In this document: positions 1 to 63,428 of the stretch, piece by piece
Position numbering within the stretch: position 1 is the stretch's first letter
Layout of the letters: each line of letters opens with the position of its first letter
Assembly (NCBI RefSeq): GCF_024223415.1
Contig: NZ_CP100504.1
Source of the DNA: Escherichia coli
Lineage (GTDB): Bacteria; Pseudomonadota; Gammaproteobacteria; Enterobacterales; Enterobacteriaceae
DNA: 63,428 nt
Reading direction: 5' to 3' (one strand)
Program-made: the position numbers and the translations under genes
The notes under the pieces: generated by a model
What the model saw: the letters and a program-made list of their open reading frames with translations, nothing else
Database searches by the model: none
Told to the model about the DNA's origin: nothing

Positions 1-858
1 GTGACTGATCTTCAACAAACGTATTACCGCCAGGTAAAGAACCCGAATCCGGTGTTCACACCCCGTGAAGGTGCCGGAACGCTGAAGTTTTGCGAAAAAC
101 TGATGGAAAAGGCGGTGGGCTTCACCTCCCGTTTTGATTTCGCCATTCATGTGGCACACGCCCGTTCGCGTGGTCTGCGCCGGCGCATGCCGCCGGTACT
201 GCGTCGACGGGCCATTGATGCGCTGCTGCAGGGGCTGTGTTTCCACTATGACCCGCTGGCCAACCGCGTCCAGTGCTCCATCACCACACTGGCCATTGAG
301 TGCGGACTGGCGACGGAGTCTGCTGCCGGAAAACTCTCTATCACCCGTGCCACCCGCGCCCTGACGTTCCTCGCAGAGCTGGGCCTGATTACCTACCAGA
401 CGGAATATGACCCGCTTATCGGGTGCTACATTCCGACCGACATCACGTTCACACCGGCACTGTTTGCCGCTCTCGATGTGTCTGAGGTGGCGGTGGCAGC
501 TGCGCGCCGCAGTCGTGTGGAATGGGAAAACAGACAGCGCAAGAAGCAGGGACTGGATGCACTGGGTATGGATGAACTGATAGCGAAAGCCTGGCGTTTT
601 GTGCGTGAGCGTTTCCGCAGTTACCAGACAGAGCTTAAGTCCCGGGGAATAAAGCGTGCCCGTGCGCGTCGTGATGCGGACAGGGAACGTCAGGATATTG
701 TCACCCTGGTGAAACGGCAGCTGACGCGCGAAATCGCGGAAGGGCGCTTCACTGCTAATCGTGAGGCAGTAAAACGCGAAGTGGAGCGTCGTGTGAAGGA
801 GCGCATGATTCTGTCACGTAACCGTAATTACAGCCGGCTGGCCACAGCTTCCCCCTGA
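1..858 (+). CDS. repA1: IncFII replication initiator RepA1
   Basis: 285-aa ORF with GTG start at base 1; translation matches the RepA1 initiator of R100/R1-type plasmids; start overlaps the end of the tap leader peptide that begins at 63362. Confidence 0.9.
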
Positions 859-879
859 AAGTGACCTCCTCAGAATAAT

Positions 880-1300
880 CCGGCCCGCGCCGGAGGCATT
901 CGCACGCCTGAAGCCCGTCAGTGCACAAAAAATCAGCACCACATACAAAAAACAACCTCACCATCCACCTTCTGGAGCATCCGCTTCCCCCTGTTTTTGA
1001 TGCAAAACACCTCTCACAGACGGGGAATTTTGCTTGTCCACATTTAACTGCAAGGGACTTCCCCATAAGGTTACAACCGTTCATTCCATAAAGCGCCAGC
1101 CGACAGCCTTACAGGGTGCAATGTATCTTTTAAACACCAGTTTATATCTCCTTTAAACTACCTAATTACATTCATTTAAAAAGAAAACCTGTTCACTGCC
1201 TGTCCTGTGGACAGACAGATAGCACCTCCCACCGCAAGCGGCGGGCCCCGACCGGAGCCATTTTAGTTACAACACTCAAATACAACCACCAGGAAAACCC
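880..1300. other. oriR region (vegetative origin, approximate)
   Basis: Non-coding stretch just downstream of repA1 with a DnaA-box-like ttgtccaca (~1035) and an AT-rich tract (~1128-1190); position as in R1/R100. Boundaries are approximate. Confidence 0.35.
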
Positions 1301-1457
1301 CGGTCCAGCGCAGAACCGAAACCACAAAGCCCCTCCCTCATAACTGAAAAGCGGCCCCGCTCCGGCCCAAAGGGCCGGAACAGAGTCGCTTTTAATTATG
1401 AATGTTGTAACTAAACATCATCATCGCTGTCAGTCTTCTCGCTGGAAGTATTAAGTA

Positions 1458-1495
1458 CACGCTCGTAAGCGGCCCTGACGGCCCGCTAACGCGGA
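1458..1495. repeat. ~32-bp direct repeat, left copy, flanking the TA module
   Basis: cacgctcgtaagcggccctgacggcccgcta recurs at 2627-2670 as ctcgctcgtaagcggccctgaaggctcgctta. Confidence 0.7.
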
Positions 1496-1926
1496 GATAC
1501 GCCCCGACTTCGGGTAAACCCTCGTCGGGACCACTCCGACCGCGCACAGAAGCTCTCTCATGGCTGAAAACGGGTATGGTCTGGCAGGGCAAGGGATGGG
1601 TAAGGTGAAATCTATCAATCAGTACCGGCTTACGCCGGGCTTCGGCGGTTTTACTCCGGTATCACATGTAACCACAGCGTGCCGCCTTACATGCCGCTGG
1701 CGCGGCATAAGCATATGTTGGTGGCTGTGTCTGAAAGGTTATATACTCTGCATAAAACCTGACAACACGCAGATTGCCAGGCAAATGAGCATTATGCATC
1801 CGGTTATCGCCTGCCTGTGAAACAATATCACCGGGGCGAATATCGATACTCTGACTCGTTATACCCATGCGTGCGGCATCAAAAAACCTGCAATTGCCCT
1901 TTATTGAATGAAAGGGGGAGTCAATT

Positions 1927-2190
1927 ATGAATAGCACCACACATTACGAAAACGCCAATTTCCTGCGCGAGCTGGCCGAAAGCCTGCCTCGTATTTTTCC
2001 AGAAGGCAGTACAGACAAGTCTGCACTATTGCAACGCCTCGCTAATGAAGAACTGGCACGGGCGGAATACGACGAACAGATCCGAGCGAAAGTTGCCGCT
2101 GCTCGCGCCGATAAGCGGCCGGGAATGAGTTCCGTGCAACTGCGCCAGCAACTACAGGGACGTTATCAGGAACTGCGCAATGAGTTATGA
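1927..2190 (+). CDS. putative antitoxin partnered with ParE/RelE-family toxin
   Basis: 87-aa ORF overlapping the downstream toxin ORF by 11 nt; small, helical-looking protein; classic type II TA arrangement. Confidence 0.55.
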   Translation: MNSTTHYENANFLRELAESLPRIFPEGSTDKSALLQRLANEELARAEYDEQIRAKVAAARADKRPGMSSVQLRQQLQGRYQELRNEL

Positions 2191-2479
2191 AATAGAATGG
2201 CGACCAGGTGCGATTGAGGATATAACGGCGTTGTTTGAATATCTGGCCGAGAATGCATCTCTTTGGGATGCAAGGAACGTGACAGAGCGTCTGATCACTG
2301 CAACCGATCGTCTGGCAGATTACCCCAGGCTGTATGAAACAGATGAACGCTATGGCGAAGGGGTTCGCCGTATTAGCTTACTTGGGCAGCATGTACTTTA
2401 TGAAGTGAATGATAAGGCCCGTCGTGTCAATATCCTGGCGGTTGTAGGCCAGCGTCAGAATCCCCGATTCATTCTTTGA
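2180..2479 (+). CDS. ParE/RelE-family toxin (plasmid stabilisation)
   Basis: 99-aa ORF with a ParE/RelE-like sequence pattern, translationally coupled to the upstream small ORF. Confidence 0.7.
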   Translation: MSYEIEWRPGAIEDITALFEYLAENASLWDARNVTERLITATDRLADYPRLYETDERYGEGVRRISLLGQHVLYEVNDKARRVNILAVVGQRQNPRFIL

Positions 2480-2626
2480 GTGCCCGGCTTGATGCGGGCT
2501 TACCAGGAATCACGGTTTGGGAGCCGCCTGGAGAAATGAAATTTTCCCATGCTAAGAGTATTGAGTTGAACTAGTAGAATTGACAATTCAAAAACTGAGA
2601 ACATGAAGAAACCCTATACGTCTGTC

Positions 2627-2670
2627 ATACTCGCTCGTAAGCGGCCCTGAAGGCTCGCTTACTCGACATC
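2627..2670. repeat. ~32-bp direct repeat, right copy, flanking the TA module
   Basis: Partner of the 1458-1495 repeat; lies just downstream of the ParE/RelE toxin gene. Confidence 0.7.
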
Positions 2671-2836
2671 CGTTAGTTATAACGTCAGAAGAATTATCGA
2701 GCTTTACTCAAGATCTTCTTCGTCAATCTCCAGCCATCCACGATAAGCTGACTCTGTATCTTTCACATCGTTTTGAGTCATATCAGCATTGCGTAGAAAA
2801 TTAAAAGCTGCCGCACAAAATTGATCTTCCAGGTAT

Positions 2837-3112
2837 TTGAAATACTCCAAACCTATATCCAGCCCCAGCTGCTTTGGCGAGAGAATATCAACTGAACTGG
2901 AGTTCGTCAGAAAAATCTGCCGGGCTGAAGGTGAAACTGAGGCTGATGACGATAAATTAGTGGATGAATTTCGTCGATTAGCTGAACACCCTGATGGTTC
3001 TGATCTTATTTATTATCCAAGGGATGACCGTGAGGACAGTCATGAAGGTATCGTAAAAGAAGTGAAGGAATGGCGAGCCAAAAACGGCAAGCCGGGGTTT
3101 AAACAGGGCTGA
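2837..3112 (+). CDS. colicin/pyocin DNase-type immunity protein (Im family), orphan
   Basis: C-terminal two thirds resemble Im2/Im7/Im9 immunity proteins (HPDGSDLIYYP ... EWRAKNGKPGFKQG); N-terminus atypical; no nuclease colicin gene in the window. Confidence 0.6.
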   Translation: MKYSKPISSPSCFGERISTELEFVRKICRAEGETEADDDKLVDEFRRLAEHPDGSDLIYYPRDDREDSHEGIVKEVKEWRAKNGKPGFKQG

Positions 3113-3164
3113 GGATCTTTGCTAAAGGATTAGCTGAAAATATGGATACCAGCTGTTCACTTCC

Positions 3165-3186
3165 AGAGCGGGCTGTTGCCCGCTCT
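3165..3186. terminator. stem-loop between convergent imm and MFS genes
   Basis: Perfect inverted repeat agagcgggc-tgtt-gcccgctct lying between the imm stop (3112) and the MFS stop (3190). Confidence 0.5.
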
Positions 3187-3189
3187 GCG

Positions 3190-4422
3190 TCATGTTGCCG
3201 CCAGCGGGCGACAGATCGCCCGCAGGGCGACGGCGCTGCACAGCGGAAACAGCGCCAGCAGAAGCCAGGGATAAACCGCCTGCGGCGACGGAATGAGCGC
3301 CTGGTCAAGTAAATGACCGAGCAGTAAATTCCCGGCTAACACCGCGCACCCTCCTGCGGTGGCGAGCGCTCCGTAGTGGGCGCCCAGCGTCGACTCCTCG
3401 GCGAACAGCGGGATCAGATCCTTGGCTGCGGGCACTAACAGCATCTGGCCGAGGGTGAGCAGCGTGACAAAACCAGCCGCCGGCATTAACCGCAGCCAAC
3501 TTTCGGCGGGTGGGGCGGCGGCGAATAACGCCACGCTGGCAAAGGAAGCCGACAGCAGCAGAAAGCCCACCGGCAGGATGCGCACGGCGCCCATTCGCCG
3601 GGCGAAGCGGGCGAGAGGGAGCTGGAGGGTGATAATCAACAGCGAGGCCAGCATAAAGAGCGGCGCCAGATCCTGCTCGCGGCCGCCGGAACGTTGGATC
3701 TCCACCGGCAGAGCGAGGTAGAGTTGGTTGTAGCTCAACAGCCATGAGCTGTAGGCGAGAATAAACGCGACAAAGCGCGGCTGGCGCAAAGGCGTCCACC
3801 ATGGGACTCGTCTGCGCGTTGTTGTCGTGTGCCCGTCGGCGGGCAGACCGAAAAAGAGCACCGCCAGCGCCAGAAGAAATATTCCCGCGCCGGCGAGGGC
3901 GATATGTCGAAAGCCGATCCCGCTCAGCACGCCTCCGGCCACCGGGCCGATCACCGCTCCCAGTTCACCGCATACCGCAAACAGCGCAAACCACTCGGCG
4001 CGGCTGCGTTTCCCGTTGGCCTGGCTGTGGGTACCGGCCCGCGCCAGCAGGGCCTCTATCGACGGGGAGAACAGGGCGCCGCCGACGCCGGTCAGGCAGG
4101 CGCCAAGGATAATGGCCCACAGCGACGCCCCGCACGCCAGCAGGAGAAAACCGGCGACGCGAACGACGCAGCCGGCGAGAATGATCGCCTTAGCGCCATA
4201 GCGGTCGGCCAGCGTCCCGCCGAGGATAAACATCCCCTGTTGGGAGAAGGTACGCAGCCCGAGGATCAGGCCGATAAGTCCGCCTGAGAGCAGCATGTCG
4301 TCGCGCAGGAAGAGGGCGAGGAAAGGTACGACCGCGTAAAAGCCAATATTAAAAACGAACTGGCTTCCCAGTAACACCGGAGGCCAGAGGGTTGCCGCAG
4401 GGCGCAGGGAGAAAAGAGGCAT
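3190..4422 (-). CDS. eitD: MFS transporter, EitD-like
   Basis: Multi-pass membrane protein; likely start is the internal Met (MPLFSL) 12 nt after the upstream ATPase stop; last gene of a four-gene operon in eitABCD order. Confidence 0.55.
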   Translation of the reverse strand: MPLFSLRPAATLWPPVLLGSQFVFNIGFYAVVPFLALFLRDDMLLSGGLIGLILGLRTFSQQGMFILGGTLADRYGAKAIILAGCVVRVAGFLLLACGASLWAIILGACLTGVGGALFSPSIEALLARAGTHSQANGKRSRAEWFALFAVCGELGAVIGPVAGGVLSGIGFRHIALAGAGIFLLALAVLFFGLPADGHTTTTRRRVPWWTPLRQPRFVAFILAYSSWLLSYNQLYLALPVEIQRSGGREQDLAPLFMLASLLIITLQLPLARFARRMGAVRILPVGFLLLSASFASVALFAAAPPAESWLRLMPAAGFVTLLTLGQMLLVPAAKDLIPLFAEESTLGAHYGALATAGGCAVLAGNLLLGHLLDQALIPSPQAVYPWLLLALFPLCSAVALRAICRPLAAT

Positions 4423-4433
4423 ATCCGCCCAAC

Positions 4434-5198
4434 CTAAACGATGAAATGAATGTGCTTTTTGCCGTGGTAAGGGGAGATCTCGATTTTGGTTTTCACCCGG
4501 AAAACGTCCCACAGCAGCGCTTCGGACAAAATCTCCTCCGGCGTCCCGCTGGCGAGGATCTGCCCCTGCTGCATCACGATCAGCGAATCGCAGAACATCG
4601 CGGCATGGTTAAGATCGTGAATGGCCACAATGCTGGTTACCGGCAGCTCGCTGATCAACTGCATTAACTGCATCTGATGGTGTATATCCAGATGGTTGGT
4701 CGGCTCATCCAGCAGGATTTCGCTCGGGCTCTGCGCCAGCGCGCGGGCGATATGCACCCGCTGCCGCTCGCCGCCGGAGAGGCTTAACCATCCCTGTTCG
4801 CTTTTCTCCAGCATAGCTACCCGCTGCAGCGCGGCGGCAATCGCTTCGTCATCCTGAGCGCTCCAGTTTGAGAACGGAGAGTGGTGGGGAATGCGTCCCA
4901 GGCGCACGACGTCGCGCACCCGCATATTGGCCTCGGTCATGCCGTGTTGCTCGACGCAAGCCACGCGGCGGGCGAGCTGCTTTTTCGCCATCCGGGCGAT
5001 ATCCTGGCCGTCGAGGGTGACGCGACCTGCATCCGGGCGGCGCAGGCCCGCCAGAACGCGCAGCAGCGAGGATTTGCCGCAGCCGTTGGGCCCCAGCAGT
5101 CCGACCGTTTCGCCGCGCGGCACCCGCAGCGAGACATTATTGACGATGACCTTTTTGCCTGCCTTCCAGGTGATATTTTCAGCGCAAATACTCATCAC
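4434..5198 (-). CDS. eitC: ABC transporter ATP-binding protein (iron-siderophore type), EitC-like
   Basis: 254 aa with Walker A GPNGCGKSS, ABC signature LSGGERQR and Walker B LLDEP. Confidence 0.6.
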   Translation of the reverse strand: MMSICAENITWKAGKKVIVNNVSLRVPRGETVGLLGPNGCGKSSLLRVLAGLRRPDAGRVTLDGQDIARMAKKQLARRVACVEQHGMTEANMRVRDVVRLGRIPHHSPFSNWSAQDDEAIAAALQRVAMLEKSEQGWLSLSGGERQRVHIARALAQSPSEILLDEPTNHLDIHHQMQLMQLISELPVTSIVAIHDLNHAAMFCDSLIVMQQGQILASGTPEEILSEALLWDVFRVKTKIEISPYHGKKHIHFIV

Positions 5199-6232
5199 TT
5201 ATTCCTTGAGCGGTAGATAATCACGGCAAAGAAAGGCACCCCAACCAGGGCGGTTACTACCCCAACGGGCAGACTTTGCGGGGCAATCAGCAGGCGCGAC
5301 GCAATGTCCGCCAGTACCATCAATATCGCCCCTGCCAGCGCGCTGGCGATCAGCAACGTTCGGTGCAGCGGGCCAAAGAAGAAACGCATCACGTGCGGCA
5401 CCACCAGGCCAACAAAGCCGATTGAGCCGGCCATGCTGACGATGGTGGCGGTGATCAGCGCCGCAGTGGTGAAGAGGATCAGGCGCACGCGCGGCACAGC
5501 AATCCCCAGCGAGGCGGCGGCATCGTCGCCGAAGGTGAACGCGTCCAGCGCCCGGGCATACCACAGGCAGACCGCCAGACCCGCGAGCACCACCACGATG
5601 ACCAACTGGAATTCGGGCCAGCGGACGCCGCTGAAGCTGCCCAGCAGCCAGAACATCACATCGCGCGCCTGCTGCGCGCTGGCGGTGGTGCTGATGGTAT
5701 AGGCCGTGATGGCGTTAAATAACTGCGAGGCGGCGACGCCCGCAAGAATCGTACGCTCATTGCCGCCGCGCGCGCCGTTAGTCAGCAAGGCGACAAAGGC
5801 GAAGGCGGCGAAGGCCCCGGCAAAGGCGCCTGCCGAGAGGGAAATTGCGCCAGAGCCAAGGCCCAGCACCACGATCGACACCGCGCCGGTGGAGGCCCCG
5901 GCGGAGACGCCGAGGACGTAGGGTTCGGCGAGGGCATTCTTCAGCAAGCTTTGCAGCACGACACCGCAGATAGCGAGGCCGGCGCCGCAGCAGGCGGCGA
6001 CCAGCGCGCGGCTGAGGCGGAAATCCCAGATAACGCTCTCATAGATATGGTTGAGCGGCTCAGCGGTTAAGCCGGTTCTGTTGCTGATAGCATAAAAGAC
6101 ATTCTGCAGCGGGATGGCCAGCTCGCCAACGCTGACGCCCACAGCGATCACCAGCGCCAGCACGATCGCTGCCAGTATACACCAGCCGGTGAGCAGTATG
6201 CTGCGGCACGTCTCAATCGCGCCGACGCTCAT
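5195..6232 (-). CDS. eitB: ABC transporter permease (FecCD family), EitB-like
   Basis: 345-aa polytopic membrane protein; stop and start overlap the flanking operon genes. Confidence 0.6.
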   Translation of the reverse strand: MSVGAIETCRSILLTGWCILAAIVLALVIAVGVSVGELAIPLQNVFYAISNRTGLTAEPLNHIYESVIWDFRLSRALVAACCGAGLAICGVVLQSLLKNALAEPYVLGVSAGASTGAVSIVVLGLGSGAISLSAGAFAGAFAAFAFVALLTNGARGGNERTILAGVAASQLFNAITAYTISTTASAQQARDVMFWLLGSFSGVRWPEFQLVIVVVLAGLAVCLWYARALDAFTFGDDAAASLGIAVPRVRLILFTTAALITATIVSMAGSIGFVGLVVPHVMRFFFGPLHRTLLIASALAGAILMVLADIASRLLIAPQSLPVGVVTALVGVPFFAVIIYRSRNK

Positions 6233-7230
6233 CAGTTCAGCCCCATTTTTCTCAGCTGCTCGCCCACCTGCTCCGCGCCGTAAAGCGTGCGAATGGTCGG
6301 ATTCATCGCCTGACCGTCCATGACCACGATATGGCCTTTTTTCACCGCCTCCAGCTGGCTGACGGCGGGATCGCTTTTGAGGAATTTGATCTTCTCCTCG
6401 GCTTTATCCAGCGCCCAGCGGTTACGATCCAGGCTGGCGACCACGATCACATCCGGGTTGGCGGCAATAATGCTCTCCCAGCTCACCGTGGGCCACTCGG
6501 TTTCGGAGGTAATCGCATTATGTCCGCCCAGCACGCTGGCGATAAATCCGGAGGCGCTGTTTTTGCCGCCGACATAGGCATCGGCCGAAGGTGAGGCGCT
6601 GGAGAACCAGAAGACGAAGGAGAGATCCTTTTTGCTTTTACCAAACTCCTGGCGCAGGTCGGCTTCACGTTTTTTGAAATCGGCAATCAGCGCCTGACCA
6701 CGATCTTCGACGTTGAAAATGCGGGAAAAATCGCTAATTTCCTGATACAGCCAGGTCATATCCCACAGCTTTTGCCGGCTGCCGTACATATCGCCGGTGG
6801 CCTTTTTGGTGGCGCATACCCCCGGTGAGAGGTAGCTGTTCACGCCGACGGTGGCGAGATCTTCACGCCTGGCGACTTTGCTTTCCGGCCCCAGCAGCAG
6901 CGGCAACTGGGCGGGAACGAAATCAGGATTTTGCGCCAGCACCGATTCCAGGCTCGGAATTTCCACCGTCAAGGTTTTAATCTTCGCGTTTTGCTCAGCC
7001 AGCTGCGGTAAAACGCTGTTCGGCCAGAAGGCGCTGGCGACCACCTGCTTTTGCAGCCCGAGCAGCAGCAGAATTTCGACCGTATTTTGCCCCAGCGCGA
7101 CCACGCGCTCCGGCGGCCGGGTGAAGGTCTCCTGATAGCCGCAGTTTTCAATCGTCAGGGGGTAGGTTGTTGCCAGCGCGGAACTGACGGCGGTGAACAT
7201 CAAGCCTAACGCGCAAAGGATCTTCTTCAT
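6232..7230 (-). CDS. eitA: periplasmic substrate-binding protein, EitA-like
   Basis: 332 aa with an N-terminal signal peptide (MKKILCALGLMFTAVSSALA); first gene of the operon. Confidence 0.6.
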   Translation of the reverse strand: MKKILCALGLMFTAVSSALATTYPLTIENCGYQETFTRPPERVVALGQNTVEILLLLGLQKQVVASAFWPNSVLPQLAEQNAKIKTLTVEIPSLESVLAQNPDFVPAQLPLLLGPESKVARREDLATVGVNSYLSPGVCATKKATGDMYGSRQKLWDMTWLYQEISDFSRIFNVEDRGQALIADFKKREADLRQEFGKSKKDLSFVFWFSSASPSADAYVGGKNSASGFIASVLGGHNAITSETEWPTVSWESIIAANPDVIVVASLDRNRWALDKAEEKIKFLKSDPAVSQLEAVKKGHIVVMDGQAMNPTIRTLYGAEQVGEQLRKMGLN

Positions 7231-7283
7231 TAAACGCTATCCTTGTAAACAGGCGAGTGGATGACCAGCAAATGGGAGTAATG

Positions 7284-7304
7284 CAAATGAAACTCATTAT
7301 TATC
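7284..7304 (-). promoter_or_regulatory. Fur-box-like sequence upstream of the eit-like operon
   Basis: Minus strand reads gataataatgagtttcatt about 55 bp upstream of the binding-protein start; partial match to the Fur consensus GATAATGATAATCATTATC. Confidence 0.3.
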
Positions 7305-7382
7305 GCGGGGTTTTATACAATGCCATATTTACAGTGTCAATGTGTTCTTGCCCCCTTATTTCCAGACAGGGGTTGTATCTTA

Positions 7383-7535
7383 AGTTAATGTTACCCGCTG
7401 ACGTCGATATTCTCGCGGAGAGCGATAACCCAACGCACTGTGCGGATGGTTTTCATTGTAATGTTCGATCGCCACTGCAAGATTATGCAATGCCGTTCTT
7501 ACATTCGGTTTCGGCATGAACGCGATGTAGTCTTC
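7383..7535 (-). mobile_element. IS transposase C-terminal remnant (DDE integrase core end)
   Basis: Minus-strand frame reads ...[46 protein letters not shown], typical of the C-terminus of IS3-family-like transposases; no upstream part present. Confidence 0.45.
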
Positions 7536-7587
7536 CTTGGGGTCCGCTTGGAAAACGGAAAATATCCCACGCTAAGACTATTTTCTA

Positions 7588-7790
7588 TACAGTAACAGTT
7601 TGCTGTTTCGCTCTAACTCTCAGAATTGTTTGCCGTGTGGTTCGGAATTCCCTGGCAATAGCACTTATACTTGCCCCAGACTTAATGCGTTCGAGTACCT
7701 TCTGTTTTTGTTCTTCATTTAATACCGGTGGGCGACCAAAACGTTTTCCTGCATCCCGTGCTCTTGCTATCCCTGAATAAGTTCGTTCAA
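7588..7790 (-). pseudogene. serine recombinase (resolvase/invertase) C-terminal remnant
   Basis: Minus-strand frame reads [43 protein letters not shown]... (HTH tail of resolvase/Hin-like proteins); upstream part is in another frame and degenerate. Confidence 0.4.
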
Positions 7791-8031
7791 GTAAAAGATC
7801 TCGTTCAAATTCAGCGACCGCTGAAATCTGGTGTTCTCGGTGTTTCTGTGACTGGTGGCAATATCGCGCTCCGGGCTGGAAAACAACCCATCAAAAACGT
7901 TATTGCCAGACATTGCGAACTCACCAGGTTTGATTATTGGTACTGTTTTTTTATAAGTGCCGTGAAATAATTTCATAATAACGACACTGTATTTATTTTA
8001 TGTAATCATTGCTAATGAAATAACTTGATTA

Positions 8032-8070
8032 AGTTCCCTTTATCCAGCCTGATAGTGGATAAAGGGAACT
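8032..8070. terminator. 14-bp perfect inverted repeat downstream of parR
   Basis: agttccctttatcc-(11 nt)-ggataaagggaact just 3' of the parR stop on the minus strand; terminator or recombination-site remnant. Confidence 0.45.
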
Positions 8071-8084
8071 CAATAATAATTGAA

Positions 8085-8438
8085 TTAATTTATTAGCTTC
8101 ATCGCATTTTTTTTGGTCTCTTCATCACTTTTTTGCTCTTGTTGTGAAGAGGATTGAGTGACTATTGAAGAATTAAAATCGGCCATCTCTTTTGGAAATA
8201 GCGATCTCAATATATTCACGATATCTGAAAATGTGGTTTCTTTCGTCAGCAATTCACATAAAAGGAAAGGGGCCCTGGGATCTTGTCTGTATAAGGCCAG
8301 ACCTGCCGTCAGTGCAGCCCGGTTAAGGCGGCTGCGTTCCCCTTGCGGGATACTGTCCAGTGTATCACAAACAATTTTATCTGTTTGATTTACATCTGGA
8401 TTTAGCTTAAAGGCAATGGTTCTGCGCTTGTCCATCAT
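8085..8438 (-). CDS. parR: partition protein ParR (StbB), centromere-binding adaptor
   Basis: 117-aa product matching R1 ParR ([43 protein letters not shown]...). Confidence 0.9.
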   Translation of the reverse strand: MMDKRRTIAFKLNPDVNQTDKIVCDTLDSIPQGERSRLNRAALTAGLALYRQDPRAPFLLCELLTKETTFSDIVNILRSLFPKEMADFNSSIVTQSSSQQEQKSDEETKKNAMKLIN

Positions 8439-9400
8439 TAATTACCTATGAGATACATACCGTTAACTAAATCATATTGAGAGTTATTGGTTTTAAAAAA
8501 ACGTTCATCACGAATCTGTGTGTGTTTTTTTACTGCATCGCATATTAATTCTGCGCCACCACCTATAACCATAACATGAGTATAACCAGAAAATTCATTG
8601 AGTGTATTTAATACACGTTGCTCAAGTTTACGAAGTGCTTCATTCATTGCTTCGGTGACTATTGATATTTTGTTCTCATCATTAATTCGTTGCTTCAGAT
8701 AGTTATTATCTTTTCTGTGAATAATTATATCGTCAGCAAGATAGCTACTTCCTTTTGTTCTCGCAAGAGAAAGGGCATCTTTTACTGCAGATGTGACCAG
8801 AGATACACCAAGAGATGAGTCTCCGTATATTTTACTGATCCCCGATAATTTCCCCATTACCTGAGAAATATCTAATGTGGTGCCCCCGAGATCTATAATT
8901 AATAAAGAATCTAACTCATCCAGTTCTTGTAGAACTTCATAACCTGCCGGTATAGATTCAGGCATGACTTTTACATCTTTTATTGTGAATGTATCCCCAC
9001 CATTTAATGTAATTTTTTTCCGGAAGTTTGCTTTCTTACGCTCAATATTTTCCGTATTGGGTTGGTTATTCCTGTCGTAATACTCTGTCAGAGGAAGTGT
9101 GCAAACAATATCCACTTCGCTTACCGGCAGACCACTGGTCAGTAAGGCGTGGTGCACCGCAACGACATTAACGTCGCTGTATTGCCATGCGATATTGGTT
9201 GTGACTACAGCATCCGGGCTGATTGGATCAAATGAATACTGTTCGCTGTTCAGTGTGTAGTTAAAGACCTTTTTATCACCAAAAGAAACTGCCCACTCGC
9301 GTTTGAAGCTGTTCGGGCTAATGTGCTGTTTAATTGTTCCGTCGCTTTCCTGCCACTGTAGTTTGATGTTTGTTGAACCGTCATCAATGAATACCAACAT
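8438..9400 (-). CDS. parM: actin-like partition ATPase ParM (StbA)
   Basis: 320-aa product matching R1 ParM ([21 protein letters not shown]...). Confidence 0.9.
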
Positions 9401-9565
9401 TTATAAAACTCCTTATGGTGTTTTTTTGGTGTTTGTTTGGGTGTTTTTTGGATTTTAAGTGGGTTTATTTGTCAAGTTTACCCCATTTTAACTATCAATC
9501 AATGATTATTTGTCTTGTTTTGGTGTTTTATTGGGTTTAGTGTGGGTTGTTTTTGGGTTTTGTTT
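9401..9565. other. parC centromere and promoter region
   Basis: G/T-rich iterated short repeats (ttttggtgttt, gtttgggtgtt and similar) on both sides of a promoter-like core directly upstream of parM. Confidence 0.6.
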
Positions 9566-9910
9566 GGCGGATAACAAAAGATGTCGCCGGGCTCCTCTTT
9601 TTACTGCGCCGGCTGACGCGGCGCGGCAGGAACGCTGCCTGTGGTCAGTGTCCCGCGTCCGGCCGGGCACGGGACGGGCGCTTTTACCGCTCCCGGCTGG
9701 CGTCGGTGACAGTGTACGCCAGCCCGTCGCCCTTTTCTGATGAGCGCCCTTCAAGCCGCTTTCGCGGCATAACCTTGCCGTCAGAAAGACGACGGCTGCG
9801 GTATTCCACGGTCGGCCTGACCCGTTACCGGGCGCGGTGAACAGCCCACAGGCAGCGGGGAACGGGCGCCACAGGGGCGCCCTCCCGATGCTCCTGTGAG
9901 GATAATTCCC

Positions 9911-10837
9911 ATGCCAAACTGGTGCTCGAATCGTATGTATTTTTCTGGTGAACCGGCACAGATCGCTGAGATTAAACGACTGGCCAACGGTGCAGTCACA
10001 CCGCTTTATCGCCGCGCCACAAATGAAGGTATTCAGCTGTTTCTGGCCGGAAGTGCCGGACTTCTGCAGACCACTGAAGATGTGCGGTTTGAACCATGCC
10101 CCGGACTGACGGCTGCCGGACGTGGTGTTGTATCTCCGGAGAATATAGCGTTCACCCGCTGGCTGACACACCTGCAGAACGGTGTACTGCTGGATGAGCA
10201 AAACTGCCTGATGCTGCATGAAATCTGGCTGCAGAGCGGTACTGGACAGCGTCGCTGGGAAGGATTACCGGACGATGTCAGGGATACCATCACCGCACTT
10301 TTCACCGCAAAAAGAGGTGACTGGTGTGGCTTCTGGAGTAACGAGGATGTATCGGTGTGGTGGAACCGTCTGTGTGACAATGTACTGCCGGAAAAAAACA
10401 TGCCGTTTGACCTGCTGACGGTTCTGCCGACCCGCCTTGATGTTGAAGTGAATGGCTTCAACGGTGGTGTTCTGAACGGTGTTCCTTCTGCATATCACTG
10501 GTATACAGAACGGTATGGTGTCAAGTGGCCTTGTGGTTATGACCTGAATATCAGCAGTCAGGGGGAAAACTTCATTCAGGTGGATTTCGACACGCCGTGG
10601 TGTCAGCCGGAAAGCGACGTTATTGCAGCATTAAGCCGCCGTTTCAGCTGCACGCTGGAGCACTGGTATGCCGAACAGGGCTGTGATTTCTGTGGCTGGC
10701 AGTTGTATGAGCGCGGAGAGCTCGTTGATGTGCTGTGGGGGGAGCTGGAATGGTCTTCCCCGACAGATGACGATGAGCTGCCGGAAGTCACCGGACCTGC
10801 GTGGATAGTCGACAATGTGGCGCATTATGGCGGATGA
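9911..10837 (+). CDS. conserved leading-region protein of unknown function (DUF1281-like by recollection)
   Basis: ATG at 9911 preceded by gagga; ~308-aa Cys/Trp-rich protein; identity is from memory of IncF leading-region ORFs only. Confidence 0.55.
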
Positions 10838-11241
10838 AGTATGACGGAGACGGGCGGGCAACCGCCCGTTTCTTTTCCGGTAAAGGATGTCGCCGCAGGC
10901 TCCGCTTTACCCGGCCATGCGGGGCATGGCCTTGTGGATTTTCAGTTATGTGGCCTCAGCGTCGTGTGCGGGCTGTGCCGTGCCTCCATCGTAGCCGGGC
11001 TTCTGCGGGCGGGTTGCAAGGTAAGGTGAACCGCTGCGGTCACCCGGTCCCTCCTTCCCGTCTGCCGTGATTTTCCGGTCGTTCACCCGCTCAGATTTCG
11101 CGGTCTCACCCTCCAACTCCCGCCAGCCGTGTGCGTCAGGCTGCGGCTTCCCTTGCGCCCTTGCAACCCTGCAGGCCCGGCAAAGATGGAGGCACGGCAC
11201 CGCCCGGTGTCGCGGAATATGTGAACAACGGAGGAAATCCC

Positions 11242-11667
11242 ATGCAGTATGCGAAACCTGTCACTCTGAATGTTGAAGAGTGCGACCGTCTCTCCTTTCT
11301 GCCTTACCTGTTTGGCCAGGATTTTCTGTATGCCGAGGCATCTGTGTACGCGCTGGCGAAAAAAATGATGCCGGAATATGACGGCGGATTCTGGCACTTC
11401 ATCCGCCTGCCGGACGGTGGCGGTTACATGATGCCGGATGGCGACCGTTTCCACATGGTGAACGGTGCAAACTGGTTTGACCGTACCGTGAGTGCTGATG
11501 CCGCAGGCATCATTGTGACTTCCCTTGTGATTAACCGTCAGTTGTGGCTGTACCACGACAGCGGTGATGCAGGACTGACTCACCTGTACAGGATGCGCGA
11601 TGCGCAGTTGTGGAGCCACATCGAATTTCACCCCGAATGCAATGCGATTTACGCGGCACTGGACTGA
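11242..11667 (+). CDS. klcA: antirestriction protein KlcA/ArdB family
   Basis: 141 aa from an internal ATG with RBS ggagga; KlcA-like motifs (FLPYLFG, PDGGGYMMPD, SADAAGIIVT, AIYAALD). Confidence 0.8.
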   Translation: MQYAKPVTLNVEECDRLSFLPYLFGQDFLYAEASVYALAKKMMPEYDGGFWHFIRLPDGGGYMMPDGDRFHMVNGANWFDRTVSADAAGIIVTSLVINRQLWLYHDSGDAGLTHLYRMRDAQLWSHIEFHPECNAIYAALD

Positions 11668-11713
11668 TTAACGGACGGGGCGGCAATGCCGCCCCTGTAA
11701 AGGAGACGAGAAC

Positions 11714-12136
11714 ATGTACTGTACTGTTAAAGAAATTATCCGCGAAGTGCTGGATACAGACGTGCCGGACAGTGAATGCGTTTTTGCCGTGGTGCTGACC
11801 CGTGGGGATGTGCGCCACATAGCTCAGGACTGGAGTCTGGCAGACGATGAGCTGGAAACCGTCATGCAGCGGCTGGACGATGCCTTTGAGCATGGTGCGG
11901 ATGTCAGCGTTGTTCACGACGTTGTTCGTGAACTGATGGAAGAAAAGCGCGCCAGCCGTCATGTGACAGTCCCGGCGATGATGCTGGAAAAAGTGATGGC
12001 GCTGGCAGGCAGTGAAATGAAGCGCCTGTATGCCGTCGGAAGTGAGAACGGGGGCGACGGTGACGCATTCGTCAGGGAGGAACGCGAAGCAATGGACGTT
12101 GTGTTACAGGCGCTGGACGGGGAGACGATGTCATGA
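11714..12136 (+). CDS. hypothetical acidic leading-region protein (DUF1380-like by recollection)
   Basis: 140-aa ORF with RBS aggagacg, directly after klcA. Confidence 0.55.
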   Translation: MYCTVKEIIREVLDTDVPDSECVFAVVLTRGDVRHIAQDWSLADDELETVMQRLDDAFEHGADVSVVHDVVRELMEEKRASRHVTVPAMMLEKVMALAGSEMKRLYAVGSENGGDGDAFVREEREAMDVVLQALDGETMS

Positions 12137-12324
12137 ATATCAGCACAGAAACCCGCGAAATTCTGCGTAATTACAGGGCCGTGATTAATGCGCGGCGTCG
12201 TGAAATGGGGCAGAAACCGCTCACCACCGCGCAGATTGTTGATGAAATCTGCGATTTTGTGGCGAATCAGCAGGCGGTTTTCCTGGGCGGTCACTACATC
12301 TTACAGGGCAGCAGAAACAGGTGA
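12133..12324 (+). CDS. small hypothetical protein
   Basis: 63-aa ORF whose ATG overlaps the upstream stop (atgtcATGa), suggesting translational coupling. Confidence 0.45.
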   Translation: MNISTETREILRNYRAVINARRREMGQKPLTTAQIVDEICDFVANQQAVFLGGHYILQGSRNR

Positions 12325-12514
12325 TACAGGGGCAGGCGGTGGAGGCCGCCTGTCAGCCCGCGCGAAAACCCCTGGCAGGCTGACGCCTGCCGGAAGGGAA
12401 GCGGGCCACGCTGGCGCGTCGCCCGTTACCCTTCCCGTCTGTGATGTGTCTGACTCAGGAGTGTTTCTTTCTTATGTTATGGAACTGTTCCTGATGTTGT
12501 TGTTCCTTTATCTG

Positions 12515-13125
12515 CTGCTCTGATTCTGACTACTGCAGTGTTGTTCTGTCTGCCGGGCGCACCTTCGGCTCCCGGCTGCCTGGCGGCATCCGGTCGTCAG
12601 GCCCGACTCCGACAGGCAGCTGCTGGCGCACCCGCCAGTCTCCGCCGAACCCGCTGGCGCGGTTTCGGGCTGTCGCTACGGTCCGATGCGTGAAAACCCC
12701 GGGCTTGCAGCGACCGTTCCGGTCGCGCCGCCTCTGTCGCGCCGTGGCCTGCGCTCCAGGCATCCCGGCAAAAAGACGCCGGGATGTAAGGCGCAACGCC
12801 GTTTCGCAAACCGCGCTTCACGTCGTTGCTGCGGGTCCCTGCTCATTGCCTGCCGGGTGCCACACACCCGTATGAGTCCCTGTCGCCGGGGGCATAGACA
12901 GCCACAACCTGCCGCACTGACTGTCCAGGGTAAATGAACAGCCCACAAAATTTTTTACCCAAAACCCGGTAAAAAATTTTGCGTTCTGCCCAGGACAGGT
13001 GCGTCAGGCCGTGGCAGTGATGCCCCTTGCGGCGAAGGTTCTCAAACGGGTGAAGTTCATACCACAGGGAATACAGCAGCAGGTTCCCGCGAAACGTCAA
13101 AACTGCGGCTCCCGAAACTCAACGG
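12515..13125. repeat. leading-region ~620-bp direct repeat, copy 1 (Frpo/ssi-like)
   Basis: Near-identical by eye to 15867-16496 and 21269-21897; GC-rich with internal hairpins such as aaaattttttacc-(9 nt)-ggtaaaaaatttt. Confidence 0.85.
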
Positions 13126-13363
13126 GTGATGTTCTTTAAAAATCAGGATTTATTTCAGGCTCCGGCAATACGCATTTATGTGTTCTGTCAGTCATCCGGC
13201 TGGCAGGTAATGAGAACGCAGGAACAGAAGGAGGAAAACACCGGAGAACGTCAGACGCAGATATGAAAAAAGCAGGTCAGGGACCTGCTTAATCCACGCC
13301 GTAAGAATTGCGCAACCAATTTTGACGGCATTGTTAACCAATTTGTCATAAGGAGTTTCATTT

Positions 13364-13594
13364 ATGACGGTAAGTATTGTTTCACCTTCCGCAGCGGCTG
13401 TAAAGCCCCGCCGTCATCCCCGTTTCAGACGCGAAGACATCCCCGCGCCGGAAATTGACCCCGTGCTGAAAGCCTTCGGGCGACACATAGCCCGGAGTTT
13501 TCACCGGGGGCGTGGTGTACACATCCCCGCCATGAAAAACACGGCCTTCGGGCAGGTGCTCCGCACACTCGAACTGAAACGCGCTTTTAACTGA
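13364..13594 (+). CDS. small basic hypothetical protein
   Basis: 76-aa ORF with RBS aggag 8 nt upstream; first ORF downstream of repeat copy 1. Confidence 0.4.
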   Translation: MTVSIVSPSAAAVKPRRHPRFRREDIPAPEIDPVLKAFGRHIARSFHRGRGVHIPAMKNTAFGQVLRTLELKRAFN

Positions 13595-13645
13595 TGAGGT
13601 GAGCCGCCCCGCGAGGGGCGGCAACAGATGGAAGGAGAACATTTT

Positions 13646-15007
13646 ATGACATTAGCAGCAATCACCATGACCGCCTCGGAAGCCGCCAACCCTGTGCAGA
13701 TGTACCGCGCGACCTACTCACCGGATGACAACAAACTGCGCCTGTATGCCGCGTCACGTCTTGACCCGGAGACGTATAAAAAAGTGCATGATGCCGGTTT
13801 TCGCTGGGCACCCAAACAGGCGCTGTTTGTCGCGCCAGCCTGGACACCGGGCCGGGAAGACGTGCTCCTCTCACTTGCCGGAGAGATTGAGGATGAAGAC
13901 AGCACGCTCGCTGAACGTCAGGAAGCACGGGCGGAGCGGTTTACCGGATACAGCGGAAAGCGGGCCAGTGAATCCGCACAGGCACTTGATGAAGTGGAAA
14001 GACTGGCCGCGATGATCCCGCCCGGTCAGCCCATTCTTGTGGGGCATCACAGCGAACGCCGCGCCCGTCGTGATGCGCAGCGTATTGAAAACGGCATGAA
14101 ACGTGCCGTGATGCTCTTTGAACGTGCGGAATACTGGGAGGAGCGGGCGCGGTCGGCACTGCTTCACGCGAAGTATAAAGAACGCCCGGACGTTCGCTGG
14201 CGTCGTATCAAAAAAATCGAAGCGGATTTGCGCAAGGCTGAAAAGACCATCGCGCAGTCGCAGAAATATCTGACGATGTGGCGGGCTGAATCGCTGGATC
14301 TGAATATGGCAAAACTCATCAGCAGTCATGACCATATCAGCGCCTGTTTCCCGCTGGACAGGTATCCGCGCCCGGCAGAAAAAAGCCAGTATGAAGGAAG
14401 TCGATCGTTATGGTCGGCCCTGGATGATGACATCATCACCACGGAGCAGGCCCGCGAAATTGCGATCCGCTGTCATGAACGGCAGATTCAGCATCAACAA
14501 CGCTGGGTTAACCACTATCAGAACCGCCTGATCTATGAGCGTGCCATGCTGGACGAAAGCGGCGGCGTGGTTACCCGGACACAGGATTTTGAGCCGGGCG
14601 GACAGGTTTTCAGCCGGGGCGAGTGGCTGACCATCATCCGCGTGAACAAAAGCAACGGGGCGGTGAGTTCAGTCACAACGCCGAATTACAGTTTTCTCGG
14701 GTACAGCGGCACGATGAAAGTGACACCCGATCGCATCACGGACTACAAAGCACCATCGGCAGAAGAGGCTGCCGTCGCCAGTCAGGCCGCGAAGCGTCCG
14801 CCGGTAGTCAACTATCCGGGGGAAGGTTTCCGGGAAATGACAAAGGCGCAGTGGGCCGCCCTGCCCCGGGACTGTAAGGCCGTGCGCAGTGTGGCAGAGA
14901 CAGAAGACCACGGGGCATACCGCTACCGCCGCACAATGGACAATAATTTCCGCCTGGTGAATGTGTATATCACCGACATGAAAATCACGGAAATCCCACA
15001 GAAATAA
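13646..15007 (+). CDS. large conserved leading-region protein of unknown function (DUF3560-like by recollection)
   Basis: ~453 aa from the ATG at 13646 (RBS aggaga); immediately followed by an orphan DNA methyltransferase. Confidence 0.6.
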   Translation: MTLAAITMTASEAANPVQMYRATYSPDDNKLRLYAASRLDPETYKKVHDAGFRWAPKQALFVAPAWTPGREDVLLSLAGEIEDEDSTLAERQEARAERFTGYSGKRASESAQALDEVERLAAMIPPGQPILVGHHSERRARRDAQRIENGMKRAVMLFERAEYWEERARSALLHAKYKERPDVRWRRIKKIEADLRKAEKTIAQSQKYLTMWRAESLDLNMAKLISSHDHISACFPLDRYPRPAEKSQYEGSRSLWSALDDDIITTEQAREIAIRCHERQIQHQQRWVNHYQNRLIYERAMLDESGGVVTRTQDFEPGGQVFSRGEWLTIIRVNKSNGAVSSVTTPNYSFLGYSGTMKVTPDRITDYKAPSAEEAAVASQAAKRPPVVNYPGEGFREMTKAQWAALPRDCKAVRSVAETEDHGAYRYRRTMDNNFRLVNVYITDMKITEIPQK

Positions 15008-15053
15008 GGTATATCCCCCCGGGAAATCCCCGGGGGATGACGGAGATAATGAC

Positions 15054-15617
15054 ATGCACAGTCAGTTAAGAGAACGTATCCGGCTGATGCGCGCAAGGCT
15101 GGATAACGCCGCGCCGGTTGCTGAAATCCGGGCTGAATCTCAGCTTTTTGTGACTCCTGCCCCGGTCTGTGATCGCCTGGTGACGCTGGCGGAAATCAGC
15201 AACCGTGATCACATTCTGGAACCCTCTGCCGGCACCGGGGCCATACTGCTGGCGATTCGGGATACCGCGCCGGAGGCCATGTGTGATGCGGTGGAGATTA
15301 ACAGCGGGCTGGTCCGGTATCTGCGGGAAAATTTTAACGGTGTCAGGGTACAGTGTGGCGACTTCATGGAATGGCAGCCGGTGCAGTATTACAGCCGGAT
15401 CATTATGAATCCGCCGTTCAGTCACGGGCAGGATATCCGGCATATCCTGCGGGCTTTTTCCCTGTTGCGTCCGGGGGGCGTTCTGGTTGCCGTCTGTCTC
15501 AACGGGCCGCGCCAGCAGGAGAAGCTGTTACCGTTTTCTGACGTCCGCGAGGAGCTGCCGCGCGGCACGTTTGCTTATACCGATGTCCCGACGATGATTA
15601 TTCGTTTGCGTGCCTGA
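15054..15617 (+). CDS. orphan SAM-dependent DNA methyltransferase (amino-MTase, NPPF motif)
   Basis: 187 aa with a SAM-binding-like segment (ILEPSAGTGAILLAI) and catalytic motif IIMNPPF; no adjacent restriction endonuclease. Confidence 0.75.
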   Translation: MHSQLRERIRLMRARLDNAAPVAEIRAESQLFVTPAPVCDRLVTLAEISNRDHILEPSAGTGAILLAIRDTAPEAMCDAVEINSGLVRYLRENFNGVRVQCGDFMEWQPVQYYSRIIMNPPFSHGQDIRHILRAFSLLRPGGVLVAVCLNGPRQQEKLLPFSDVREELPRGTFAYTDVPTMIIRLRA

Positions 15618-15796
15618 TGACACAGGGCTGGCGGGAGGATAAATGCCCGTCTGTCCGCGCCGGGAAAAGACCGCGCGCCGGTGGCGCTGAAAGGGGCCGC
15701 GCTCACGCGCCGCCCCTTTCATTACGCGGACGTTCTGATGGGGGCTTCTGTCTTTTCAGACCTGTCATTTGTCTGTTACTGATGATGTTGTTGTTC

Positions 15797-15855
15797 CTGC
15801 TACTGCTACTGCTACTGCTACTGCTACTGCTACTGCTACTGCTACTGCTACTGCT
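15797..15855. repeat. hexanucleotide tandem repeat (CTGCTA)n, about 10 units
   Basis: ctgcta repeated in tandem immediately 5' of repeat copy 2; copies 1 and 3 have only a short unrepeated ctgct(g)ctc stretch at the equivalent position. Confidence 0.9.
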
Positions 15856-15866
15856 CTTCTTTTTCC

Positions 15867-16496
15867 TGCTGCTCTGATTCTGACTACTGCAGTGTTGTTC
15901 TGTCTGCCGGGCGCACCTTCGGCTCCCGGCTGCCTGGCGGCATCCGGTCGTCAGGCCCGACTCCGACAGGCAGCTGCTGGCGCACCTGCCAGTCTCCGCC
16001 GAACCCGCTGGCGCGGTTTCGGGCTGCCGCTACGGTCCGATGCGTGAAAACCCGGCTTGCAGCGACCGTTCCGGTCGCGCCGCCCCTGTCGCGCCGTGAC
16101 CTGCGCTCCAGGCATCCCGGCAAAAAGACGCCGGGATGTAAGGCGCAACGCCGTTTCGCAAACCGCGCTTCACGTCGTTGCGGCGGGTCCCTGCCCGTTG
16201 TTGTGTCCGGTGCCATTCACCTGTTTAAGCCCCTGTCGCCGGGGGCTGATACAGCCACAACCTGCCGCACTGACTGTCCAGGGTAAATGAACAGCCCACA
16301 AAATTTTTTACCCAAAACCCGGTAAAAAATTTTGCGTTCTGCCCAGGACAGGTGCGTCAGGCCGTGGCAGTGATGCCCCATGCGGCGAAGGTTCTCAAAC
16401 AGGTGATGGTGAATACCGGAGGGAACAAAGAGCAGGTCCCCGCAAAACGTCAAAACCGCGGCTCCCGAAACTCAACAGATGATGGGGGCTGAAAAC
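15867..16496. repeat. leading-region ~620-bp direct repeat, copy 2 (Frpo/ssi-like)
   Basis: Near-identical to copies 1 and 3; ends about 20 bp upstream of ssb. Confidence 0.85.
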
Positions 16497-16517
16497 ATCA
16501 ACAGAAGGAGACACATC

Positions 16518-17045
16518 ATGGCAGTTCGTGGCATTAACAAGGTCATTCTTGTCGGTCGTCTGGGAAAAGATCCGGAAGTCCGTTACATCCCAAACGGGGG
16601 CGCAGTGGCAAACCTGCAGGTGGCCACGTCAGAAAGCTGGCGCGACAAACAGACGGGGGAGATACGGGAGCAGACAGAATGGCATCGCGTGGTGCTGTTC
16701 GGCAAGCTCGCGGAAGTGGCTGGTGAGTATCTGCGCAAGGGCGCGCAGGTCTACATCGAAGGTCAGCTTCGCACCCGTAGCTGGGAGGATAACGGTATCA
16801 CCCGTTACGTCACCGAAATTCTTGTTAAGACCACGGGCACCATGCAGATGCTGGGACGTGCCGCAGGTACTCAGACTCAGCCGGAAGAGGCGCAACAGTT
16901 CAGCGGTCAGCCTCAGCCGGAATCACAGCCGGAACCGAAAAAAGGAGGCGCGAAAACGAAAGGCCGTGGACGTAAGGCCGCGCAGCCGGAGCCTCAGCAG
17001 CCGTCTGAACCCGCGTATGACTTCGATGACGACATTCCGTTCTAA
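16518..17045 (+). CDS. ssb: plasmid single-stranded DNA-binding protein
   Basis: Starts [23 protein letters not shown] (OB-fold SSB); Gln/Pro-rich tail ending DFDDDIPF; RBS aggaga. Confidence 0.9.
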
Positions 17046-17058
17046 CGAAAGACAGTGA

Positions 17059-17334
<276 letters not shown>

Positions 17335-17397
17335 GAGAGGTGCCGGACGGGAACGCGTCCGGCAGACATACAACCATCCCGGTCAAAGGAGAAATAT

Positions 17398-19354
17398 ATG
17401 TCAGTTACAGAGTCTAAGACAAAAACGGAGCGTAAATCCAGCCGTAAACCTGCAAAAACGCAGGAAACTGCACTGTCTGCCCTGCTGGCGCAGACGGAGG
17501 AAGTGAGCGTGCCGCTGGATTCACTGATTAAATCACCGCTGAATGTGCGCACGGTGCCGTATTCTGCGGAGTCCGTCAGTGAACTGGCTGATTCCATTAA
17601 GGGAGTCGGCCTGCTGCAGAATCTGGTTGTTCATGCCCTGCCAGGTGACCGTTACGGTGTCGCCGCAGGTGGTCGCCGACTGGCAGCACTCAACATGCTG
17701 GCAGAGCGTGACATCATTCAGGCTGACTGGCCTGTCCGCGTGAAAATTATTCCGCAGGAGCTGGCGACGGCTGCATCGATGACCGAGAACGGTCATCGTC
17801 GGGATATGCACCCTGCCGAACAGATTGCCGGATTCCGTGCAATGGCGCAGGAAGGCAAAACGCCTGCACAAATCGGTGATTTGCTGGGCTATTCACCCCG
17901 CCACGTTCAGCGAATGCTGAAACTGGCAGACCTTGCGCCTGTCATCCTCGATGCGCTGGCAGAAGACCGCATCACCACAGAACACTGTCAGGCGCTGGCG
18001 CTGGAGAACGACACCGCGCGTCAGGTGCAGGTGTTTGACGCTGCCTGTCAGTCGGGATGGGGCGGTAAACCGGATGTGCGGGTTATCCGCAATCTGATTA
18101 CGGAAAGTGAAGTGGCGGTGGCGGGGAACAGTAAATTCCGCTTCGTGGGGGCTGATGCTTTCTCGCCAGACGAACTGCGCACCGATTTGTTCAGCGACGA
18201 CGAGGGTGGCTATGTCGACCGCGTGGCGCTCGATGCTGCCCTGCTGGAAAAACTCCAGGCTGTCGCTGAACACCTTCGGGAAGCCGAAGGCTGGGAATGG
18301 TGCGCCGGACGCATGGAGCCTGTCGGTGAGTGTCGTGAGGATGCCGGAACCTACTGCTGTCTGCCGGAGCCGGAAGCGGTGCTGACGGAGGCGGAAGAAG
18401 AACGCCTGAACGAACTGATGACGCGTTACGACGCGCTGGAAAACCAGTGTGAGGAATCCGACCTGCTGGAAGCAGAAATGAAGCTGATGCGCTGCATGGC
18501 GAAGGTCAGGGCGTGGACGCCGGAGATGCGTGCCGGAAGCGGTGTCGTGGTGTCCTGGCGTTACGGTAATGTGTGTCCAGCGTGGTGTGCAGTTGCGCAG
18601 TGAAGATGACGCGGCTGACGACGCTGACCGCACGGAACAGGTGCAGGAGAAAGCATCAGTGGAGGAAATCAGTCTGCCGTTGCTGACGAAAATGTCCTCA
18701 GAGCGCACGCTGGCAGTCCAGGCGGCACTCATGCAGCAGCCGGACAAATCTCTGGCACTGGTGGCATGGACGCTCTGCCTGAATGTGTTTGGCAGCGGGG
18801 CGTACAGTAAACCAGCACAAATCAGCCTGGAATGTGAACATTATTCGCTGACCAGCGATGCGCCATCGGGGAAGGAAGGTGCCGCATTCATGGCGCTGAT
18901 TGCAGAAAAAGCCCGTCTTGCTGCCCTGTTACCGGAGGGATGGTCACGGGACATGACGACATTCCTTTCACTCAGTCAGGAGGTGCTGTTATCCCTGCTC
19001 AGTTTCTGCACCGCATGCAGCCTTAACGGTGTCCAGACCCGTGAGTGTGGTCACACGTCACGCAGTCCGCTTGACTCGCTGGAAACCGCTATCGGATTCC
19101 ACATGCGCGACTGGTGGCAGCCGACAAAAGCAAACTTCTTCGGACACCTGAAAAAGCCGCAGATTATCGCAGCCCTGAATGAGGCAGGACTGTCCGGTGC
19201 CGCACGGGACGCGGAGAAGATGAAGAAAGGTGATGCGGCTGAACATGCAGAGCACCATATGAAAGACAACCGCTGGGTTCCAGGCTGGATGTGTGCACCA
19301 CATCCACAGACAGATGCCACTGAACGCACCGATAACCTGGCTGATGCCGCCTGA
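17398..19354 (+). pseudogene. ParB-like nuclease domain protein, reading frame interrupted
   Basis: Two overlapping ORFs (17398-18603 and 18530-19354) in different frames; the frame switch maps to a gtgtgt dinucleotide run near 18575; joined length ~650 aa. Confidence 0.6.
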
Positions 19355-19408
19355 TGAACAACCACACCGCCCCGCCGGAGACGGGGCGGCAGCAAGGGAG
19401 ATACCGTG

Positions 19409-19843
19409 ATGAAAACTGAACTGACCCTGAATGCCCTGCAGTCCATGAACGCACAGGAATATGAAGATATCCGGGCTGCCGGAAGTGATGAACGCCGTGA
19501 GCTGACACACGCCGTGATGCGGGAACTGGATGCGCCGGACAACTGGACGATGAATGGCGAGTACGGCAGCGAGTTCGGCGGCTTTTTCCCCGTCCAGGTC
19601 CGTTTCACGCCTGCCCACGAACGTTTTCACCTGGCGTTATGTTCACCGGGCGATGTCTCTCAGGTCTGGGTGCTGGTTCTGGTGAATGCCGGTGGTGAGC
19701 CGTTTGCGGTGGTTCAGGTGCAGCGGCGGTTTGCACCGGAAGCTGTCAGCCATTCACTGGCACTGGCGGCGTCACTGGATGCGCAGGGGTACAGCGTTAA
19801 CGACATCATTCATATCCTGATGGCGGAAGGAGGTCAGGCATGA
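19409..19843 (+). CDS. psiB: plasmid SOS inhibition protein PsiB
   Basis: [40 protein letters not shown]... matches PsiB; RBS agggag. Confidence 0.9.
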
Positions 19844-20559
19844 GCGCACGTTCACAGGCACTGGTTCCTCTCAGCACAGAGCAACAGGCCGCATGGCGGG
19901 CGGTGGCGGAGACCGAAAAACGCCGCCATCAGGGTAACACGCTGGCTGAATATCCGTATGCGGGTGCGTTTTTCCGCTGTCTGAACGGAAGCCGGAGGAT
20001 ATCGCTGTCTGACCTGCGATTTTTCATGCCGTCCCTGACCGCAGAAGAACTGCACGGCAACCGTCTTCAGTGGCTGTATGCCATCGATGTGCTGATTGAA
20101 ACACAGGGCGAGGTCTGCCTCCTTCCCCTTCCCGGTGATGCAGCAGAGCGCTTGTTCCCGTCGGTGCGGTTTCGTGTCAGGGAACGCAGTCGCCATAAAT
20201 CCGCGCTGGTCATGCAGAAGTACAGCCGCCAGCAGGCGAGGGAGGCAGAGCAGAAAGCCCGTGCGTACCAGGCGCTGGTCGCTCAGGCTGAAATCGAACT
20301 GGCATTCCATTCGCCGGAAACAGTCGGAAGCTGGCATGCACGCTGGAGTGACCGGGTGGCAGAGCATGACCTGGAAACCCTGTTCTGGCAGTGGGGCGAG
20401 CGTTTTCCGTCACTGGCCGGAATGGAACGCTGGCAGTGGCAGGATATGCCGTTCTGGCAGGTTATTGCGGAAGCCAGTCTTGCAGCAAGAGAGGCCGGTC
20501 ACGCTGTCCGTGAGATGGAGCGGTGGATGGTGCCGAACAAACTCCGGGAGGCAGCGTGA
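19840..20559 (+). CDS. psiA: plasmid SOS inhibition protein PsiA
   Basis: 239-aa ORF overlapping the psiB stop; matches PsiA of F-like plasmids. Confidence 0.85.
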
Positions 20560-20739
20560 TGCGGCAACAATCACACGGATTTCCCGTGAACGGTCTGAAT
20601 GAGCGGATTATTTTCAGGGAAAGTGAGTGTGGTCAGCGTGCAGGTATATGGGCTATGATGTGCCCGGCGCTTGAGGCTTTCTGCCTCATGACGTGAAGGT
20701 GGTTTGTTGCCGTGTTGTGTGGCAGAAAGAAGATAGCCC

Positions 20740-20810
20740 CGTAGTAAGTTAATTTTCATTAACCACCACGAGGCATCCCTATGTCTAGTCCACATCAGGA
20801 TAGCCTCTTA
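20740..20810 (-). ncRNA. sok: Sok antisense RNA (approximate)
   Basis: Placed by position antisense to the mok/hok leader, from the known organisation of hok/sok loci; exact ends not determinable by eye. Confidence 0.35.
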
Positions 20811-20993
20811 CCGCGCTTTGCGCAAGGAGAAGAAGGCCATGAAACTACCACGAAGTTCCCTTGTCTGGTGTGTGTTGATCGTGTGTCTCACACTGTTGAT
20901 ATTCACTTATCTGACACGAAAATCGCTGTGCGAGATTCGTTACAGAGACGGACACAGGGAGGTGGCGGCTTTCATGGCTTACGAATCCGGTAA
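20781..20993 (+). CDS. mok: Mok (modulation of killing) overlapping reading frame
   Basis: 70-aa ORF overlapping hok in another frame, as in R1 hok/sok. Confidence 0.55.
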
Positions 20994-20997
20994 GTAG
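20839..20997 (+). CDS. hok: Hok family membrane toxin
   Basis: 52-aa product [52 protein letters not shown]. Confidence 0.85.
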
Positions 20998-21268
20998 CAA
21001 CCTGGAGGCGGGCGCAGGCCCGCCTTTTCAGGACTGATGCTGGTCTGACTACTGAAGCGCCTTTATAAAGGGGCTGCTGGTTCGCCGGTAGCCCCTTTCT
21101 CCTTGCTGATGTTGTACGGGCATGAACAACCTGACTTCAGGAAGGTCGTTTCCCTTCAGGAACGGGGATGAACGCGCGCCTGCGGCGCCCGTTCTTTTCC
21201 CCCGCCTTCTCTGGTTATGGCCTGTCAGAAATCACATCACCTTCCCTGTGATTATTCTCTTTTTCTTC

Positions 21269-21897
21269 CTGCTCTGATTCTGACTACTGCAGTGTTGTCC
21301 TGTCTGCCGGCGCACCTTCGGCTCCCGGCTGCCTGGCGGCATCCGGTCGTCAGGCCCGACTCCGACAGGCAGCTGCTGGCGCACCTGCCAGTCTCCGCCG
21401 AACCCGCTGGCGCGGTTTCGGGCTGTCGCTACGGTCCGATGCGTGAAAACCCCGGGCTTGCAGCGACCGTTCCGGTCGCGCCGCCTCTGTCGCGCCGTGG
21501 CCTGCGCTCCAGGCATCCCGGCAAAAAGACGCCGGGATGTAAGGCGCAACGCCGTTTCGCAAACCGCGCTTCACGTCGTTGCGGCGGGTCCCTGCCCGTT
21601 GTTGTGTCCGGTGCCATTCACCTGTTTAAGCCCCTGTCGCCGGGGGCTGATACAGCCACAACCTGCCGCACTGACTGTCCAGGGTAAATGAACAGCCCAC
21701 AAAATTTTTTACCCAAAACCCGGTAAAAAATTTTGCGTTCTGCCCAGGACAGGTGCGTCAGGCCGTGGCAGTGATGCCCCTTGCGGCGAAGGTTCTCAAA
21801 CAGGTGATGGTGAATACCGGAGGGAACAAAGAGCAGGTCCCCGCAAAACGTCAAAACCGCGGCTCCCGAAACTCAACAGATGATGGGGGCTGAAAAC
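21269..21897. repeat. leading-region ~620-bp direct repeat, copy 3 (Frpo/ssi-like)
   Basis: Near-identical to copies 1 and 2; ends about 20 bp upstream of the ORF at 21918. Confidence 0.85.
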
Positions 21898-21917
21898 CAG
21901 AGAGAGGAGAAAGCTGG

Positions 21918-22205
21918 ATGAGTACCCGAAATATCCACGTTAACACCGCGTCGTACACGATTCTTGTTGCCGGGAGGGAAAAAAACACCGGGGAAGAGTG
22001 GGACGTCCTGGAATTCAGCAGCCTGACTGAGCTGAAAAAATATCGCAAAAGCCACCCGGAAAAGATGGCCTTCAGCTATAGCTACGCGCTCAGCCGGGGT
22101 GTGGATACGCAGTTCCGCCATATCAACATTGCGGAAGCCGATCACTTCAAACAGTTCCTGCGTCAGATTAAGCGTGCCGGCCTCGATATCCGGGCGATCT
22201 GCTGA
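21918..22205 (+). CDS. hypothetical leading-region protein
   Basis: 95-aa ORF with RBS gaggaga; first gene downstream of repeat copy 3. Confidence 0.5.
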   Translation: MSTRNIHVNTASYTILVAGREKNTGEEWDVLEFSSLTELKKYRKSHPEKMAFSYSYALSRGVDTQFRHINIAEADHFKQFLRQIKRAGLDIRAIC

Positions 22206-22323
22206 CCGGATGTGATGAATATCCCTCCTGATTGTTGCAATCTTGTTAATGGAGATCGGGAGAGATGATATTAAGCGGAAAAATTTTTTATTAAATTTAT
22301 TCTTTCATAAAGGAGTAGCTGTT

Positions 22324-23145
22324 ATGCGATTAGCTTCCCGTTTTGGTCGGTATAATTCCATCCGTCGTGAACGTCCTTTAACGGATGATGAATTAATGCA
22401 GTTCGTGCCTTCGGTATTTTCCGGTGATAAACATGAGTCCCGGAGTGAACGTTATACGTATATTCCAACAATCAATATCATCAATAAGTTACGTGATGAA
22501 GGTTTCCAGCCATTCTTTGCCTGTCAGAGTCGGGTTCGTGATTTGGGACGCCGCGAATACAGTAAACATATGTTACGTCTTCGCAGGGAAGGGCATATTA
22601 ACGGGCAGGAAGTTCCTGAAATTATCCTGCTTAATTCACATGATGGTTCATCCAGTTATCAGATGATCCCCGGAATTTTTCGTTTTGTCTGCACAAATGG
22701 CCTGGTGTGCGGAAATAATTTTGGCGAAATCCGTGTTCCACATAAAGGTGATATTGTCGGGCAGGTTATCGAGGGAGCGTATGAAGTGCTCGGTGTCTTT
22801 GATAAGGTCACTGATAATATGGAGGCGATGAAAGAAATTCATCTTAACAGTGACGAGCAACATTTATTTGGCAGAGCTGCACTGATGGTCAGGTATGAAG
22901 ATGAAAATAAAACGCCAGTGACGCCTGAACAAATAATTACTCCCCGTCGTCGGGAAGATAAAAAGAACGATCTCTGGACAACCTGGCAGCGGGTTCAGGA
23001 GAATATGATAAAAGGTGGATTATCGGGGCGAAGTGCCTCCGGGAAAAATACCAGGACAAGAGCCATTACAGGTATTGATGGTGATATAAGAATCAACAAG
23101 GCGTTATGGGTGATTGCCGAACAGTTCAGAAAGTGGAAGTCATGA
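22324..23145 (+). CDS. DUF932-like leading-region protein
   Basis: 273 aa from the ATG at 22324 (RBS aggag); conserved partner of orf169 near oriT in F-like plasmids. Confidence 0.65.
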   Translation: MRLASRFGRYNSIRRERPLTDDELMQFVPSVFSGDKHESRSERYTYIPTINIINKLRDEGFQPFFACQSRVRDLGRREYSKHMLRLRREGHINGQEVPEIILLNSHDGSSSYQMIPGIFRFVCTNGLVCGNNFGEIRVPHKGDIVGQVIEGAYEVLGVFDKVTDNMEAMKEIHLNSDEQHLFGRAALMVRYEDENKTPVTPEQIITPRRREDKKNDLWTTWQRVQENMIKGGLSGRSASGKNTRTRAITGIDGDIRINKALWVIAEQFRKWKS

Positions 23146-23150
23146 TAATA

Positions 23151-23187
23151 TAAGTAAAGCCCCGAAAATTTTTCGGGGCTTTACTTA
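23151..23187. terminator. rho-independent-type terminator hairpin
   Basis: Perfect palindrome taagtaaagccccgaaaa-t-tttcggggctttactta starting 6 nt after the stop of the upstream gene. Confidence 0.55.
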
Positions 23188-23439
23188 TATTATCATTCTT
23201 CGGCATCGCTGTGTCGTCTGATATACCTCAATTCCATCAACCGGCTTTCCGGTTGTCTGTAAATATTGTGCCCGCGAAAAATGGTCTGGCAGGAGGCTGC
23301 GCAGTTACCGGGTATATATAAGATGGGTTCCCGCTTCGCGGGGCTTCGGCCAGTCAGCATTGTCACTCATATGATATTTTTGTGTGTGGCCTTCATGCCG
23401 CTTTTGCGGCATAACCGGTATCTGACAATGTCTGTAAGA

Positions 23440-23949
23440 TTAATTGTTCTGCACGCTGTTAATTTCCGGAAGTGATTTCTTCGTGACCGGAATCCGGATA
23501 CCTTTACTGATTTTTATCCCGGTATAAATCCGGTAAACCTCTGATGCGTAGGCAAGACGTCTCTGGTTCTGGCGTTCGGTCTTCCTGAATCCGGCATTGT
23601 ATGCACCAACGGCCTCCCAGGAGACGCCCCATTTTTTAAAGGCTATTGCCAGATAATAAGCACCGGTATAAATGTTCATGCAGGGATCTGTTGTCAGATG
23701 TTCCGGCTTAATTCCGTAGCGGGCCAGTTCGTTAAAATGCTGGGAATCTACCTGCATCAGTCCGCTGCCATATCCCGTTACCGGATTAATACCGATGGCA
23801 TTAACCCGGTAACGGGATTCTTTCCATGATATTGCTCTCAGTAAATCAGGATCTATTTTGTAATCCCGGCCTGCAAGATCAAAGCAATCAGTGGCATGGC
23901 AGATCTCATTTATAAACATCAGGCAGATGGCTAACATCCATTTTTTCAT
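23440..23949 (-). CDS. lytic transglycosylase-like protein (orf169 / gene X), SLT domain
   Basis: 169 aa from [12 protein letters not shown] with RBS gaggtgg; signal peptide; directly adjacent to oriT. Confidence 0.8.
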
Positions 23950-24364
23950 TTTTCCACCTCTGGTGACTTTATCCGTAAATAATTTAACCCACTCCACAAA
24001 AAGGCTCAACAGGTTGGTGGTTCTCACCACCAAAAGCACCACACCCCACGCAAAAACAAGTTTTTGCTGATTTACGTTTTAAATCATGTAATTAACAAAT
24101 GCTATTTATATTTAATTATTCTGAATTATTAAATAGAGAGTCGTTGGCGATCCTGTTACGACCCTATAGCGACCCTTATTAGGATCAGTACTGACAATTT
24201 TCATGAAAAACATTGATATATATTAGGGGCACCCCTAGCGCCGGATCGCATTTTTTTATAGGATAATCCTAGAGGCGCTACTAGGAGTGTCTTTCTTACT
24301 TGTAAACACTATATTCATATTTATACTGAAAAGTTCATTGCTTAATGATGAAAGGTTTTATTTT
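23950..24364. other. oriT (origin of transfer) with F-type nic site
   Basis: Minus strand reads gcaaaaacttgtttttgcgtggggtgt/ggtgcttttggtggtgagaaccacc, matching the F oriT nick region; nick falls between 24039 and 24040 on the minus strand; AT-rich region upstream of traM. Confidence 0.8.
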
Positions 24365-24748
24365 ATGGCCAGAGTAATTTTGTATATCAGTAATGATGTC
24401 TATGATAAAGTAAATGCGATAGTTGAACAGCGTCGTCAGGAGGGGGCAAGAGATAAAGATATAAGCCTTTCAGGAACTGCTTCAATGCTTCTTGAACTGG
24501 GGCTTCGCGTATATGAGGCTCAGATGGAGCGTAAAGAGTCTGCATTTAATCAGACTGAGTTTAATAAATTACTTCTTGAATGTGTTGTAAAAACACAGTC
24601 ATCAGTAGCGAAAATTTTGGGTATTGAGTCTCTAAGTCCCCATGTCTCCGGGAATCCAAAGTTTGAATATGCCAATATGGTTGAAGATATTCGTGAGAAG
24701 GTGTCATCTGAGATGGAACGATTTTTTCCAAAAAATGATGACGAATAA
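24365..24748 (+). CDS. traM: relaxosome protein TraM
   Basis: 127 aa from MARVILYISNDVYDKVNAIVEQRRQEGARDKD...; matches TraM. Confidence 0.9.
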   Translation: MARVILYISNDVYDKVNAIVEQRRQEGARDKDISLSGTASMLLELGLRVYEAQMERKESAFNQTEFNKLLLECVVKTQSSVAKILGIESLSPHVSGNPKFEYANMVEDIREKVSSEMERFFPKNDDE

Positions 24749-24809
24749 AAAAGAATTAAAAGTTGATTTACTTCAAATAACAGAGTTTTGATCTGGTTCA
24801 ATTTGATGA

Positions 24810-24910
24810 CAATTAACCACATAAAGGTTATATTAATTATGTGGTTAATGCCACGTTAAAAATTTAGTTTGAATCGCCAATGCAGGGAGTAGCACCTCCC
24901 TGCATTGACT
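24810..24910 (-). ncRNA. finP: FinP antisense RNA (approximate)
   Basis: Two inverted repeats in the traJ leader (ttaaccacat...atgtggttaa; tgcagggag-tagcac-ctccctgca) just upstream of the traJ RBS. Confidence 0.5.
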
Positions 24911-24938
24911 GTCCATAGAATCCTTTGAGGAGGTTCCT

Positions 24939-25590
24939 ATGTGTGCAATGGATCGTAGAGAAAGAGCACTCATTCGTCAATTACATTTCCCTAACGACTT
25001 AAGAGAGAACATTTCATTATTGAAATATCCCGTATGTATACGTTTTGAAGACGGTTCTTTTATAGGAACAAATCACAGCTTCGAGCGATTTATTAAATTA
25101 TCATATTGTTCATGTGATGAATGGTTTGAGCATTTGACTTTAGAATCCAAGTTACAACTATCAAGATCTGAGATGGATTCATATTTTTCAACTTATGGTG
25201 TAAGTTATATTAATAATGTTTCAATTAGTGCTATGTCATGGAGCATGGTTATCGAAACACTCAATACAAATGAAGGTTGTTTTTTCGTCTGGCGATTTAT
25301 TGAGTCAAATGACAAAAATATTTCAACATCTTTGATTTCTAAATCTAATGATGGGTTGATATTTTTTCTGGGGAATATATAGATATTGAACCCTATCTTG
25401 TAGGGTTTAGCCATTATTATTCTGCAGCAGTGACAAAAATTAGTATATCTAAATCCAAGAAGAAAACGATGAATTTTTTCAAAATGAATGGGTTTAGTTC
25501 CAGAGATCACTGGTTGGATGAAATGCTCAGGTCTGAAAAAATACTATTTCTATATGATAGAGTAAAAGGAATATTAAAAAACAAGTGTTA
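24939..25590 (+). pseudogene. traJ: transfer activator TraJ, apparent frameshift
   Basis: 147-aa ORF stops at 25382, but the +2 frame is open from 25350 to 25590; the frame change coincides with a T6 run (25363-25368); combined length ~215 aa. Confidence 0.55.
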
Positions 25591-25715
25591 ATTTATTGTG
25601 AACTTAAGGGAACCATCGGTTCCCTTTTTTGTTAATATAATTTACGTTATTTTTGTTTCTATTTTTATGGATTCGTATAATTATATTTAATTATCTAAGT
25701 GGCTGAGGAGGAGAC

Positions 25716-25943
25716 TTGAGCAGAAATATAATAAGGCCTGCTCCGGGCAATAAAGTTTTACTGGTATTGGACGATGCTACTAATCACAAGCTCTTAGGTG
25801 CCCGGGAGCGTAGCGGGAGAACAAAAACTAATGAGGTGCTAGTCAGATTACGTGATCATCTGAGCCGTTTTCCTGACTTTTATAATCCGGATGCAATAAA
25901 GGAGGGAACAGGGGAAACTGATTCGATAATTAAAGATCTTTAA
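25716..25943 (+). CDS. traY: relaxosome accessory protein TraY (short R100-type)
   Basis: 75-aa ORF with TTG start after ggaggaga; position between traJ and traA. Confidence 0.8.
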   Translation: MSRNIIRPAPGNKVLLVLDDATNHKLLGARERSGRTKTNEVLVRLRDHLSRFPDFYNPDAIKEGTGETDSIIKDL

Positions 25944-25975
25944 GTTTATTAATCTATCCACAATAGAGGTAACTT

Positions 25976-26335
25976 ATGAATGCTGTTTTAAGTGTTCAGG
26001 GTGCTTCTGCGCCCGTCAAAAAGAAGTCGTTTTTTTCTAAATTCACTCGTCTGAATATGCTTCGCCTGGCTCGCGCTGTGATCCCGGCTGCTGTTCTGAT
26101 GATGTTCTTCCCGCAACTGGCAATGGCAGCACAGGGCCAGGACCTGATGGCAAGCGGTAACACCACGGTTAAGGCGACCTTCGGTAAGGACTCCAGTGTT
26201 GTTAAATGGGTCGTTCTGGCTGAAGTTCTGGTCGGTGCTGTCATGTACATGATGACCAAAAACGTCAAGTTCCTGGCCGGTTTTGCCATCATCTCTGTAT
26301 TTATTGCTGTGGGTATGGCCGTCGTTGGCCTCTGA
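25976..26335 (+). CDS. traA: propilin TraA
   Basis: 119 aa with a long leader and hydrophobic mature pilin segment; matches F-type pilin. Confidence 0.95.
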
Positions 26336-26349
26336 CAGGAAATAAAACG

Positions 26350-26661
26350 ATGTCGGGAGACGAGAATAAACTTAAGAAATATCGTTTCCCGGAAACACTG
26401 ACCAACCAGAGCCGCTGGTTTGGCCTGCCACTGGATGAACTGATCCCCGCAGCAATCTGTGTTGGCTGGGGTATCACAACATCGAAATATCTGTTCGGTA
26501 TTGGTGCAGCTGTTCTGGTTTATTTCGGGATTAAAAAACTGAAAAAAGGGCGGGGCAGTTCCTGGTTACGTGACCTGATTTACTGGTATATGCCAACAGC
26601 CCTGCTGCGCGGTATTTTTCATAATGTTCCCGATTCGTGTTTCCGGCAGTGGATTAAATAG
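26350..26661 (+). CDS. traL: pilus assembly protein TraL
   Basis: 103-aa membrane protein in the expected position; matches TraL. Confidence 0.9.
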
Positions 26662-26682
26662 AACTGATATCAGGATTGTTAT

Positions 26683-27249
26683 ATGGAACACGGTGCCCGT
26701 TTAAGTACCAGTCGTGTAATGGCCATCGCCTTTATATTTATGTCAGTGCTTATTGTTCTCAGCCTCTCTGTTAACGTCATTCAGGGGGTGAATAACTACC
26801 GTCTTCAGAATGAGCAACGCACTGCCGTGACGCCAATGGCATTTAATGCCCCCTTTGCCGTGTCACAGAACAGTGCCGACGCCTCTTATTTACAGCAGAT
26901 GGCGCTGTCATTTATTGCCCTCCGTCTGAATGTTTCATCAGAAACCGTCGATGCCTCACATCAGGCGCTTCTGCAATATATCCGCCCGGGCGCACAGAAC
27001 CAGATGAAAGTTATTCTGGCTGAAGAAGCGAAGCGTATTAAAAACGATAACGTGAACTCAGCCTTTTTCCAGACCAGTGTTCGTGTCTGGCCTCAGTATG
27101 GCCGTGTGGAAATTCGTGGTGTGCTTAAAACCTGGATTGGTGATTCAAAACCTTTCACTGATATCAAACATTACATCCTTATTCTGAAGCGGGAAAACGG
27201 GGTGACCTGGCTGGATAATTTCGGGGAAACAGACGATGAGAAAAAATAA
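26683..27249 (+). CDS. traE: pilus assembly protein TraE
   Basis: 188 aa; position and sequence match TraE. Confidence 0.9.
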
Positions 27250-27964
27250 TACGGCAATAATATTCGGCGGCCTGTTTTTTTCCTGCAGCGTGATGGCCGC
27301 AAACGGTACGCTGGCCCCCACTGTGGTGCCAATGGTGAACGGTGGTCAGGCCAGTATTGCCATCAGCAATACCAGCCCGAATCTGTTTACCGTTCCCGGT
27401 GACCGGATTATCGCCGTGAACAGTCTGGATGGTGCCCTGACCAATAATGAGCAGACCTCCTCCGGCGGTGTGGTGGTGGCCACCGTCAACAAAAAGCCCT
27501 TTACGTTCATTCTGGAAACAGAACGTGGTCTGAATCTTTCCATTCAGGCCGTTCCCCGTGAAGGCGCGGGGCGTACCATTCAGCTGGTCAGTGACCTGCG
27601 CGGAACCGGAGAAGAAGCCGGTGCGTGGGAAACGTCCACGCCTTACGAATCCCTGCTTGTGACCATCAGCCAGGCTGTCCGTGGCGGAAAATTACCTGCA
27701 GGCTGGTATCAGGTTCCTGTGACAAAGGAAACCCTGCAGGCCCCGGCGGGGCTGTCTTCAGTGGCAGATGCCGTATGGACGGGGAATCACCTGAAGATGG
27801 TCCGCTTTGTCGTGGAAAATAAAACGCTGTCTGCCCTGAATATCCGGGAAAGTGATTTCTGGCAGCCGGGAACCCGTGCCGTGATGTTCAGCCAGCCTGC
27901 CAGCCAGTTACTGGCAGGTGCGCGCATGGATGTGTATGTCATCCGTGACGGGGAGGGCAACTGA
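27236..27964 (+). CDS. traK: T4SS secretin-like protein TraK
   Basis: 242 aa with signal peptide; matches TraK. Confidence 0.9.
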
Positions 27965-29391
27965 TGGCCAGTATCAACACCATTGTGAAACGCAAGCAGT
28001 ACTTGTGGCTGGGGATTGTGGTTGTCGGTGCAGCCTCCGCGATTGGTGGGGCACTGTATCTGTCTGATGTGGACATGTCCGGTAACGGTGAGGCGGTGGC
28101 TGAACAGGAGCCTGTACCGGATATGACCGGTGTGGTGGATACGACCTTTGATGACAAGGTGCGTCAGCATGCCACCACAGAGATGCAGGTGACGGCAGCG
28201 CAGATGCAGAAGCAGTATGAGGAAATCCGTCGTGAGCTGGATGTCCTGAACAAACAGCGCGGTGATGACCAGCGTCGTATTGAAAAGCTGGGACAGGATA
28301 ATGCTGCCCTGGCAGAGCAGGTAAAAGCCCTGGGTGCAAATCCCGTCACCGCGACCGGTGAGCCAGTACCGCAGACGCCAGCCTCACCGCCCGGCCCGGA
28401 AGGCGAACCACAGCCAGGAAACACACCCGTATCTTTCCCGCCGCAGGGCAGCGTTGCTGTTCCACCGCCGACGGCGTTTTATCCCGGGAATGGTGTCACG
28501 CCACCACCACAGGTGACGTACCAGTCTGTGCCGGTGCCTAACCGGATACAGCGTAAGGTGTTTACCCGTAATGAGGGAAAACAGGGACCATCACTGCCGT
28601 ACATTCCGTCAGGAAGTTTTGCGAAAGCCATGCTGATTGAAGGGGCGGATGCCAATGCCTCTGTCACCGGTAATGAATCCACGGTGCCGATGCAGCTGCG
28701 TATCACCGGCCTGGTGGAAATGCCGAACAGCAAGACGTATGACGCAACGGGATGTTTTGTGGGTCTGGAAGCCTGGGGGGATGTGTCCAGTGAGCGTGCC
28801 ATTGTACGCACCCGCAATATCAGCTGCCTGAAGGACGGCAAAACTATTGATATGCCGATTAAGGGGCATGTCAGCTTCCGGGGTAAAAACGGTATCAAGG
28901 GCGAAGTGGTGATGCGTAACGGCAAAATCCTCGGCTGGGCATGGGGCGCGGGATTTGTTGACGGTATCGGTCAGGGAATGGAGCGTGCCTCCCAGCCGGC
29001 TGTCGGGCTGGGTGCCACCGCTGCTTACGGGGCCGGCGATGTCCTTAAAATGGGTATCGGTGGCGGCGCATCGAAAGCCGCACAGACGCTCAGTGACTAC
29101 TACATCAAACGTGCCGAACAGTATCACCCGGTGATACCGATTGGTGCGGGCAACGAAGTGACCGTGGTGTTCCAGGACGGCTTCCAGCTGAAAACCGTGG
29201 AAGAGATGGCGCTGGAACGCACGCAGAGCAGAGCTGAAGAAGACAATCCGGAAAGTCCGGTTCCTGTTCCGCCATCGGCTGAAAGTCATCTTAACGGCTT
29301 TAATACTGACCAGATGCTGAAGCAGCTGGGCAACCTGAATCCGCAGCAGTTTATGTCCGGCAGCCAGGGAGGGGGCAACGATGGCAAATAA
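27964..29391 (+). CDS. traB: T4SS core protein TraB
   Basis: 475 aa with an N-terminal TM segment and a Pro-rich linker; matches TraB. Confidence 0.9.
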   Translation: MASINTIVKRKQYLWLGIVVVGAASAIGGALYLSDVDMSGNGEAVAEQEPVPDMTGVVDTTFDDKVRQHATTEMQVTAAQMQKQYEEIRRELDVLNKQRGDDQRRIEKLGQDNAALAEQVKALGANPVTATGEPVPQTPASPPGPEGEPQPGNTPVSFPPQGSVAVPPPTAFYPGNGVTPPPQVTYQSVPVPNRIQRKVFTRNEGKQGPSLPYIPSGSFAKAMLIEGADANASVTGNESTVPMQLRITGLVEMPNSKTYDATGCFVGLEAWGDVSSERAIVRTRNISCLKDGKTIDMPIKGHVSFRGKNGIKGEVVMRNGKILGWAWGAGFVDGIGQGMERASQPAVGLGATAAYGAGDVLKMGIGGGASKAAQTLSDYYIKRAEQYHPVIPIGAGNEVTVVFQDGFQLKTVEEMALERTQSRAEEDNPESPVPVPPSAESHLNGFNTDQMLKQLGNLNPQQFMSGSQGGGNDGK

Positions 29392-29965
29392 TATGTCACT
29401 CCGTCAGATATGCCATGCCACCCGGTATGTTGTTGTCCGGGGCCTGTGTTGGTTGTTCTGGTGTCTGAAATACGCCGTCATTCTGCCACTGGCCACAATG
29501 GCCCTGATGGCTCTGTTTGTTTTATGGAAGGACAACACCACACCGGGAAAATTACTGGTTCAGGAAATTGACTTCGTAAGACAAACAGCCCCTGCCGGGC
29601 AGTTTCCTGTAAGAGAATGTTTGCCTTCTCTGCATGATCTTCCAGGAGCAGAAGAGAAAATCTGCCGTTACCGTGCTGCTGATGCTGCAGATTATGTCAG
29701 GGAGACTGACCGGTCACTGATGCAACTGGTCACCGCATTCTGGGCAACGCTGGCACTTATGTATATGTCGTTTGCGGCAGGCACCGGGAAATATCCGGTG
29801 CGACCCGGAAAAATGAAATGTGTCCGTGTGGCAACAGCAGATGAGCGTCTGAAGGAAGTTCTTGCAGAAGACACTTCCCTGCCGGGAAAAATCAGGGAAT
29901 GCCATGTTTATTTCCCTGATGACCGAACAAACAGAAGCAACGGAGATAAAAATGAACATGCGTAA
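29381..29965 (+). CDS. traP: conjugal transfer protein TraP
   Basis: 194-aa membrane protein in the expected position. Confidence 0.85.
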   Translation: MANNMSLRQICHATRYVVVRGLCWLFWCLKYAVILPLATMALMALFVLWKDNTTPGKLLVQEIDFVRQTAPAGQFPVRECLPSLHDLPGAEEKICRYRAADAADYVRETDRSLMQLVTAFWATLALMYMSFAAGTGKYPVRPGKMKCVRVATADERLKEVLAEDTSLPGKIRECHVYFPDDRTNRSNGDKNEHA

Positions 29966-30272
29966 TATTAATGTTATTACAGCCCGCGTTGTGCCGGATA
30001 AAAACGTATCAGATGATTTTATGCATGCTGTTCTCAGTAACTGCACCACAAAAATAGTTCTTCCTGCTCCGAAGGTGTTCAGTTCTGAATCATTGCCGCA
30101 CAAATTTAATATGGCTGCTGTCGGTGTGATGAAGAAGGGAATGTCGATGAGCTTATTTTCTTCTCCGGGAAATACAGTGGTCTCCGGACATCCCTGTGCA
30201 GGGAAAACAAATCTGACAGCAGAGTTAATTTCTGCTGTTGTGGGGAGTAATAAAAAAGGAGAAGGGCAATGA
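29952..30272 (+). CDS. TrbD/TrbG-like small transfer protein
   Basis: 106-aa ORF from MNMRNINVITARVV (RBS ggag) filling the traP-traV gap; cannot tell whether it corresponds to trbD, trbG or a fusion. Confidence 0.5.
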   Translation: MNMRNINVITARVVPDKNVSDDFMHAVLSNCTTKIVLPAPKVFSSESLPHKFNMAAVGVMKKGMSMSLFSSPGNTVVSGHPCAGKTNLTAELISAVVGSNKKGEGQ

Positions 30273-30784
30273 AACAGATTTCTTTATTTATTCCTCTGCT
30301 GGGAACCTTATTACTTTCCGGCTGCGCAGGAACAAATACGGAATTTGAGTGTAACGCCACCACATCCGATACCTGTATGACGATGGAGCAGGCCAATGAG
30401 AAGGCCAAAAAACTGGAGCAGTCCTCAGAAGCAAAGCCGGTTGCGGCATCACTGCCGCGCCTGGCTGAAGGGAACTTCCGGACAATGCCGGTGCAGACCA
30501 TCACCGCGACCACTCCGTCCGGCAGCAGACCTGCGGTGACGACACTTCCGGAGCAGAAACTGCTGACACCTCGCCCGCTGTTTACTGCAGCCCGGGAAGT
30601 GAAAACGGTTGTCCCGGTCAGTTCAGTTGCGCCGGTAACGCCTCCCCGTCCGTTAAGAACGGGTGAGCAGACGGCAGCATTATGGATAGCACCATATATT
30701 GATAATCAGGATGTTTATCATCAGCCATCCAGTGTGTTTTTTGTTATTAAACCGTCTGCGTGGGGAAAACCACGTATTAATTAA
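30269..30784 (+). CDS. traV: outer-membrane lipoprotein TraV
   Basis: 171 aa with lipobox LLLSGCAG; matches TraV. Confidence 0.9.
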   Translation: MKQISLFIPLLGTLLLSGCAGTNTEFECNATTSDTCMTMEQANEKAKKLEQSSEAKPVAASLPRLAEGNFRTMPVQTITATTPSGSRPAVTTLPEQKLLTPRPLFTAAREVKTVVPVSSVAPVTPPRPLRTGEQTAALWIAPYIDNQDVYHQPSSVFFVIKPSAWGKPRIN

Positions 30785-30918
30785 CTGGCCCTGAAGTTGT
30801 ATATCAGCCGGCAATGTCGGCGGGCTTTCTGTATTCAAAATCTGCCTGTAAAACGAGTGCCCTGTGCGTGAAAAGGGATGGGCGGTAGCGTGTCAGAACA
30901 TGTCGGGAGGAATATTCC

Positions 30919-31140
30919 GTGAGTGATGAAGCCGATGAAGCATATTCAGTGACAGAACAACTGACCATGACAGGAATAAACCGGATACGCCAGAAAATAA
31001 ATGCTCATGGTATTCCTGTTTATCTCTGTGAAGCATGCGGAAATCCTATTCCGGAAGCCCGGCGGAAAATATTTCCCGGTGTGACGTTGTGCGTTGAATG
31101 TCAGGCGTATCAGGAAAGGCAGAGGAAACACTATGCATAA
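30919..31140 (+). CDS. traR: TraR (DksA/TraR C4 zinc-finger family)
   Basis: 73 aa with CEACGNPIPEARRKIFPGVTLCVECQ zinc-finger motif. Confidence 0.9.
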   Translation: MSDEADEAYSVTEQLTMTGINRIRQKINAHGIPVYLCEACGNPIPEARRKIFPGVTLCVECQAYQERQRKHYA

Positions 31141-31609
31141 ATCAGAAAATGAAAAAATAGATTTTATTATGGATGAGCATGAGCGGATATTCAGAAAACA
31201 GGGTTCTTTGTGTATGGCACTGGGTAAGGGCTTTTTAGTTATAGCTATTCTTTGTGGTGTTGCCACATTCTGTGTTTCTGGCCTGTATCTGAAATCCCTG
31301 TGCCTGTCTGTTGCCTGCTGTTGTGGGGTATTCAGTCGTATTTTTAATTATTACAGCGTACCGGAGGAATCACGCATGGTACTCAGTCGTCAGGAATTAC
31401 TCCGGCTTATGCTTCTGACTGAAGACGTACCGGATGTGAGACAGGAACTGCTTAACCGTTTGTTGTCCGGTAAAAAACTGACTGGTCGGGATGAACAGGA
31501 TATCCGGCGTCTCTGGCAGGAGAAAGTGGATGCAATGCAGGAGTCTGCCACCCGTCAGCGTGAACAGGATACTATTCGGAAGTTTACTGAAGGGATATTC
31601 AGTGATTAA
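31133..31609 (+). CDS. hypothetical membrane protein (cargo between traR and traC)
   Basis: ~158 aa from MHKSENEK (RBS gaggaaa), overlapping the traR stop; one hydrophobic segment; visibly AT-rich. Confidence 0.5.
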   Translation: MHKSENEKIDFIMDEHERIFRKQGSLCMALGKGFLVIAILCGVATFCVSGLYLKSLCLSVACCCGVFSRIFNYYSVPEESRMVLSRQELLRLMLLTEDVPDVRQELLNRLLSGKKLTGRDEQDIRRLWQEKVDAMQESATRQREQDTIRKFTEGIFSD

Positions 31610-31632
31610 TATACAAGCGGAGATAATAAAGA

Positions 31633-31848
31633 ATGCATACCTTTATTTTTCTTGTGCTGATAAAAAATATTAACGGTGGCGGAAGCTGGAATATTACACC
31701 CATGCCAAATACGGACGTATGCGTGCAGGTTCTTCGGACAATCGAGTCACACGGAGGCAGGGGATTTGGAAATACAGGGGAATGTATTGAAGTTAAAACA
31801 AATAAACCTTTGAACAACGTGATGGATACACTGAATGGGGGGCAATGA
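31633..31848 (+). CDS. small hypothetical protein
   Basis: 71-aa ORF with RBS ggag; hydrophobic N-terminus; AT-rich. Confidence 0.4.
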   Translation: MHTFIFLVLIKNINGGGSWNITPMPNTDVCVQVLRTIESHGGRGFGNTGECIEVKTNKPLNNVMDTLNGGQ

Positions 31849-31875
31849 GTGCTTACTGCTTCAAAGGAAAATGAA

Positions 31876-32238
31876 ATGAAGTCGATATATTTAGAATCTG
31901 TTCTGGCTTTTATATTTGTTGGCGTTATGGCTATGTTGATATGTGGTCTTTTTTACAATGACTACCTTGAGCAACAACCTGCAACACCAGAACAACTGAG
32001 AGAGATTACACAGGATATCCCCTGTGCAGCAGAAGCATTTAAGGAAGCTATTAAGTCTGACACATCTGATTATCAGCCTGAACCTTTAAGTCTTGGTAAG
32101 GCAAAAAAGCTTGCATCAGCGTGTAGAGAAAGAAACGAAATGGCAGAGGTGAAACGGGTAAGAGAAAATGAGCGCAATAAGATTCGCGAAAAACAAATTC
32201 AGGCATTAAATGATGCTCATTCAGTAAAGGAACGTTAA
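31876..32238 (+). CDS. hypothetical membrane-anchored protein
   Basis: ~120 aa from MKSIYLESVLAFIFVGVMAMLICG (RBS aaagga); charged C-terminal region; AT-rich. Confidence 0.45.
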   Translation: MKSIYLESVLAFIFVGVMAMLICGLFYNDYLEQQPATPEQLREITQDIPCAAEAFKEAIKSDTSDYQPEPLSLGKAKKLASACRERNEMAEVKRVRENERNKIREKQIQALNDAHSVKER

Positions 32239-32363
32239 TCCTGGTTTCCTGTTAAAAGCCTCCATCTCTTATTTGTGCTGTGGTTTCAGGAATGGCACTG
32301 CGTGATATATCCACGGCCACAGACTGATATTTTCCTTTTTTAAACGCACTAAGGAATACGCAT

Positions 32364-34994
32364 ATGAGTAATAACCCACTTGAGGCCGTCACTCAGGCGG
32401 TTAACTCCCTCGTCACAGCACTGAAACTGCCTGACGAATCAGCAAAGGCCAATGAAGTGCTGGGCGAAATGAGCTTCCCGCAGTTCAGCCGTCTGCTGCC
32501 GTACCGTGATTACAACCAGGAATCCGGTCTGTTCATGAATGACACCACGATGGGCTTTATGCTGGAAGCCATTCCCATCAATGGGGCGAATAAGTCCATT
32601 GTGGAGGCACTCGATCACATGCTGCGCACCAAACTGCCGCGCGATATTCCGTTGTGTATCAATCTGATGTCCAGTCAGCTGGTTGGTGACAGGATTGAAT
32701 ACGGGCTGCGTGAGTTCTCCTGGTCAGGTGAACAGGCTGAACGGTTTAACGCCATTACCCGGGCCTATTATATGAAAGCGGCAGCGACACAGTTTCCGCT
32801 GCCGGAGGGGATGAATCTGGCCCTGACCCTGCGCCATTACCGGGTGTTTATCTCGTACTGTTCTCCTTCGAAGAAAAAAAGCCGGGCCGACATTCTGGAA
32901 ATGGAAAACCTGGTGAAAATCATCCGGGCGTCGTTACAGGGGGCCAGTATCACCACACAGACGGTGGATGCACAGGCCTTTATCGATATTGTCGGGGAGA
33001 TGATTAACCATAACCCGGACTCCCTGTACCCGAAAAAACGTCAGCTGGACCCGTATTCTGATCTGAATTATCAGTGTGTGGAGGACAGTTTTGATCTGAA
33101 AGTCCGGGCTGATTACCTGACGCTGGGCCTGCGTGAGAACGGCAGGAACAGCACGGCCCGCATCCTGAATTTCCATCTGGCCCGTAACCCGGAAATCGCC
33201 TTCCTGTGGAACATGGCCGACAACTACAGCAACCTGCTGAACCCGGAACTGTCCATCTCCTGTCCGTTCATCCTGACGCTGACTCTGGTGGTGGAAGACC
33301 AGGTGAAAACCCACAGCGAAGCCAACCTGAAGTACATGGACCTGGAGAAAAAGTCGAAGACCTCCTATGCCAAATGGTTTCCGTCCGTGGAGAAAGAGGC
33401 GAAGGAGTGGGGGGAACTGCGTCAGCGGCTGGGCTCCGGTCAGTCCTCCGTGGTGTCCTACTTCCTCAACATCACAGCATTCTGCAAGGACAATAATGAA
33501 ACGGCGCTGAAAGTGGAGCAGGACATCCTGAACAGCTTTCGTAAAAACGGTTTTGAGCTGATTTCACCGCGCTTTAACCACATGCGCAATTTCCTGACCT
33601 GCCTGCCCTTTATGGCCGGGAAAGGGCTGTTTAAACAGCTGAAAGAGGCCGGAGTGGTTCAGCGCGCAGAGAGCTTTAATGTGGCCAACCTGATGCCGTT
33701 AGTGGCGGATAACCCCCTGACACCGGCAGGTCTGCTGGCACCCACCTACCGTAACCAGCTGGCGTTTATCGATATTTTCTTCCGGGGGATGAATAACACC
33801 AATTACAACATGGCGGTCTGTGGCACCTCCGGGGCCGGTAAAACCGGGCTGATACAGCCACTTATCCGCAGCGTGCTGGACTCCGGGGGCTTTGCCGTGG
33901 TGTTCGACATGGGGGATGGCTACAAGTCCCTGTGTGAGAACATGGGGGGCGTATATCTGGACGGTGAAACCCTGCGCTTTAACCCGTTTGCGAACATCAC
34001 CGATATTGACCAGTCAGCGGAGCGTGTCCGCGACCAGCTGTCGGTGATGGCCAGCCCCAACGGTAACCTGGATGAAGTGCATGAAGGTCTGCTGCTGCAG
34101 GCGGTCAGGGCATCATGGCTGGCCAAAGAGAACAGGGCTCGTATTGATGACGTGGTGGATTTCCTGAAAAACGCCAGTGACAGCGAGCAGTATGCCGGGT
34201 CACCGACTATCCGCAGCCGTCTGGACGAAATGATTGTGCTGCTTGACCAGTACACTGCCAACGGCACTTACGGCCAGTATTTTAACTCTGATGAGCCGTC
34301 CCTGCGGGATGATGCAAAAATGGTGGTGCTGGAGCTGGGCGGACTGGAAGACCGTCCGTCACTGCTGGTTGCGGTGATGTTCTCCCTGATTATCTACATC
34401 GAGAACAGGATGTACCGCACGCCGCGTAACCTCAAGAAACTGAACGTTATTGATGAAGGCTGGCGTCTGCTGGACTTCAAAAATCACAAGGTCGGTGAAT
34501 TTATTGAGAAAGGCTACCGTACGGCCCGCCGTCATACCGGTGCCTATATCACCATCACACAGAACATCGTCGACTTTGACTCTGACAAGGCCTCCAGTGC
34601 TGCCCGCGCGGCATGGGGTAACTCCTCCTACAAAATTATCCTCAGACAGAGTGCGAAGGAGTTCGCGAAATACAACCAGCTGTATCCGGACCAGTTCCAG
34701 CCACTGCAGCGCGACATGATTGGTAAGTTTGGTGCGGCCAAAGACCAGTGGTTCAGTTCCTTCCTGCTGCAGGTGGAAAACCATTCCTCCTGGCACCGCC
34801 TGTTTGTGGACCCGTTAAGCCGCGCCATGTACAGCTCTGACGGCCCGGATTTTGAGTTTGTGCAGCAGAAACGTAAAGAGGGGCTGAGTATTCATGAGGC
34901 GGTGTGGCAGCTGGCGTGGAAGAAGTCAGGGCCGGAGATGGCTTCGCTGGAAGCCTGGCTGGAAGAACATGAGAAATACAGGAGTGTTGCATGA
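32364..34994 (+). CDS. traC: T4SS ATPase TraC (VirB4-like)
   Basis: 876 aa with Walker A GTSGAGKT; matches TraC. Confidence 0.95.
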   Translation: MSNNPLEAVTQAVNSLVTALKLPDESAKANEVLGEMSFPQFSRLLPYRDYNQESGLFMNDTTMGFMLEAIPINGANKSIVEALDHMLRTKLPRDIPLCINLMSSQLVGDRIEYGLREFSWSGEQAERFNAITRAYYMKAAATQFPLPEGMNLALTLRHYRVFISYCSPSKKKSRADILEMENLVKIIRASLQGASITTQTVDAQAFIDIVGEMINHNPDSLYPKKRQLDPYSDLNYQCVEDSFDLKVRADYLTLGLRENGRNSTARILNFHLARNPEIAFLWNMADNYSNLLNPELSISCPFILTLTLVVEDQVKTHSEANLKYMDLEKKSKTSYAKWFPSVEKEAKEWGELRQRLGSGQSSVVSYFLNITAFCKDNNETALKVEQDILNSFRKNGFELISPRFNHMRNFLTCLPFMAGKGLFKQLKEAGVVQRAESFNVANLMPLVADNPLTPAGLLAPTYRNQLAFIDIFFRGMNNTNYNMAVCGTSGAGKTGLIQPLIRSVLDSGGFAVVFDMGDGYKSLCENMGGVYLDGETLRFNPFANITDIDQSAERVRDQLSVMASPNGNLDEVHEGLLLQAVRASWLAKENRARIDDVVDFLKNASDSEQYAGSPTIRSRLDEMIVLLDQYTANGTYGQYFNSDEPSLRDDAKMVVLELGGLEDRPSLLVAVMFSLIIYIENRMYRTPRNLKKLNVIDEGWRLLDFKNHKVGEFIEKGYRTARRHTGAYITITQNIVDFDSDKASSAARAAWGNSSYKIILRQSAKEFAKYNQLYPDQFQPLQRDMIGKFGAAKDQWFSSFLLQVENHSSWHRLFVDPLSRAMYSSDGPDFEFVQQKRKEGLSIHEAVWQLAWKKSGPEMASLEAWLEEHEKYRSVA

Positions 34995-35377
34995 CCATAA
35001 CGCAAAAAACGACTGACGTTACAGCCCCCCGACGCAGCCACTGGTGGTGGACGGTGCCGGGATACCTGGCAATGGTGTTACTGAACGCAGCCATCAGTTA
35101 CGGCATTGTCAGACTGAACGCACCGGTGACTGCCGCCTTCAACATGAAACAGACCGTGGATGCGTTTTTTGACAGCGCCAGTCAGAAACAACTGTCAGAA
35201 GCACAGTCAAAAGCCCTTTCAGCGCGTTTTAACACGGCACTGGAAGCCAGCCTGCAGGCGTGGCAGCAGAAACACCACGCGGTCATTCTGGTGTCGCCTG
35301 CTGTGGTACAGGGGGCACCGGATATCACCCGGGAAATCCAGCAGGATATTGCCCGGCGAATGAGGGCGGAGCCATGA
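34991..35377 (+). CDS. trbI: TrbI
   Basis: 128-aa membrane protein coupled to traC and traW by overlapping stop and start codons. Confidence 0.85.
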   Translation: MTITQKTTDVTAPRRSHWWWTVPGYLAMVLLNAAISYGIVRLNAPVTAAFNMKQTVDAFFDSASQKQLSEAQSKALSARFNTALEASLQAWQQKHHAVILVSPAVVQGAPDITREIQQDIARRMRAEP

Positions 35378-36006
35378 GATGCCGGGGGCTGATTGCCCTG
35401 CTTATATGGGGGCAGAGTGTGGCCGCCGCCGATCTTGGTACCTGGGGCGATCTGTGGCCGGTAAAGGAGCCGGACATGCTGACGGTGATCATGCAGCGCC
35501 TGACGGCACTGGAGCAGTCCGGTGAGATGGGCCGGAAAATGGATGCCTTTAAGGAGCGGGTGATCCGTAACAGCCTGCGGCCCCCTGCCGTGCCCGGTAT
35601 CGGACGCACAGAGAAATACGGCAGCCGGTTGTTTGACCCGTCCGTCAGACTGGCTGCGGATATCCGGGATAACGAAGGGCGGGTGTTTGCCCGTCAGGGT
35701 GAAGTGATGAATCCGCTGCAGTATGTTCCTTTTAACCAGACGCTGTATTTCATCAATGGCGATGATCCGGCGCAGGTGGCCTGGATGAAACGCCAGACGC
35801 CGCCCACACTGGAGAGCAAAATTATCCTCGTGCAGGGCAGTATCCCGGAGACGCAGAAGTCTCTGGACAGCCGTGTTTACTTTGACCAGAACGGTGTGCT
35901 CTGCCAGCGCCTCGGCATTGATCAGGTCCCGGCACGGGTGAGCGCCGTTCCCGGCGATCGCTTCCTGAAGGTGGAATTTATTCCGGCAGAGGAGGGCAGA
36001 AAATGA
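35374..36006 (+). CDS. traW: pilus assembly protein TraW
   Basis: 210 aa from MRCRGLIALLIWGQSVAAA (signal peptide); ATG overlaps the trbI stop. Confidence 0.9.
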   Translation: MRCRGLIALLIWGQSVAAADLGTWGDLWPVKEPDMLTVIMQRLTALEQSGEMGRKMDAFKERVIRNSLRPPAVPGIGRTEKYGSRLFDPSVRLAADIRDNEGRVFARQGEVMNPLQYVPFNQTLYFINGDDPAQVAWMKRQTPPTLESKIILVQGSIPETQKSLDSRVYFDQNGVLCQRLGIDQVPARVSAVPGDRFLKVEFIPAEEGRK

Positions 36007-36995
36007 AGCGAAGCCTGTGGCTGCTGATGTTATTCCTTCTCGCCGGTCATGTCCCTGCAGCGTCTGCGGATTCTGCCTGTGAGGGGCGTTTTGTAAACCC
36101 GATCACGGATATCTGCTGGAGCTGTATTTTCCCGCTCTCGCTGGGCAGTATCAAAGTCAGTCAGGGTAAGGTCCCCGACACGGCGAACCCGTCGATGCCC
36201 ATTCAGATTTGTCCGGCACCGCCGCCGCTGTTCAGGCGTATCGGGCTGGCCATTGGTTACTGGGAGCCGATGGCGCTGACGGACGTCACCCGGTCACCGG
36301 GATGCATGGTTAACCTGGGCTTCAGCCTGCCGGCTTTTGGTAAAACGGCACAGGGAACGGCGAAAAAGGATGAGAAGCAGGTGAACGGGGCGTTCTATCA
36401 CGTTCACTGGTACAAATACCCGCTGACGTACTGGCTGAACATCATCACATCGCTGGGCTGTCTGGAAGGTGGTGACCTGGATATCGCTTATCTTTCTGAA
36501 ATAGACCCCACCTGGACGGACAGCAGCCTGACCACCATTCTCAATCCGGAAGCTGTCATCTTTGCCAATCCGATAGCACAGGGGGCCTGTGCAGCAGATG
36601 CCATTGCCAGCGCCTTTAATATGCCTCTCGATGTTCTGTTCTGGTGTGCCGGTTCGCAGGGCAGTATGTACCCGTTCAATGGCTGGGTGAGTAATGAGTC
36701 CAGTCCGTTGCAGTCCTCCCTGCTGGTCAGTGAACGCATGGCGTTCAAGCTGCACCGTCAGGGCATGATTATGGAAACCATCGGGAAAAATAACGCCGTC
36801 TGTAATGAATATCCGTCCCCAATCCTGCCCAAAGAACGCTGGCGTTACCAGATGGTGAATATGTACCCGGACAGCGGACAGTGCCACCCGTTCGGGCGCA
36901 GTGTGATGCGCTGGGAGACGGGAAAAAATCCGCCCAACACAAAGAAAAACTTTGGCTACCTGATGTGGCGTAAACGTAACTGTGTATTTCTGTAA
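36003..36995 (+). CDS. traU: TraU
   Basis: 330 aa with signal peptide; Cys-rich; matches TraU. Confidence 0.9.
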   Translation: MKRSLWLLMLFLLAGHVPAASADSACEGRFVNPITDICWSCIFPLSLGSIKVSQGKVPDTANPSMPIQICPAPPPLFRRIGLAIGYWEPMALTDVTRSPGCMVNLGFSLPAFGKTAQGTAKKDEKQVNGAFYHVHWYKYPLTYWLNIITSLGCLEGGDLDIAYLSEIDPTWTDSSLTTILNPEAVIFANPIAQGACAADAIASAFNMPLDVLFWCAGSQGSMYPFNGWVSNESSPLQSSLLVSERMAFKLHRQGMIMETIGKNNAVCNEYPSPILPKERWRYQMVNMYPDSGQCHPFGRSVMRWETGKNPPNTKKNFGYLMWRKRNCVFL

Positions 36996-37021
36996 CTTAA
37001 ACAAAAAGAGGAATATTTTAA

Positions 37022-37330
37022 ATGGAAAAGAAATTAAGCAGTAAATACATTCATATGTATATGAGTATATCCCGAGTGTTCATTCGTTTGACAGGCAATG
37101 TATTAAAACTGTTTCCTTTTGCTATGGTGATATTCCCTGTGGTGTGGTTTTATCTTTGCCCTGAACATATTATCTCAGACATTGTTAACGACTGGCAGGA
37201 TGCAGATACACTGGAAAAAATACTGCTTGTCAAACTGTATCTGAAGACGGTTCTTATTCTGACAGTGGTAAGCGTTGTTGTCTTGTATCTTTCGTCAGAT
37301 AAGTTTATGCCTGTTAAACGCAGGAAATGA
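37022..37330 (+). CDS. small hypothetical membrane protein (cargo between traU and trbC)
   Basis: 102 aa with two hydrophobic segments; visibly AT-rich compared with flanking tra genes. Confidence 0.45.
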   Translation: MEKKLSSKYIHMYMSISRVFIRLTGNVLKLFPFAMVIFPVVWFYLCPEHIISDIVNDWQDADTLEKILLVKLYLKTVLILTVVSVVVLYLSSDKFMPVKRRK

Positions 37331-37392
37331 GTCTGGTGGTTCTCATAAATATAACTGTGTGTGCATGTGTACAATATAAGTAAAGGTGCGTT

Positions 37393-37914
37393 ATGGGATT
37401 TTTCTCGTTTTTACGAAAGATAAGTAATAAAGAAAAAGGGGTGGTTATCTATGAGAAGCAGTGGTTCTCACTGCTGGAAAAGGTGAGTGCTTTTGATGAG
37501 GTCAGACAATGGGCTGAAAGTAATGGCGGAGCATATTATCCTATGCTGGAGTGTCGTCGGCTTACAGACAGTGAAAATGTCAGGAAATCAGAGGATATAC
37601 TGAACCGACTGGAGTTTATTGACAGAAGATTTCGGGAATTCATCAGCATTATGTCTGAACATATTAATAATGATAAAACTAAATCCATGTGGGAGAGGGA
37701 ATTGTCTGAATATCCACCGGAAAAAATATACCAGGTCCAGAGAGAGGGAGAACATCTGTCATTAAAAAATTATGGTGATGATATTACTCTGAACAGAGAT
37801 ACCGCCGTGGCTACGGTGCAGATTACTGTCAGCAGAAAATGCATTACTCAGGAAGAAATGGATGAATTATATGCATTGTCTGAGAGACTGAAAGAAAAGT
37901 GCGCCGGTAATTAA
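37393..37914 (+). CDS. hypothetical protein (cargo between traU and trbC)
   Basis: 173-aa soluble-looking ORF with RBS aaaggtg; no recognisable motif; AT-rich. Confidence 0.5.
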   Translation: MGFFSFLRKISNKEKGVVIYEKQWFSLLEKVSAFDEVRQWAESNGGAYYPMLECRRLTDSENVRKSEDILNRLEFIDRRFREFISIMSEHINNDKTKSMWERELSEYPPEKIYQVQREGEHLSLKNYGDDITLNRDTAVATVQITVSRKCITQEEMDELYALSERLKEKCAGN

Positions 37915-37940
37915 ATTATATCACTGTGCCGGGAGATGAT

Positions 37941-38579
37941 ATGAGCCGGAAAATATTTGAACTTTTTGCCCTGACAGCAGGACTGTTTATTTCTGCCCAC
38001 GCTTCGGAAAATGTGAATACACCCGAAAACCGCCAGTTCCTGAAGCAGCAGGAAACACTGAGTCAGCAGTTACGTGAAAAACCGGACACACAGCTGCAGG
38101 CATGGGCAGAACAGCAGGTCAGGGCGAATCCCCTTCAGCATTCCGATAACCAGTTTCTCGATGAACTGGTCCGTAAACAGCAGGCTGCTCAGAAGGATAA
38201 ACCACAGCAGGGTGCCCTGTATTTTGTGTCGTTTTCCATACCCGAAGAGGGGCTGAAACGGATGCTGGGCGAAACCCGGCACTACGGTATTCCGGCCACA
38301 CTGCGGGGCATGGTGAACAACGACCTGAAGGCTACGGCTGAAGCCGTGTTGTCCCTGGTGAAGAACGGGGCAACCGATGGTGTTCAGATTGACCCGACGC
38401 TGTTTTCACAGTACGGCATTCGCAGCGTTCCGGCCCTGGTGGTGTTCTGCAGACAGGGGCACGACATCATCCGGGGAAACCTGCGTGTCAGACAGGCACT
38501 GGAGAAAGTGGCCAGCGCGGGGGACTGCCGGCAGGTGGCTCAGGGACTGCTGGACGGCACCGGGGATAAATCGCAATAA
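37941..38579 (+). CDS. trbC: TrbC
   Basis: ~212 aa from MSRKIFELFALTAGLFISAHA (signal peptide; RBS gggaga); matches TrbC. Confidence 0.9.
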   Translation: MSRKIFELFALTAGLFISAHASENVNTPENRQFLKQQETLSQQLREKPDTQLQAWAEQQVRANPLQHSDNQFLDELVRKQQAAQKDKPQQGALYFVSFSIPEEGLKRMLGETRHYGIPATLRGMVNNDLKATAEAVLSLVKNGATDGVQIDPTLFSQYGIRSVPALVVFCRQGHDIIRGNLRVRQALEKVASAGDCRQVAQGLLDGTGDKSQ

Positions 38580-38626
38580 GTTTACCTGCAGGCTATTACC
38601 GGATTGACCCGGACATCCGTGCACTG

Positions 38627-38947
38627 GTGTCCGCGATGAACGTGCATGGATTTCGCACATATGCGTCCTGTCAGGGGCATGGCTTCCCTGTTACGAAACT
38701 GCCGCCTTATATCGCCTTTTCCTGTCCGGTAAAAATGGCTGCCCTTCTGGAGCAGCGACTGCGGCAGGATGCTGAATCAGCAATACCACGTCTGACATGG
38801 GGATGGTCGGTGAAGGGGACTTTTAACAGTGATTTTCAGCTTTGCTTCCGGCTTCAGCCTGAAAGCCCTCATCACTGGTATCACCGGTACTGTCGCCGCT
38901 CACTGCGTGCAGACTTCAGGACGCTGGTCCGCTTACTGAATCCGTAA
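38627..38947 (+). CDS. hypothetical Cys/His/Trp-rich protein
   Basis: 106-aa ORF (GTG at 38627 or ATG at 38636) between trbC and traN; function unknown. Confidence 0.4.
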   Translation: MSAMNVHGFRTYASCQGHGFPVTKLPPYIAFSCPVKMAALLEQRLRQDAESAIPRLTWGWSVKGTFNSDFQLCFRLQPESPHHWYHRYCRRSLRADFRTLVRLLNP

Positions 38948-38971
38948 ATCTGTTCCCGTAAGGAGGCATTG

Positions 38972-39394
38972 ATGGCGCTGACAAAGAAGCAGCGGGAAAA
39001 ACTGCGTATGAAATTCGGCGGTCGTTGTGCGTACTGCGGCTGTGAACTGCCGGAAAAAGGCTGGCATGCCGACCATGTTCAGGCGGTGCTCCGCAAGTCA
39101 GAGCAGTGCATGAAGGCTGCAGAAAAGCGCATTTTCAGGCTGAAATCCACCGGTGATGTTTTCAGACCGGAGGCCGACTGTCCGGAAAACCTCGTCCCGG
39201 CCTGTGCGCCGTGCAACCTGCTGAAAACAACATATTCGCTGGAGATGTTCAGAACGCAGGTGTCCCTGCAGGTTGAACGGGGGCGAAGAAGCAGCGTGAA
39301 TTTCAGGACCGCAGAACGGTTCGGGCTGATTCAGGTGGTGAACAAACCAGTCGTGTTCTGGTTTGAGCAATATCAGAGGGAGAGTGAGGTATGA
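38972..39394 (+). CDS. HNH endonuclease
   Basis: 140 aa with CAYCGC...WHADHV...PACAPCN (HNH fold with paired Cys motifs); RBS aggagg. Confidence 0.75.
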   Translation: MALTKKQREKLRMKFGGRCAYCGCELPEKGWHADHVQAVLRKSEQCMKAAEKRIFRLKSTGDVFRPEADCPENLVPACAPCNLLKTTYSLEMFRTQVSLQVERGRRSSVNFRTAERFGLIQVVNKPVVFWFEQYQRESEV

Positions 39395-41241
39395 AACGTC
39401 TTCTGCCATTGCTGCTGGGGCTGGCAGTCAGTGTGGCACAGGCTGACAGCAACAGTGATTACCGGGCGGGTTCTGATTTTGCCCGTCAGATTCAGGGGCA
39501 GGGTACAGGCAGTATTCAGAATTTTAATCCGCAGGAAAGCATTCCCGGCTATAACGCGAATACGGACGAGACAAAATATTACGGTGGAGTGACTGCCGGC
39601 GGGGATGGCGGCCTGAAAAATGACGGCACCACGGAATGGGCGACCGGTGAAACCGGAAAAACTATCACAGAGTCATTCATGAACAAGCCGAAAGACATTC
39701 TTTCACCGGATGCGCCGTTTATCCAGACCGGCAGGGATGTGGTGAACCGGGCTGACAGCATTGTGGGAAACACCGGGCAGCAGTGCAGTGCGCAGGAGAT
39801 AAACCGCAGTGAATTCACAAACTATACCTGTGAGCGGGACACGATGGTGGAGGAGTACTGCACACGGACTGCCAGTATCACCGGGGACTGGAAATACACG
39901 GATGAATATCGTGAGGTGACGATACCGCACTCACAGTTCCAGTTCAGTATGAACGGGCTGAAACTGGTGTTCAGTGTCACGGCTCCGGTAACCGGTACAG
40001 TGGAAAGTGCATCATTGTCTGTATACGCCGCTTTTTTCTTCCTGAATTCTCGTTATACCTTCATGAATTCGACGTTCAATGTTGGCCTGGTAAACGGGCA
40101 GTCGGGTACTTTCCCCTTGTCCGGGGCGACAGGTTTGCAGGTGACACAGGGGCAGGTTCTGACCGGTAGTGGCTGTACTGCAAACGGTAATTGCCTCCCG
40201 CACGGGAACGGTGACAGGAAAGTCTATGAATCGCTTGTCAGTGGTGCTTCCACCTTTACGCTGAAACTCAGGATGAAGGTCCGTGATAAAGAATGGGTTC
40301 CCCGGGGGGAGTGGGTGGAGAGTTGTCCGTTTAATAAAGCGGATGGCGTGCTGAAAGGCACTGAGTGTTCAGAGCCGGGGGGTACGAAAACGGGTGTGAT
40401 GGAAGGTAAACCCTGGAGCATCACACAGGCATGCTGGGCATACCGGGATAAATATGTCACACAGTCCGCAGATAACGGCACCTGTCAGAAATATGTCGAT
40501 AATCCGGCCTGTACGCTGGCCTCACGTCAGTGCGCGTTTTATTCCGATGAGGGAAGCTGTCTGCATGAGTATGCCACGTACTCCTGCGAGTCCAGAACAT
40601 CAGGAAAAGTGATGGTCTGTGGTGGTGATGTCTTCTGCCTTGACGGTGAATGCGATAAGGCACAGAGCGGAAAAAGCAGTGATTTTGGTGAGGCTGTATC
40701 ACAGCTGGCTGCGCTTGCCGCCGCAGGTAAGGATGTCGCCGCCCTGAATGGTGTGGATGTCAGGGCTTTCACGGGCGAGGCGAAATTCTGCCGTAAGGCC
40801 GCAGCCGGCTTCAGTAACTGCTGTAAGGATGGTGGCTGGGGTCAGGATGTGGGGCTGGCGAAGTGTAACAGTGAAGAAAAGGCGCTGGGAAAGGCAAAGG
40901 ACAACAAACTGACGGTGAGTGTTGGCGAGTTCTGTTCGAAAAAGGTACTCGGTGTCTGCCTGCAGAAAAAGCGCAGCTACTGCCAGTTTGATTCGAAACT
41001 GGCGCAGATAGTCCAGCAGCAGGGGCGTAACGGGCAGCTGCGTATCGGGTTTGGCAGCGCCAAAAGTCCTGACTGCCGTGGAATAACCGTGGATGAACTA
41101 CAGCGTATTAAGTTCGACCAGCTGGACTTCACTAACTTCTACGAAGACCTGATGAATAACCAGAAAATCCCGGACAGTGGCGTTCTGACGCAGAAAGTGA
41201 AAGAGCAGATTGCTGACCAGCTGAAGCAGGCAGGACAATAA
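39391..41241 (+). CDS. traN: mating-pair stabilisation protein TraN
   Basis: 616 aa, Cys-rich with signal peptide; matches TraN. Confidence 0.95.
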   Translation: MKRLLPLLLGLAVSVAQADSNSDYRAGSDFARQIQGQGTGSIQNFNPQESIPGYNANTDETKYYGGVTAGGDGGLKNDGTTEWATGETGKTITESFMNKPKDILSPDAPFIQTGRDVVNRADSIVGNTGQQCSAQEINRSEFTNYTCERDTMVEEYCTRTASITGDWKYTDEYREVTIPHSQFQFSMNGLKLVFSVTAPVTGTVESASLSVYAAFFFLNSRYTFMNSTFNVGLVNGQSGTFPLSGATGLQVTQGQVLTGSGCTANGNCLPHGNGDRKVYESLVSGASTFTLKLRMKVRDKEWVPRGEWVESCPFNKADGVLKGTECSEPGGTKTGVMEGKPWSITQACWAYRDKYVTQSADNGTCQKYVDNPACTLASRQCAFYSDEGSCLHEYATYSCESRTSGKVMVCGGDVFCLDGECDKAQSGKSSDFGEAVSQLAALAAAGKDVAALNGVDVRAFTGEAKFCRKAAAGFSNCCKDGGWGQDVGLAKCNSEEKALGKAKDNKLTVSVGEFCSKKVLGVCLQKKRSYCQFDSKLAQIVQQQGRNGQLRIGFGSAKSPDCRGITVDELQRIKFDQLDFTNFYEDLMNNQKIPDSGVLTQKVKEQIADQLKQAGQ

Positions 41242-41264
41242 GGTATGGAAAATAACCGGGGGAA

Positions 41265-41513
41265 ATGATGAAGGTCATATTCACGTCGAACCGTTTTATT
41301 GATTTTCTTATCCGGCTTTTGATTACAGCGATTGTCATTTCCCCGGTAATTATCTGGTCGTGGGATACGGTAAAAGAAACCACGGCAGACGGGATGCCTG
41401 CCGCTGCTTTCGTTATCCTTTACTCCGGTGTGCTCCTGTTTATTCTGTATTTTTGTTTTTCTGCCCTGACCTGCAGAAAACCGATGAAAGAAAAAATGAT
41501 GAAAGGAATGAAG
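41265..41513 (+). CDS. trbE: TrbE (small membrane protein), frame runs into traF without a stop
   Basis: MMKVIFTSNRFIDFLIRLLITAIVISPVIIW... two TM segments; RBS ggggga; no stop codon before the TraF start in the same frame. Confidence 0.6.
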
Positions 41514-42257
41514 ATGAATAAAGCATTACTGCCACTGTTACTCTGCTGCTTTATTTTTCCGGCGTCAGGGAAAGATGCAGGCTGGCAGTGGTATAACGAG
41601 AAAATAAATCCGAAGGAAAAAGAAAATAAACCTGTACCTGCAGCCCCCCGTCAGGAGCCGGATATTATGCAGAAACTGGCCGCGCTGCAGACGGCAACAA
41701 AGCGGGCGCTGTACGAAGCCATTCTGTATCCCGGCGTGGATAATTTTGTGAAATATTTCCGGCTGCAGAATTACTGGACTCAGCAGGCCGGGCTTTTCAC
41801 CATGAGTGCTAAAAAAGCTATGCTGGCACATCCCGAACTGGACTATAACCTGCAGTACAGCCATTACAACGGCACGGTCCGGAACCAGCTGGCGGCAGAC
41901 CAGGCGCAGCAGCGACAGGCCATTGCGAAACTGGCTGAACACTACGGCATCATGTTTTTTTACCGGGGGCAGGACCCCATCGACGGGCAACTGGCGCAGG
42001 TCATTAATGGCTTCCGGGATACCTATGGTCTGAGTGTTATTCCCGTTTCCGTGGATGGCGTGATTAATCCGCTGTTGCCGGATTCCCGGACTGACCAGGG
42101 GCAGGCGCAGCGCCTCGGCGTGAAATATTTCCCGGCCATGATGCTGGTAGACCCGAAACAGGGCAGTGTTCGCCCGTTATCATACGGCTTTATTTCGCAG
42201 GATGACCTGGCAAAACAATTCCTGAACGTTTCTGAAGACTTTAAACCGAATTTTTAA
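41514..42257 (+). CDS. traF: pilus assembly protein TraF (thioredoxin-like fold)
   Basis: 247 aa from MNKALLPLLLCCFIFPASG (signal peptide) with RBS aaagga upstream; matches TraF. Confidence 0.85.
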   Translation: MNKALLPLLLCCFIFPASGKDAGWQWYNEKINPKEKENKPVPAAPRQEPDIMQKLAALQTATKRALYEAILYPGVDNFVKYFRLQNYWTQQAGLFTMSAKKAMLAHPELDYNLQYSHYNGTVRNQLAADQAQQRQAIAKLAEHYGIMFFYRGQDPIDGQLAQVINGFRDTYGLSVIPVSVDGVINPLLPDSRTDQGQAQRLGVKYFPAMMLVDPKQGSVRPLSYGFISQDDLAKQFLNVSEDFKPNF

Positions 42258-42377
42258 AGAGGTCATTTAAATGAATTTTATTTCTTTATGGCCTTTATTG
42301 CTGGCCCAGGTGACAGTCATGTCACTGACAGTGATTTTCCTTGCTGCTGACAGGCGTTTTTTTCATGGGACTGTTTT

Positions 42378-42632
42378 GTGGTTTGTACCCTGTCCATGAT
42401 GATGGCGGAAGGTATTGTTATTATGAAATATGAATTGTGGCATATCCCTCCTGCCCTGCTGGGTCTGGCAGGAGTGTTGTCATGGTTGCTGCTGCTACTC
42501 CATACAGGATATTTTTCAGGCATATCAGAAGGAGTGCATAAGCGTTTGTGGCTCGCTGTTGCCGCAGTGTTTTCTGGTGCGGGAATGATTATATTCTACT
42601 GGTTGCTCCATGCATTGCATCAGAAAACATAA
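42378..42632 (+). CDS. TrbA-like membrane protein (tentative)
   Basis: 84-aa hydrophobic ORF in the traF-traQ interval where F carries trbA and antisense artA; a minus-strand ORF (42589-42807) may correspond to artA. Confidence 0.35.
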   Translation: MVCTLSMMMAEGIVIMKYELWHIPPALLGLAGVLSWLLLLLHTGYFSGISEGVHKRLWLAVAAVFSGAGMIIFYWLLHALHQKT

Positions 42633-42863
42633 TAAAATAACGAATAGTTAATGCGAGAATAAGACACATCCAGAGAATAAATATTATAAGTGCGAGTTTT
42701 GCTCTTCTTATTCGTAACGCGGACAAGTAATTTATTACAGAGAGGAGCATCCAGAGTTCAATGCATATTATTATTAATATAAAAACAGAGAGCGTGATAA
42801 TTAACATAACTGTGTCTGATTGATGAAATCAGCAATATACTGAATAATAATGGTGTTTTAAAT

Positions 42864-43145
42864 ATGAGAAAATATAAATTCTCTTTACCCCGGCTTGATA
42901 TTACGGGTATGTGGGTATTTTCCCTGGGTGTCTGGTTTCATATCGTCGCCCGTCTTGTTCACAGCAAACCCGGGATGGCTTTTTTTCTGGCGGAGCTTAT
43001 TGCGGCTATTCTCGTGCTGTTCGGTGCATACCAGGTGCTGGATGCATGGATTGCCCGGGTCAGCCGGGAAGAGCGTGAGGCGCTGGAAGCCAGGCAACAG
43101 GCCATGATGGAAGAGCAGCTGGAGGGCGGACATGTCTCTCACTAA
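42864..43145 (+). CDS. traQ: pilin chaperone TraQ
   Basis: 93-aa membrane protein; matches TraQ. Confidence 0.85.
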   Translation: MRKYKFSLPRLDITGMWVFSLGVWFHIVARLVHSKPGMAFFLAELIAAILVLFGAYQVLDAWIARVSREEREALEARQQAMMEEQLEGGHVSH

Positions 43146-43686
43146 ATTACTGCCGGTTATTCTGTTGATGATGGCCACCGGGGTGCAGGCCTCCACCCGG
43201 GATGAAATTGAACGACTCTGGAATCCGCAGGGTATGGCTGCGCAGCCTGCACAACCGGCAGCAGACACGCCAGCCAGGACAGACAAGACAGAAAAGCCGG
43301 CTCCCCGCTGGTTCCGCCTCAGCAACGGCAGGCAGGTTAACCTGGCCGACTGGAAGGTGGTGCTGTTTATGCAGGGGCATTGCCCTTACTGTCACCAGTT
43401 TGACCCGGTACTGAAGCAGCTGGCACAGCAGTACGGCTTTTCCGTTTTTCCCTACACCCTGGATGGTCAGGGGGATACCGCCTTTCCGGAAGCATTACCG
43501 GTGCCACCGGACGTGATGCAGACCTTCTTCCCGAATATTCCGGTGGCCACACCGACCACCTTCCTGGTCAACGTCAACACACTTGAGGCATTACCGCTTT
43601 TACAGGGGGCAACGGATGCCGCCGGTTTTATGGCGCGGATGGATACCGTTCTGCAGATGTACGGAGGGAAAAAAGGTGCGAAATAA
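43132..43686 (+). CDS. trbB: TrbB (periplasmic thioredoxin-like disulfide isomerase)
   Basis: 184 aa with signal peptide and CPYC active-site motif. Confidence 0.9.
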   Translation: MSLTKLLPVILLMMATGVQASTRDEIERLWNPQGMAAQPAQPAADTPARTDKTEKPAPRWFRLSNGRQVNLADWKVVLFMQGHCPYCHQFDPVLKQLAQQYGFSVFPYTLDGQGDTAFPEALPVPPDVMQTFFPNIPVATPTTFLVNVNTLEALPLLQGATDAAGFMARMDTVLQMYGGKKGAK

Positions 43687-43990
43687 GCAGGTGGTGTTAC
43701 TCATTGCCGGAATATCCGGCATCGCGACGGGAATAATCGTCAGCCTGAATATCCCCTTTATCCGTCAGGGACTTTTTTATCCCGCCAGCCCTGTAGAAAT
43801 TGTCGTTTCGCTGTGTCTTACCTTTTCTGTTTCTGTTGTGTTTTTTGTGGGGGCAATTGTGGGATGGATTTTGGTGTCTGAAATATATTACAGCCGCATG
43901 ACCGGTCTGAATGAATCATCAGTAATATCAGAGGAAACTTATAATGACAGAAAACAAAAAGAATCAGGAATTCAAAATAAGAAAAATTAG
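43679..43990 (+). CDS. trbJ: TrbJ-like membrane protein
   Basis: ~103 aa from a GTG overlapping the trbB stop; two TM segments; position matches trbJ. Confidence 0.5.
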   Translation, partial: RNKQVVLLIAGISGIATGIIVSLNIPFIRQGLFYPASPVEIVVSLCLTFSVSVVFFVGAIVGWILVSEIYYSRMTGLNESSVISEETYNDRKQKESGIQNKKN

Positions 43991-44336
43991 ACGGAATATT
44001 GAGTATAGTTTCAGAGGTTCTGACAGATATTTTGATTTGTTTTTTGTTTTCCTTGTTGCCGGAATTGTTTTATGGGCAGTTATGCACGTTATTTTCGATG
44101 TCTGTATTGATTCGTGGATGGCCGACCCGAAATTACTTAATTTCCAGTATATGTGGAATGTTCTGATGAAAGTCATTCCGTTTACGTTATGGGCGCTGGC
44201 AGCAGGGTTTCTTGTTACATTTTTTCTGTCCCCAATGTGCGAATTAATATTAGGAAATATCGGGATATTCCTGCTGAAATGTCGTATGCGCCGGGAGAAC
44301 AAATTAAGGGAGGTCAAGAATGATGCCACGCATTAA
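43944..44336 (+). CDS. trbF: TrbF
   Basis: 130-aa membrane protein in the expected position. Confidence 0.75.
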   Translation: MTENKKNQEFKIRKIRRNIEYSFRGSDRYFDLFFVFLVAGIVLWAVMHVIFDVCIDSWMADPKLLNFQYMWNVLMKVIPFTLWALAAGFLVTFFLSPMCELILGNIGIFLLKCRMRRENKLREVKNDATH

Positions 44337-45696
44337 ACCTCTTCTGGTTCTTTGTGCCGCTTTACTGACGGTCACACCCGCAGCGTCAGCGGATGTGAAC
44401 AGCGACATGAATCAGTTCTTTAACAAGCTGGGCTTCGCCTCCAATACCACACAGCCGGGCGTCTGGCAGGGGCAGGCCGCCGGGTATGCCTATGGTGGCT
44501 CCCTGTATGCCCGCACCCAGGTCAAAAATATCCAGCTGATTTCCATGACGCTGCCGGATATCAATGCCGGATGTGGCGGCATCGACGCCTATCTCGGCTC
44601 GTTCAGTTTTATTAATGGCGAGCAGTTGCAGCGTTTTGTTAAGCAGATTATGAGCAATGCTGCCGGTTACTTTTTTGACCTTGCCCTGCAGACAACGGTG
44701 CCGGAAATAAAAACCGCAAAAGACTTCGTACAGAAAATGGCAAGCGACATTAACAGTATGAACCTCAGTTCCTGCCAGGCTGCACAGGGGATTATCGGCG
44801 GGCTTTTCCCCCGGACGCAGGTGTCCCAGCAGAAAGTCTGTCAGGACATTGCCGGTGAGAGCAATATTTTTGCTGACTGGGCGGCTTCCCGGCAGGGATG
44901 TACCGTTGGCGGGAAATCTGACAGCGTCAGGGATAAAGCCAGCGACAAGGATAAGGAGCGGGTGACCAAAAACATCAACATCATGTGGAATGCTCTTTCC
45001 AAAAACAGAATGTTTGACGGCAACAAAGAGCTGAAAGAGTTTGTGATGACGCTGACCGGCTCACTGGTGTTTGGTCCCAACGGCGAAATCACACCGCTGT
45101 CGGCCAGAACCACTGACCGCTCAATTATCCGGGCCATGATGGAAGGCGGCACAGCAAAAATTTATCACTGCAACGATTCTGATAAATGCCTGAAAGTAGT
45201 GGCAGACACACCGGTGACCATCAGCCGGGATAATGCACTGAAGTCTCAGATTACTAAACTTCTGGCCAGCATTCAGAATAAGGCGGTCAGTGACACATCT
45301 CTGGATGACAAGGAAAAAGGCTTTATTTCCAGTACCACTATCCCCGTCTTCAAATACCTGGTTGACCCGCAGATGCTCGGTGTTTCCAACAGTATGATTT
45401 ACCAGCTGACGGACTATATCGGTTACGACATCCTGCTGCAGTACATTCAGGAGCTGATACAGCAGGCCCGGGCGATGGTGGCCACAGGAAATTATGACGA
45501 AGCAGTTATCGAACATATTAACGACAACATGAATGATGCCACCCGGCAGATTGCGGCGTTTCAGTCACAGGTGCAGGTACAGCAGGATGCGCTGCTGGTT
45601 GTCGATCGTCAGATGAGCTACATGCGTCAGCAGCTTTCCGCCCGCATGCTCAGTCGTTACCAGAACAACTATCACTTCGGAGGGAGCACGCTGTGA
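44320..45696 (+). CDS. traH: pilus assembly protein TraH
   Basis: 458 aa with signal peptide; matches TraH. Confidence 0.95.
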   Translation: MMPRIKPLLVLCAALLTVTPAASADVNSDMNQFFNKLGFASNTTQPGVWQGQAAGYAYGGSLYARTQVKNIQLISMTLPDINAGCGGIDAYLGSFSFINGEQLQRFVKQIMSNAAGYFFDLALQTTVPEIKTAKDFVQKMASDINSMNLSSCQAAQGIIGGLFPRTQVSQQKVCQDIAGESNIFADWAASRQGCTVGGKSDSVRDKASDKDKERVTKNINIMWNALSKNRMFDGNKELKEFVMTLTGSLVFGPNGEITPLSARTTDRSIIRAMMEGGTAKIYHCNDSDKCLKVVADTPVTISRDNALKSQITKLLASIQNKAVSDTSLDDKEKGFISSTTIPVFKYLVDPQMLGVSNSMIYQLTDYIGYDILLQYIQELIQQARAMVATGNYDEAVIEHINDNMNDATRQIAAFQSQVQVQQDALLVVDRQMSYMRQQLSARMLSRYQNNYHFGGSTL

Positions 45697-48515
45697 ATGA
45701 AGTTTATGTGATTGCCGGTGGTGAGTGGTTGCGGAATAACCTGAATGCCATTGCCGCCTTTATGGGAACCAGAACGTGGGATTCCATTGAAAAAATTGCG
45801 CTCACATTGTCTGTTCTCGCGGTGGCCGTAATGTGGGTACAGCGGCACAACGTGATGGATTTGCTGGGCTGGGTGGCCGTGTTTGTGCTTATCAGCCTGC
45901 TGGTTAATGTCCGTACATCGGTGCAGATTATTGATAACAGTGACCTGGTCAAAGTTCACCGGGTGGATAATGTGCCGGTCGGACTGGCGATGCCACTTTC
46001 ACTGACGACCCGTATCGGGCATGCAATGGTGGCCAGTTACGAGATGATCTTCACGCAACCGGACAGTGTCACCTACAGCAAAACGGGGATGCTGTTTGGC
46101 GCAGAACTGGTATCAAAAAGCACCGACTTTTTGTCCCGTAATCCGGAAATCGCCAATCTTTTCCAGGATTATGTGCAGAACTGCGTGATGGGGGATATTT
46201 ACCTGAACCACAAATATACGCTGGAGGAGCTGATGGCCTCCGCTGATCCCTACACGCTGATTTTTTCCCGCCCCAGCCCGCTGCGGGGCGTTTATGACAG
46301 CAATAATAATTTCGTAACCTGTAAGGACGCTTCGGTTTCGCTGAAAGACAAGCTGAATCTGGACACACAGAGTGGCGGAAAAACCTGGCATTATTATGCC
46401 CAGCAGCTATTTGGCGGACGCCCTGATCCTAACCTGCTGTTCAGTACGCTGATTGGCGACAGTTACAGTTACTTCTATGGCTCAAGTAAATCAGCCAGCC
46501 AGATCATCCGCCAGAATGTCACCATCAATGCGCTGAAGGAGGGGATCACCAGTTATGCCGCACGTAATGGTGATTCGGCCAGCCTGGTGAATCTGGCCAC
46601 CACGTCATCGATGGAGAAACAACGTCTGGCACATGTATCAATCGGTCATGTGGCGATGCGGACACTGCCCATGACGCAGACCATCCTGACGGGGATCGCC
46701 ATCGGTATTTTCCCGCTCCTGGTACTGGCGGCTGTATTCAACAAACTGACGCTGTCCGTCCTGAAAGGCTATGTGTTTGCCCTGATGTGGTTGCAGTCAT
46801 GGCCAATGTTGTACGCCATTCTGAACAGCGCCATGACATTTTATGCAAAGCAGAATGGTGCACCGGTGGTGCTCTCGGAAATTTCACAGATACAGCTGAA
46901 ATACTCCGATCTGGCTTCCACTGCCGGGTATCTTTCCATGATGATCCCGCCATTATCCTGGATGATGGTCAGGGGGCTCGGGGCAGGATTTTCCAGTGTG
47001 TACAGCCATTTCGCTTCCTCTGCTATCAGCCCGACCGCCAGTGCAGCAGGCAGTGTGGTTGACGGTAATTACTCCTACGGCAACATGCAGACGGAGAACG
47101 TGAACGGCTTCAGCTGGAGCACCAACAGCACCACGTCGTTTGGTCAGATGATGTACCAGACCGGCAGTGGCGCAACTGCCACACAGACCCGTGACGGTAA
47201 TATGGTGATGGATGCAAGCGGAGCGATGTCCCGGTTACCGGTCGGCATCAATGCAACGCGTCAGATTGCGGCGGCACAACAGGAAATGGCCCGGGAAGCA
47301 TCGAACAGAGCAGAAAGTGCCCTGCATGGGTTCAGCAGCAGTATTGCCAGTGCCTGGAACACGCTCAGTCAGTTTGGTTCTAACCGGGGGAGCAGTGATT
47401 CTGTCACCGGTGGTGCTGACAGTACGATGAGTGCACAGGACTCCATGATGGCCAGCCGTATGCGCAGTGCAGTGGAAAGCTATGCGAAGGCGCATAATAT
47501 CAGTAATGAGCAGGCGACTCAGGAACTGGCATCCAGAAGTACGAGAGCTTCTGCCGGGATGTATGGAGATGCTCATGCTGAATGGGGGGTTAAACCTGGA
47601 ATTCTTGGTGTTGGTGGCGGCTTAGGTGTTAAAGGTGGTGGTCGCGCTGGTATTGATTGGGAAGATAATGATGCGCATACGGCAAGTAGTAATACTCAGT
47701 CGAGCCATAATGCTCGTCATGATATCGATGCCAGAGCTACACAAGACTTTAAAGAGGCCAGCGATTACTTTACCAGTCGCAAGGTCAGTGAGTCCGGCAG
47801 CCATACTGACAATAATGCTGATTCCCGTGTGGATCAGTTGTCTGCAGCCCTGAATTCAGCGAAGCAGAGTTACGACCAGTTCACGACGAATATGACCCGC
47901 AGCCATGAATATGCTGAAATGGCATCCCGTACTGAAAGCATGAGTGGGCAGATGAGTGAAGACCTGTCGCAACAGTTTGCACAGTATGTGATGAAACACG
48001 CGCCGCAGGATGCCGAAGCTATTCTGACAAACACCAGTTCACCGGAGATTGCAGAACGCCGTCGGGCTATGGCGTGGTCTTTTGTTCAGGAACAGGTGCA
48101 GCCTGGTGTTGATAATGCCTGGCGTGAATCCCGTGGGGACATCGGTAAAGGAATGGAGAGCGTACCTTCGGGTGGTGGCAGCCAGGATATTATTGCTGAT
48201 CATCAGGGGCATCAGGCCATTATTGAGCAAAGAACGCAGGACAGTAATATCCGTAATGATGTAAAACATCAGGTTGATAATATGGTCACAGAATACCGAG
48301 GCAATATCGGAGATACTCAGAGCAGCATACGTGGCGAAGAAAATATTGTAGGAAGACAGTATTCTGAACTACAAAATCACCATAAAACAGAGGCATTATC
48401 TCAGAATAATAAATATAATGAAGAAAAATCGGGTCAGGAAAGAATGCCCGGGGCTGACAGTCCACAGGAACTGATGAAAAGAGCAAAGGAGTATCAGGAT
48501 AAGCACAAGCAATAA
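45693..48515 (+). CDS. traG: TraG (pilus assembly, mating-pair stabilisation, entry-exclusion target)
   Basis: 940 aa with N-terminal polytopic domain and large periplasmic C-terminal domain. Confidence 0.95.
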   Translation: MNEVYVIAGGEWLRNNLNAIAAFMGTRTWDSIEKIALTLSVLAVAVMWVQRHNVMDLLGWVAVFVLISLLVNVRTSVQIIDNSDLVKVHRVDNVPVGLAMPLSLTTRIGHAMVASYEMIFTQPDSVTYSKTGMLFGAELVSKSTDFLSRNPEIANLFQDYVQNCVMGDIYLNHKYTLEELMASADPYTLIFSRPSPLRGVYDSNNNFVTCKDASVSLKDKLNLDTQSGGKTWHYYAQQLFGGRPDPNLLFSTLIGDSYSYFYGSSKSASQIIRQNVTINALKEGITSYAARNGDSASLVNLATTSSMEKQRLAHVSIGHVAMRTLPMTQTILTGIAIGIFPLLVLAAVFNKLTLSVLKGYVFALMWLQSWPMLYAILNSAMTFYAKQNGAPVVLSEISQIQLKYSDLASTAGYLSMMIPPLSWMMVRGLGAGFSSVYSHFASSAISPTASAAGSVVDGNYSYGNMQTENVNGFSWSTNSTTSFGQMMYQTGSGATATQTRDGNMVMDASGAMSRLPVGINATRQIAAAQQEMAREASNRAESALHGFSSSIASAWNTLSQFGSNRGSSDSVTGGADSTMSAQDSMMASRMRSAVESYAKAHNISNEQATQELASRSTRASAGMYGDAHAEWGVKPGILGVGGGLGVKGGGRAGIDWEDNDAHTASSNTQSSHNARHDIDARATQDFKEASDYFTSRKVSESGSHTDNNADSRVDQLSAALNSAKQSYDQFTTNMTRSHEYAEMASRTESMSGQMSEDLSQQFAQYVMKHAPQDAEAILTNTSSPEIAERRRAMAWSFVQEQVQPGVDNAWRESRGDIGKGMESVPSGGGSQDIIADHQGHQAIIEQRTQDSNIRNDVKHQVDNMVTEYRGNIGDTQSSIRGEENIVGRQYSELQNHHKTEALSQNNKYNEEKSGQERMPGADSPQELMKRAKEYQDKHKQ

Positions 48516-48535
48516 TATTGTATGGGGAGATGATA

Positions 48536-49015
48536 ATGAGATGTTTAACCCATATTGCTCTGGTAACGGTGATACAGTTTATCGCCTGTTATCTGGCTGG
48601 TTGGGGGAATGCCGAAACAATTTTTATGCTGTTCTTCATAGTACTATGGCAGGGACTGTTTATATGGTTGTTCTCTCAAATACGAAAAAAACGGAATGTG
48701 TCGGATGAGTTTAAGTTTAGTAAAGGCGTTTGGTATATAACGATGCCAGTATCTTCCTTACTCTCTCCATTATTAAGCCTGATGGTTTTTATCATTGGTA
48801 CACTATACGAATTAAGGCGAGTTAGTGGTTGTGTAAGTGTAAGAGAATGGATGCAATCTCAGGTAAATGAACAAACTAATGAAGATTTGCATCTGGATTT
48901 TGATAATATGGATTTTCATCGTACTAATCCTGCAACAGGGTTACCTATGTCAGGTATTGGTGTGGATATCGGTGGTAATTCATATGGTTATAGTTCAAAA
49001 CGATATGATGAGTGA
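48536..49015 (+). CDS. traS: entry exclusion protein TraS
   Basis: ~159-aa hydrophobic inner-membrane protein between traG and traT; AT-rich as is typical for traS. Confidence 0.75.
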   Translation: MRCLTHIALVTVIQFIACYLAGWGNAETIFMLFFIVLWQGLFIWLFSQIRKKRNVSDEFKFSKGVWYITMPVSSLLSPLLSLMVFIIGTLYELRRVSGCVSVREWMQSQVNEQTNEDLHLDFDNMDFHRTNPATGLPMSGIGVDIGGNSYGYSSKRYDE

Positions 49016-49063
49016 ATCTTAATTTGTATATTATGACGTTTTATTCAATATGAAGGAACATTG

Positions 49064-49795
49064 ATGAAAATGAAAAAATTGATGATGGTTGCACTGGTCA
49101 GTTCCACTCTGGCCCTTTCAGGGTGTGGTGCGATGAGCACAGCAATCAAGAAGCGTAACCTTGAGGTGAAGACTCAGATGAGTGAGACCATCTGGCTTGA
49201 ACCCGCCAGCGAACGCACGGTATTTCTGCAGATCAAAAACACGTCTGATAAAGACATGAGTGGGCTGCAGGGTAAAATTGCTGATGCTGTGAAAGCAAAA
49301 GGATATCAGGTGGTGACTTCTCCGGATAAAGCCTACTACTGGATTCAGGCGAATGTGCTGAAGGCCGATAAGATGGATCTGCGGGAGTCTCAGGGATGGC
49401 TGAACCGTGGTTATGAAGGCGCAGCTGTTGGTGCAGCGTTAGGTGCCGGTATTACCGGCTATAACTCAAATTCTGCCGGTGCCACACTCGGTGTAGGCCT
49501 TGCTGCTGGTCTGGTGGGTATGGCTGCAGATGCGATGGTGGAAGATGTGAACTATACCATGATCACGGATGTGCAGATTGCAGAGCGTACTAAGGCAACG
49601 GTGACAACGGATAATGTTGCCGCCCTGCGTCAGGGCACATCAGGTGCGAAAATTCAGACCAGTACTGAAACGGGTAACCAGCATAAATACCAGACCCGTG
49701 TGGTCTCAAATGCGAACAAGGTTAACCTGAAATTTGAAGAGGCGAAGCCTGTTCTCGAAGACCAGCTGGCCAAATCAATCGCAAATATTCTCTGA
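49064..49795 (+). CDS. traT: surface exclusion lipoprotein TraT
   Basis: 243 aa from [26 protein letters not shown] (lipobox); matches TraT. Confidence 0.95.
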
Positions 49796-49805
49796 ACCTC
49801 GTCAG

Positions 49806-49830
49806 GAGGCTGATCTGACCGGCCTCCTTG
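49806..49830. terminator. hairpin downstream of traT
   Basis: aggaggc-(loop)-gcctcct inverted repeat 10 nt after the traT stop. Confidence 0.4.
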
Positions 49831-49910
49831 CTGACGCCTCGCGTTGCTCGTTGTCCAACCCCGGGATGTAACAAAATAAATTTTGTCATCTCCCGGCGTT
49901 TCCGAAATAA
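49831..49910. repeat. ~80-bp conserved intergenic motif, copy A
   Basis: ctgacgcctcgcgttgctcgttgtccaaccccgg ... tcccggcgtttccgaaataaa; arms shared with 61554-61640 and partly with 62207-62250. Confidence 0.8.
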
Positions 49911-49997
49911 ATATGAAAACACTGAGCGGTTGTGCAAATTCTTTGTGCGACCGTGAAGTGTTGCCGGCGAAGCCGGGATCTTCCGGAGAAAGTCATT

Positions 49998-50735
49998 ATG
50001 ACATCAGACAATATCGCTGAATATGTTGGTGAGAATAATCAATTTACTGAGAAGCCTGTAACTGAATACCCCCCGGTGATACAGGATAATACAGTGACGA
50101 CTAAAGATTATCTGTACAGCAATAATATTGATACTGACCTTTTAGTGGTTATCGGAGGGCTTATTGTTATATTGTTTCTCATGATGCTTATCATGTACTT
50201 TATTAATTCTCTCAGGCATAAGGAATTAACTGAAATACTGACAAAAATATCTTTTCCTGAAAAATCCGGGAGCAATTCGCTTAAACCGGAAGCGGTCAGC
50301 TGTAATTTGTTGTCCCTGTGTGTGCTGGCACCGGTATTCTGTACACCCAGAAAGCTGGCAGAAGTCTCCAGGGAGATCATCGTGGCGAGTGCGCAGGAAA
50401 TTGCATGGACGCCGGGGAGCAGTCGTATTGATGGCCACCAGGCGGAGAATATCACCTGGGCGATTTCATCGCAGTCTCCTGCCGATAAGTATGATCTCAT
50501 CAATAAAACGTCCCGTGTTTCTCCTGACAGTGGCCGTTTTTATGAACCGGACACAGTTCTGGATCACCGTGAACGGGTACGCCTTTTTATTCAGATCCAG
50601 TTTCCGCATGGGAGTGACTGGTCTGAAGTATTGCGCCTGACTGACATTGTTACAGAGAAGGTCTCTTCCGGCAGGACTGCAGGCGGGTATCACCACCGGC
50701 ATACAGGGTACACCTGGTCTGTTTCTGTGAATTAA
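49998..50735 (+). CDS. hypothetical single-pass membrane protein (cargo between traT and traD)
   Basis: ~245 aa from MTSDNIAEY; one TM helix ([22 protein letters not shown]); AT-rich; preceded by motif copy A. Confidence 0.55.
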
Positions 50736-50785
50736 CCCCACATCATCCTTTTCTGCCCTGTTCCAGATTTTCCCGGAGTTTCATC

Positions 50786-52777
50786 ATGAGTTTTAACGCA
50801 AAGGATATGACCCAGGGCGGTCAGATTGCGTCCATGCGTATCCGCATGTTCAGCCAGATCGCCAATATCATGCTTTACTGCCTGTTTATTTTTTTCTGGA
50901 TACTCGTTGGTCTGATTTTATGGGTAAAAATAAGCTGGCAGACGTTTGTGAACGGCTGTATTTACTGGTGGTGTACCACGCTGGAAGGCATGCGGGATTT
51001 AATCAAGTCCCAGCCAGTATATGAGATTCAGTATTACGGCAAAACCTTCCGGATGAACTCTGCCCAGGTACTGCATGATAAATATATGATCTGGTGCGGT
51101 GAGCAGCTATGGTCCGCATTCGTTCTGGCGTCTGTCGTGGCCCTGGTTATTTGCCTGATCACCTTCTTTGTTGTCTCCTGGATTCTGGGGCGTCAGGGTA
51201 AACAACAGAGCGAAAATGAAGTCACAGGTGGTCGTCAGCTGACAGACAATCCGAAAGACGTTGCCCGGATGCTGAAAAAAGACGGCAAGGACTCCGATAT
51301 CCGGATTGGCGACCTGCCGATTATCCGGGATTCCGAAATCCAGAACTTCTGTCTGCACGGCACGGTCGGGGCCGGTAAGTCGGAGGTTATCCGTCGTCTG
51401 GCCAACTACGCCCGTCAGCGCGGTGATATGGTGGTGATTTATGACCGTTCAGGGGAATTTGTTAAAAGTTACTATGATCCCTCCATCGATAAAATCCTGA
51501 ATCCGCTGGATGCCCGCTGTGCCGCATGGGATTTGTGGAAGGAGTGTCTGACACAGCCGGATTTTGATAATACCGCAAATACTCTGATCCCTATGGGTAC
51601 AAAAGAGGACCCGTTCTGGCAGGGTTCAGGACGTACCATTTTTGCGGAAGCGGCGTACCTGATGCGTAATGACCCCAACCGCAGCTACAGCAAACTGGTG
51701 GACACACTGCTTTCCATCAAAATCGAAAAACTGCGTACCTTCCTGCGTAATTCTCCGGCGGCCAACCTGGTGGAAGAGAAAATTGAGAAAACGGCGATTT
51801 CCATCCGTGCTGTGCTGACCAACTACGTGAAAGCCATCCGTTACCTGCAGGGGATTGAGCATAACGGTGAGCCCTTCACCATACGTGACTGGATGCGTGG
51901 TGTCCGGGAAGATCAGAAAAACGGCTGGCTGTTTATTTCGTCGAACGCCGACACCCATGCCTCCCTGAAGCCGGTGATCTCCATGTGGCTGTCCATTGCC
52001 ATTCGTGGTCTGCTGGCAATGGGAGAAAACCGTAACCGTCGTGTGTGGTTTTTCTGTGATGAGTTACCCACGTTACACAAACTGCCGGACCTGGTGGAGA
52101 TCCTGCCGGAAGCCCGTAAGTTCGGTGGCTGTTATGTGTTTGGTATCCAGTCCTATGCCCAGCTGGAAGATATCTACGGTGAGAAAGCGGCGGCCACGCT
52201 GTTTGACGTCATGAACACCCGTGCTTTTTTCCGTTCCCCGAGCCATAAGATTGCAGAGTTCGCTGCCGGTGAGATTGGTGAGAAAGAGCACCTGAAAGCC
52301 AGCGAGCAGTATTCCTACGGTGCTGACCCGGTACGTGACGGGGTATCGACCGGTAAGGATATGGAGCGTCAGACGCTGGTCAGTTATTCCGACATTCAGT
52401 CTCTGCCGGATCTGACCTGCTATGTCACTCTGCCCGGACCGTATCCGGCAGTAAAACTCTCCCTGAAATATCAGGCACGACCGAAGGTCGCTCCGGAGTT
52501 TATTCCGCGTGACATCAACCCGGAAATGGAGAACCGTCTGAGTGCCGTACTTGCCGCAAGGGAAGCAGAAGGTCGTCAGATGGCCAGCCTCTTTGAACCG
52601 GAGGTTGCCTCCGGAGAAGATGTGACTCAGGCTGAACAGCCACAACAGCCACAACAGCCACAACAGCCACAACAGCCACAACAGCCACAACAGCCGGTGT
52701 CTCCTGCCATCAACGATAAGAAGTCAGATTCAGGTGTGAATGTTCCGGCAGGGGGATCGAGCAGGAGCTGGAAATGA
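50786..52777 (+). CDS. traD: type IV coupling protein TraD
   Basis: 663 aa with N-terminal TM segments, Walker A GTVGAGKS and a C-terminal QPQ repeat tail. Confidence 0.95.
52637..52690. repeat. 9-bp tandem repeat (cagccacaa)n inside traD
   Basis: About six tandem units encoding the (QPQ)n tract in the TraD C-terminal tail. Confidence 0.9.
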
Positions 52778-52974
52778 AACCGGAAGAAGAGATGGAACAG
52801 CAACTGCCACCCGGGATCAGTGAATCCGGTGAAGTGGTGGATATGGCCGCTTATGAGGCATGGCAACAGGAAAATCATCCGGACATCCAGCAGCAGATGC
52901 AGCGTCGTGAAGAGGTGAACATTAATGTGCACCGGGAGCGTGGGGAGGATGTTGAGCCGGGAGATGATTTCTGA
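52774..52974 (+). CDS. small acidic hypothetical protein between traD and traI
   Basis: 66-aa ORF overlapping the traD stop and ending exactly at the traI start. Confidence 0.45.
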
Positions 52975-55900
52975 TGATGAGTATCGCGCAGGTCAGATCG
53001 GCCGGAAGTGCCGGTAACTATTATACCGACAAGGATAATTACTATGTACTGGGCAGCATGGGAGAACGCTGGGCCGGCAGGGGGGCTGAACAGCTGGGAC
53101 TGCAGGGCAGTGTCGATAAGGATGTTTTTACCCGTCTTCTGGAGGGAAGGCTGCCGGACGGAGCGGATCTAAGCCGCATGCAGGATGGCAGTAATAAGCA
53201 TCGTCCCGGCTACGACCTGACCTTCTCCGCCCCCAAAAGTGTCTCCATGATGGCCATGCTCGGGGGGGACAAACGTCTTATTGAAGCACATAACCAGGCC
53301 GTGGACTTTGCTGTTCGTCAGGTGGAGGCGCTGGCCTCCACACGGGTGATGACGGACGGACAGTCAGAAACGGTACTGACCGGTAATCTGGTGATGGCAC
53401 TGTTTAACCACGACACCAGTCGCGATCAGGAACCACAGTTACATACGCATGCGGTGGTGGCTAATGTCACGCAGCATAACGGTGAGTGGAAGACACTGAG
53501 CAGTGACAAAGTGGGGAAAACGGGGTTCATTGAGAATGTGTACGCTAATCAGATTGCCTTTGGCAGGCTCTACCGGGAAAAACTGAAAGAGCAGGTTGAG
53601 GCGCTGGGCTATGAAACCGAAGTGGTGGGTAAGCACGGTATGTGGGAGATGCCGGGCGTACCGGTGGAGGCCTTTTCCGGACGCTCACAGACTATCCGGG
53701 AGGCCGTCGGGGAAGATGCCTCGCTGAAATCCCGGGATGTGGCGGCACTGGATACGCGAAAATCCAAACAGCACGTCGATCCTGAAGTCAGAATGGCTGA
53801 ATGGATGCAGACGCTGAAGGAAACCGGGTTCGACATCCGGGCATATCGTGACGCGGTGGATCAGCGTGCGGAGACCCGCACGCAGGCGCCCGGGGCTGTT
53901 TCACAGGAGGGGCCGGATGTGCAGCAGGCGGTGACACAGGCGATTGCCGGATTAAGTGAACGAAAAATGCAGTTTACGTACACGGACGTGCTGGCCAGAA
54001 CGGTCGGTATACTGCCGCCGGAAAATGGTGTGATTGAACGGGCACGCGCCGGTATCGATGAGGCCATCAGTCGTGAGCAGCTTATCCCCCTCGACCGTGA
54101 GAAGGGGCTGTTCACATCAGGAATTCATGTGCTCGATGAGCTGTCCGTCCGGGCACTCAGTCGTGACATCATGAAACAGAACCGGGTGACCGTACATCTG
54201 GAGAAAAGTGTCCCCCGGACGGCTGGTTACAGCGATGCGGTCAGTGTTCTGGCACAGGACCGTCCGTCGCTGGCCATTGTGTCCGGGCAGGGCGGTGCAG
54301 CCGGGCAGCGTGAGCGGGTGGCTGAACTGGTCATGATGGCCCGGGAGCAGGGGCGGGAGGTGCAGATTATCGCCGCTGACCGTCGCTCGCAGATGAACCT
54401 GAAGCAGGATGAACGGCTGTCCGGTGAGCTGATAACCGGACGTCGTCAGCTGCAGGAGGGCATGGCCTTCACGCCGGGCAGTACTGTTATCGTCGACCAG
54501 GGCGAAAAACTCTCCCTGAAAGAGACGTTAACCCTGCTGGACGGTGCCGCACGTCATAACGTACAGGTCCTGATAACCGACAGCGGGCAGCGAACCGGTA
54601 CAGGCAGTGCACTGATGGCCATGAAGGATGCCGGGGTGAACACGTATCGCTGGCAGGGCGGAGAACAGCGACCGGCCACCATCATCAGTGAACCGGACCG
54701 GAATGTCCGCTATGACCGGCTGGCCGGAGATTTTGCGGCCAGCGTGAAAGCCGGAGAAGAGAGCGTGGCACAGGTCAGCGGGGTACGGGAACAGGCCATA
54801 CTGACACAGGCCATTCGCAGTGAGCTGAAAACACAGGGCGTGCTCGGACACCCGGAGGTGACCATGACGGCACTGTCACCGGTCTGGCTGGACAGCCGGA
54901 GCCGTTATCTGCGGGATATGTACCGACCGGGGATGGTGATGGAGCAGTGGAACCCGGAGACACGCAGTCATGACCGCTATGTTATCGACCGGGTGACGGC
55001 GCAGAGTCACAGCCTGACCCTGCGGGATGCGCAGGGCGAAACGCAGGTGGTGCGTATTTCCTCCCTGGACAGCAGCTGGTCGCTGTTCCGGCCGGAAAAA
55101 ATGCCGGTGGCAGACGGCGAGCGACTGAGGGTGACAGGGAAAATTCCCGGACTCCGCGTCTCCGGCGGTGACCGCCTGCAGGTGGCATCCGTCAGTGAAG
55201 ATGCGATGACGGTTGTTGTGCCGGGGCGGGCTGAACCGGCCACCCTGCCTGTGGCTGATTCACCGTTCACGGCACTGAAGCTGGAGAACGGCTGGGTGGA
55301 AACGCCCGGGCATTCCGTCAGCGACAGTGCGAAGGTTTTTGCCTCCGTCACACAGATGGCAATGGACAACGCCACCCTGAACGGTCTGGCCCGCAGTGGT
55401 CGTGATGTCCGGCTGTATTCTTCACTGGATGAAACCCGTACTGCGGAAAAACTTGCCCGCCATCCCTCCTTTACGGTGGTTTCTGAGCAGATAAAGGCGC
55501 GTGCCGGTGAGACATTGCTGGAAACCGCTATCAGTCTGCAGAAAGCCGGGCTTCACACGCCGGCACAGCAGGCTATTCATCTGGCCCTTCCTGTGCTGGA
55601 AAGTAAAAACCTGGCCTTCAGCATGGTGGACCTGCTGACAGAGGCGAAGTCGTTTGCTGCAGAAGGAACCAGTTTTACTGAACTGGGAGGGGAAATCAAT
55701 GCGCAGATAAAACGCGGTGATTTACTGTATGTGGATGTGGCAAAAGGCTATGGCACAGGCCTGCTGGTTTCCCGTGCGTCGTATGAGGCAGAAAAGAGCA
55801 TTCTTCGCCATATTCTCGAAGGTAAGGAGGCGGTCACGCCGCTGATGGAGAGAGTACCTGGCGAACTCATGGAGAAACTGACATCAGGACAGCGTGCCGC

Positions 55901-58244
55901 CACCCGCATGATACTGGAAACGTCCGACCGTTTCACGGTGGTGCAGGGCTATGCCGGTGTGGGTAAGACCACACAGTTCCGGGCGGTGATGTCAGCCGTG
56001 AACATGCTGCCGGAGAGTGAGCGTCCCCGTGTCGTTGGGCTGGGTCCCACGCACCGCGCGGTCGGGGAGATGCGCAGCGCCGGCGTGGATGCACAGACAC
56101 TGGCGTCCTTTCTGCATGACACGCAGCTGCAGCAGCGCAGCGGAGAAACGCCGGATTTCAGCAACACGCTGTTCCTGCTCGATGAGAGCTCAATGGTGGG
56201 CAATACCGACATGGCACGGGCATACGCCCTGATTGCGGCCGGTGGCGGTCGTGCTGTGGCCAGCGGTGACACGGACCAGCTGCAGGCCATCGCGCCCGGT
56301 CAGCCTTTCCGTCTCCAGCAGACGCGCAGTGCTGCCGATGTGGTCATCATGAAGGAGATTGTGCGTCAGACGCCGGAACTGCGGGAGGCGGTATACAGCC
56401 TGATTAACCGGGATGTGGAAAGGGCACTGTCCGGGCTTGAGAGTGTGAAACCGTCTCAGGTTCCCCGTCAGGAGGGCGCATGGGCACCGGAGCACTCCGT
56501 GACGGAGTTCAGTCACAGCCAGGAAGCGAAACTGGCAGAAGCGCAGCAGAAGGCGATGCTGAAAGGCGAGGCTTTCCCGGATATCCCCATGACACTGTAT
56601 GAAGCCATTGTCCGCGACTATACCGGCAGGACACCGGAAGCACGGGAGCAGACGCTGATTGTCACACACCTGAATGAGGACCGGCGCGTACTGAACAGCA
56701 TGATTCATGATGCACGGGAAAAGGCCGGTGAGCTGGGCAAAGAGCAGGTCATGGTGCCTGTCCTGAACACAGCGAATATACGTGACGGAGAACTGCGTCG
56801 TCTCTCCACCTGGGAGAATAACCCGGATGCCCTTGCCCTGGTGGATAGTGTGTATCACCGGATTGCCGGTATCAGCAAGGATGACGGGCTGATAACCCTG
56901 GAGGATGCGGAAGGTAACACGCGGCTGATTTCGCCCCGGGAGGCGGTGGCTGAAGGCGTCACACTGTACACCCCGGACACCATCCGGGTGGGAACCGGTG
57001 ACCGGATGCGCTTCACGAAGAGTGACCGGGAGCGCGGTTATGTGGCCAACAGCGTCTGGACGGTGACAGCGGTTTCCGGTGACAGTGTCACGCTGTCGGA
57101 CGGACAGCAGACCCGGGTGATTCGCCCCGGTCAGGAGCGGGCAGAGCAACATATTGACCTGGCTTATGCCATCACCGCCCACGGTGCGCAGGGGGCAAGT
57201 GAAACCTTTGCCATCGCGCTTGAAGGCACGGAAGGTAACCGGAAACTGATGGCAGGCTTTGAGTCAGCTTATGTAGCCCTGTCGCGTATGAAGCAGCATG
57301 TGCAGGTGTACACCGATAACCGTCAGGGCTGGACGGATGCCATCAACAATGCCGTACAGAAAGGAACTGCCCACGATGTGTTTGAACCGAAACCGGACCG
57401 GGAGGTCATGAATGCAGAGCGGCTGTTCAGTACGGCGCGGGAGCTGCGGGACGTGGCGGCAGGCCGTGCCGTTCTTCGTCAGGCGGGACTTGCCGGGGGA
57501 GACAGTCCTGCACGGTTTATTGCTCCGGGACGTAAATATCCGCAACCGTATGTGGCACTGCCGGCTTTTGACCGTAACGGCAGGTCCGCCGGTATCTGGC
57601 TGAACCCGCTGACCACGGATGACGGAAACGGGCTGCGGGGATTCAGCGGTGAAGGCCGGGTGAAAGGCAGCGGGGATGCACAGTTTGTGGCCCTGCAGGG
57701 CAGCCGTAACGGAGAGAGCCTGCTGGCTGATAATATGCAGGATGGTGTCCGGATTGCCCGTGATAATCCTGACAGCGGTGTGGTGGTGAGAATCGCCGGT
57801 GAAGGCCGTCCGTGGAATCCCGGTGCCATCACCGGTGGTCGCGTGTGGGGGGATATCCCGGACAACAGCGTCCAGCCGGGGGCCGGAAATGGTGAACCGG
57901 TTACAGCTGAAGTGCTGGCACAGCGGCAGGCTGAAGAGGCCATCCGCCGTGAAACGGAACGTCGCGCAGATGAAATTGTCCGTAAAATGGCAGAGAACAA
58001 ACCTGACCTGCCGGATGGCAGAACAGAGCAGGCTGTCAGGGAGATTGCCGGGCAGGAGCGTGACCGGGCTGCCATAACTGAACGGGAAGCCGCGCTGCCG
58101 GAGAGTGTGCTGCGTGAATCACAACGGGAGCGGGAAGCGGTCCGGGAGGTTGCCCGGGAAAATCTGCTGCAGGAGCGTCTGCAGCAGATGGAGCGGGATA
58201 TGGTCCGTGACCTGCAGAAAGAGAAAACCCTGGGCGGAGACTGA
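52974..58244 (+). CDS. traI: relaxase/helicase TraI
   Basis: 1756 aa starting [27 protein letters not shown] (relaxase domain) followed by helicase motifs. Confidence 0.95.
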   Translation: MMSIAQVRSAGSAGNYYTDKDNYYVLGSMGERWAGRGAEQLGLQGSVDKDVFTRLLEGRLPDGADLSRMQDGSNKHRPGYDLTFSAPKSVSMMAMLGGDKRLIEAHNQAVDFAVRQVEALASTRVMTDGQSETVLTGNLVMALFNHDTSRDQEPQLHTHAVVANVTQHNGEWKTLSSDKVGKTGFIENVYANQIAFGRLYREKLKEQVEALGYETEVVGKHGMWEMPGVPVEAFSGRSQTIREAVGEDASLKSRDVAALDTRKSKQHVDPEVRMAEWMQTLKETGFDIRAYRDAVDQRAETRTQAPGAVSQEGPDVQQAVTQAIAGLSERKMQFTYTDVLARTVGILPPENGVIERARAGIDEAISREQLIPLDREKGLFTSGIHVLDELSVRALSRDIMKQNRVTVHLEKSVPRTAGYSDAVSVLAQDRPSLAIVSGQGGAAGQRERVAELVMMAREQGREVQIIAADRRSQMNLKQDERLSGELITGRRQLQEGMAFTPGSTVIVDQGEKLSLKETLTLLDGAARHNVQVLITDSGQRTGTGSALMAMKDAGVNTYRWQGGEQRPATIISEPDRNVRYDRLAGDFAASVKAGEESVAQVSGVREQAILTQAIRSELKTQGVLGHPEVTMTALSPVWLDSRSRYLRDMYRPGMVMEQWNPETRSHDRYVIDRVTAQSHSLTLRDAQGETQVVRISSLDSSWSLFRPEKMPVADGERLRVTGKIPGLRVSGGDRLQVASVSEDAMTVVVPGRAEPATLPVADSPFTALKLENGWVETPGHSVSDSAKVFASVTQMAMDNATLNGLARSGRDVRLYSSLDETRTAEKLARHPSFTVVSEQIKARAGETLLETAISLQKAGLHTPAQQAIHLALPVLESKNLAFSMVDLLTEAKSFAAEGTSFTELGGEINAQIKRGDLLYVDVAKGYGTGLLVSRASYEAEKSILRHILEGKEAVTPLMERVPGELMEKLTSGQRAATRMILETSDRFTVVQGYAGVGKTTQFRAVMSAVNMLPESERPRVVGLGPTHRAVGEMRSAGVDAQTLASFLHDTQLQQRSGETPDFSNTLFLLDESSMVGNTDMARAYALIAAGGGRAVASGDTDQLQAIAPGQPFRLQQTRSAADVVIMKEIVRQTPELREAVYSLINRDVERALSGLESVKPSQVPRQEGAWAPEHSVTEFSHSQEAKLAEAQQKAMLKGEAFPDIPMTLYEAIVRDYTGRTPEAREQTLIVTHLNEDRRVLNSMIHDAREKAGELGKEQVMVPVLNTANIRDGELRRLSTWENNPDALALVDSVYHRIAGISKDDGLITLEDAEGNTRLISPREAVAEGVTLYTPDTIRVGTGDRMRFTKSDRERGYVANSVWTVTAVSGDSVTLSDGQQTRVIRPGQERAEQHIDLAYAITAHGAQGASETFAIALEGTEGNRKLMAGFESAYVALSRMKQHVQVYTDNRQGWTDAINNAVQKGTAHDVFEPKPDREVMNAERLFSTARELRDVAAGRAVLRQAGLAGGDSPARFIAPGRKYPQPYVALPAFDRNGRSAGIWLNPLTTDDGNGLRGFSGEGRVKGSGDAQFVALQGSRNGESLLADNMQDGVRIARDNPDSGVVVRIAGEGRPWNPGAITGGRVWGDIPDNSVQPGAGNGEPVTAEVLAQRQAEEAIRRETERRADEIVRKMAENKPDLPDGRTEQAVREIAGQERDRAAITEREAALPESVLRESQREREAVREVARENLLQERLQQMERDMVRDLQKEKTLGGD

Positions 58245-58263
58245 TACAGGAAGACAAACACTG

Positions 58264-59010
58264 ATGACAACGGATAACACGAATACGACACGTAACGATT
58301 CACTGGCTGCACGGACCGATACCTGGTTGCAGTCGTTTCTGGTCTGGTCACCCGGACAGCGGGATATCATCAAAACGGTGGCACTGGTGCTGATGGTACT
58401 GGACCACATCAATCTGATATTCCAGCTGAAGCAGGAATGGATGTTTCTGGCCGGGCGAGGAGCCTTTCCGCTGTTTGCCCTGGTGTGGGGGCTGAATCTG
58501 TCCCGTCATGCGCATATCCGGCAACCGGCCATTAACCGGCTGTGGGGATGGGGAATTATTGCCCAGTTCGCATATTATCTGGCCGGCTTTCCCTGGTATG
58601 AGGGGAATATCCTGTTTGCCTTTGCAGTGGCGGCACAGGTGCTGACGTGGTGTGAAACGCGCAGTGGGTGGCGTACGGCAGCGGCCATTCTTCTGATGGC
58701 CCTGTGGGGGCCCTTGTCCGGCACCAGTTACGGCATTGCCGGGCTGCTGATGCTGGCAGTCAGCCACCGGCTGTACCGGGCGGAAGACAGAGCGGAACGT
58801 CTGGCGCTGGTCGCCTGCCTGCTGGCTGTTATTCCGGCGCTTAACCTTGCCACCAGTGATGCAGCGGCGGTGGCCGGTCTTGTGATGACGGTGCTGACCG
58901 TTGGTCTGGTGTCGTGTGCAGGAAAATCATTACCCCGTTTCTGGCCCGGGGATTTTTTCCCGGTATTCTACGCCTGTCATCTGGCTGTGCTGGGCGTTCT
59001 GGCGCCGTGA
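58264..59010 (+). CDS. traX: pilin N-acetylase TraX
   Basis: 248-aa polytopic membrane protein from MTTDNTNTTRN; last tra gene before finO. Confidence 0.85.
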   Translation: MTTDNTNTTRNDSLAARTDTWLQSFLVWSPGQRDIIKTVALVLMVLDHINLIFQLKQEWMFLAGRGAFPLFALVWGLNLSRHAHIRQPAINRLWGWGIIAQFAYYLAGFPWYEGNILFAFAVAAQVLTWCETRSGWRTAAAILLMALWGPLSGTSYGIAGLLMLAVSHRLYRAEDRAERLALVACLLAVIPALNLATSDAAAVAGLVMTVLTVGLVSCAGKSLPRFWPGDFFPVFYACHLAVLGVLAP

Positions 59011-59064
59011 CGGGTGTGGTATCTTTGACCGTAACAGGATGATTCGTCAGAGGCAGAACACAGC

Positions 59065-59625
59065 ATGACAGAGCAGAAGCGACCGGTACTGACACTGAAG
59101 CGGAAAACGGAAGGGGAGACGCCTGTCCGCAGCCGGAAAACCATCATCAATGTCACCACGCCACCAAAGTGGAAGGTGAAAAAGCAGAAGCTGGCCGAGA
59201 AAGCAGCCCGGGAAGCAGAGCTGGCGGCAAAAAAAGCGCAGGCCAGACAGGCACTGTCCATTTATCTGAACCTGCCCACGCTGGATGAGGCCGTGAATAC
59301 CCTGAAACCCTGGTGGCCGGGATTGTTTGACGGTGACACGCCCCGGCTTCTGGCCTGCGGTATCCGGGACGTGTTACTGGAAGACGTGGCGCAGCGGAAT
59401 ATCCCGCTCTCGCATAAAAAACTGCGCAGGGCGCTGAAGGCCATCACCCGTTCAGAAAGCTATCTGTGTGCCATGAAAGCCGGTGCCTGCCGGTATGACA
59501 CGGAAGGGTATGTGACGGAGCATATTTCTCAGGAGGAGGAAGCGTATGCGGCAGCGCGTCTGGATAAAATCCGCCGCCAGAACCGGATAAAGGCAGAACT
59601 TCAGGCCGTGCTTGATGAGAAATAA
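59065..59625 (+). CDS. finO: fertility inhibition protein FinO (intact)
   Basis: 186 aa starting [14 protein letters not shown]...; matches FinO; uninterrupted. Confidence 0.9.
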
Positions 59626-59755
59626 AAAAGCCTCCGTCAGAGAGAGGAGGCAGGGAAATAAGGCTTAAAGGAAATAACTTCCGTACCCAAAAGGAAATCG
59701 GTCCACTGAATTATTTAACACCATAATGCTGACGGGTTAAAGAGGAGTGATAAAG

Positions 59756-59968
59756 ATGAATGGATTCAGAAACAGTTCACGGAACGGTCAGGTCTGGCGC
59801 TGGCAGCGTGCCGGAAGCCGGGCCGTTATTCTGGAGGTCAGTGGACGCTGGATGGAAGCGGCAGAAGCATGGCGACGGGCTGCCGGTGTTGCACCCCGGA
59901 CAGACTGGCAGCAGTTTGCCCGAAAAAGGGCTGAACAATGCCACCGACGCTGCCGGGGAAGGGTGTAA
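59756..59968 (+). CDS. small Arg/Trp-rich hypothetical protein
   Basis: 70-aa ORF with strong RBS agaggag 8 nt upstream. Confidence 0.45.
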   Translation: MNGFRNSSRNGQVWRWQRAGSRAVILEVSGRWMEAAEAWRRAAGVAPRTDWQQFARKRAEQCHRRCRGRV

Positions 59969-60212
59969 CGAAAAAGCAGCCTTCATTACTCCAGGGATTC
60001 AGAAGGCTGAATAATGCATGAGATTTGCTTTTTTTAATATCCGGTCGGGCAGTATGACCGGACAGTTCTGAGTAGCACAGAGTTTTTTCCGTATTAAGTC
60101 GTGATTTTATATTTTGTGATTAATTTCGCAAAATAAGGTGTTATTCAGTGTGTGCTGCGATATTCAGGATTACCTGAAATACAGGTGCCATTTATCTGAT
60201 ATGGAGAATAAT

Positions 60213-60674
60213 ATGAGGAAATATATTCCACTGGTATTATTTATCTTTTCATGGCCGGTATTGTGTGCAGATATTCATGGACGGGTTGTTCGTGTACTGG
60301 ACGGTGATACCATCGAGGTCATGGACTCACGGAAGGCAGTGCGGATCAGGCTGGTAAATATTGATGCACCGGAAAAGAAACAGGATTATGGCCGGTGGTC
60401 AACGGACATGATGAAATCACTGGTTGCAGGAAAAACGGTTACCGTCACATATTTTCAGCGAGATCGTTATGGTCGTATTCTCGGGCAGGTTTATGCACCA
60501 GACGGAATGAATGTTAATCAGTTTATGGTCCGGGCCGGGGCTGCCTGGGTATATGAGCAGTACAACACAGATCCCGTGCTGCCTGTCCTTCAGAACGAAG
60601 CCAGACAACAAAAACGTGGGCTCTGGTCAGATGCTGATCCGGTTCCCCCCTGGATATGGAGACACCGTAAATAA
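60213..60674 (+). CDS. nuc: secreted thermonuclease (staphylococcal nuclease homologue)
   Basis: 153 aa from MRKYIPLVLFIFSWPVLCA (signal peptide); SNase-like motifs (VLDGDTIEV, RLVNIDAPE); RBS ggaga. Confidence 0.75.
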   Translation: MRKYIPLVLFIFSWPVLCADIHGRVVRVLDGDTIEVMDSRKAVRIRLVNIDAPEKKQDYGRWSTDMMKSLVAGKTVTVTYFQRDRYGRILGQVYAPDGMNVNQFMVRAGAAWVYEQYNTDPVLPVLQNEARQQKRGLWSDADPVPPWIWRHRK

Positions 60675-60719
60675 AGCGATGGCAATCTTATCATTCATCT
60701 GTTCTCAGCGGGAATAAAA

Positions 60720-60929
60720 ATGGCGAAAACAAAACAGGAATGGCTGTATCAGTTACGGCGATGTTCATCAGTCAATACGCTGGAAAAAATTATTCATAAA
60801 AACAGAGACAGTTTATTAAACAGTGAACGTGAATCATTTAATTCAGCAGCAGACCACCGGTTAGCGGAATTAATCACCGGAAAGTTATATGACAGGATAC
60901 CAAAAGAGATATGGAAATATGTAAGGTAA
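60720..60929 (+). CDS. small hypothetical protein
   Basis: 69-aa ORF 37 bp upstream of the DUF2726-like gene. Confidence 0.4.
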   Translation: MAKTKQEWLYQLRRCSSVNTLEKIIHKNRDSLLNSERESFNSAADHRLAELITGKLYDRIPKEIWKYVR

Positions 60930-60966
60930 TAATTCAACATAATTAATTTCCAGGAACAGATAAATA

Positions 60967-61557
60967 ATGAAGTTGATTATTTTTATTCTCATTGTTCTGA
61001 TTATTGCAGCGTTACTTATCCGGATTATCCTCAGAAGTGTAAATCAGCATTCTCCTTTGCTGATGCAGTTACATGCGGCAGGTATACGGACCGGTGATGC
61101 AGAGCGAATACTGTCCGGCGGTGAATACTGGCAACGTCAGAAGACGCTGCTGACAGAAAGGGAAGTCAGTTTTATGAAAGGACTGTTCAGAATTGTGGAT
61201 ATGAAGCGGTGGTATCTGTGTCCGCAGGTACGGGTCGCGGATATCGTCCAGCTGAACGGGAATATCCGGCCACGATCACGCCAGTGGTGGCAGTTATTCA
61301 GGATGGTGTCTCAGTGGCATGTTGATGTGGTTATCGTTGAGCGGCGTTCGTTCAGTATTGTTGCAGCAGTAGAGCTGGATGATGCCAGCCATTTACGACC
61401 GGAACGCAGACGCCGGGATATTCTTCTGGAAGAGGTTCTGAGGCAGGCTGGTATTCCGTTGCTCAGAAGCCACGATGCCAGAAAACTGCTGCAGATGACC
61501 GGAGAATGGCTGAATACAACAGGGGCTGATCAGCAGTCCCCGGAACATCGTAGCTGA
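60967..61557 (+). CDS. membrane-anchored DUF2726-like protein (predicted nuclease-related fold)
   Basis: 196 aa with an N-terminal TM helix (MKLIIFILIVLIIAALLIRIIL) and acidic and basic residues spaced like a PD-(D/E)xK-type motif (HVDVVIVERR...VELDD); family call from memory. Confidence 0.55.
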   Translation: MKLIIFILIVLIIAALLIRIILRSVNQHSPLLMQLHAAGIRTGDAERILSGGEYWQRQKTLLTEREVSFMKGLFRIVDMKRWYLCPQVRVADIVQLNGNIRPRSRQWWQLFRMVSQWHVDVVIVERRSFSIVAAVELDDASHLRPERRRRDILLEEVLRQAGIPLLRSHDARKLLQMTGEWLNTTGADQQSPEHRS

Positions 61558-61640
61558 CGCCTTCGCGTTGCTCAGTTGTCCAACCCCGGAAACGGGAAAA
61601 AGCAAGTTTTCCCCGCTCCCGGCGTTTCCGTAATAAAAAA
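61554..61640. repeat. ~80-bp conserved intergenic motif, copy B
   Basis: ctgacgccttcgcgttgctcagttgtccaaccccgg ... ctcccggcgtttccgtaataaaaaacgggaaatgg; begins at the DUF2726-like stop codon. Confidence 0.8.
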
Positions 61641-61711
61641 CGGGAAATGGTGGTCACAGAATAAATTCCGGAACTACCTGTACCCAAACTTTATATAATA
61701 AAGGTGAATAT

Positions 61712-62161
61712 ATGGAATATGATGATGTATCAGAATTGATGATTAAGCGTGAACACAATATTCTTATTGTTGGGAATTCTGCCTCCCACATTGATAAGTT
61801 TTTTAAGGAGTATTCTATACCAAGTTCTAAATATTATGATTTCACTCAGATTAACAGTGATTCAGATGTAGAGAGAAATGAGAATGCTGTCTCTTTTATC
61901 AGGGATGCAATGAATAGTGAAGAGCTCACAATCATTTTTAATTGCGTTGGGTGGCCTGATTTAGGTGGTGGATCAGCAGTATCACTGTTTGCAATGATGG
62001 CCAGAAAATTTGGTAAACAACTTATTGTCGCTGTAAGTGAAAAGTATGCCATCAAATTAAAAGACAACTTTGATATTATTGGGATGTTGTCATATGGTAA
62101 AGAAAATTTTATTGCCATGAGTCATACGAAAAGCGAGTTAACTGGAGGGAAACGTCGGTAA
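61712..62161 (+). CDS. hypothetical protein with a Gly-rich (GGGS) loop
   Basis: 149-aa ORF with RBS aaaggtga; pattern of hydrophobic strands (ILIVGN, TIIFNCVGWPDLGGGSAVS, QLIVAV) suggests a Rossmann-like fold; AT-rich. Confidence 0.5.
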   Translation: MEYDDVSELMIKREHNILIVGNSASHIDKFFKEYSIPSSKYYDFTQINSDSDVERNENAVSFIRDAMNSEELTIIFNCVGWPDLGGGSAVSLFAMMARKFGKQLIVAVSEKYAIKLKDNFDIIGMLSYGKENFIAMSHTKSELTGGKRR

Positions 62162-62206
62162 CGGATTAAAAATAGATGTAAATAAAAAGCATACTTATTG
62201 GCTGGA

Positions 62207-62250
62207 GTGACGCCTTCGTGCTTCGGTAGTAAAAAACGGGAAATGAAGGT
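62207..62250. repeat. partial copy C of the conserved intergenic motif
   Basis: tgacgccttcgtgcttcggtagtaaaaaacgggaaatgaagg shares both ends with copy B but lacks the central part; lies upstream of srnB. Confidence 0.6.
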
Positions 62251-62375
62251 AATAGTCAGCAACAGGGAATGTGGTATTATCGCGGCGGGTGTCTGAGCCT
62301 TTCTGGTTCAGGCAAGACGCAGGTACCAGAAATGCGAAGACCCCACTTGTTAATCCATTAACTCGTGAGGTCTGC

Positions 62376-62582
62376 ATGAAGTACTTGAACACTACTGATT
62401 GTAGCCTCTTCCTTGCAGAGAGGTCAAAGTTTATGACGAAATATGCCCTTATCGGGTTGCTCGCCGTGTGCGCCACGGTGTTGTGTTTTTCACTGATATT
62501 CAGGGAACGGTTATGTGAACTGAATATTCACAGGGGAAATACAGTGGTGCAGGTAACTCTGGCCTACGAAGCACGGAAGTAA
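62376..62582 (+). CDS. srnB: SrnB (Hok/Gef-family membrane toxin locus)
   Basis: 68-aa ORF MKYLNTTDCSLFLAERSKFMTKYALIGLLAVCATVLCFSLIFRERLCELNIHRGNTVVQVTLAYEARK; Hok-like core starts at MTKYAL; a GC-rich fold-back region follows. Confidence 0.8.
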   Translation: MKYLNTTDCSLFLAERSKFMTKYALIGLLAVCATVLCFSLIFRERLCELNIHRGNTVVQVTLAYEARK

Positions 62583-62865
62583 GCTGCCGGGCGGGGACGG
62601 AAGTCCCCGCTTTCCGGGAGTGTGAGGTATTTCAGGGGCAGACACCCTACACGTCAGAAACCGCCGGTCCCGCCCGGGGCCGGCACACAGGTTAAGGCAT
62701 TTCCTGTTTTTCAGCCATTTCGCAACAAAATTCACACTAAACGACAGTAATCCCCGTTGATTTGTGCGCCAACACAGATCGTCGTCACAATTCTCAAGTC
62801 GCTGATTTCAAAAAACTGTAGTATCCTCTGCGAAACGATCCCTGTTTGAGTATTGAGGAGGCGGG

Positions 62866-63126
62866 ATGTCGCAGATCGAAAATGCAGTAACTTCCTCACC
62901 GAAACGCATTTACAGAAAAGGTAATCCGTTAACCGGAGCCGAGAAACAACGTATATCTGTTTCCCGGAAAAAGGGGACACATAAAGCGATTAATGTTTTC
63001 ATCCAGAGTGAACTCAAAGATGATTTGACACAGCTTTGTAAAGATTCGGGCTTAACTCAAAAAGAAATGATAGAGCACTGGATTTTGAAAGAAAAAGCTG
63101 CGATGGATAATGCGAATAGAAGGTAA
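62866..63126 (+). CDS. repA2: replication regulator RepA2 (CopB)
   Basis: 86 aa starting MSQIENAVTSS..., CopB-like; sits upstream of the copA/tap/repA1 control region. Confidence 0.8.
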   Translation: MSQIENAVTSSPKRIYRKGNPLTGAEKQRISVSRKKGTHKAINVFIQSELKDDLTQLCKDSGLTQKEMIEHWILKEKAAMDNANRR

Positions 63127-63169
63127 CTAAGTTACTTTCTTGAACATTTGAATTGCGGATGCTAGATTA

Positions 63170-63265
63170 CTGATCGTTTAAGGAATTTTGTGGCTGGCCA
63201 CGCCGTAAGGTGGCAGGGAACTGGTTCTGATGTGGATTTACAGGAGCCAGAAAAGTGAAAACCCC
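63170..63265 (-). ncRNA. copA: CopA antisense RNA (approximate)
   Basis: Stem-loop-rich region between repA2 and tap; placed by analogy with R1/R100 copy-number control; ends not determinable by eye. Confidence 0.4.
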
Positions 63266-63361
63266 GATAATCTTCAGCAAGTTTGGCGACTAAGAGAAGA
63301 TTAACGGGGCCATCTAAAAACCGTATAGCCAACAATTCAGCTATGCGGGGAGTATAGTTAT

Positions 63362-63428
63362 ATGCCCGGAAAAGTTCAAGACTTCTTTCTGTGCTCACTC
63401 CTTCTGCGCATTGTAAGTGCAGGATGGT
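63362..63428 (+). CDS. tap: RepA leader peptide Tap (RepA6), 5' part; continues on bases 1-6
   Basis: [22 protein letters not shown] encoded to the window end; joining to bases 1-6 gives ...WCD-stop, with the repA1 GTG overlapping (translational coupling). Confidence 0.8.

Follow-up and report, generated by a model that had tools for sequence, protein, structure and literature searches.

The window, that is, the whole stretch of 63,428 nucleotides of Escherichia coli DNA analysed here, opens on the first base of the replication initiator gene repA1 and closes inside tap, which encodes the leader peptide of the same control region. This raises the question of whether the two ends carry two partial replicons, or a single replicon that was cut when a circle was written as a line. 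We found that positions 1..63428 are almost certainly the full sequence of a circular F-like plasmid of ~63.4 kb with a single IncFII (R1/R100-type) replicon, written out so that it begins with the repA1 GTG. The start at repA1 is a record-keeping convention, and the biology behind it is already known.

As the first-pass annotation had stated, tap begins at 63362 and is split across the ends of the window. Its first part (63362..63428, plus strand, 67 bases) comprises 22 full codons from the ATG onwards and one base of codon 23. The second part (1..8, plus strand) supplies the other two bases of codon 23, all of codon 24 and a TGA stop that ends at window base 8, the frame across the junction being T/GT GAC TGA. 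Joining the ends in silico, which the annotation had asked for as a check, gave a junction reading ...GGATGGTGTGACTGA... and a 24-codon tap ORF ending in WCD-stop. The annotation had let bases 1-6 complete the gene; bases 1-8 are needed, since bases 1-5 complete codons 23 and 24 and the stop occupies bases 6-8. The repA1 GTG at bases 1-3 does overlap tap as claimed, and the 8-nt overlap is GTGACTGA. The joined Tap peptide scored 60.6 bits against the NCBIfam Tap model TIGR03475 (cut-off 35.05) and agrees at every residue (100% identity) with the Tap annotated in the E. coli plasmid pGZM7d (NZ_CP129283.1). The overlap of the tap stop with the repA start that is expected of IncFII plasmids appears only with the window ends joined. 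The joined geometry is that of the PGAP annotations of pGZM7d and pTB-nb3 (NZ_CP033634.1), namely a tap of 75 nt, a repA of 858 nt and an overlap of 8 nt. A putative Shine-Dalgarno sequence of tap, GGGGAG (63347..63352, plus strand), was read from the sequence, its role being modelled on R1; it starts 3 nt past the region complementary to CopA and 9 nt before the ATG. According to the gene map, no gene is cut at the window ends except tap, which spans them.

The other parts of the replicon are distributed over both ends. The repA1 gene (1..858, plus strand, GTG start) encodes an IncFII replication initiator of 285 aa, which scored 588.5 bits against TIGR03474 (cut-off 446.9) and 621.7 bits against NF010313 (cut-off 478), and is 96.5% identical to RepA of pSK0832S (NZ_AP046544.1). 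Window bases 1-20 are the R1 repA primer of PMC5883639. An in-frame GTG at 63417, at which two of the 40 sampled records discussed below are cut, was rejected as the main repA1 start: the AGGA Shine-Dalgarno sequence lies downstream of 63417, and PGAP places the start at the base-1 GTG, as does the R1 primer. At the other end, repA2/copB (62866..63126, plus strand) encodes an 86-aa transcriptional repressor of the repA promoter (NF010256, 137 bits, cut-off 87) that is 100% identical to WP_021536205.1 of pGZM7d. The antisense RNA CopA (63253..63344, minus strand) matches the full Rfam model RF00042 (positions 1-92) with 99.7 bits (gathering score 60), and its plus-strand complement is CopT, in the repA mRNA leader. 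The tap Shine-Dalgarno sequence begins 3 nt from the 5' end of CopA. Its predicted promoter, TTGAAC-17-TATACT (63351..63379, minus strand), was the only promoter-like site that the promoter scan reported in 62650-63428; the CopA 5' end lies 7 nt downstream of the last base of the -10 hexamer, and the promoter overlaps the tap start codon on the opposite strand. Directly downstream of copB we read by eye a candidate PrepA, TTGAAC-17 nt-TAGATT (63140..63168, plus strand), which matches at 8 of 12 positions and thus fell below the threshold of the scan. Its position agrees with the description of R1 (PMC5717011).

Approximately at 1018..1200 (plus strand, limits set by homology) lies the probable oriR. 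Here the sequence downstream of repA is homologous to known oriR, with a DnaA box adjacent to the RepA site and a stretch rich in A+T (1120-1199, 70-78% A+T). The flanks of the box match the R1 DnaA-box1 primer in PMC5883639. The box itself, TTGTCCACA at 1034-1042, is rare and non-consensus with one mismatch, whereas R1 has the consensus TTATCCACA; the variant was found in 8 PLSDB records, versus 2762 with the canonical context. Further downstream, a repA4-like region (1223..1581, plus strand) gave tblastn matches to the 'RepA4' ORFs of pSK0832S with 73% and 95% identity. CopA, RepA1 and RepA2 each occur in one copy, and no second replicon or second copy of any replicon part was found in the window. 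The parts and their order are those of the basic replicon of R1 and R100/NR1 (IncFII, RepFIIA), in which copB/repA2, copA, tap, repA/repA1 and oriR follow each other and, in R1, a 24-codon tap likewise overlaps the repA GTG. With each part present once and split over both ends, the earlier proposal that repA2, copA, tap, repA1 and oriR form one replicon rather than two partial ones holds.

To examine the closure point, we compared an artificial junction query, made of the last 700 and the first 700 bases of the window (1400 nt), with plasmid records. The query aligned as one ungapped piece with 99.8% identity at internal sites of three independent complete plasmids (NZ_CP033634.1, NZ_LR740760.1 and NZ_CP129283.1), its 1400 bases matching exactly 1400 record bases, and at least 2151 plasmid records covered at least 80% of it. 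In pGZM7d a single alignment of 20,909 nt (98.75% identity) extends from window position 44253 across the ends to 1709. A terminal direct overlap is a common artefact of circularisation, and terminal inverted repeats would point to a linear replicon. Neither a direct overlap of at least 10 nt between the window ends nor a terminal inverted repeat was found, the ends being 26% identical to each other's reverse complement. The exact Tap, the lack of overlap and the 1400-to-1400 alignment indicate that no base is duplicated or missing at the closure point. The ungapped junction and the 20.9-kb alignment in relatives thus support the first-pass reading of the window as a whole circular plasmid, whose physical circularity we infer from the sequence and the relatives.

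The place of the cut is shared with other records. Of the 15 records that best match the left part of the window, eight have their base 1 opposite window base 1, and of the 15 that best match the right part, seven reach their last base opposite 63428. Of 40 records sampled at even spacing from the 5000 best, eight start exactly at window base 1, and three complete circular records have a terminal ...GCAGGATGGT identical to that of the window. An arbitrary cut would hit exactly repA1 base 1 about once in 63,428; since, in addition, the two ends match each other without a base too many or too few and the terminal bases recur in other complete records, the split of tap is not due to chance. In three complete RefSeq plasmids cut at repA1 base 1 tap is unannotated, and it is annotated in both examined relatives where the site is internal (pTB-nb3 and pGZM7d).

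Comparative analyses placed the plasmid among F-like plasmids of mosaic structure. The gene map shows a full F-like backbone, with parMR, the leading region, the oriT-side traM/FinP, traY to traX, finO and two hok/sok loci, each module being present exactly once and at its customary place in the circle. In its replicon and tra end the plasmid is similar to pGZM7d and pMTY1886_IncFII (NZ_CP128973.1), and in the region 1709-21885 to pHK01-type plasmids. pMTY1886, pGZM7d and pTB-nb3 are E. coli plasmids, the latter two from chicken, that carry the replicon allele of the window, including the variant DnaA box, and have the tra-distal block, finO, hha and hok in common with it. pMTY1886 is linearised at the same base as the window and differs from its last 1060 bases by only 4 mismatches; pGZM7d and pTB-nb3 are 99.8% identical to it across the junction. 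After ~1.7 kb the cargo is unlike that of the window: pMTY1886 carries microcin B17 and Ppl, and pGZM7d has an integron with IS26 resistance genes. The complete circular plasmid pSK0832S, of pHK01 type and likewise linearised at repA, is colinear with the window from base 1 to 61533 and shares with it RelE/ParE, a bacteriocin immunity gene, eitABCD, parMR, the leading region and the tra operon, and Rfam antisense RNAs defined on pHK01 occur in the window. In contrast to pHK01-type plasmids, the window lacks Tn3/TEM-1 and the ISEcp1/CTX-M insert and carries different alleles of copB/copA, traJ, traY, traN and traS, its copB product being divergent with 46% amino-acid identity.

The genes of the F-like conjugative set (traI relaxase, traD, pilus genes, traM, traJ, traY, FinP and FinO) are all present, but traJ and traD are frameshifted. 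An indel at 25361 leaves traJ with 147 aa versus 217 aa, and a 1-nt deletion at 52750 removes ~67 C-terminal residues of traD, which is intact in pMTY1886, pGZM7d and pTB-nb3. A parB-like gene is frameshifted at 18569 and trbE at 41465. These four frameshifts may be sequencing indel errors, and, given the indels in traJ and traD, the transfer proficiency of the plasmid is uncertain. In a mini-R1 the mutation of the corresponding DnaA box raised the copy number (PMC5883639), and the natural TTGTCCACA variant might therefore alter DnaA dependence or copy number. One could go further and see in the window a rare, mostly poultry-associated IncFII lineage in which this box changes replication, and of which the present member is transfer-dead through the traJ and traD frameshifts and maintained by two hok/sok loci, RelE/ParE and parMR. 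We consider this unlikely, and it has no bearing on the split of tap, which is an effect of linearisation only.

A second alternative is that the circle is an assembly artefact, either a chimera of two F-like plasmids or a wrong closure, and that the true molecule differs from the window. Several observations would fit: the region from 44253 to 1709 matches pGZM7d, past 1709 the best match switches to pHK01-type plasmids, the only internal repeats of the window (three direct units of ~630 bp) could mislead an assembler, and the homopolymer indels in traJ and traD suggest error-prone reads. However, the junction lies mid-way in the 20.9-kb block shared with a single relative, pGZM7d, and is therefore not a chimera breakpoint; the relatives also diverge at 1709, and the gene order is canonical throughout the window. 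Modular recombination is the rule among F-like plasmids. Taken together, these points make an artefact very improbable. That the window is instead part of a larger molecule, be it a bigger plasmid, a cointegrate or a multimer, with half-replicons from two replicon copies, is hardly credible. It is true that neither the plasmid nor the E. coli collections searched contained a record identical to the whole window (best single-record coverage of 25-kb pieces, 76-97%) and that the relatives with the same replicon are larger (72-92 kb). But the ends fit to the base, as seen from the exact Tap, the unbroken hairpin and the junction alignment without gaps, which for an arbitrary cut would be a coincidence of ~1 in 63,000; every backbone module occurs once in circular order, the window length is not a round size, and many complete circular records use the same start and end bases.

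With the window taken as a whole circle, the linearisation cut falls within codon 23 of tap and also within a predicted RNA hairpin that would hide the repA1 ribosome-binding site. The 5' arm, the loop and most of the 3' arm lie at 63395..63428 (plus strand), and the last four pairs join GTGA at bases 1..4 with TCAC at 63395-63398, which would sequester the repA1 GTG. The hairpin, join(63395..63428, 1..4), crosses the window ends with a local free energy of -18.4 kcal/mol (ViennaRNA) and is predicted to pair tap codons 12-16 with the repA1 Shine-Dalgarno sequence AGGA (63421-63424). The whole leader of 123 nt folds no more stably than its shuffles (z = -1.0), and for this reason only the local hairpin was used, as a prediction that draws also on published work on R1. 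The sole change seen in it, in pMTY9803_IncFII, replaces A by G at 63397 and would leave a G-U pair in place. A covariation test was dropped because the retrievable relatives are all at least 90% identical over this stretch.

The mechanism of R1 has been published (PMC5717011, PMC12779154, PMC5883639), and the same working would be expected of the replicon in the window, in which copB/repA2, PrepA, CopT/CopA, tap, repA1 and oriR follow each other on the circle. The translational coupling invoked by the first-pass annotation is indeed the published one for R1, and the control logic of the replicon in the window would follow the same descriptions (PMC5717011, PMC12779154). The elements, their families, their geometry and an unbroken junction in relatives are observed; coupling and regulation in this plasmid we infer from R1. 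In this model, two promoters would transcribe repA1, one upstream of copB and the other the CopB-repressed PrepA, and the stem would hold the repA1 Shine-Dalgarno sequence and GTG. Ribosomes translating tap would reach the stop that overlaps the repA1 start and open the stem, and repA1 would then be translated. CopA, by pairing with CopT a short way 5' of the tap ribosome-binding site, would block the translation of tap and hence the synthesis of RepA, and in this way set the copy number. RepA1 would then act at oriR, ~170 bp downstream of repA1.

Both the IncFII copB-copA-tap-repA-oriR replicon and the translational coupling within it belong to textbook plasmid biology, to which the present analysis adds nothing new, and its practical value is one of bookkeeping. 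Treated as a circle, the window does not count as having a partial replicon at each end. Any feature crossing the origin is best written as a join, tap as join(63362..63428, 1..8) and the hairpin predicted to sequester repA1 likewise. The linearisation convention has a cost for public data, as the tap annotation is missing in three records that are cut at this site.

Closing the window on itself restores an intact tap gene across its two ends. Read from the window sequence, tap starts with the ATG at 63362 and covers 22 codons and one further base up to the window's last position, 63428, as the first-pass annotation had stated. When the ends were joined in silico, the check proposed there, the frame continued from this last T as GT GAC TGA, giving a 24-codon ORF with its stop at bases 6-8. 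The ends do complete tap, but not with bases 1-6 as had been written: five bases finish the codons, and eight are needed when the stop is included. The GTG at bases 1-3 opens a 285-codon ORF, repA1, that ends at 858, and its claimed overlap with the end of tap was found to be 8 nt long (GTGACTGA). An upstream in-frame GTG was also seen at 63417-63419, from which the repA1 frame stays open on the circle for 12 nt more, which would give a 289-aa form. Since the AGGA Shine-Dalgarno sequence lies downstream of this GTG, the base-1 GTG is favoured as the repA1 start.

The remaining parts of an IncFII replicon were found around this junction; their presence, order and overlaps can all be read from the window. 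The joined tap peptide, join(63362..63428, 1..8), matched TIGR03475 'RepA leader peptide Tap' with 60.6 bits (cut-off 35.05), repA1 (1-858) matched TIGR03474 'incFII family plasmid replication initiator RepA' with 588.5 bits (cut-off 446.9), and repA2/copB (62866-63126) matched NF010256 'replication regulatory protein RepA' with 137 bits (cut-off 87). CopA RNA was identified at full length on the minus strand at 63253-63344 (Rfam RF00042, 99.7 bits; cut-off 60). A promoter scan of the last 780 bases returned a sole promoter-like site, TTGAAC-17-TATACT at 63379-63351 on the minus strand, and its -10 element stops 7 nt short of the CopA 5' end, which identifies it as the CopA promoter. The tap Shine-Dalgarno sequence, GGGGAG (63347-63352), begins 3 nt past the CopA-complementary stretch, and bases 1-20 of the window equal the repA primer of the IncFII plasmid R1 without differences (PMC5883639). 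Every part occurs once within the window, supporting the interpretation of one IncFII replicon rather than two partial ones.

We then asked whether the two ends are neighbours in related plasmids. A query in which the final 700 bases were followed by the first 700 was searched against a plasmid collection. It aligned unbroken, its 1400 bases matching 1400 bases of the record with 99.8% identity, and the matched site was internal in three complete plasmids, namely pTB-nb3 (NZ_CP033634.1), NZ_LR740760.1 and pGZM7d (NZ_CP129283.1). At least 2151 plasmid records covered 80% or more of the junction, which was likewise contiguous in complete E. coli genomes. PGAP annotates a 75-nt tap and an 858-nt repA with an 8-nt overlap exactly at the junction in both pTB-nb3 and pGZM7d. 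With the window rotated halfway round, a single alignment of 20,909 nt to pGZM7d (98.75%) ran from 44253 through the junction to 1709. The window contains no terminal direct overlap, no N and no terminal inverted repeat.

A gene map, built by tblastn transfer of the annotation of pSK0832S, a pHK01-type plasmid, and of pGZM7d, with leftover ORFs scanned against Pfam, was that of a canonical F-like plasmid. From repA1, oriR and the repA4 region it proceeds through a RelB-like/RelE-ParE pair (1927-2479), a cargo (2837-7230) of an orphan bacteriocin immunity gene and eitABCD, a siderophore-type ABC/MFS transport cluster, and parMR (8088-9400) to a leading region with DUF1281, antirestriction, DUF3560, methyltransferase, ssb, parB-like, psiB, psiA and hok/sok genes. 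An SLT transglycosylase follows, then traM, FinP and the traJ leader, the transfer operon from traY through traX, finO, a thermonuclease-like gene, hha and DUF2726, and finally a second hok/sok, repA2, CopA and tap. The hok/sok-type loci of the leading region (20665-20993) and beside the replicon (62287-62582) each combine an Rfam sok match (88.9 and 93.5 bits) with a Hok/Gef ORF. The transferred annotations included no antibiotic resistance gene. Four minus-strand antisense RNAs first described in pHK01 were all present by Rfam: AS-pc01 (13267-13369), AS-traG (46412-46497), AS-traI (55823-55899) and AS-pc02 (59865-60048; 202 bits), the last lying opposite a small ANR-type regulator ORF (59756-59965). 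Small ORFs between tra genes (31094-32238, 37022-37914, 38627-39394 and 42258-42842) had no Pfam match and no pSK0832S counterpart; a 141-aa ORF among them (38969-39394) gave a sub-threshold HNH match. The traN, trbF, traY and traS-position genes are divergent alleles, with 53-70% identity or no match. This full backbone map, together with the junction contiguity in relatives, supports the claim that the window is a whole circular plasmid, and its length, which is not a round number, suggests that it is the whole record.

The plasmid is a mosaic relative to the databases, judged by its alignments. From base 1 to 61,533 it is colinear with pSK0832S, itself a complete circular plasmid. Similarity at 1709-21885, immunity gene and eitABCD included, is to pHK01-type plasmids, while for the tra-distal 19 kb and the replicon it is to chicken E. 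coli plasmids. The window lacks the ISEcp1-blaCTX-M and Tn3-blaTEM inserts that relatives carry, and no identical record was found in the plasmid and E. coli collections searched. The sole internal repeats are three direct units of ~630 bp, 93-98% identical, in the leading region (12500-13131, 15858-16496 and 21252-21897), each lying directly ahead of a block of genes (a short hypothetical ORF with a DUF3560 gene; ssb; a 95-aa ORF with a DUF932 gene). They are annotated in relatives as 'frameshifted single-stranded DNA-binding protein' fragments; they may be single-strand promoter elements of the Frpo type known from F leading regions.

Several genes are frameshifted. The activator of the tra operon, traJ (24939-25595), has lost 1 nt from a T run at 25361 (GATGTTTTTTT in CP088697.1, GATATTTTTT in the window), leaving 147 aa versus 217 aa with the remainder in another frame. 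The shift is due to a sequencing error in the homopolymer or else marks the plasmid as transfer-dead. In traD (50786-52973), a 1-nt deletion at 52750 (G6 to G5 relative to pSK0832S and pGZM7d) places the stop at 52777, some 200 nt short of traI, with loss of ~67 C-terminal residues including the acidic tail ...GDDF; its Q/P repeat is 18-54 nt shorter than in relatives. A 2-nt deletion at a GT-rich spot (18569), relative to pSK0832S, splits the ParB/Spo0J-like gene of the leading region (17398-19354) into two ORFs (17398-18603 and 18530-19354). Finally, trbE and traF, two overlapping genes in relatives, are fused into one 330-codon ORF (41265-42257) by a 4-nt deletion at 41465 (CCCTGACTGACC to CCCTGACC). 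An assembly that is chimeric or wrongly closed in other parts of the circle would be in keeping with the mosaic, the repeats and the indels, which are possibly read errors, but the junction itself sits within the 20.9-kb block common to one relative, and we consider such an error very improbable. It is less likely still that the window is a fragment of a larger molecule, as both ends would then match to the base by coincidence, and yet a complete backbone with exactly one of everything would remain.

Downstream of repA1, region 1018-1056 equals the R1 oriR DnaA-box1 primer (PMC5883639) bar one base, which falls in the DnaA box at 1034-1042 (TTGTCCACA versus TTATCCACA in R1) and is also a mismatch to the consensus; a stretch of 70-78% A+T follows at 1120-1199. 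Among PLSDB records, only 8 contain the exact 39-nt context of the variant box, versus 2762 with the canonical context; all 8 are conjugative E. coli plasmids, most of them from poultry. Mutation of this DnaA box in a mini-R1 raised copy number (PMC5883639). By family resemblance, this region would act as the origin.

In R1, repA translation is coupled to that of tap, and CopA inhibits RepA synthesis by inhibiting the translation of tap (PMC5717011; PMC12779154). The geometry that this model requires is present in the window, and by analogy with the family, coupling and control by CopA and CopB would probably operate here as well. A hairpin of -18.4 kcal/mol was predicted at join(63395..63428, 1..4), in which tap codons 12-16 pair with the Shine-Dalgarno sequence of repA1 (AGGA, 63421-63424) and with its GTG, and a ribosome finishing tap would need to melt this stem. 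The predicted stem fits the inhibitory structure that Blomberg and colleagues reportedly described for R1 in 1994. The whole 123-nt leader folded no more stably than shuffles (z = -1.0); the hairpin thus has the standing of a prediction, not of a demonstration.

A rep gene is where assemblers and start-fixing tools set the first base of a plasmid, and many related records are cut where the window is. Eight of the 15 best plasmid matches to window 1-25000 have record base 1 opposite window base 1, and 7 of the 15 best matches to the last 25 kb have their last base opposite 63428. Among 40 records evenly spaced through the 5000 best matches to a 283-nt junction-spanning probe, eight (E. coli, Klebsiella and Shigella) start exactly at the repA GTG and two at the in-frame GTG 12 nt upstream (window 63417). 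Three complete circular RefSeq plasmids share with the window the identical terminus ...GCAGGATGGT. These shared start and end bases indicate that the repA start is a widespread IncFII record convention, which the window follows. Cutting a record at the repA GTG appears to hide tap from the annotation pipeline: tap lacks annotation in the final ~1 kb of three complete RefSeq plasmids linearised there (NZ_AP046544.1, which is pSK0832S, NZ_CP128973.1 and NZ_CP135673.1), whereas it is annotated in both relatives examined with an internal site, pTB-nb3 and pGZM7d. The replicon is thus an already known one seen through a common linearisation convention, and the practical yield is the join coordinates for tap and caution about the annotation of IncFII records cut at this point.

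Follow-up and report, generated by a model that had tools for sequence, protein, structure and literature searches.

The window, which is the whole stretch of DNA that was analyzed (63,428 nucleotides), is mosaic IncFII conjugative plasmid sequence. According to the ORF list and the RefSeq annotation, it starts with the gene of the IncFII replication initiator RepA (1..858, + strand), which is followed by the IncFII backbone genes for a PaaA2-like antitoxin (a weak match) and a ParE toxin (1927..2479, + strand). On the same strand and approximately 2 kb downstream of repA, and thus beside the replicon as the original prediction had it, lies an ORF with a TTG start codon (2837..3112), whose predicted product of 91 amino acids, which includes the peptide MKYSKPISSPSCFGER, is labeled “bacteriocin immunity protein” in RefSeq. 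An in-frame stop codon is located at 2822-2824, five codons 5′ of this TTG. The ORF converges with an eitDCBA-like iron-uptake operon (3190..7230, − strand), which encodes an MFS protein, an ABC ATPase, a FecCD permease, and a periplasmic binding protein, and which PGAP annotates with the names eitC and eitD in a single record; the immunity gene lies at the edge of this eit module. Between the convergent immunity and eitD-like genes there is a perfect 10-bp hairpin (3164..3187; CAGAGCGGGC-TGTT-GCCCGCTCTG) with a 4-nt loop, 3 nt from the eitD stop codon. The hairpin has no T-run and for this reason was not flagged by the terminator scan. Just past eitA, the translation of a short ORF (7380-7517, − strand) resembles the C-terminal end of an IS3-family transposase, which suggests that an IS remnant bounds the far side of the eit module. 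The larger ORFs at 8-23 kb encode ParM, DUF1281, DUF3560, a methyltransferase, SSB, a ParB-like protein, PsiA, and DUF932; the tra region extends over ~38-63 kb, and the sizeable non-tra ORFs are ordinary IncF backbone genes.

The ORF at 2837..3112 is already known from RefSeq and hence is no new gene: many plasmids, including pAA of E. coli 042, carry exactly this ORF as “bacteriocin immunity protein”, whereby WP_000877662.1 is the allele with the His form of the window and WP_000877663.1 the one with the Pro form. The Pfam family Colicin_Pyocin (PF01320) matched residues 21-89 of the ORF with 100.6 bits (E=5.2e-29; profile positions 14-82 of 82), the curated cut-off being 21.2 bits. The top PDB match was the colicin E2 immunity protein (2no8, E=5.8e-37, query 20-91 vs Im2 15-86), and designed Im variants, Im7, Im9, the pyocin S2 immunity protein, and Im8 ranked lower. 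Residues 21-91 share 83% identity over 71 amino acids with an Im2-like protein. These matches confirm that the C-terminal part belongs to the Im2/7/8/9 family, as had been proposed, and the N-terminus proved to be as atypical as it had been described: the first 20 residues match no family member among 5.8 billion proteins. Since in this search the family members outside the ORF’s own 90% cluster aligned to only ~76-78% of the query, residues 1-20 are unique to this ORF. A complete PF01320 domain of ~85 amino acids is not present in the ORF; its N-terminal segment and the start of helix I are replaced.

As a criterion for immunity genes of this family, a position directly downstream (≤60 bp) of the cognate HNH DNase toxin gene has been used (PMC5536347), and in the window no such toxin gene was found within this distance upstream of the ORF. 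The whole window was also searched by tblastn with a full E-type colicin, the DNase-domain remnant described below, three colicin lysis proteins, and an E3-type cytotoxin fragment together with its immunity protein as queries. No DNase, colicin, or lysis homologue was detected (best E=0.37, the immunity gene itself aside), which agrees with the earlier statement that the whole plasmid carries no colicin or lysis gene.

The recombination junction and its two parental sequences

The ORF is composed of two parts that meet at a blunt recombination junction (2896..2897) without microhomology between the parental sequences. The immunity-derived part (2897..3112, + strand) comprises codons 15-85 and the stop codon of an 85-aa colicin/pyocin DNase immunity gene, whereby window 2897-3109 corresponds to residues 15-85 of the intact protein with 70 of 71 identities (tblastn). 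In the DNA alignment, the match to plasmid pSA186_2 (98%) begins exactly at position 2897 of the window, corresponding to codon 15 in the intact gene, and the shared 216 nt contain three differing sites. In a sensitive DNA search, a second class of IncF plasmids likewise matched the window (~98%) only from 2897 onward.

[quoted passage not shown] Its 3′ remnant, codons 153-215 and the stop codon, occupies 2704..2896 on the − strand, and the translation of window 2707-2895 (−) and residues 153-215 of the 215-aa protein are identical throughout (100%). Then follows the 3′ flank of the gene (2666..2703, −), and the homology to two plasmids with the intact gene (L007 and L008) stops at ~2666. Intact copies of the 215-aa gene are present in an IncK2/Z plasmid (L007) and in IncF plasmids (L008, L027). 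The unrearranged backbone can be seen in the UPEC132 plasmid (L027), where repA is followed by the same antitoxin gene, the ParE-family toxin gene, and the intact, convergent 215-aa gene. In the window, the minus-strand frame of the remnant is open across the junction, to 2919. The 20 codons of the novel N-terminal part of the ORF (2837..2896, + strand; MKYSKPISSPSCFGERISTE) are antisense of this remnant, read from the TTG. The 48-aa “hypothetical protein” WP_001337002.1 (2704..2850, −), which appears in some RefSeq records, is the tail of the truncated 215-aa gene.

Thus, the immunity gene is short at one end compared to its full-length homologues and is joined to unrelated DNA, with both parents identified. 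A disrupted true ORF had been named in the original prediction as the finding that would speak against a protective gene, and this disruption is what the junction presents: the first 14 codons are replaced. An internal deletion in an otherwise complete gene was considered as well, as ISTELEF resembles ISDYTEAEFLEF; it was rejected, since the DNA upstream follows the antisense of the 215-aa gene with 100% identity up to the junction.

With both parental sequences identified at the junction, the backbone was therefore joined to the eit module by a single illegitimate recombination. In the lineage of the window, this event fused the IncFII backbone with a module consisting of an HNH remnant, the immunity gene, and the eit genes. 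The backbone gene thereby lost its 5′ 456 nt, and the immunity side lost the DNase remnant, the first 42 nt (14 codons), the ATG, and the Shine-Dalgarno sequence. The antisense of the backbone gene, open in frame by chance from the TTG, yields the 91-aa ORF that is called by annotation pipelines.

To the left of the 215-aa gene remnant, a segment of ~60 bp (window 2605-2665) shows 82-86% identity to hundreds of IncF plasmids. In Shigella flexneri virulence plasmids, this segment overlaps the end of a fragment that is annotated as a 91-aa “S-type pyocin domain-containing protein” (L028, 2746-3021) and presents another bacteriocin remnant next to the IncF replicon region.

The intact allele and the search for a cognate toxin

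An intact immunity gene of 85 codons (MEKKTISDYTEAEFLEFVRK...) is located at the same site in pSA186_2 (L003, 4959..5216) and pMTY1886_NA1 (L004), where it adjoins the same MFS/ABC iron-transport operon (eitABCD). Directly 5′ of it lies the C-terminal part of an HNH DNase gene (Pfam PF21431 Col-Pyo_DNase, E=3e-32, profile positions 44-124 of 124; L003 4623-4958 in pSA186_2). This remnant has a length of 77-111 amino acids and lacks roughly the first third of the DNase domain; the whole HNH motif ELHH...N...HHIEIH is kept. Remnant and intact immunity gene follow each other without a gap in 9 of the 10 contexts shown, and in the tenth (L016) no DNase gene was called upstream. The intact protein was found in more than 10,000 index blocks, and near-identical copies of the DNase remnant were found by tblastn in 69 PLSDB records. 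The ColV-type IncFIB/FIC plasmids with the intact allele (for example pSA186_2, NZ_CP022731, with WP_000412701.1 and WP_000451769.1) share the locus and the eitD gene with the window, and from 2897 on the DNA of the pSA186_2 allele is 98-99% identical. However, this allele possesses the ATG, the Shine-Dalgarno sequence, all 85 residues, and the upstream DNase remnant, none of which is present in the window.

The ancestral arrangement accordingly reads: C-terminal remnant of an HNH Col-Pyo DNase and intact 85-aa immunity gene, converging on eitD. It is kept in many large ColV-type IncF plasmids. As the toxin is already destroyed in this arrangement, the immunity gene was an orphan even before it was truncated. 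It might be that the HNH remnant is mildly toxic in the intact lineage and thereby holds the immunity gene in place there, and that the fragment in the window is the leftover of such a small addiction pair, which either has no role anymore or neutralizes the HNH fragments of co-resident ColV-type plasmids. The Col-Pyo_DNase match with its complete HNH motif and the position of the remnant directly in front of the intact gene are in line with this idea. We nevertheless regard it as very improbable, as it is purely inferential and the remnant is without roughly the first third of the DNase domain. Moreover, no promoter-like site was found for the remnant (in the consensus scan described below, which has low power), and the idea makes no positive statement on function in the window, where the remnant is absent.

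The search for the cognate toxin was carried out with the DNase remnant as query. In PLSDB (tblastn), the matches beyond the remnants with at least 99% identity dropped to at most ~60% identity. In the search of 5.8 billion proteins only fragments of up to 136 amino acids were obtained, whereby distant full-length relatives may escape this search because it uses a word index. Toxins from Klebsiella aerogenes, with 66% identity in the DNase domain, were reached only via the 90% cluster of the immunity protein. In chromosomal contigs of K. aerogenes (L023-L026), an immunity protein is encoded directly after an intact bacteriocin of 652-690 amino acids within a lambdoid prophage. The toxin stop codon abuts the immunity start codon, as is the case for the remnant in pSA186_2 (L003). 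By annotation, the bacteriocin consists of Pyocin_S and Col-Pyo_DNase domains in two of the four contexts; the other two toxins are without a precomputed Pfam hit. Counted position by position, the K. aerogenes immunity protein (P0148) and the intact E. coli allele show 11 differences in 85 residues.

These prophage pairs are the closest intact toxin-immunity modules that we found, and they share D34 and D38 of helix II with the E. coli allele. Unlike the window gene, they are untruncated, possess a full-length toxin, are located in a chromosomal prophage, and have no eit neighbor. The plasmid DNase remnant is 66% identical to the K. aerogenes DNase vs 52% to that of an E-type colicin, and no homology to the lysis-gene region of Col plasmids was found in the alignment 3′ of the immunity stop codon. 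On the basis of these sequence relationships, an S-type-pyocin/klebicin-like bacteriocin is a more probable ancestor of the module than an E colicin operon of the classical kind. The K. aerogenes pair (~2700-6260 in L023-L026) is immediately preceded by a tail-fibre-like gene (Gp34_trimer/Peptidase_S74) and is located in the interval from the O/P replication genes to the nin region.

N-terminus, specificity helix, and expression signals

The immunity-derived part of the ORF retains helices II-IV and most of helix I. Im proteins bind tightly to an exosite of the HNH DNase through helices II and III, whereby helix II and the loop between helices I and II set the specificity and helix III is a conserved anchor (PMC7884437). 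In the ORF, the helix II specificity region and the helix III anchor are both present, with helices predicted at residues 35-49 and 56-59; the alignment also showed the anchor sequence SDLIYYP and the C-terminal WRAxNGKPGFKQG. A comparison with the Im family, in particular of the specificity-determining helix, had been suggested together with the original prediction. It revealed that helix II is there and that it differs from Im2 by N34D, R38D, and E41R, plus A28E, E31A, and T44A (Im2 numbering). Because of these differences, colicin E2 is not expected to be the cognate partner. Positions 34 and 38 of the ORF agree with the K. aerogenes immunity protein.

The N-terminal end presents a different picture. 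Im2 (PDB 2no8, 3u43), Im7, Im8, and Im9 have an N-terminal segment (Im numbering 1-15) that includes the start of helix I and an invariant Phe, whereas the ORF has 20 unrelated residues instead. Among 54 full-length relatives, the 14 lost residues hold the invariant E11 and F14, which are 2 of the 13 invariant positions, as well as I6, Y9, T10, and E13, each of which is at least 90% conserved. Residue 69 of the window protein, where helix IV begins, is His instead of a Pro with at least 90% conservation. Since the pAA allele of strain 042 still has Pro, His69 arose within the chimeric lineage, in which the His form is the commonest; the exact window protein was found in at least 1000 contigs. 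Further variants of the chimeric lineage at conserved positions (S55P, G54A, D67N) and shortened forms occur among the 15 of 29 cluster members listed.

The structures of the intact and the chimeric protein were predicted by AlphaFold2 with essentially the same alignment, whereby the resulting pLDDT values describe confidence and are no measure of stability. The intact protein reached a mean pLDDT of 93.1 and a pTM of 0.84, with an ordered N-terminus that is bridged to the C-terminus. For the chimera, the mean pLDDT was 73.9 and the pTM 0.61, with values below 50 for residues 1-15 and lower values over the whole domain. Four helices are still drawn in the chimera, and the new residues 14-20 prolong helix I. 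The N-terminal strand of the intact protein, which packs on the C-terminus, is absent.

With the native ATG and the Shine-Dalgarno sequence gone, the ORF has a TTG as its start. The anti-Shine-Dalgarno duplex at this TTG amounts to −3.8 kcal/mol at 1-nt spacing, which is at background level (median −3.0 kcal/mol over all 3304 start-like triplets in the window). For comparison, five reference immunity-gene starts were folded, and four of them reached −6.0 to −8.4 kcal/mol with 7-8 nt between duplex and start codon. The remaining value, −7.4 kcal/mol at 1 nt, belongs to the ATG that is annotated for the Im2-like gene of plasmid pSTEC17_190-a (L010), and this ATG may be a mis-called start. A consensus scan found no promoter-like site on the + strand near the ORF. 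The same scan found none for the intact allele either; it thus has little power and cannot show a promoter loss. The scan around the gene predicted no terminator in the stretch from the ParE operon to the ORF. Read-through transcription from the ParE operon into the ORF is possible, and the ParE toxin-antitoxin pair is the only plausible source for it. There is no LexA-like box (CTGT-N8-CAG) near the ORF, the nearest ones being at 1200 and 9239. In the whole window, this motif occurs 16 times vs 7.35 expected, a number that was reached in none of 100 shuffles; perfectly palindromic sites are located at 1200-1214, 35192-35206, 56758-56772, and 57093-57107, one of them near the replication origin region.

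It could also be that the region acts as DNA or RNA, for instance as a spacer or terminator region by which eitD is shielded from the side of the replicon, and that the ORF is incidental. The hairpin just past the eitD stop codon would fit such a role, as it remains on the eit side in a plasmid that has no immunity gene (L029). However, the hairpin is not part of the ORF and lacks a U-run, plasmids that have lost the immunity part still have the eit operon, and the RNA folding of 2480-2860 is not above that of shuffled sequence (z=-0.59), with no sign of a riboregulator or terminator. We therefore give this explanation hardly any credit.

The ORF itself is a 5′-truncated, chimeric remnant of an immunity gene, carried as a passenger at the edge of eitABCD, and we suggest that it is probably not a working immunity determinant. 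The product is probably made poorly and folds poorly, because the native ribosome-binding site and probably also the native promoter are missing, the start is weak, E11, F14, and the N-terminal strand are lost, and His takes the place of Pro. The proposal that the orphan gene could protect the host is weakened thereby: helices II and III, on which protection would depend, are indeed intact, yet with 14 codons, the ATG, and the ribosome-binding site lost, protection is less likely than decay.

Distribution and decay of the locus

The chimera was found in 32 of 5426 complete E. coli genomes and in ~48 PLSDB plasmids from E. coli, Shigella, Klebsiella, Salmonella, and E. albertii; most carriers have an uninterrupted ORF. 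All chimeric copies are at least 99% identical and have one common junction, so they go back to one recent event that was spread by a successful plasmid. Overall, four states were found at the edge of the eit module: the remnant with the intact gene, the chimera, an IS1 stump, and the absence of the gene. The stump is present in a sister plasmid, where an IS1A insertion leaves only what corresponds to window 2937-3112; PGAP annotates it as a pseudogene with “missing N-terminus”. Other plasmids have no immunity gene, and there ISEcp1-blaCTX-M-14 directly adjoins the position of window 3112. Thus, further decay is seen in relatives of the window plasmid. The CTX-M-14 IncF plasmids present an exact boundary, as the ISEcp1-blaCTX-M-14 unit meets the eit module at the last base of the immunity stop codon (L029 3501, equal to window 3112).

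The comparisons show, at the level of sequence, a truncated chimeric gene that had lost its toxin earlier, that arose in one recombination event, and that is carried together with eitABCD on a successful IncFII backbone. The locus can be described as the staged decay of a bacteriocin module that travels with the eitABCD iron-uptake island, and the useful outcome of the analysis is the exact anatomy of the locus together with this decay series. It also has a value for annotation, since RefSeq names the ORF an immunity protein without flagging the chimera, whereas the IS1-truncated sister copy is flagged as a pseudogene.

Alternatively, the chimera could still be functional as an orphan immunity gene: low expression, for which read-through from the ParE operon would be one source, would give a protein with the four-helix Im fold that protects the host against HNH-DNase bacteriocins of competitors. 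We consider this unlikely, although several observations are consistent with it. The family match is strong, helices II and III with the DNase contacts are complete, four helices are still predicted, and the helix II residues resemble those of an immunity protein that belongs to an intact prophage bacteriocin of K. aerogenes. The unbroken ORF is widespread across genera, and no terminator is predicted in front of it. Furthermore, the binding of Im proteins to their DNases is in general extremely tight (PMC7884437), so that little of a marginally stable protein might suffice, and a case has been published for the maintenance of orphan immunity genes on E. coli plasmids, including genes beside heavily truncated toxins (PMC12546727). 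On the other hand, the native start, the Shine-Dalgarno sequence, and 14 N-terminal residues with the invariant E11 and F14 are gone, the window allele has His where Pro is nearly invariant, and the AlphaFold confidence is reduced over the whole domain. Sister plasmids lose more or all of the gene with no apparent consequence, and the shared junction at no less than 99% identity argues for one recent event rather than for repeated retention. In addition, no cognate toxin was found in PLSDB or in the 5.8-billion-protein search. It seems improbable to us that the fusion gave a read-through immunity protein that is still functional and confers low-level cross-protection against HNH DNase bacteriocins of the pyocin-S/klebicin type, such as those of the K. 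aerogenes prophages. If this were true, immunity would have outlived the loss of both the toxin and its own N-terminus, and the first 14 residues including the invariant Phe would be dispensable for protection, which would be a modest surprise with regard to the Im fold.

Taken as a decaying remnant, the ORF likely no longer gives useful immunity, a conclusion that we infer from the features described above. Its DNA would persist by linkage to a successful plasmid backbone and to the eit operon and not by protection of the host.

Work on the orphan immunity genes of E. coli plasmids is already established (PMC12546727). Literature searches for eitABCD in combination with “immunity protein”, and for “colicin E2 immunity” in combination with IncF, yielded nothing specific to this gene. 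Like the window gene, the orphans described in PMC12546727 are located on conjugative plasmids without a cognate toxin, and some of them adjoin heavily truncated toxin genes that are common to many plasmids; unlike them, the immunity gene of the window is itself truncated too. The published survey required more than 99% identity to toxin-adjacent immunity genes and reported one DNase-type orphan only (PMC12546727); due to this identity requirement, it would miss the window gene. In the published debate on whether toxin loss or the selected gain of immunity stands behind orphan genes, the evidence from this locus favors loss and hitch-hiking.

An example of stacked as well as orphan immunity genes is provided by the small Col plasmid pSTEC17_190-a (L010, 1004-4578). 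Here, a first block consists of a gene annotated “colicin-E2”, an Im8-like immunity gene, and a lysis gene, in this order, and a second block contains an E3-type cytotoxin fragment, an E3-like immunity gene, the Im2-like immunity gene mentioned above, and a second lysis gene.

Follow-up and report, generated by a model that had tools for sequence, protein, structure and literature searches.

The window analysed here, a 63,428-nt stretch of Escherichia coli DNA (GCF_024223415.1, NZ_CP100504.1), carries on its minus strand, at positions 3190–7340, what is by its gene content a complete copy of the already described eitABCD transporter operon. The best explanation of the locus, held with high confidence, is that this known operon is carried by an IncFII conjugative plasmid as mobile cargo. 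A possible novelty lies in its kinship: the nearest experimentally characterised relative of Eit appears to be the cobalt importer CbtJKL, not a siderophore system.

Gene content and operon structure

All four encoded proteins are 98–100% identical to the products of genes named eitA, eitC and eitD by RefSeq/PGAP, and the DNA is 99.2–99.8% identical to eit-bearing APEC/ExPEC plasmids across the whole 4.15-kb module. The order SBP–permease–ATPase–MFS on a single strand is that of the reference eit plasmids. These results bear out the sequence-only reading, which had proposed eitABCD from gene order and sizes, and whose binding protein, FecCD permease, ABC ATPase and MFS transporter were each recovered as minus-strand ORFs with Pfam support (Table 1); the low identity to Eit proteins that it named as counter-evidence is the opposite of what was observed. 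Of the two limits it gave, 3190 coincides with the eitD stop codon and 7304 with the outer end of the Fur-like motif.

EitA and EitC both exceed the cutoffs of their NCBIfam equivalog models: EitA reached 694 bits against NF052484 (cutoff 640; full length, 1–328 of 328) and EitC 518.7 bits against NF052485 (cutoff 485). EitA is 99.1% identical to WP_000756335, the RefSeq EitA, from which it differs by three substitutions, and EitC is 100% identical to WP_000020503, with intact Walker A (GPNGCGKS), signature (LSGGE), Walker B (ILLDEP) and H-loop (H193) motifs. EitA begins with a Sec-type signal peptide, MKKILCALGLMFTAVSSALA, followed by TTYPLT; the invariant mature N-terminus, TxYPL..NCG, starts directly after the ALA cleavage motif. 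Among the named NCBIfam models EitB matched a putative F420-0 permease best, followed by BtuC, with every score under its cutoff. As the alignments are read here, eitD truly starts at the ATG at position 4422, and neither the GTG at 4377 of older RefSeq records nor the GTG at 4512 of the raw ORF is its start codon: the Pantoea and Cronobacter proteins align from M31 of the long ORF, and the newest PGAP 'MFS transporter EitD' measures 1233 nt, corresponding to window positions 3190–4422.

The genes overlap by 1 nt (TGATG) at eitA/eitB and eitB/eitC, and eitD begins 11 nt past the eitC stop, a spacing that fits the single operon proposed earlier. Terminator-like matches inside the operon occur at chance level (8 vs 6.3 ± 2.3). 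The Shine-Dalgarno region of eitA, GAAGGATAG, is kept in most of the genera compared. The hairpin beyond eitD is possibly a transcript-end or stabilising structure; it was missing from the terminator scan because it has no T tract, and it lies outside the segment common to Pantoea, which ends near 3202. The module has a GC content of 0.612 vs 0.517 in the rest of the window, in agreement with the GC-richness reported from the sequence, and a GC3 of 0.73–0.80.

Table 1. Features of the eit region in window coordinates
Feature	Position	Strand	Description
Orphan colicin/pyocin immunity gene	2837–3112	plus	Pfam Colicin_Pyocin, 100.6 bits
Hairpin	3164–3187	minus	perfect 10-bp hairpin CAGAGCGGGC-AACA-GCCCGCTCTG, 2 nt past eitD stop; T-run absent
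eitD	3190–4422	minus	MFS transporter, 410 aa; Pfam MFS_1, 107.6 bits
eitC	4434–5195	minus	ABC ATPase, 253 aa; Pfam ABC_tran
eitB	5195–6232	minus	FecCD-type (type II ABC importer) permease, 345 aa; Pfam FecCD, 289 bits, 2–311 of 311
eitA	6232–7230	minus	periplasmic substrate-binding protein, 332 aa; Pfam Peripla_BP_2, 99.7 bits
Shine-Dalgarno-like AAGGA	7240–7244	minus	9 nt upstream of eitA ATG; read from sequence
Fur-box-like operator (predicted)	7283–7304	given on minus	GATAATAATGAGTTTCATTTGC; core palindrome AATGA-N3-TCATT at 7286–7298
Candidate sigma-70 promoter	7312–7340	minus	-35 TTGACA 7340–7335, 17-nt spacer, -10 TATAAA 7317–7312
IS3-family (IS2-like) right-end remnant	7341–7541	minus	transposase C-terminus 7380–7541 plus terminal sequence; adjoins -35 box
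Serine recombinase (resolvase) remnant	7585–7827	minus	C-terminal 80 aa only; Pfam HTH_7, 44.2 bits

Plasmid setting, flanks and distribution

The IS and recombinase remnants that had been noted next to the locus were both found, on its upstream side. The transposase remnant matches Pfam rve_3 (35.9 bits, profile positions 33–67 of 67), is 82% identical in DNA sequence to the 3'-terminal part of an IS3-family transposase gene that is annotated in L001, and is labelled 'integrase core domain-containing protein, incomplete' in the newest PGAP annotation; its terminal sequence resembles what we take to be the IS2 end. The resolvase remnant also matches the end of the Resolvase domain (117–144 of 145). 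L001 has a full-length annotated resolvase, homology to which stops at window position 7828. On the eitD side, downstream, the operon is followed by the orphan immunity ORF instead of an IS. A 'bacteriocin immunity protein' is annotated beside eitD in many plasmids and travels with eit without being part of the transporter.

The window itself is, to judge from its backbone, an IncFII pHK01/pKF3-70-like conjugative plasmid and not a ColV plasmid. It carries IncFII RepA/CopA, parM/stbB and an F-type tra region, its best matches are 70-kb pHK01/pKF3-70-like plasmids, and Rfam detected pHK01 antisense RNAs in it. ColV/ColBM identity was rejected, the ColV-type markers and backbone (RepFIB, iuc, iro, sit, cva and others) having failed to support it. 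Of the earlier proposal of an eit system of ColV-type plasmids, the eit identity thus stood, while the ColV attribution did not apply to this plasmid. The eit genes occur on both ColV and IncFII pHK01/pKF3-70-type plasmids.

The same locus, with equal gene order, promoter and Fur-like site, is present on pAPEC-O2-ColV, pAPEC-O1-ColBM, pChi7122-2, pKF3-70 and pHK01; these reference plasmids also share the IS3 remnant and have the immunity gene next to eit, and the window copy differs from them only allelically. In pKP04CTXM and pKF3-70-type relatives, ISEcp1-blaCTX-M lies between the toxin-antitoxin/exonuclease genes and eitD, an insertion from which the window copy is free. Altogether the module was detected in 218 of 5,426 complete E. 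coli genomes (4%), nearly always on a plasmid. Chromosomal eitABC(D) loci were found in the environmental Enterobacterales Pantoea, Serratia, Raoultella, Kluyvera, Lelliottia and Kosakonia, at an insertion site that differs in each of these six genera, and Cronobacter pESA3-type plasmids carry eitCBAD, with eitD divergently transcribed from the same control region. One Serratia rubidaea-like locus is without eitD. Among these Enterobacterales orthologues EitA is 74–89% identical and the DNA about 77%, and the A–B–C(–D) order, the operator and mostly the promoter are kept. An exact donor of the plasmid module was not found, the best non-plasmid match being about 89%.

In E. coli the plasmid-borne eit could be silent or without function, a passenger hitch-hiking between IS elements and kept by linkage rather than selection. 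The IS/recombinase debris and orphan immunity gene on its flanks, its restriction to 4% of complete genomes and the lack of a detected phenotype (PMC3251573) agree with such a fate. We nevertheless consider it very improbable: the four ORFs are intact and 98–100% conserved across hundreds of plasmids with differing backbones, promoter, operator and RBS have been preserved along with the coupled gene junctions, and many genera maintain chromosomal orthologues of 82–89% identity.

Promoter and predicted Fur operator

The candidate eit promoter agrees with the consensus at 11 of 12 positions, and both hexamers are kept in seven of nine enterobacterial genera. Our promoter scan did not report TTGACA-N17-TATAAA because it demanded a T at the last -10 position; it returned ATGGCA-16-GATAAT (7326–7299) instead. 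Homology to the Pantoea locus starts exactly at 7340.

The Fur-box-like sequence that the sequence-only reading had placed upstream of the first gene was recovered just downstream of the -10 element, some 52 nt before the eitA ATG. Positions 7283–7301 match the Fur consensus GATAATGATAATCATTATC at 14 of 19 positions, a match of moderate apparent strength that ties the best among ~127,000 window positions. Dinucleotide shuffles of the 110-nt leader gave P = 0.0065 for the 19-mer, and for the core palindrome P was 0.0005; the motifs of Zur, MntR and NikR scored at chance level in the eitA leader in a shuffle test. No riboswitch was found in the window.

Across the nine enterobacterial genera the core AATGA-N3-TCATT is kept, and eight of them score 13–15/19 at the equivalent position, the Raoultella-like operator reaching only 11/19. 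The Fur-like operator is invariant where its flanks diverge. In two of the nine genera the -35 and -10 regions have diverged with the operator kept, and TTTGCAT is replaced by TTATCAT, which is nearer to the Fur consensus. The sequence thus displays two features of Fur-regulon members, a match adjoining the core promoter and its conservation in orthologous promoters. This site had already been predicted, independently, for pKF3-70 in 2010 (PMC2797631). In PMC3784414, 'eit' is listed as not induced by iron chelation, an ambiguous entry, as the strains studied were without eitB.

We infer Fur control from how well the motif matches, where it lies and how it is conserved in nine genera. Transcription would begin at the TTGACA–TATAAA promoter and Fe(II)-Fur, bound at the operator, would repress it, so that the operon would be switched on under iron limitation.

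Apparent kinship with CbtJKL and the probable substrate

To judge from its domain and signal peptide, both of which are seen in the protein, EitA would be exported by the Sec route and bind a ligand in the periplasm. By family membership and the intact ATPase motifs, an EitB dimer and an EitC dimer make up a type II ABC importer of the BtuCD/FhuBC kind, which delivers the EitA-bound ligand to the cytoplasm. EitD, translationally close-coupled in E. coli, could conceivably play an accessory part, e.g., in chelator export or as a second permease route. Iron uptake by Eit is itself a putative function, taken from annotation.

It is possible, though doubtful, that EitABC is a genuine importer of a siderophore (or heme/tetrapyrrole) served by an unlinked TonB-dependent receptor, with EitD exporting or importing the same chelator. 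In NCBIfam, EitA and EitC carry the name 'siderophore ABC transporter', the pairing of Peripla_BP_2 and FecCD is the architecture classically seen in siderophore, heme and B12 uptake, and Fur control, as predicted for eit, is typical of such systems. MFS genes lie beside several siderophore loci (EntS; ShiF next to iuc), which likewise counts for a siderophore function. FhuDBC, FepBDGC, FecBCDE, BtuFCD and ShuT/HmuT share Pfam families and overall mechanism with Eit. However, the classical E. coli importers and the heme systems each have a dedicated TonB-dependent receptor, whereas neither such a receptor nor siderophore biosynthesis genes are linked to eit in any of ~10 contexts; on this ground, failing in the plasmid and six chromosomal contexts, eit was rejected as a TonB-dependent siderophore uptake locus. 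EitA scores only 25–38 bits against models of characterised siderophore, heme and B12 SBPs (cutoffs 205–325), which indicates distant kinship, and the nearest solved structures are unliganded structural-genomics proteins. The eitABCD-carrying plasmid pChi7122-2 gave no CAS agar signal and did not improve growth with dipyridyl, heme or hemoglobin (PMC3251573). Since a linked outer-membrane receptor and a published iron phenotype are both absent, the 'siderophore' label is unproven; an experimental basis for the NCBI name was not found.

The next-best named family for the three ABC components is the putative F420-0 ABC transporter (TIGR03868/03869/03873, a hypothetical equivalog), against whose models Eit scores 172, 285 and 283 bits (cutoffs 392, 437 and 372). 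The function of this family is itself predicted, and its members are actinobacterial. The nearest relative of Eit with an experimentally shown substrate appears to be CbtJKL of Sinorhizobium meliloti pSymB, described as an ABC importer of Co(II) (Cheng et al. 2011, summarised in PMC7689651). In S. meliloti 1021 the homologues, at 43/55/46% identity to Eit over the full length, lie at 66.7–69.5 kb of pSymB behind a cobalamin riboswitch (119.6 bits). This position and riboswitch, which agree with the published cbtJKL description (PMC7689651, PMC12239276), are the reason for taking the match as cbtJ; the equation is inferred and does not come from an annotated record. Like EitABC, CbtJKL consists of Peripla_BP_2, FecCD and ABC ATPase components, with many invariant SBP residues in common, but it has a cobalamin riboswitch instead of Fur control, lacks an MFS partner and takes cobalt as its substrate. 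No paper naming Eit and Cbt together was found in the literature searched. A K. pneumoniae genome paper names 'cbtJKL' among chromosomal genes, which suggests that the name is already being passed on to enterobacterial homologues by some pipelines.

By analogy with CbtJKL, EitABC might import a non-iron metal, either as the free ion or weakly chelated, with cobalt as the obvious candidate and nickel or manganese also possible, the Fur-like site being cross-regulatory or minor. The level of identity to the riboswitch-preceded S. meliloti proteins, the far greater distance of the other characterised families, the missing iron phenotype of pChi7122-2 and the cbtJKL name in K. pneumoniae all lend it some weight, yet we judge it unlikely. 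Eit and Cbt form two clearly separate clades (40–47% identity between them, 56–89% inside the Eit clade), and Eit was rejected as a member of the CbtJ clade. Nor did Eit pass as a CbtJKL-type riboswitch-controlled importer: the cobalamin riboswitch (RF00174) was present in all seven sampled Cbt-clade loci, in none of the 12 Eit-clade loci scanned, and not in the window. The enterobacterial operator fits Fur and not NikR, and SBP specificity often shifts at ~45% identity. To our knowledge, E. coli and its relatives cannot synthesise B12 de novo under aerobic conditions and have a small need for cobalt, which also counts against a cobalt importer.

Given the predicted Fur control, the apparent kinship with CbtJKL and the fact that neither a TonB-dependent receptor nor biosynthesis genes are linked, the substrate would most likely be iron, either weakly complexed or in a small chelate, and not a classical large siderophore. 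We tentatively hypothesize, with rather low confidence, that EitABC is a Fur-controlled sister of CbtJKL, belonging to a lineage of importers of free or weakly chelated transition-metal ions and not to the siderophore importers. If so, the occurrence of eit without an outer-membrane receptor or biosynthesis partner would be explained, as would some 20 years of null siderophore-style assays (CAS, heme, hemoglobin) since eit was described, and a single transporter lineage would have been rewired between two controls, a B12 riboswitch in alphaproteobacteria and Fur in Enterobacterales.

The eit module and its plasmid

The four co-oriented minus-strand genes at 3190-7230, which the sequence-only reading had ordered as binding protein, permease, ATPase and MFS transporter and likened to eitABCD, carry the corresponding Pfam domains in that order; with its promoter the module extends over 3190-7340. 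EitA (694 bits, cutoff 640) and EitC (518.7 bits, cutoff 485) passed the NCBI curated equivalogs, and in protein alignments all four Eit proteins showed 98-100% identity to their counterparts on two reference plasmids. The eitABCD genes are described on pAPEC-O2-ColV, pAPEC-O1-ColBM, pChi7122-2, pHK01 and pKF3-70 (PMC3251573; PMC2797631). Taken together, the equivalog matches, the near-identity and the literature argue that the locus is eitABCD as proposed, already known and with nothing new in its identity. Recent PGAP records assign the names eitA, eitC and eitD. The operon has been catalogued since 2006 and serves as an APEC/ExPEC plasmid marker.

A 4.6-kb segment spanning the module (3000-7600) shares 99.7% identity with E. 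coli plasmids from poultry and humans, and at least 80% of its length is covered in 220 PLSDB records. The module is present in 218 of 5,426 complete E. coli genomes; 223 of its 228 occurrences there are plasmid-borne, all at least 99% identical.

One-base overlaps (TGATG) join eitA to eitB and eitB to eitC, and EitC retains intact Walker A, signature, Walker B and H-loop motifs. We place the eitD start at the ATG at 4422, 11 nt past the eitC stop, because it aligns with the Pantoea and Cronobacter proteins; the newest PGAP record (1233 nt) agrees, and older RefSeq records start at GTG 4377 (395 aa). Given this support for the ATG, many EitD proteins in databases are probably 15 residues short. 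In the Cronobacter locus (L004), the MFS gene is inverted. At one Serratia rubidaea-like chromosomal locus eitABC occurs without eitD and is followed by an OsmC gene; EitD is therefore dispensable for retention of the ABC part, as it also is at the alphaproteobacterial Eit-like loci.

Coordinates of features in the window and in comparison loci from other plasmids or genomes (L numbers)
Feature	Sequence	Coordinates	Strand	Basis or position
eitA, Peripla_BP_2 substrate-binding protein, 332 aa	window	6232-7230	-	Pfam domain
eitB, FecCD permease, 345 aa	window	5195-6232	-	Pfam domain
eitC, ABC ATPase, 253 aa	window	4434-5195	-	Pfam domain
eitD, MFS_1 transporter, 410 aa	window	3190-4422	-	Pfam domain
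-35 TTGACA, then 17-nt spacer	window	7340-7335	-	sequence read
-10 TATAAA	window	7317-7312	-	sequence read
Fur-box-like operator GATAATAATGAGTTTCATTTGC	window	7304-7283	read on minus strand	sequence read
AAGGA	window	7244-7240	-	sequence read; eitA ATG at 7230
Orphan colicin/pyocin immunity gene	window	2837-3112	+	Colicin_Pyocin 100.6 bits
Hairpin, perfect, 10 bp, GC-rich, loop AACA	window	3164-3187		2 nt past eitD stop
IS3-family element 3' end	window	7380-7541		rve_3 positions 33-67 of 67; directly upstream of eit promoter
Resolvase remnant, C-terminal 80 aa	window	7585-7827		beyond IS3-family remnant
Regulatory RNAs	window	13267-13369, 20665-20841, 24839-24945, 46412-46497, 55823-55899, 59865-60048, 62287-62443, 63253-63344		Rfam
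Cobalamin riboswitch	L007	8432-8673		upstream of EitA homologue
Cobalamin riboswitch	L008	8566-8761		upstream of EitA homologue
Cobalamin riboswitch	L009	3554-3782		upstream of EitA homologue
Cobalamin riboswitch	L010	3586-3811		upstream of EitA homologue
Cobalamin riboswitch	L011	3445-3678		upstream of EitA homologue
Cobalamin riboswitch	L015	3591-3820		upstream of EitA homologue
Cobalamin riboswitch	L016	16247-16476		upstream of EitA homologue
SitABCD-type Mn/Fe ABC transporter	L005, R. etli IE4803 plasmid	4319-7831		immediately upstream of eitABC-like genes
Very large HAMP-domain sensor gene	L014, Rhizobium sp. NZLR1	1421-4150		adjoins eit-like locus
eitABC without eitD	L017, Serratia rubidaea-like	7001-9797

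The module was claimed to be GC-richer than the backbone, and its GC content is indeed 0.612 against 0.517 in the remaining window (GC3 0.73-0.80). The window runs from IncFII repA through a yacAB-like toxin-antitoxin pair, the immunity gene, eitDCBA and mobile-element debris to parM/stbB, the leading region and an F-type tra operon, and is probably a nearly complete plasmid starting at repA. Its Rfam RNAs (AS-pc01, two copies of sok, traJ 5'UTR/FinP, AS-traG, AS-traI, AS-pc02 and CopA) are a set typical for an IncFII/pHK01-type plasmid, and the closest whole-window matches are pHK01/pKF3-70-like plasmids of about 70 kb. A ColV plasmid context was considered and rejected: the genes are eitABCD as known on ColV plasmids, but the best matches and the pHK01 antisense RNAs reject a ColV backbone in favor of an IncFII, pHK01/pKF3-70-like one. 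The immunity gene adjoins no colicin or lysis gene; it accompanies eitD across many plasmids, and in some (e.g., L023) IS1 has cut it short.

The IS and recombinase remnants said to abut the module are present, the IS3-family one being labeled by PGAP as an incomplete integrase core. Homology to a Pantoea chromosomal-type locus (77% DNA identity) begins at 7340, where the -35 hexamer starts, and stops near 3202, so that the promoter and the four genes make up exactly the conserved unit. The IS3-family (IS2-like) end meets the hexamer to the base (7341-7346 / 7335-7340). As homology with the chromosomal loci starts exactly at TTGACA, the native promoter was kept and all sequence upstream was lost at capture, and the debris surrounding this unit bears out its description as acquired cargo. 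The hairpin, which has no T-run, lies outside the Pantoea-shared segment and hence belongs to the plasmid-side junction.

A conserved promoter and its Fur-like site

The Fur-box-like sequence reported upstream of the first gene was recovered as a 19-mer at 7283-7301 with 14 of 19 bases in agreement with the Fur consensus, joint best among about 127,000 window positions. Dinucleotide shuffles of the leader gave P = 0.0065 for this match and P = 0.0005 for the exact palindrome AATGA-N3-TCATT at its center. Zur, MntR and NikR were considered as rival operators and rejected, their motif scores in the leader being at chance. The 2010 pKF3-70 paper (PMC2797631) had earlier predicted both a Fur site and the TTGACA box.

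Across the E. coli, Pantoea and Cronobacter leaders, the -35, the -10 and the core AATGAnTTTCATTTGCAT are invariant and the flanks have diverged. With six chromosomal loci added (two from Serratia, and one each from Kluyvera, Lelliottia, a Kosakonia-like and a Raoultella-like genome), the Fur-like operator was present in 9/9 genera, and in eight of them the corresponding position scored 13-15 of 19. It persists in two promoters whose -35/-10 regions have diverged; there TTATCAT replaces TTTGCAT and is nearer the Fur consensus. Leaders of the alphaproteobacterial homologues scored 10-11, which is chance. This cross-genus conservation is a stronger argument for a Fur-like operator than the shuffle statistics.

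A simple promoter scan returned the overlapping alternative ATGGCA-16-GATAAT and missed TTGACA-N17-TATAAA because it demands T at the last -10 position; we retain the latter on the grounds of its sequence and conservation. Under either promoter, the putative operator overlaps the -10 or comes immediately after it, the position expected for a repressor. The tra region holds further 14/19 matches to the consensus and another exact AATGA-N3-TCATT core (30695-30719, 32209-32221, 53028-53046), probably chance hits within coding sequence. One paper states that 'eit' is not induced by iron chelation (PMC3784414), and the same paper reports eitB as absent from strain S286 and as not described in pS88. 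The name may be a slip for ets, and the ambiguous sentence is unfit as evidence on eit regulation.

Homologues and cobalamin riboswitches

Orthologues 82-89% identical are common on chromosomes of environmental Enterobacterales, the family giving 1,680 hits at E <= 1e-20, and a tblastn search of plasmids returned many alphaproteobacterial homologues. Those at 56-67% identity (Rhizobium, Sulfitobacter) comprise eitABC only, without the MFS gene, and no riboswitch was found at their loci. In the clade at 40-47% identity, located on alphaproteobacterial megaplasmids, a cobalamin riboswitch lies immediately upstream in 7/7 loci (103-120 bits; gathering score 31.5) from Pararhizobium, Sinorhizobium medicae, S. 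meliloti, Rhizobium sp. BG6, R. gallicum and Pseudosulfitobacter. Some of these loci adjoin cob, metE or nrdHIEF genes; two further riboswitches in L007 precede metE and nrdHIEF.

The S. meliloti 1021 copy, whose locus tags we take to be SMb20056-58, occupies 66.7-69.5 kb of pSymB, downstream of a cobalamin riboswitch. It fits cbtJKL, which encodes a Co(II) ABC importer controlled by an AdoCbl riboswitch (PMC7689651; PMC12239276), and the clade presumably consists of cbtJKL-type cobalt importers. An identity matrix sets the Eit and Cbt clades cleanly apart, and among candidate pocket residues an alignment shows YGSR in Eit versus DGVR in Cbt, and FWP versus VWVGP. From this matrix and the S. 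meliloti match, CbtJKL appears to be the closest relative with a demonstrated substrate (43/55/46% identity), although Eit falls outside the Cbt clade and lacks the riboswitch that defines CbtJKL. Corrinoid (B12) transport by Eit, considered in view of the cob/metE/nrd neighbors and the riboswitches near distant homologues, was rejected because the riboswitches are confined to the 40-47% clade; it is weakened further because that clade appears to be CbtJKL, a transporter of cobalt and not of B12. Our literature search found no paper naming Eit and Cbt together. One Klebsiella genome paper lists 'cbtJKL' among chromosomal genes, probably a name transferred by a pipeline.

The SitABCD-type transporter of R. 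etli IE4803 (ATPase 484 bits; equivalog cutoff 393) was rejected as a substrate clue, being strain-specific and missing at the corresponding position in Rhizobium sp. NZLR1; ColV plasmids, too, carry sit and eit together. The Rhizobium eitABC-like upstream regions contain no exact match to the RirA IRO box, only a conserved TGA-N9-TCT. The NZLR1 HAMP-domain gene carries a periodic internal repeat and accounts for 17 spurious TGA-N9-TCA matches spaced 135-276 nt apart.

Candidate substrate and function

EitA scores only 25-38 bits against curated FecB, FepB, BtuF and IsdE models, and the closest solved structures (4mlz, 4n01) are uninformative on the ligand because they are uncharacterised structural-genomics binding proteins. 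No TonB-dependent receptor or siderophore-synthesis neighbors were found at the module's six different sites in six genera. An eit plasmid tested directly was negative on CAS agar and gave no growth gain under dipyridyl with heme or hemoglobin (PMC3251573). From the predicted Fur control, the missing receptor and biosynthesis partners, the lack of activity in siderophore-style assays and the relationship to a metal-ion importer, we infer that the substrate is most likely iron, in the form of a small chelate or a weakly complexed ion, followed by a classical siderophore and, third, a non-iron metal such as cobalt.

Under the proposed mechanism, iron limitation would release Fur from the operator and allow transcription of the operon. 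Sec-exported EitA, with residues 21-332 as its mature form, would then capture the ligand in the periplasm for import by an EitB dimer and an EitC dimer, with EitD in an accessory role. That Eit and CbtJKL form a single transporter lineage under two different metal-sensing controls is a testable idea.

As a genome-scan finding, eitABCD is minor, the NCBI pipeline already naming its genes automatically; it is routinely classed as an iron-acquisition virulence factor, and its remaining value lies in function. On the comparative evidence, the product name 'siderophore ABC transporter' should be treated with caution. Considering the cross-genus Fur operator, the self-contained, receptor-less module and a nearest characterised relative that is apparently a cobalt importer controlled by a B12 riboswitch, we hypothesize that eit could serve uptake of metal ions or small chelates in place of siderophores, a concrete proposal that is cheap to test.

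Follow-up and report, generated by a model that had tools for sequence, protein, structure and literature searches.

Stacked gene remnants between eitABCD and parMR on an Escherichia coli IncFII plasmid

We analysed a 63-kb stretch of Escherichia coli plasmid DNA (63,428 nucleotides, hereafter the window) and are confident that the interval between the iron-uptake operon eitABCD and parR consists of three stacked, non-functional gene remnants, left by successive rearrangements along the steps proposed below, and that none of the three has transposase, resolvase or anti-CRISPR activity today. In the order of their coordinates, the remnants are the tail of an IS2-group transposase, the tail of a TnpR-type serine resolvase and the beginning of an AcrIF11-family anti-CRISPR gene. 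Each of them was identified and delimited, the coordinates of the junctions on both sides of the cargo were determined, and one of these junctions is shared by many plasmids. The scar beside parR is in itself ordinary and already known: both the transposase and the resolvase fragments are pseudogenes in the PGAP annotation, and a flanking tnpA is mentioned in the literature. The significance of the results is small and mainly one of bookkeeping. For a widespread family of IncFII resistance plasmids, the eitABCD block is now delimited exactly (2897-7828), and it appears to have arrived ready-made from ColV-type virulence plasmids, not via transposition of the adjoining insertion sequence (IS).

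The window starts at the IncFII repA and is collinear with the approximately 70-kb pHK01/pEG356/pKF3-70 IncFII plasmid family. The gene order on the minus strand is eitD-eitC-eitB-eitA (3190-7230), the remnant interval, parR (8085-8438) and parM (8438-9400), and the remnants, parMR and eitABCD are all co-oriented. The first intact backbone gene is parR (stbB). On the opposite side of the interval, the eitA promoter region (7231-7342, minus strand) is the final native eit sequence ahead of the mobile DNA; it includes a Fur-box-like sequence (approximately 7280-7304, minus strand) and the published minus-strand -35 hexamer TTGACA, which is the reverse complement of 7335-7340. For pKF3-70, the Fur-regulated eitA promoter has been described with its Fur site, -35 and -10 (PMC2797631). 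The eit-par arrangement and the flanking 'tnpA' were likewise described in 2010-2012 (PMC2797631, PMC3251573), eit being placed 'downstream of the par region, flanked by tnpA' in one of these descriptions (PMC3251573).

The remnant adjoining the eitA promoter is the right end of an IS3-family (IS2-group) IS (7343-7538, minus strand). Its terminal repeat (TGTTCTTGCCCCCTTATTTCCAGACAGGGG...) extends from 7343 to approximately 7383, the transposase stop codon is at 7380-7382 (minus strand), and the final 52 codons of the transposase, to which the profile matches belong, occupy 7383-7538 (minus strand). The original prediction had recognized here the last ~50 codons of a DDE transposase, in good agreement with matches of the 52 codons to Pfam rve_3 (E 6.9e-9, profile positions 32-67 of 67), to NCBIfam NF006918 'IS2 transposase TnpB' (E 1.2e-19) and to positions 325-369 of 369 of the IS3-family profile NF033516. 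At the nucleotide level, homology to other IS copies covers exactly 7343-7538, with 96-99% identity to chromosomal IS3-family copies and 73% identity to IS2. A base-for-base alignment of the terminal repeat at 7343-7383 (TGTTCTTGCCCCCTTATTTCCAGACA..., starting with TG) was obtained both with the right end of IS2 and with the terminus of a full-length IS3-family relative. Since the alignments begin at the element terminus, position 7343, the right end of the IS is intact, and the loss amounts to approximately 1.1 kb. The surviving 196 bp, out of roughly 1.3 kb, lack the orfA/orfB frameshift, the DDE core and the other end of a complete IS; the frameshifted transposase is present in the full-length relative. 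No second IS end was found anywhere in the 63-kb window. The surviving end lies 2 bp from the -35 box of the eitA promoter. The PGAP label for the fragment is that of a pseudogene, 'integrase core domain-containing protein', 'missing N-terminus'.

A 38-bp terminal inverted repeat of the Tn3 family (GGGGTCCGCTTGGAAAACGGAAAATATCCCACGCTAAG, 7539-7576) abuts the IS breakpoint exactly and lies 8 bp from the stop codon of the second remnant. This remnant is the 3' part of a gene for a TnpR-type serine resolvase (7585-7828, minus strand), encoding residues 117-196 and the stop; the stop codon at 7585-7587 closes an uninterrupted 80-codon frame (7588-7828) that corresponds to the end of the E-helix and the HTH_7 domain (E 3.6e-11). 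A serine-recombinase C-terminal HTH had been predicted correctly, and this fragment, like the transposase tail, is a genuine, significant remnant; its description as frame-broken was wrong, as it forms one open frame that is truncated at the 5' end. Of the resolvase catalytic domain (PF00239) only the final 29 positions are left (116-144 of 145), and the N-terminal catalytic domain with the serine nucleophile is missing. An intact 196-aa recombinase is encoded by plasmid pTB-nb2, and its residues 117-196 recur in the remnant with 100% identity; the whole catalytic domain is present in the intact ColV recombinase (E 1.1e-38). PGAP labels the fragment as a pseudogene ('recombinase family protein, incomplete, missing N-terminus'), and some RefSeq records name it 'HTH domain-containing protein'.

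The intact context of the second remnant is found in ColV-type plasmids (pTB-nb2; pEND_Eco 12053-1), where the Tn3-type repeat is paired with an inverted copy alike at 30/38 positions. The pair delimits an 852-bp unit, which encloses an intact tnpR and a three-subsite res-like region. In pTB-nb2 the res region (TGTCCGAAA...TTTCGGACA subsites) is homologous to the res of a Tn3-family transposon. A complete transposon of this family, with tnpA and, divergent from it, a tnpR whose product is 86% identical to the recombinase, has ends that match the repeat in its inner half. Because the Tn3-type repeat is located exactly at the IS breakpoint and the recombinase and res are of the Tn3 family, the two remnants derive from two different elements. 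The window contains neither the partner repeat nor the cognate res site, which would fall past the 7828 break. At the ColV mini-element there is no 5-bp target duplication (the flanks are TCCTT and GCTAA), and with such different flanks a simple insertion into the IS is not demonstrated; the missing part of the IS was found beside the other Tn3-type repeat in no plasmid. One possibility for the 852-bp unit is that it serves as a mobilisable resolution cassette, with res x res recombination shuffling the DNA on its flanks.

Comparison with ColV-type plasmids also delimited the cargo. A travelling eit block, composed of the immunity gene, eitDCBA, the IS tail, the Tn3 repeat and tnpR (2897-7828), is common to these plasmids, with 98.6-99.7% identity over 4.9 kb and with the resolvase intact there. 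Window positions 2937-7828 are 99.67% identical to pTB-nb2; this match is bounded on the left by IS1, and other ColV plasmids match from 2897 on. Plasmids of the IncFII group without eit match the window up to 2896. The two limits together define the left junction, 2896/2897, which lies 42 bp into a colicin-type immunity gene and additionally truncates a 215-aa backbone gene. A circular permutation, suggested by toxin-antitoxin pairs to the left of the cargo and to the right of the ColV resolvase, was considered and rejected: the two pairs differ, and a shared 230-bp segment (window 1475-1708) is a piece of ordinary IncFII replicon that recurs in thousands of plasmids.

The original prediction had taken the interval for the scar of the mobile element that delivered the iron-uptake locus, in which case the transposase and resolvase tails would be the decayed end of one unit or composite transposon carrying eitABCD. 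Flanking tnpA was indeed proposed as a possible explanation of eit dissemination by Mellata et al. 2012 (PMC3251573), the eit promoter directly adjoins the IS end, which occupies the same position in all eit-bearing enterobacterial plasmids among the matches listed. Moreover, a native, non-mobile eit locus on the Pantoea dispersa megaplasmid p101_1 is 77% identical over window positions 3202-7340, and this homology stops at approximately 7340, 2-3 bp before the IS end. The IS may thus have taken part in an older capture of eitABCD, for which the Pantoea comparison is suggestive, not diagnostic; an end of homology at the IS is equally expected from any insertion beside a promoter. We nevertheless consider delivery by one transposon unlikely. 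The remnants come from unrelated element types with a Tn3-type terminal repeat between them, no partner end was found for either of them in the window, and the far-side junction falls inside the immunity gene. In addition, ColV plasmids share the block including both remnants, and the IncFII junction is at 7828/7838, not at the outer edge of the remnants. The inverted repeats or target-site duplications expected on the far side of the cargo did not materialize: a search of 2300-8100 returned no inverted or direct repeats and no target duplication flanking the cargo, so that neither the paired inverted ends nor the target duplication of a composite or unit transposon accompanies eitABCD. The sole other Tn3-type repeat is a solo 38-bp copy on the far side (2519-2556, plus strand), outside the shared block. 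It matches the repeat at 7539-7576 at 29/38 positions (the best chance match was 22-23/38 in five shuffled windows), and since the two are in direct orientation, they cannot be the paired ends of one transposon. The GC content is 57-68% across the eit genes (3300-7200) and 34-44% in 7200-9600, a contrast which supports a foreign origin of the eit genes themselves.

On the parR side, homology to the ColV block stops at 7828, and homology to the eit-free IncF backbone begins at 7838. The cargo-backbone junction (7828/7838) therefore has the resolvase tail on one side and, on the other, a backbone gene of the AcrIF11 family that has been truncated. The two break points are separated by a 9-bp filler (TGGTGTTCT, 7829-7837), which is a near-duplicate of the following 10 bp (CGGTGTTTCT) and, in a three-way alignment with the window, matches neither the ColV nor the intact IncF context. 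The transposase and recombinase remnants had been predicted to mark the cargo-backbone junction; the junction does fall inside 7383-8070, where it was expected, but neither remnant is on the boundary, both being inside the 2897-7828 block.

The third remnant is the 5' part of a gene for an AcrIF11-family anti-CRISPR ADP-ribosyltransferase (7838-7976, minus strand), of which the first 46 codons are left. In other IncF plasmids an intact 157-aa homologue is encoded directly after parR, and it matches NF052490 over its full length (E 1.2e-30, 107 bits; the cut-off of this model is 50 bits) and PDB 6KYF, AcrF11 (E 2e-11). The fragment in the window matches positions 1-40 of 142 of the same model with 22 bits, below the cut-off (E 2.1e-4). 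Pfam gave no match for either the intact 157-aa backbone protein or the 69-aa ORF described below, and the AcrIF11 identity came from the NCBIfam and PDB sequence searches only. The catalytic acidic residue of AcrIF11Pae1 is D115 (PMC11383003), which would correspond to the C-terminal EMxDE(H/Y)GT motif of the IncF homologue. This motif is encoded past codon 46, and hence it is absent from the remnant in the window.

From the AcrIF11-family start, a chimeric 69-aa ORF (7767-7976, minus strand) crosses the junction into the resolvase remnant, in a different frame. It is annotated as hypothetical protein WP_012881112.1 in some RefSeq records, and this 'hypothetical' annotation can be corrected to a chimaera of the start of an anti-CRISPR gene and a resolvase tail. 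The original prediction did not include the 38-bp Tn3-type repeat at 7539-7576, the AcrIF11-family remnant at 7838-7976 or the 69-aa chimeric ORF at 7767-7976.

The intact AcrIF11-family gene is present in at least 253 PLSDB plasmids, in the records of which it is annotated 'hypothetical', and other plasmids have it broken off at codon 38, 43, 46, 86 or 114. As a common IncF neighbour of parMR that has been truncated repeatedly, it is of possible interest to the field of plasmid anti-defence. AcrIF11 is widespread on plasmids (PMC11383003). We tentatively propose, giving the combination somewhat less than an even chance, that the gene found natively after parR in many IncF plasmids is predicted to encode an active AcrIF11-type anti-CRISPR enzyme, which would act on type I-F CRISPR-Cas through ADP-ribosylation of Csy1, that the locus would be a recurrent break point of the IncF variable region, and that the epidemic pHK01-type CTX-M plasmids may have traded anti-CRISPR protection for the eit block.

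The position of the junction also bears on another suggestion made originally, that the recombinase remnant could be what is left of a multimer-resolution gene; on this reading the gene was the plasmid's own and decayed in place beside par. Resolvase genes are frequently located near par loci, and the intact ColV homologue, with its three-subsite res and no adjoining tnpA, could resolve multimers there. However, IncF backbone homology begins only at 7838, the native gene after parR is the AcrIF11-family gene (in at least 253 plasmids), and the remnant has a Tn3-type repeat as its boundary and shows no difference from the ColV copy (100% identity). These observations make decay in place extremely improbable; the resolvase tail is better explained as part of the imported block.

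The same right junction was found in 74 PLSDB plasmids and 34 complete E. coli genomes, which is consistent with a single ancestral event. As to the spread of eit-bearing enterobacterial plasmids, 224 records altogether cover at least 80% of the query, and 215 eit-bearing plasmids were found in PLSDB at 95% identity or more. Positions 7311-7828 of the window are identical to pTB-nb2, and positions 7564-8251 are identical to pEG356. The identity to the ColV sequence over 7311-7828, together with 4 bp of the Tn3-type repeat that the window has retained (see below), indicates that it has an older or a re-converted version of the block.

Between the AcrIF11-family remnant and parR, a perfect inverted repeat had been noticed originally and given as 14 bp long. 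The repeat is real and longer: its perfect arms of 15 bp (8032-8046 and 8056-8070) are separated by a 9-nt loop (8032-8070 in total), and with one mismatch it extends to 19 bp (8028-8074). It starts 15 bp past the parR stop. A 101-nt stretch containing the hairpin folds with -30 kcal/mol (z = -7.1), and 0/200 shuffles fold as well. In the seven IncF par loci compared, the hairpin is nearly invariant and the downstream sequence differs; because it is kept whatever lies downstream, it belongs to the par module. The changes among the seven loci are one C-to-T that retains a G-U pair and one that lengthens the stem, and because the stem is nearly invariant, a covariation test yields no evidence. 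No T-tract follows the hairpin, and a promoter/terminator consensus scan, the counts of which were at chance level, calls no terminator there. An Rfam scan of 7000-9800 gave nothing meaningful; the match over the hairpin was to a plant miRNA, with 23 bits against a gathering score of 144. Most probably the inverted repeat serves the parMR transcript as a 3' hairpin or terminator; it has no connection with the transposase or the recombinase.

We also considered whether the interval has retained a function, as a small HTH DNA-binding protein, as a 69-aa AcrIF11 N-terminal peptide, or through parMR read-through that modulates eitABCD. All features are co-oriented with parMR and eitABCD, the junction region is unchanged in about 100 plasmids, and both the 69-aa ORF and the 'HTH domain-containing protein' are annotated in some RefSeq records. 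Against this, the HTH frame has no start codon (no ATG, GTG or TTG in it gives an ORF of at least 20 aa), the AcrIF11 fragment has no C-terminal catalytic motif, and between hairpin and ORF the consensus scan found no sigma-70-like promoter on the minus strand. That the junction region has stayed unchanged is accounted for by the recent clonal expansion of a single plasmid lineage (98.7-100% identity). A retained function therefore appears very improbable, and we return to the reading of the interval as a stack of non-functional remnants.

For the origin of these remnants we infer the following order of events and junction mechanism, an order that cannot be proved from extant sequences. First, an IS2-group element of the IS3 family would have settled with its right end 2 bp upstream of the -35 box of the eitA promoter. 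Second, a small tnpA-less Tn3-family element (38-bp inverted repeat, tnpR, res and 38-bp inverted repeat; 852 bp when intact) would have joined the IS, the join falling inside the IS transposase gene such that only the final 196 bp of the IS survived. Third, the assembly would have spread on ColV-type plasmids as a fixed unit composed of a colicin remnant, the immunity gene, eitDCBA, the IS tail and the mini-Tn3. Fourth, the ancestor of the pHK01/pEG356/pKF3-70 IncFII lineage may have gained the 4.9-kb piece by illegitimate recombination, with the right break at tnpR codon 116/117 and AcrIF11-family codon 46, where a 9-bp filler would have been left, and with the left break 42 bp into the immunity gene. 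Alternatively, an adjacent deletion mediated by an IS or a Tn could have made the junctions. No IncFII plasmid was identified as an 'empty site', with the two backbone break points joined. Through the rearrangement, the eitA promoter and the 3' hairpin of parMR seem to have been preserved, and the plasmid would have lost the anti-CRISPR gene as well as the resolvase and its res site.

Comparison with known systems places each part of the interval beside a described relative. The same remnants in the same order, with 98.7-98.8% identity over 7250-8100, form the eitABCD-par junction of pHK01, pEG356, pKF3-70 and pChi7122-2. The window differs from the pHK01-like plasmids in retaining 4 bp (AAAT, 7560-7563) of the Tn3-type repeat, which most of them have lost, and its eit block is nearer to the ColV version than theirs, with 16 differences in 4.9 kb as compared with about 40. 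The IS fragment shares with IS2 the terminal repeat from the first base (TG...) and a transposase C-terminus that matches the TnpB profile; at only about 73% nucleotide identity, however, it represents a different member of the IS2 group. The intact IncF gene resembles AcrIF11 (6KYF; NF052490) from end to end and has both the N-terminal FHG(S/T)Y motif and the C-terminal EMxDE(H/Y)GT motif, whereas the window has only 46 of the 157 codons. TIMEs are documented on enterobacterial plasmids, IncF plasmids included, where non-autonomous Tn3 derivatives are well known (PMC13367494). Such non-autonomous Tn3-family derivatives (TIMEs, IS101) and TnpR/res modules likewise have 38-bp GGGG...TAAG terminal repeats. 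Typical TIMEs are geneless, whereas the intact ColV element has tnpR and res but no tnpA, and of this arrangement the window retains one repeat and the HTH end only.

The 38-bp Tn3-type terminal inverted repeat that adjoins the tnpR remnant contains a 4-bp stretch, AAAT (window 7560-7563), that is kept in the window and in pTB-nb2 and is deleted in the pHK01-like plasmids examined. With AAAT, the repeat regains the canonical 38-bp length, and therefore the version carried by the window is probably the ancestral one. Several bases of the eitA promoter also differ between the window and the pHK01-like plasmids (7302-7304, 7309/7310 and 7318). These differences fall in or beside a Fur-box-like sequence and the -10 region and might alter the iron regulation of eitABCD.

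At the left edge of the eit block, the 'bacteriocin immunity' ORF (window 2837-3112) is a colicin-type immunity gene truncated at its 5' end, and its new TTG start comes from unrelated upstream sequence. Just upstream lies the 3' remnant (window 2557-2896) of a 215-aa backbone gene, which has no NCBIfam match and of which an intact copy is held by pE16EC1059-1.

Directly downstream of parR, many IncF plasmids carry a gene for an AcrIF11-family anti-CRISPR ADP-ribosyltransferase, labelled 'hypothetical' in the inspected records. The window keeps its 5' remnant (7838-7976), the gene was also located in three comparison plasmid loci, numbered in their own coordinates (L008 3666-4139, L009 3720-4139 and L020 1571-2044), and at least 253 PLSDB records contain 80% or more of it. 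Since the truncations found among other plasmids fall at several different codons (38, 43, 46, 86 and 114), breakage appears to recur here, where the variable region is bordered. On the downstream side of the gene, NZ_CP038858 carries a DUF4238 gene and ppl, an anti-phage gene.

Beside parC/parM, GC content reaches 69% in one patch (window 9601-9900). Past it lies a segment of about 1 kb encoding a 313-aa ORF (window 9897-10882), a counterpart of which was absent from both close relatives compared; an IS110-family element is inserted close to this position in CP056609.

ColV-type plasmids carry an 852-bp Tn3-family unit without tnpA (L007 9210-10061 and L017 13643-14494), in which two 38-bp IRs enclose tnpR and a three-subsite res region. 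No 5-bp target duplication surrounds the unit, which may act as a resolution cassette that can be mobilised. IncF variable regions also contain scattered Tn3-type 38-bp repeats, solo or paired (window 2519-2556; L016 9058-9095/9277-9314; L012 1040-1127; L001 4825-4862). In pEG356, such a repeat adjoins the start of homology to the window (window-equivalent 3112), and in pE16EC1059-1 two repeats about 257 bp apart form a pair that looks like a TIME.
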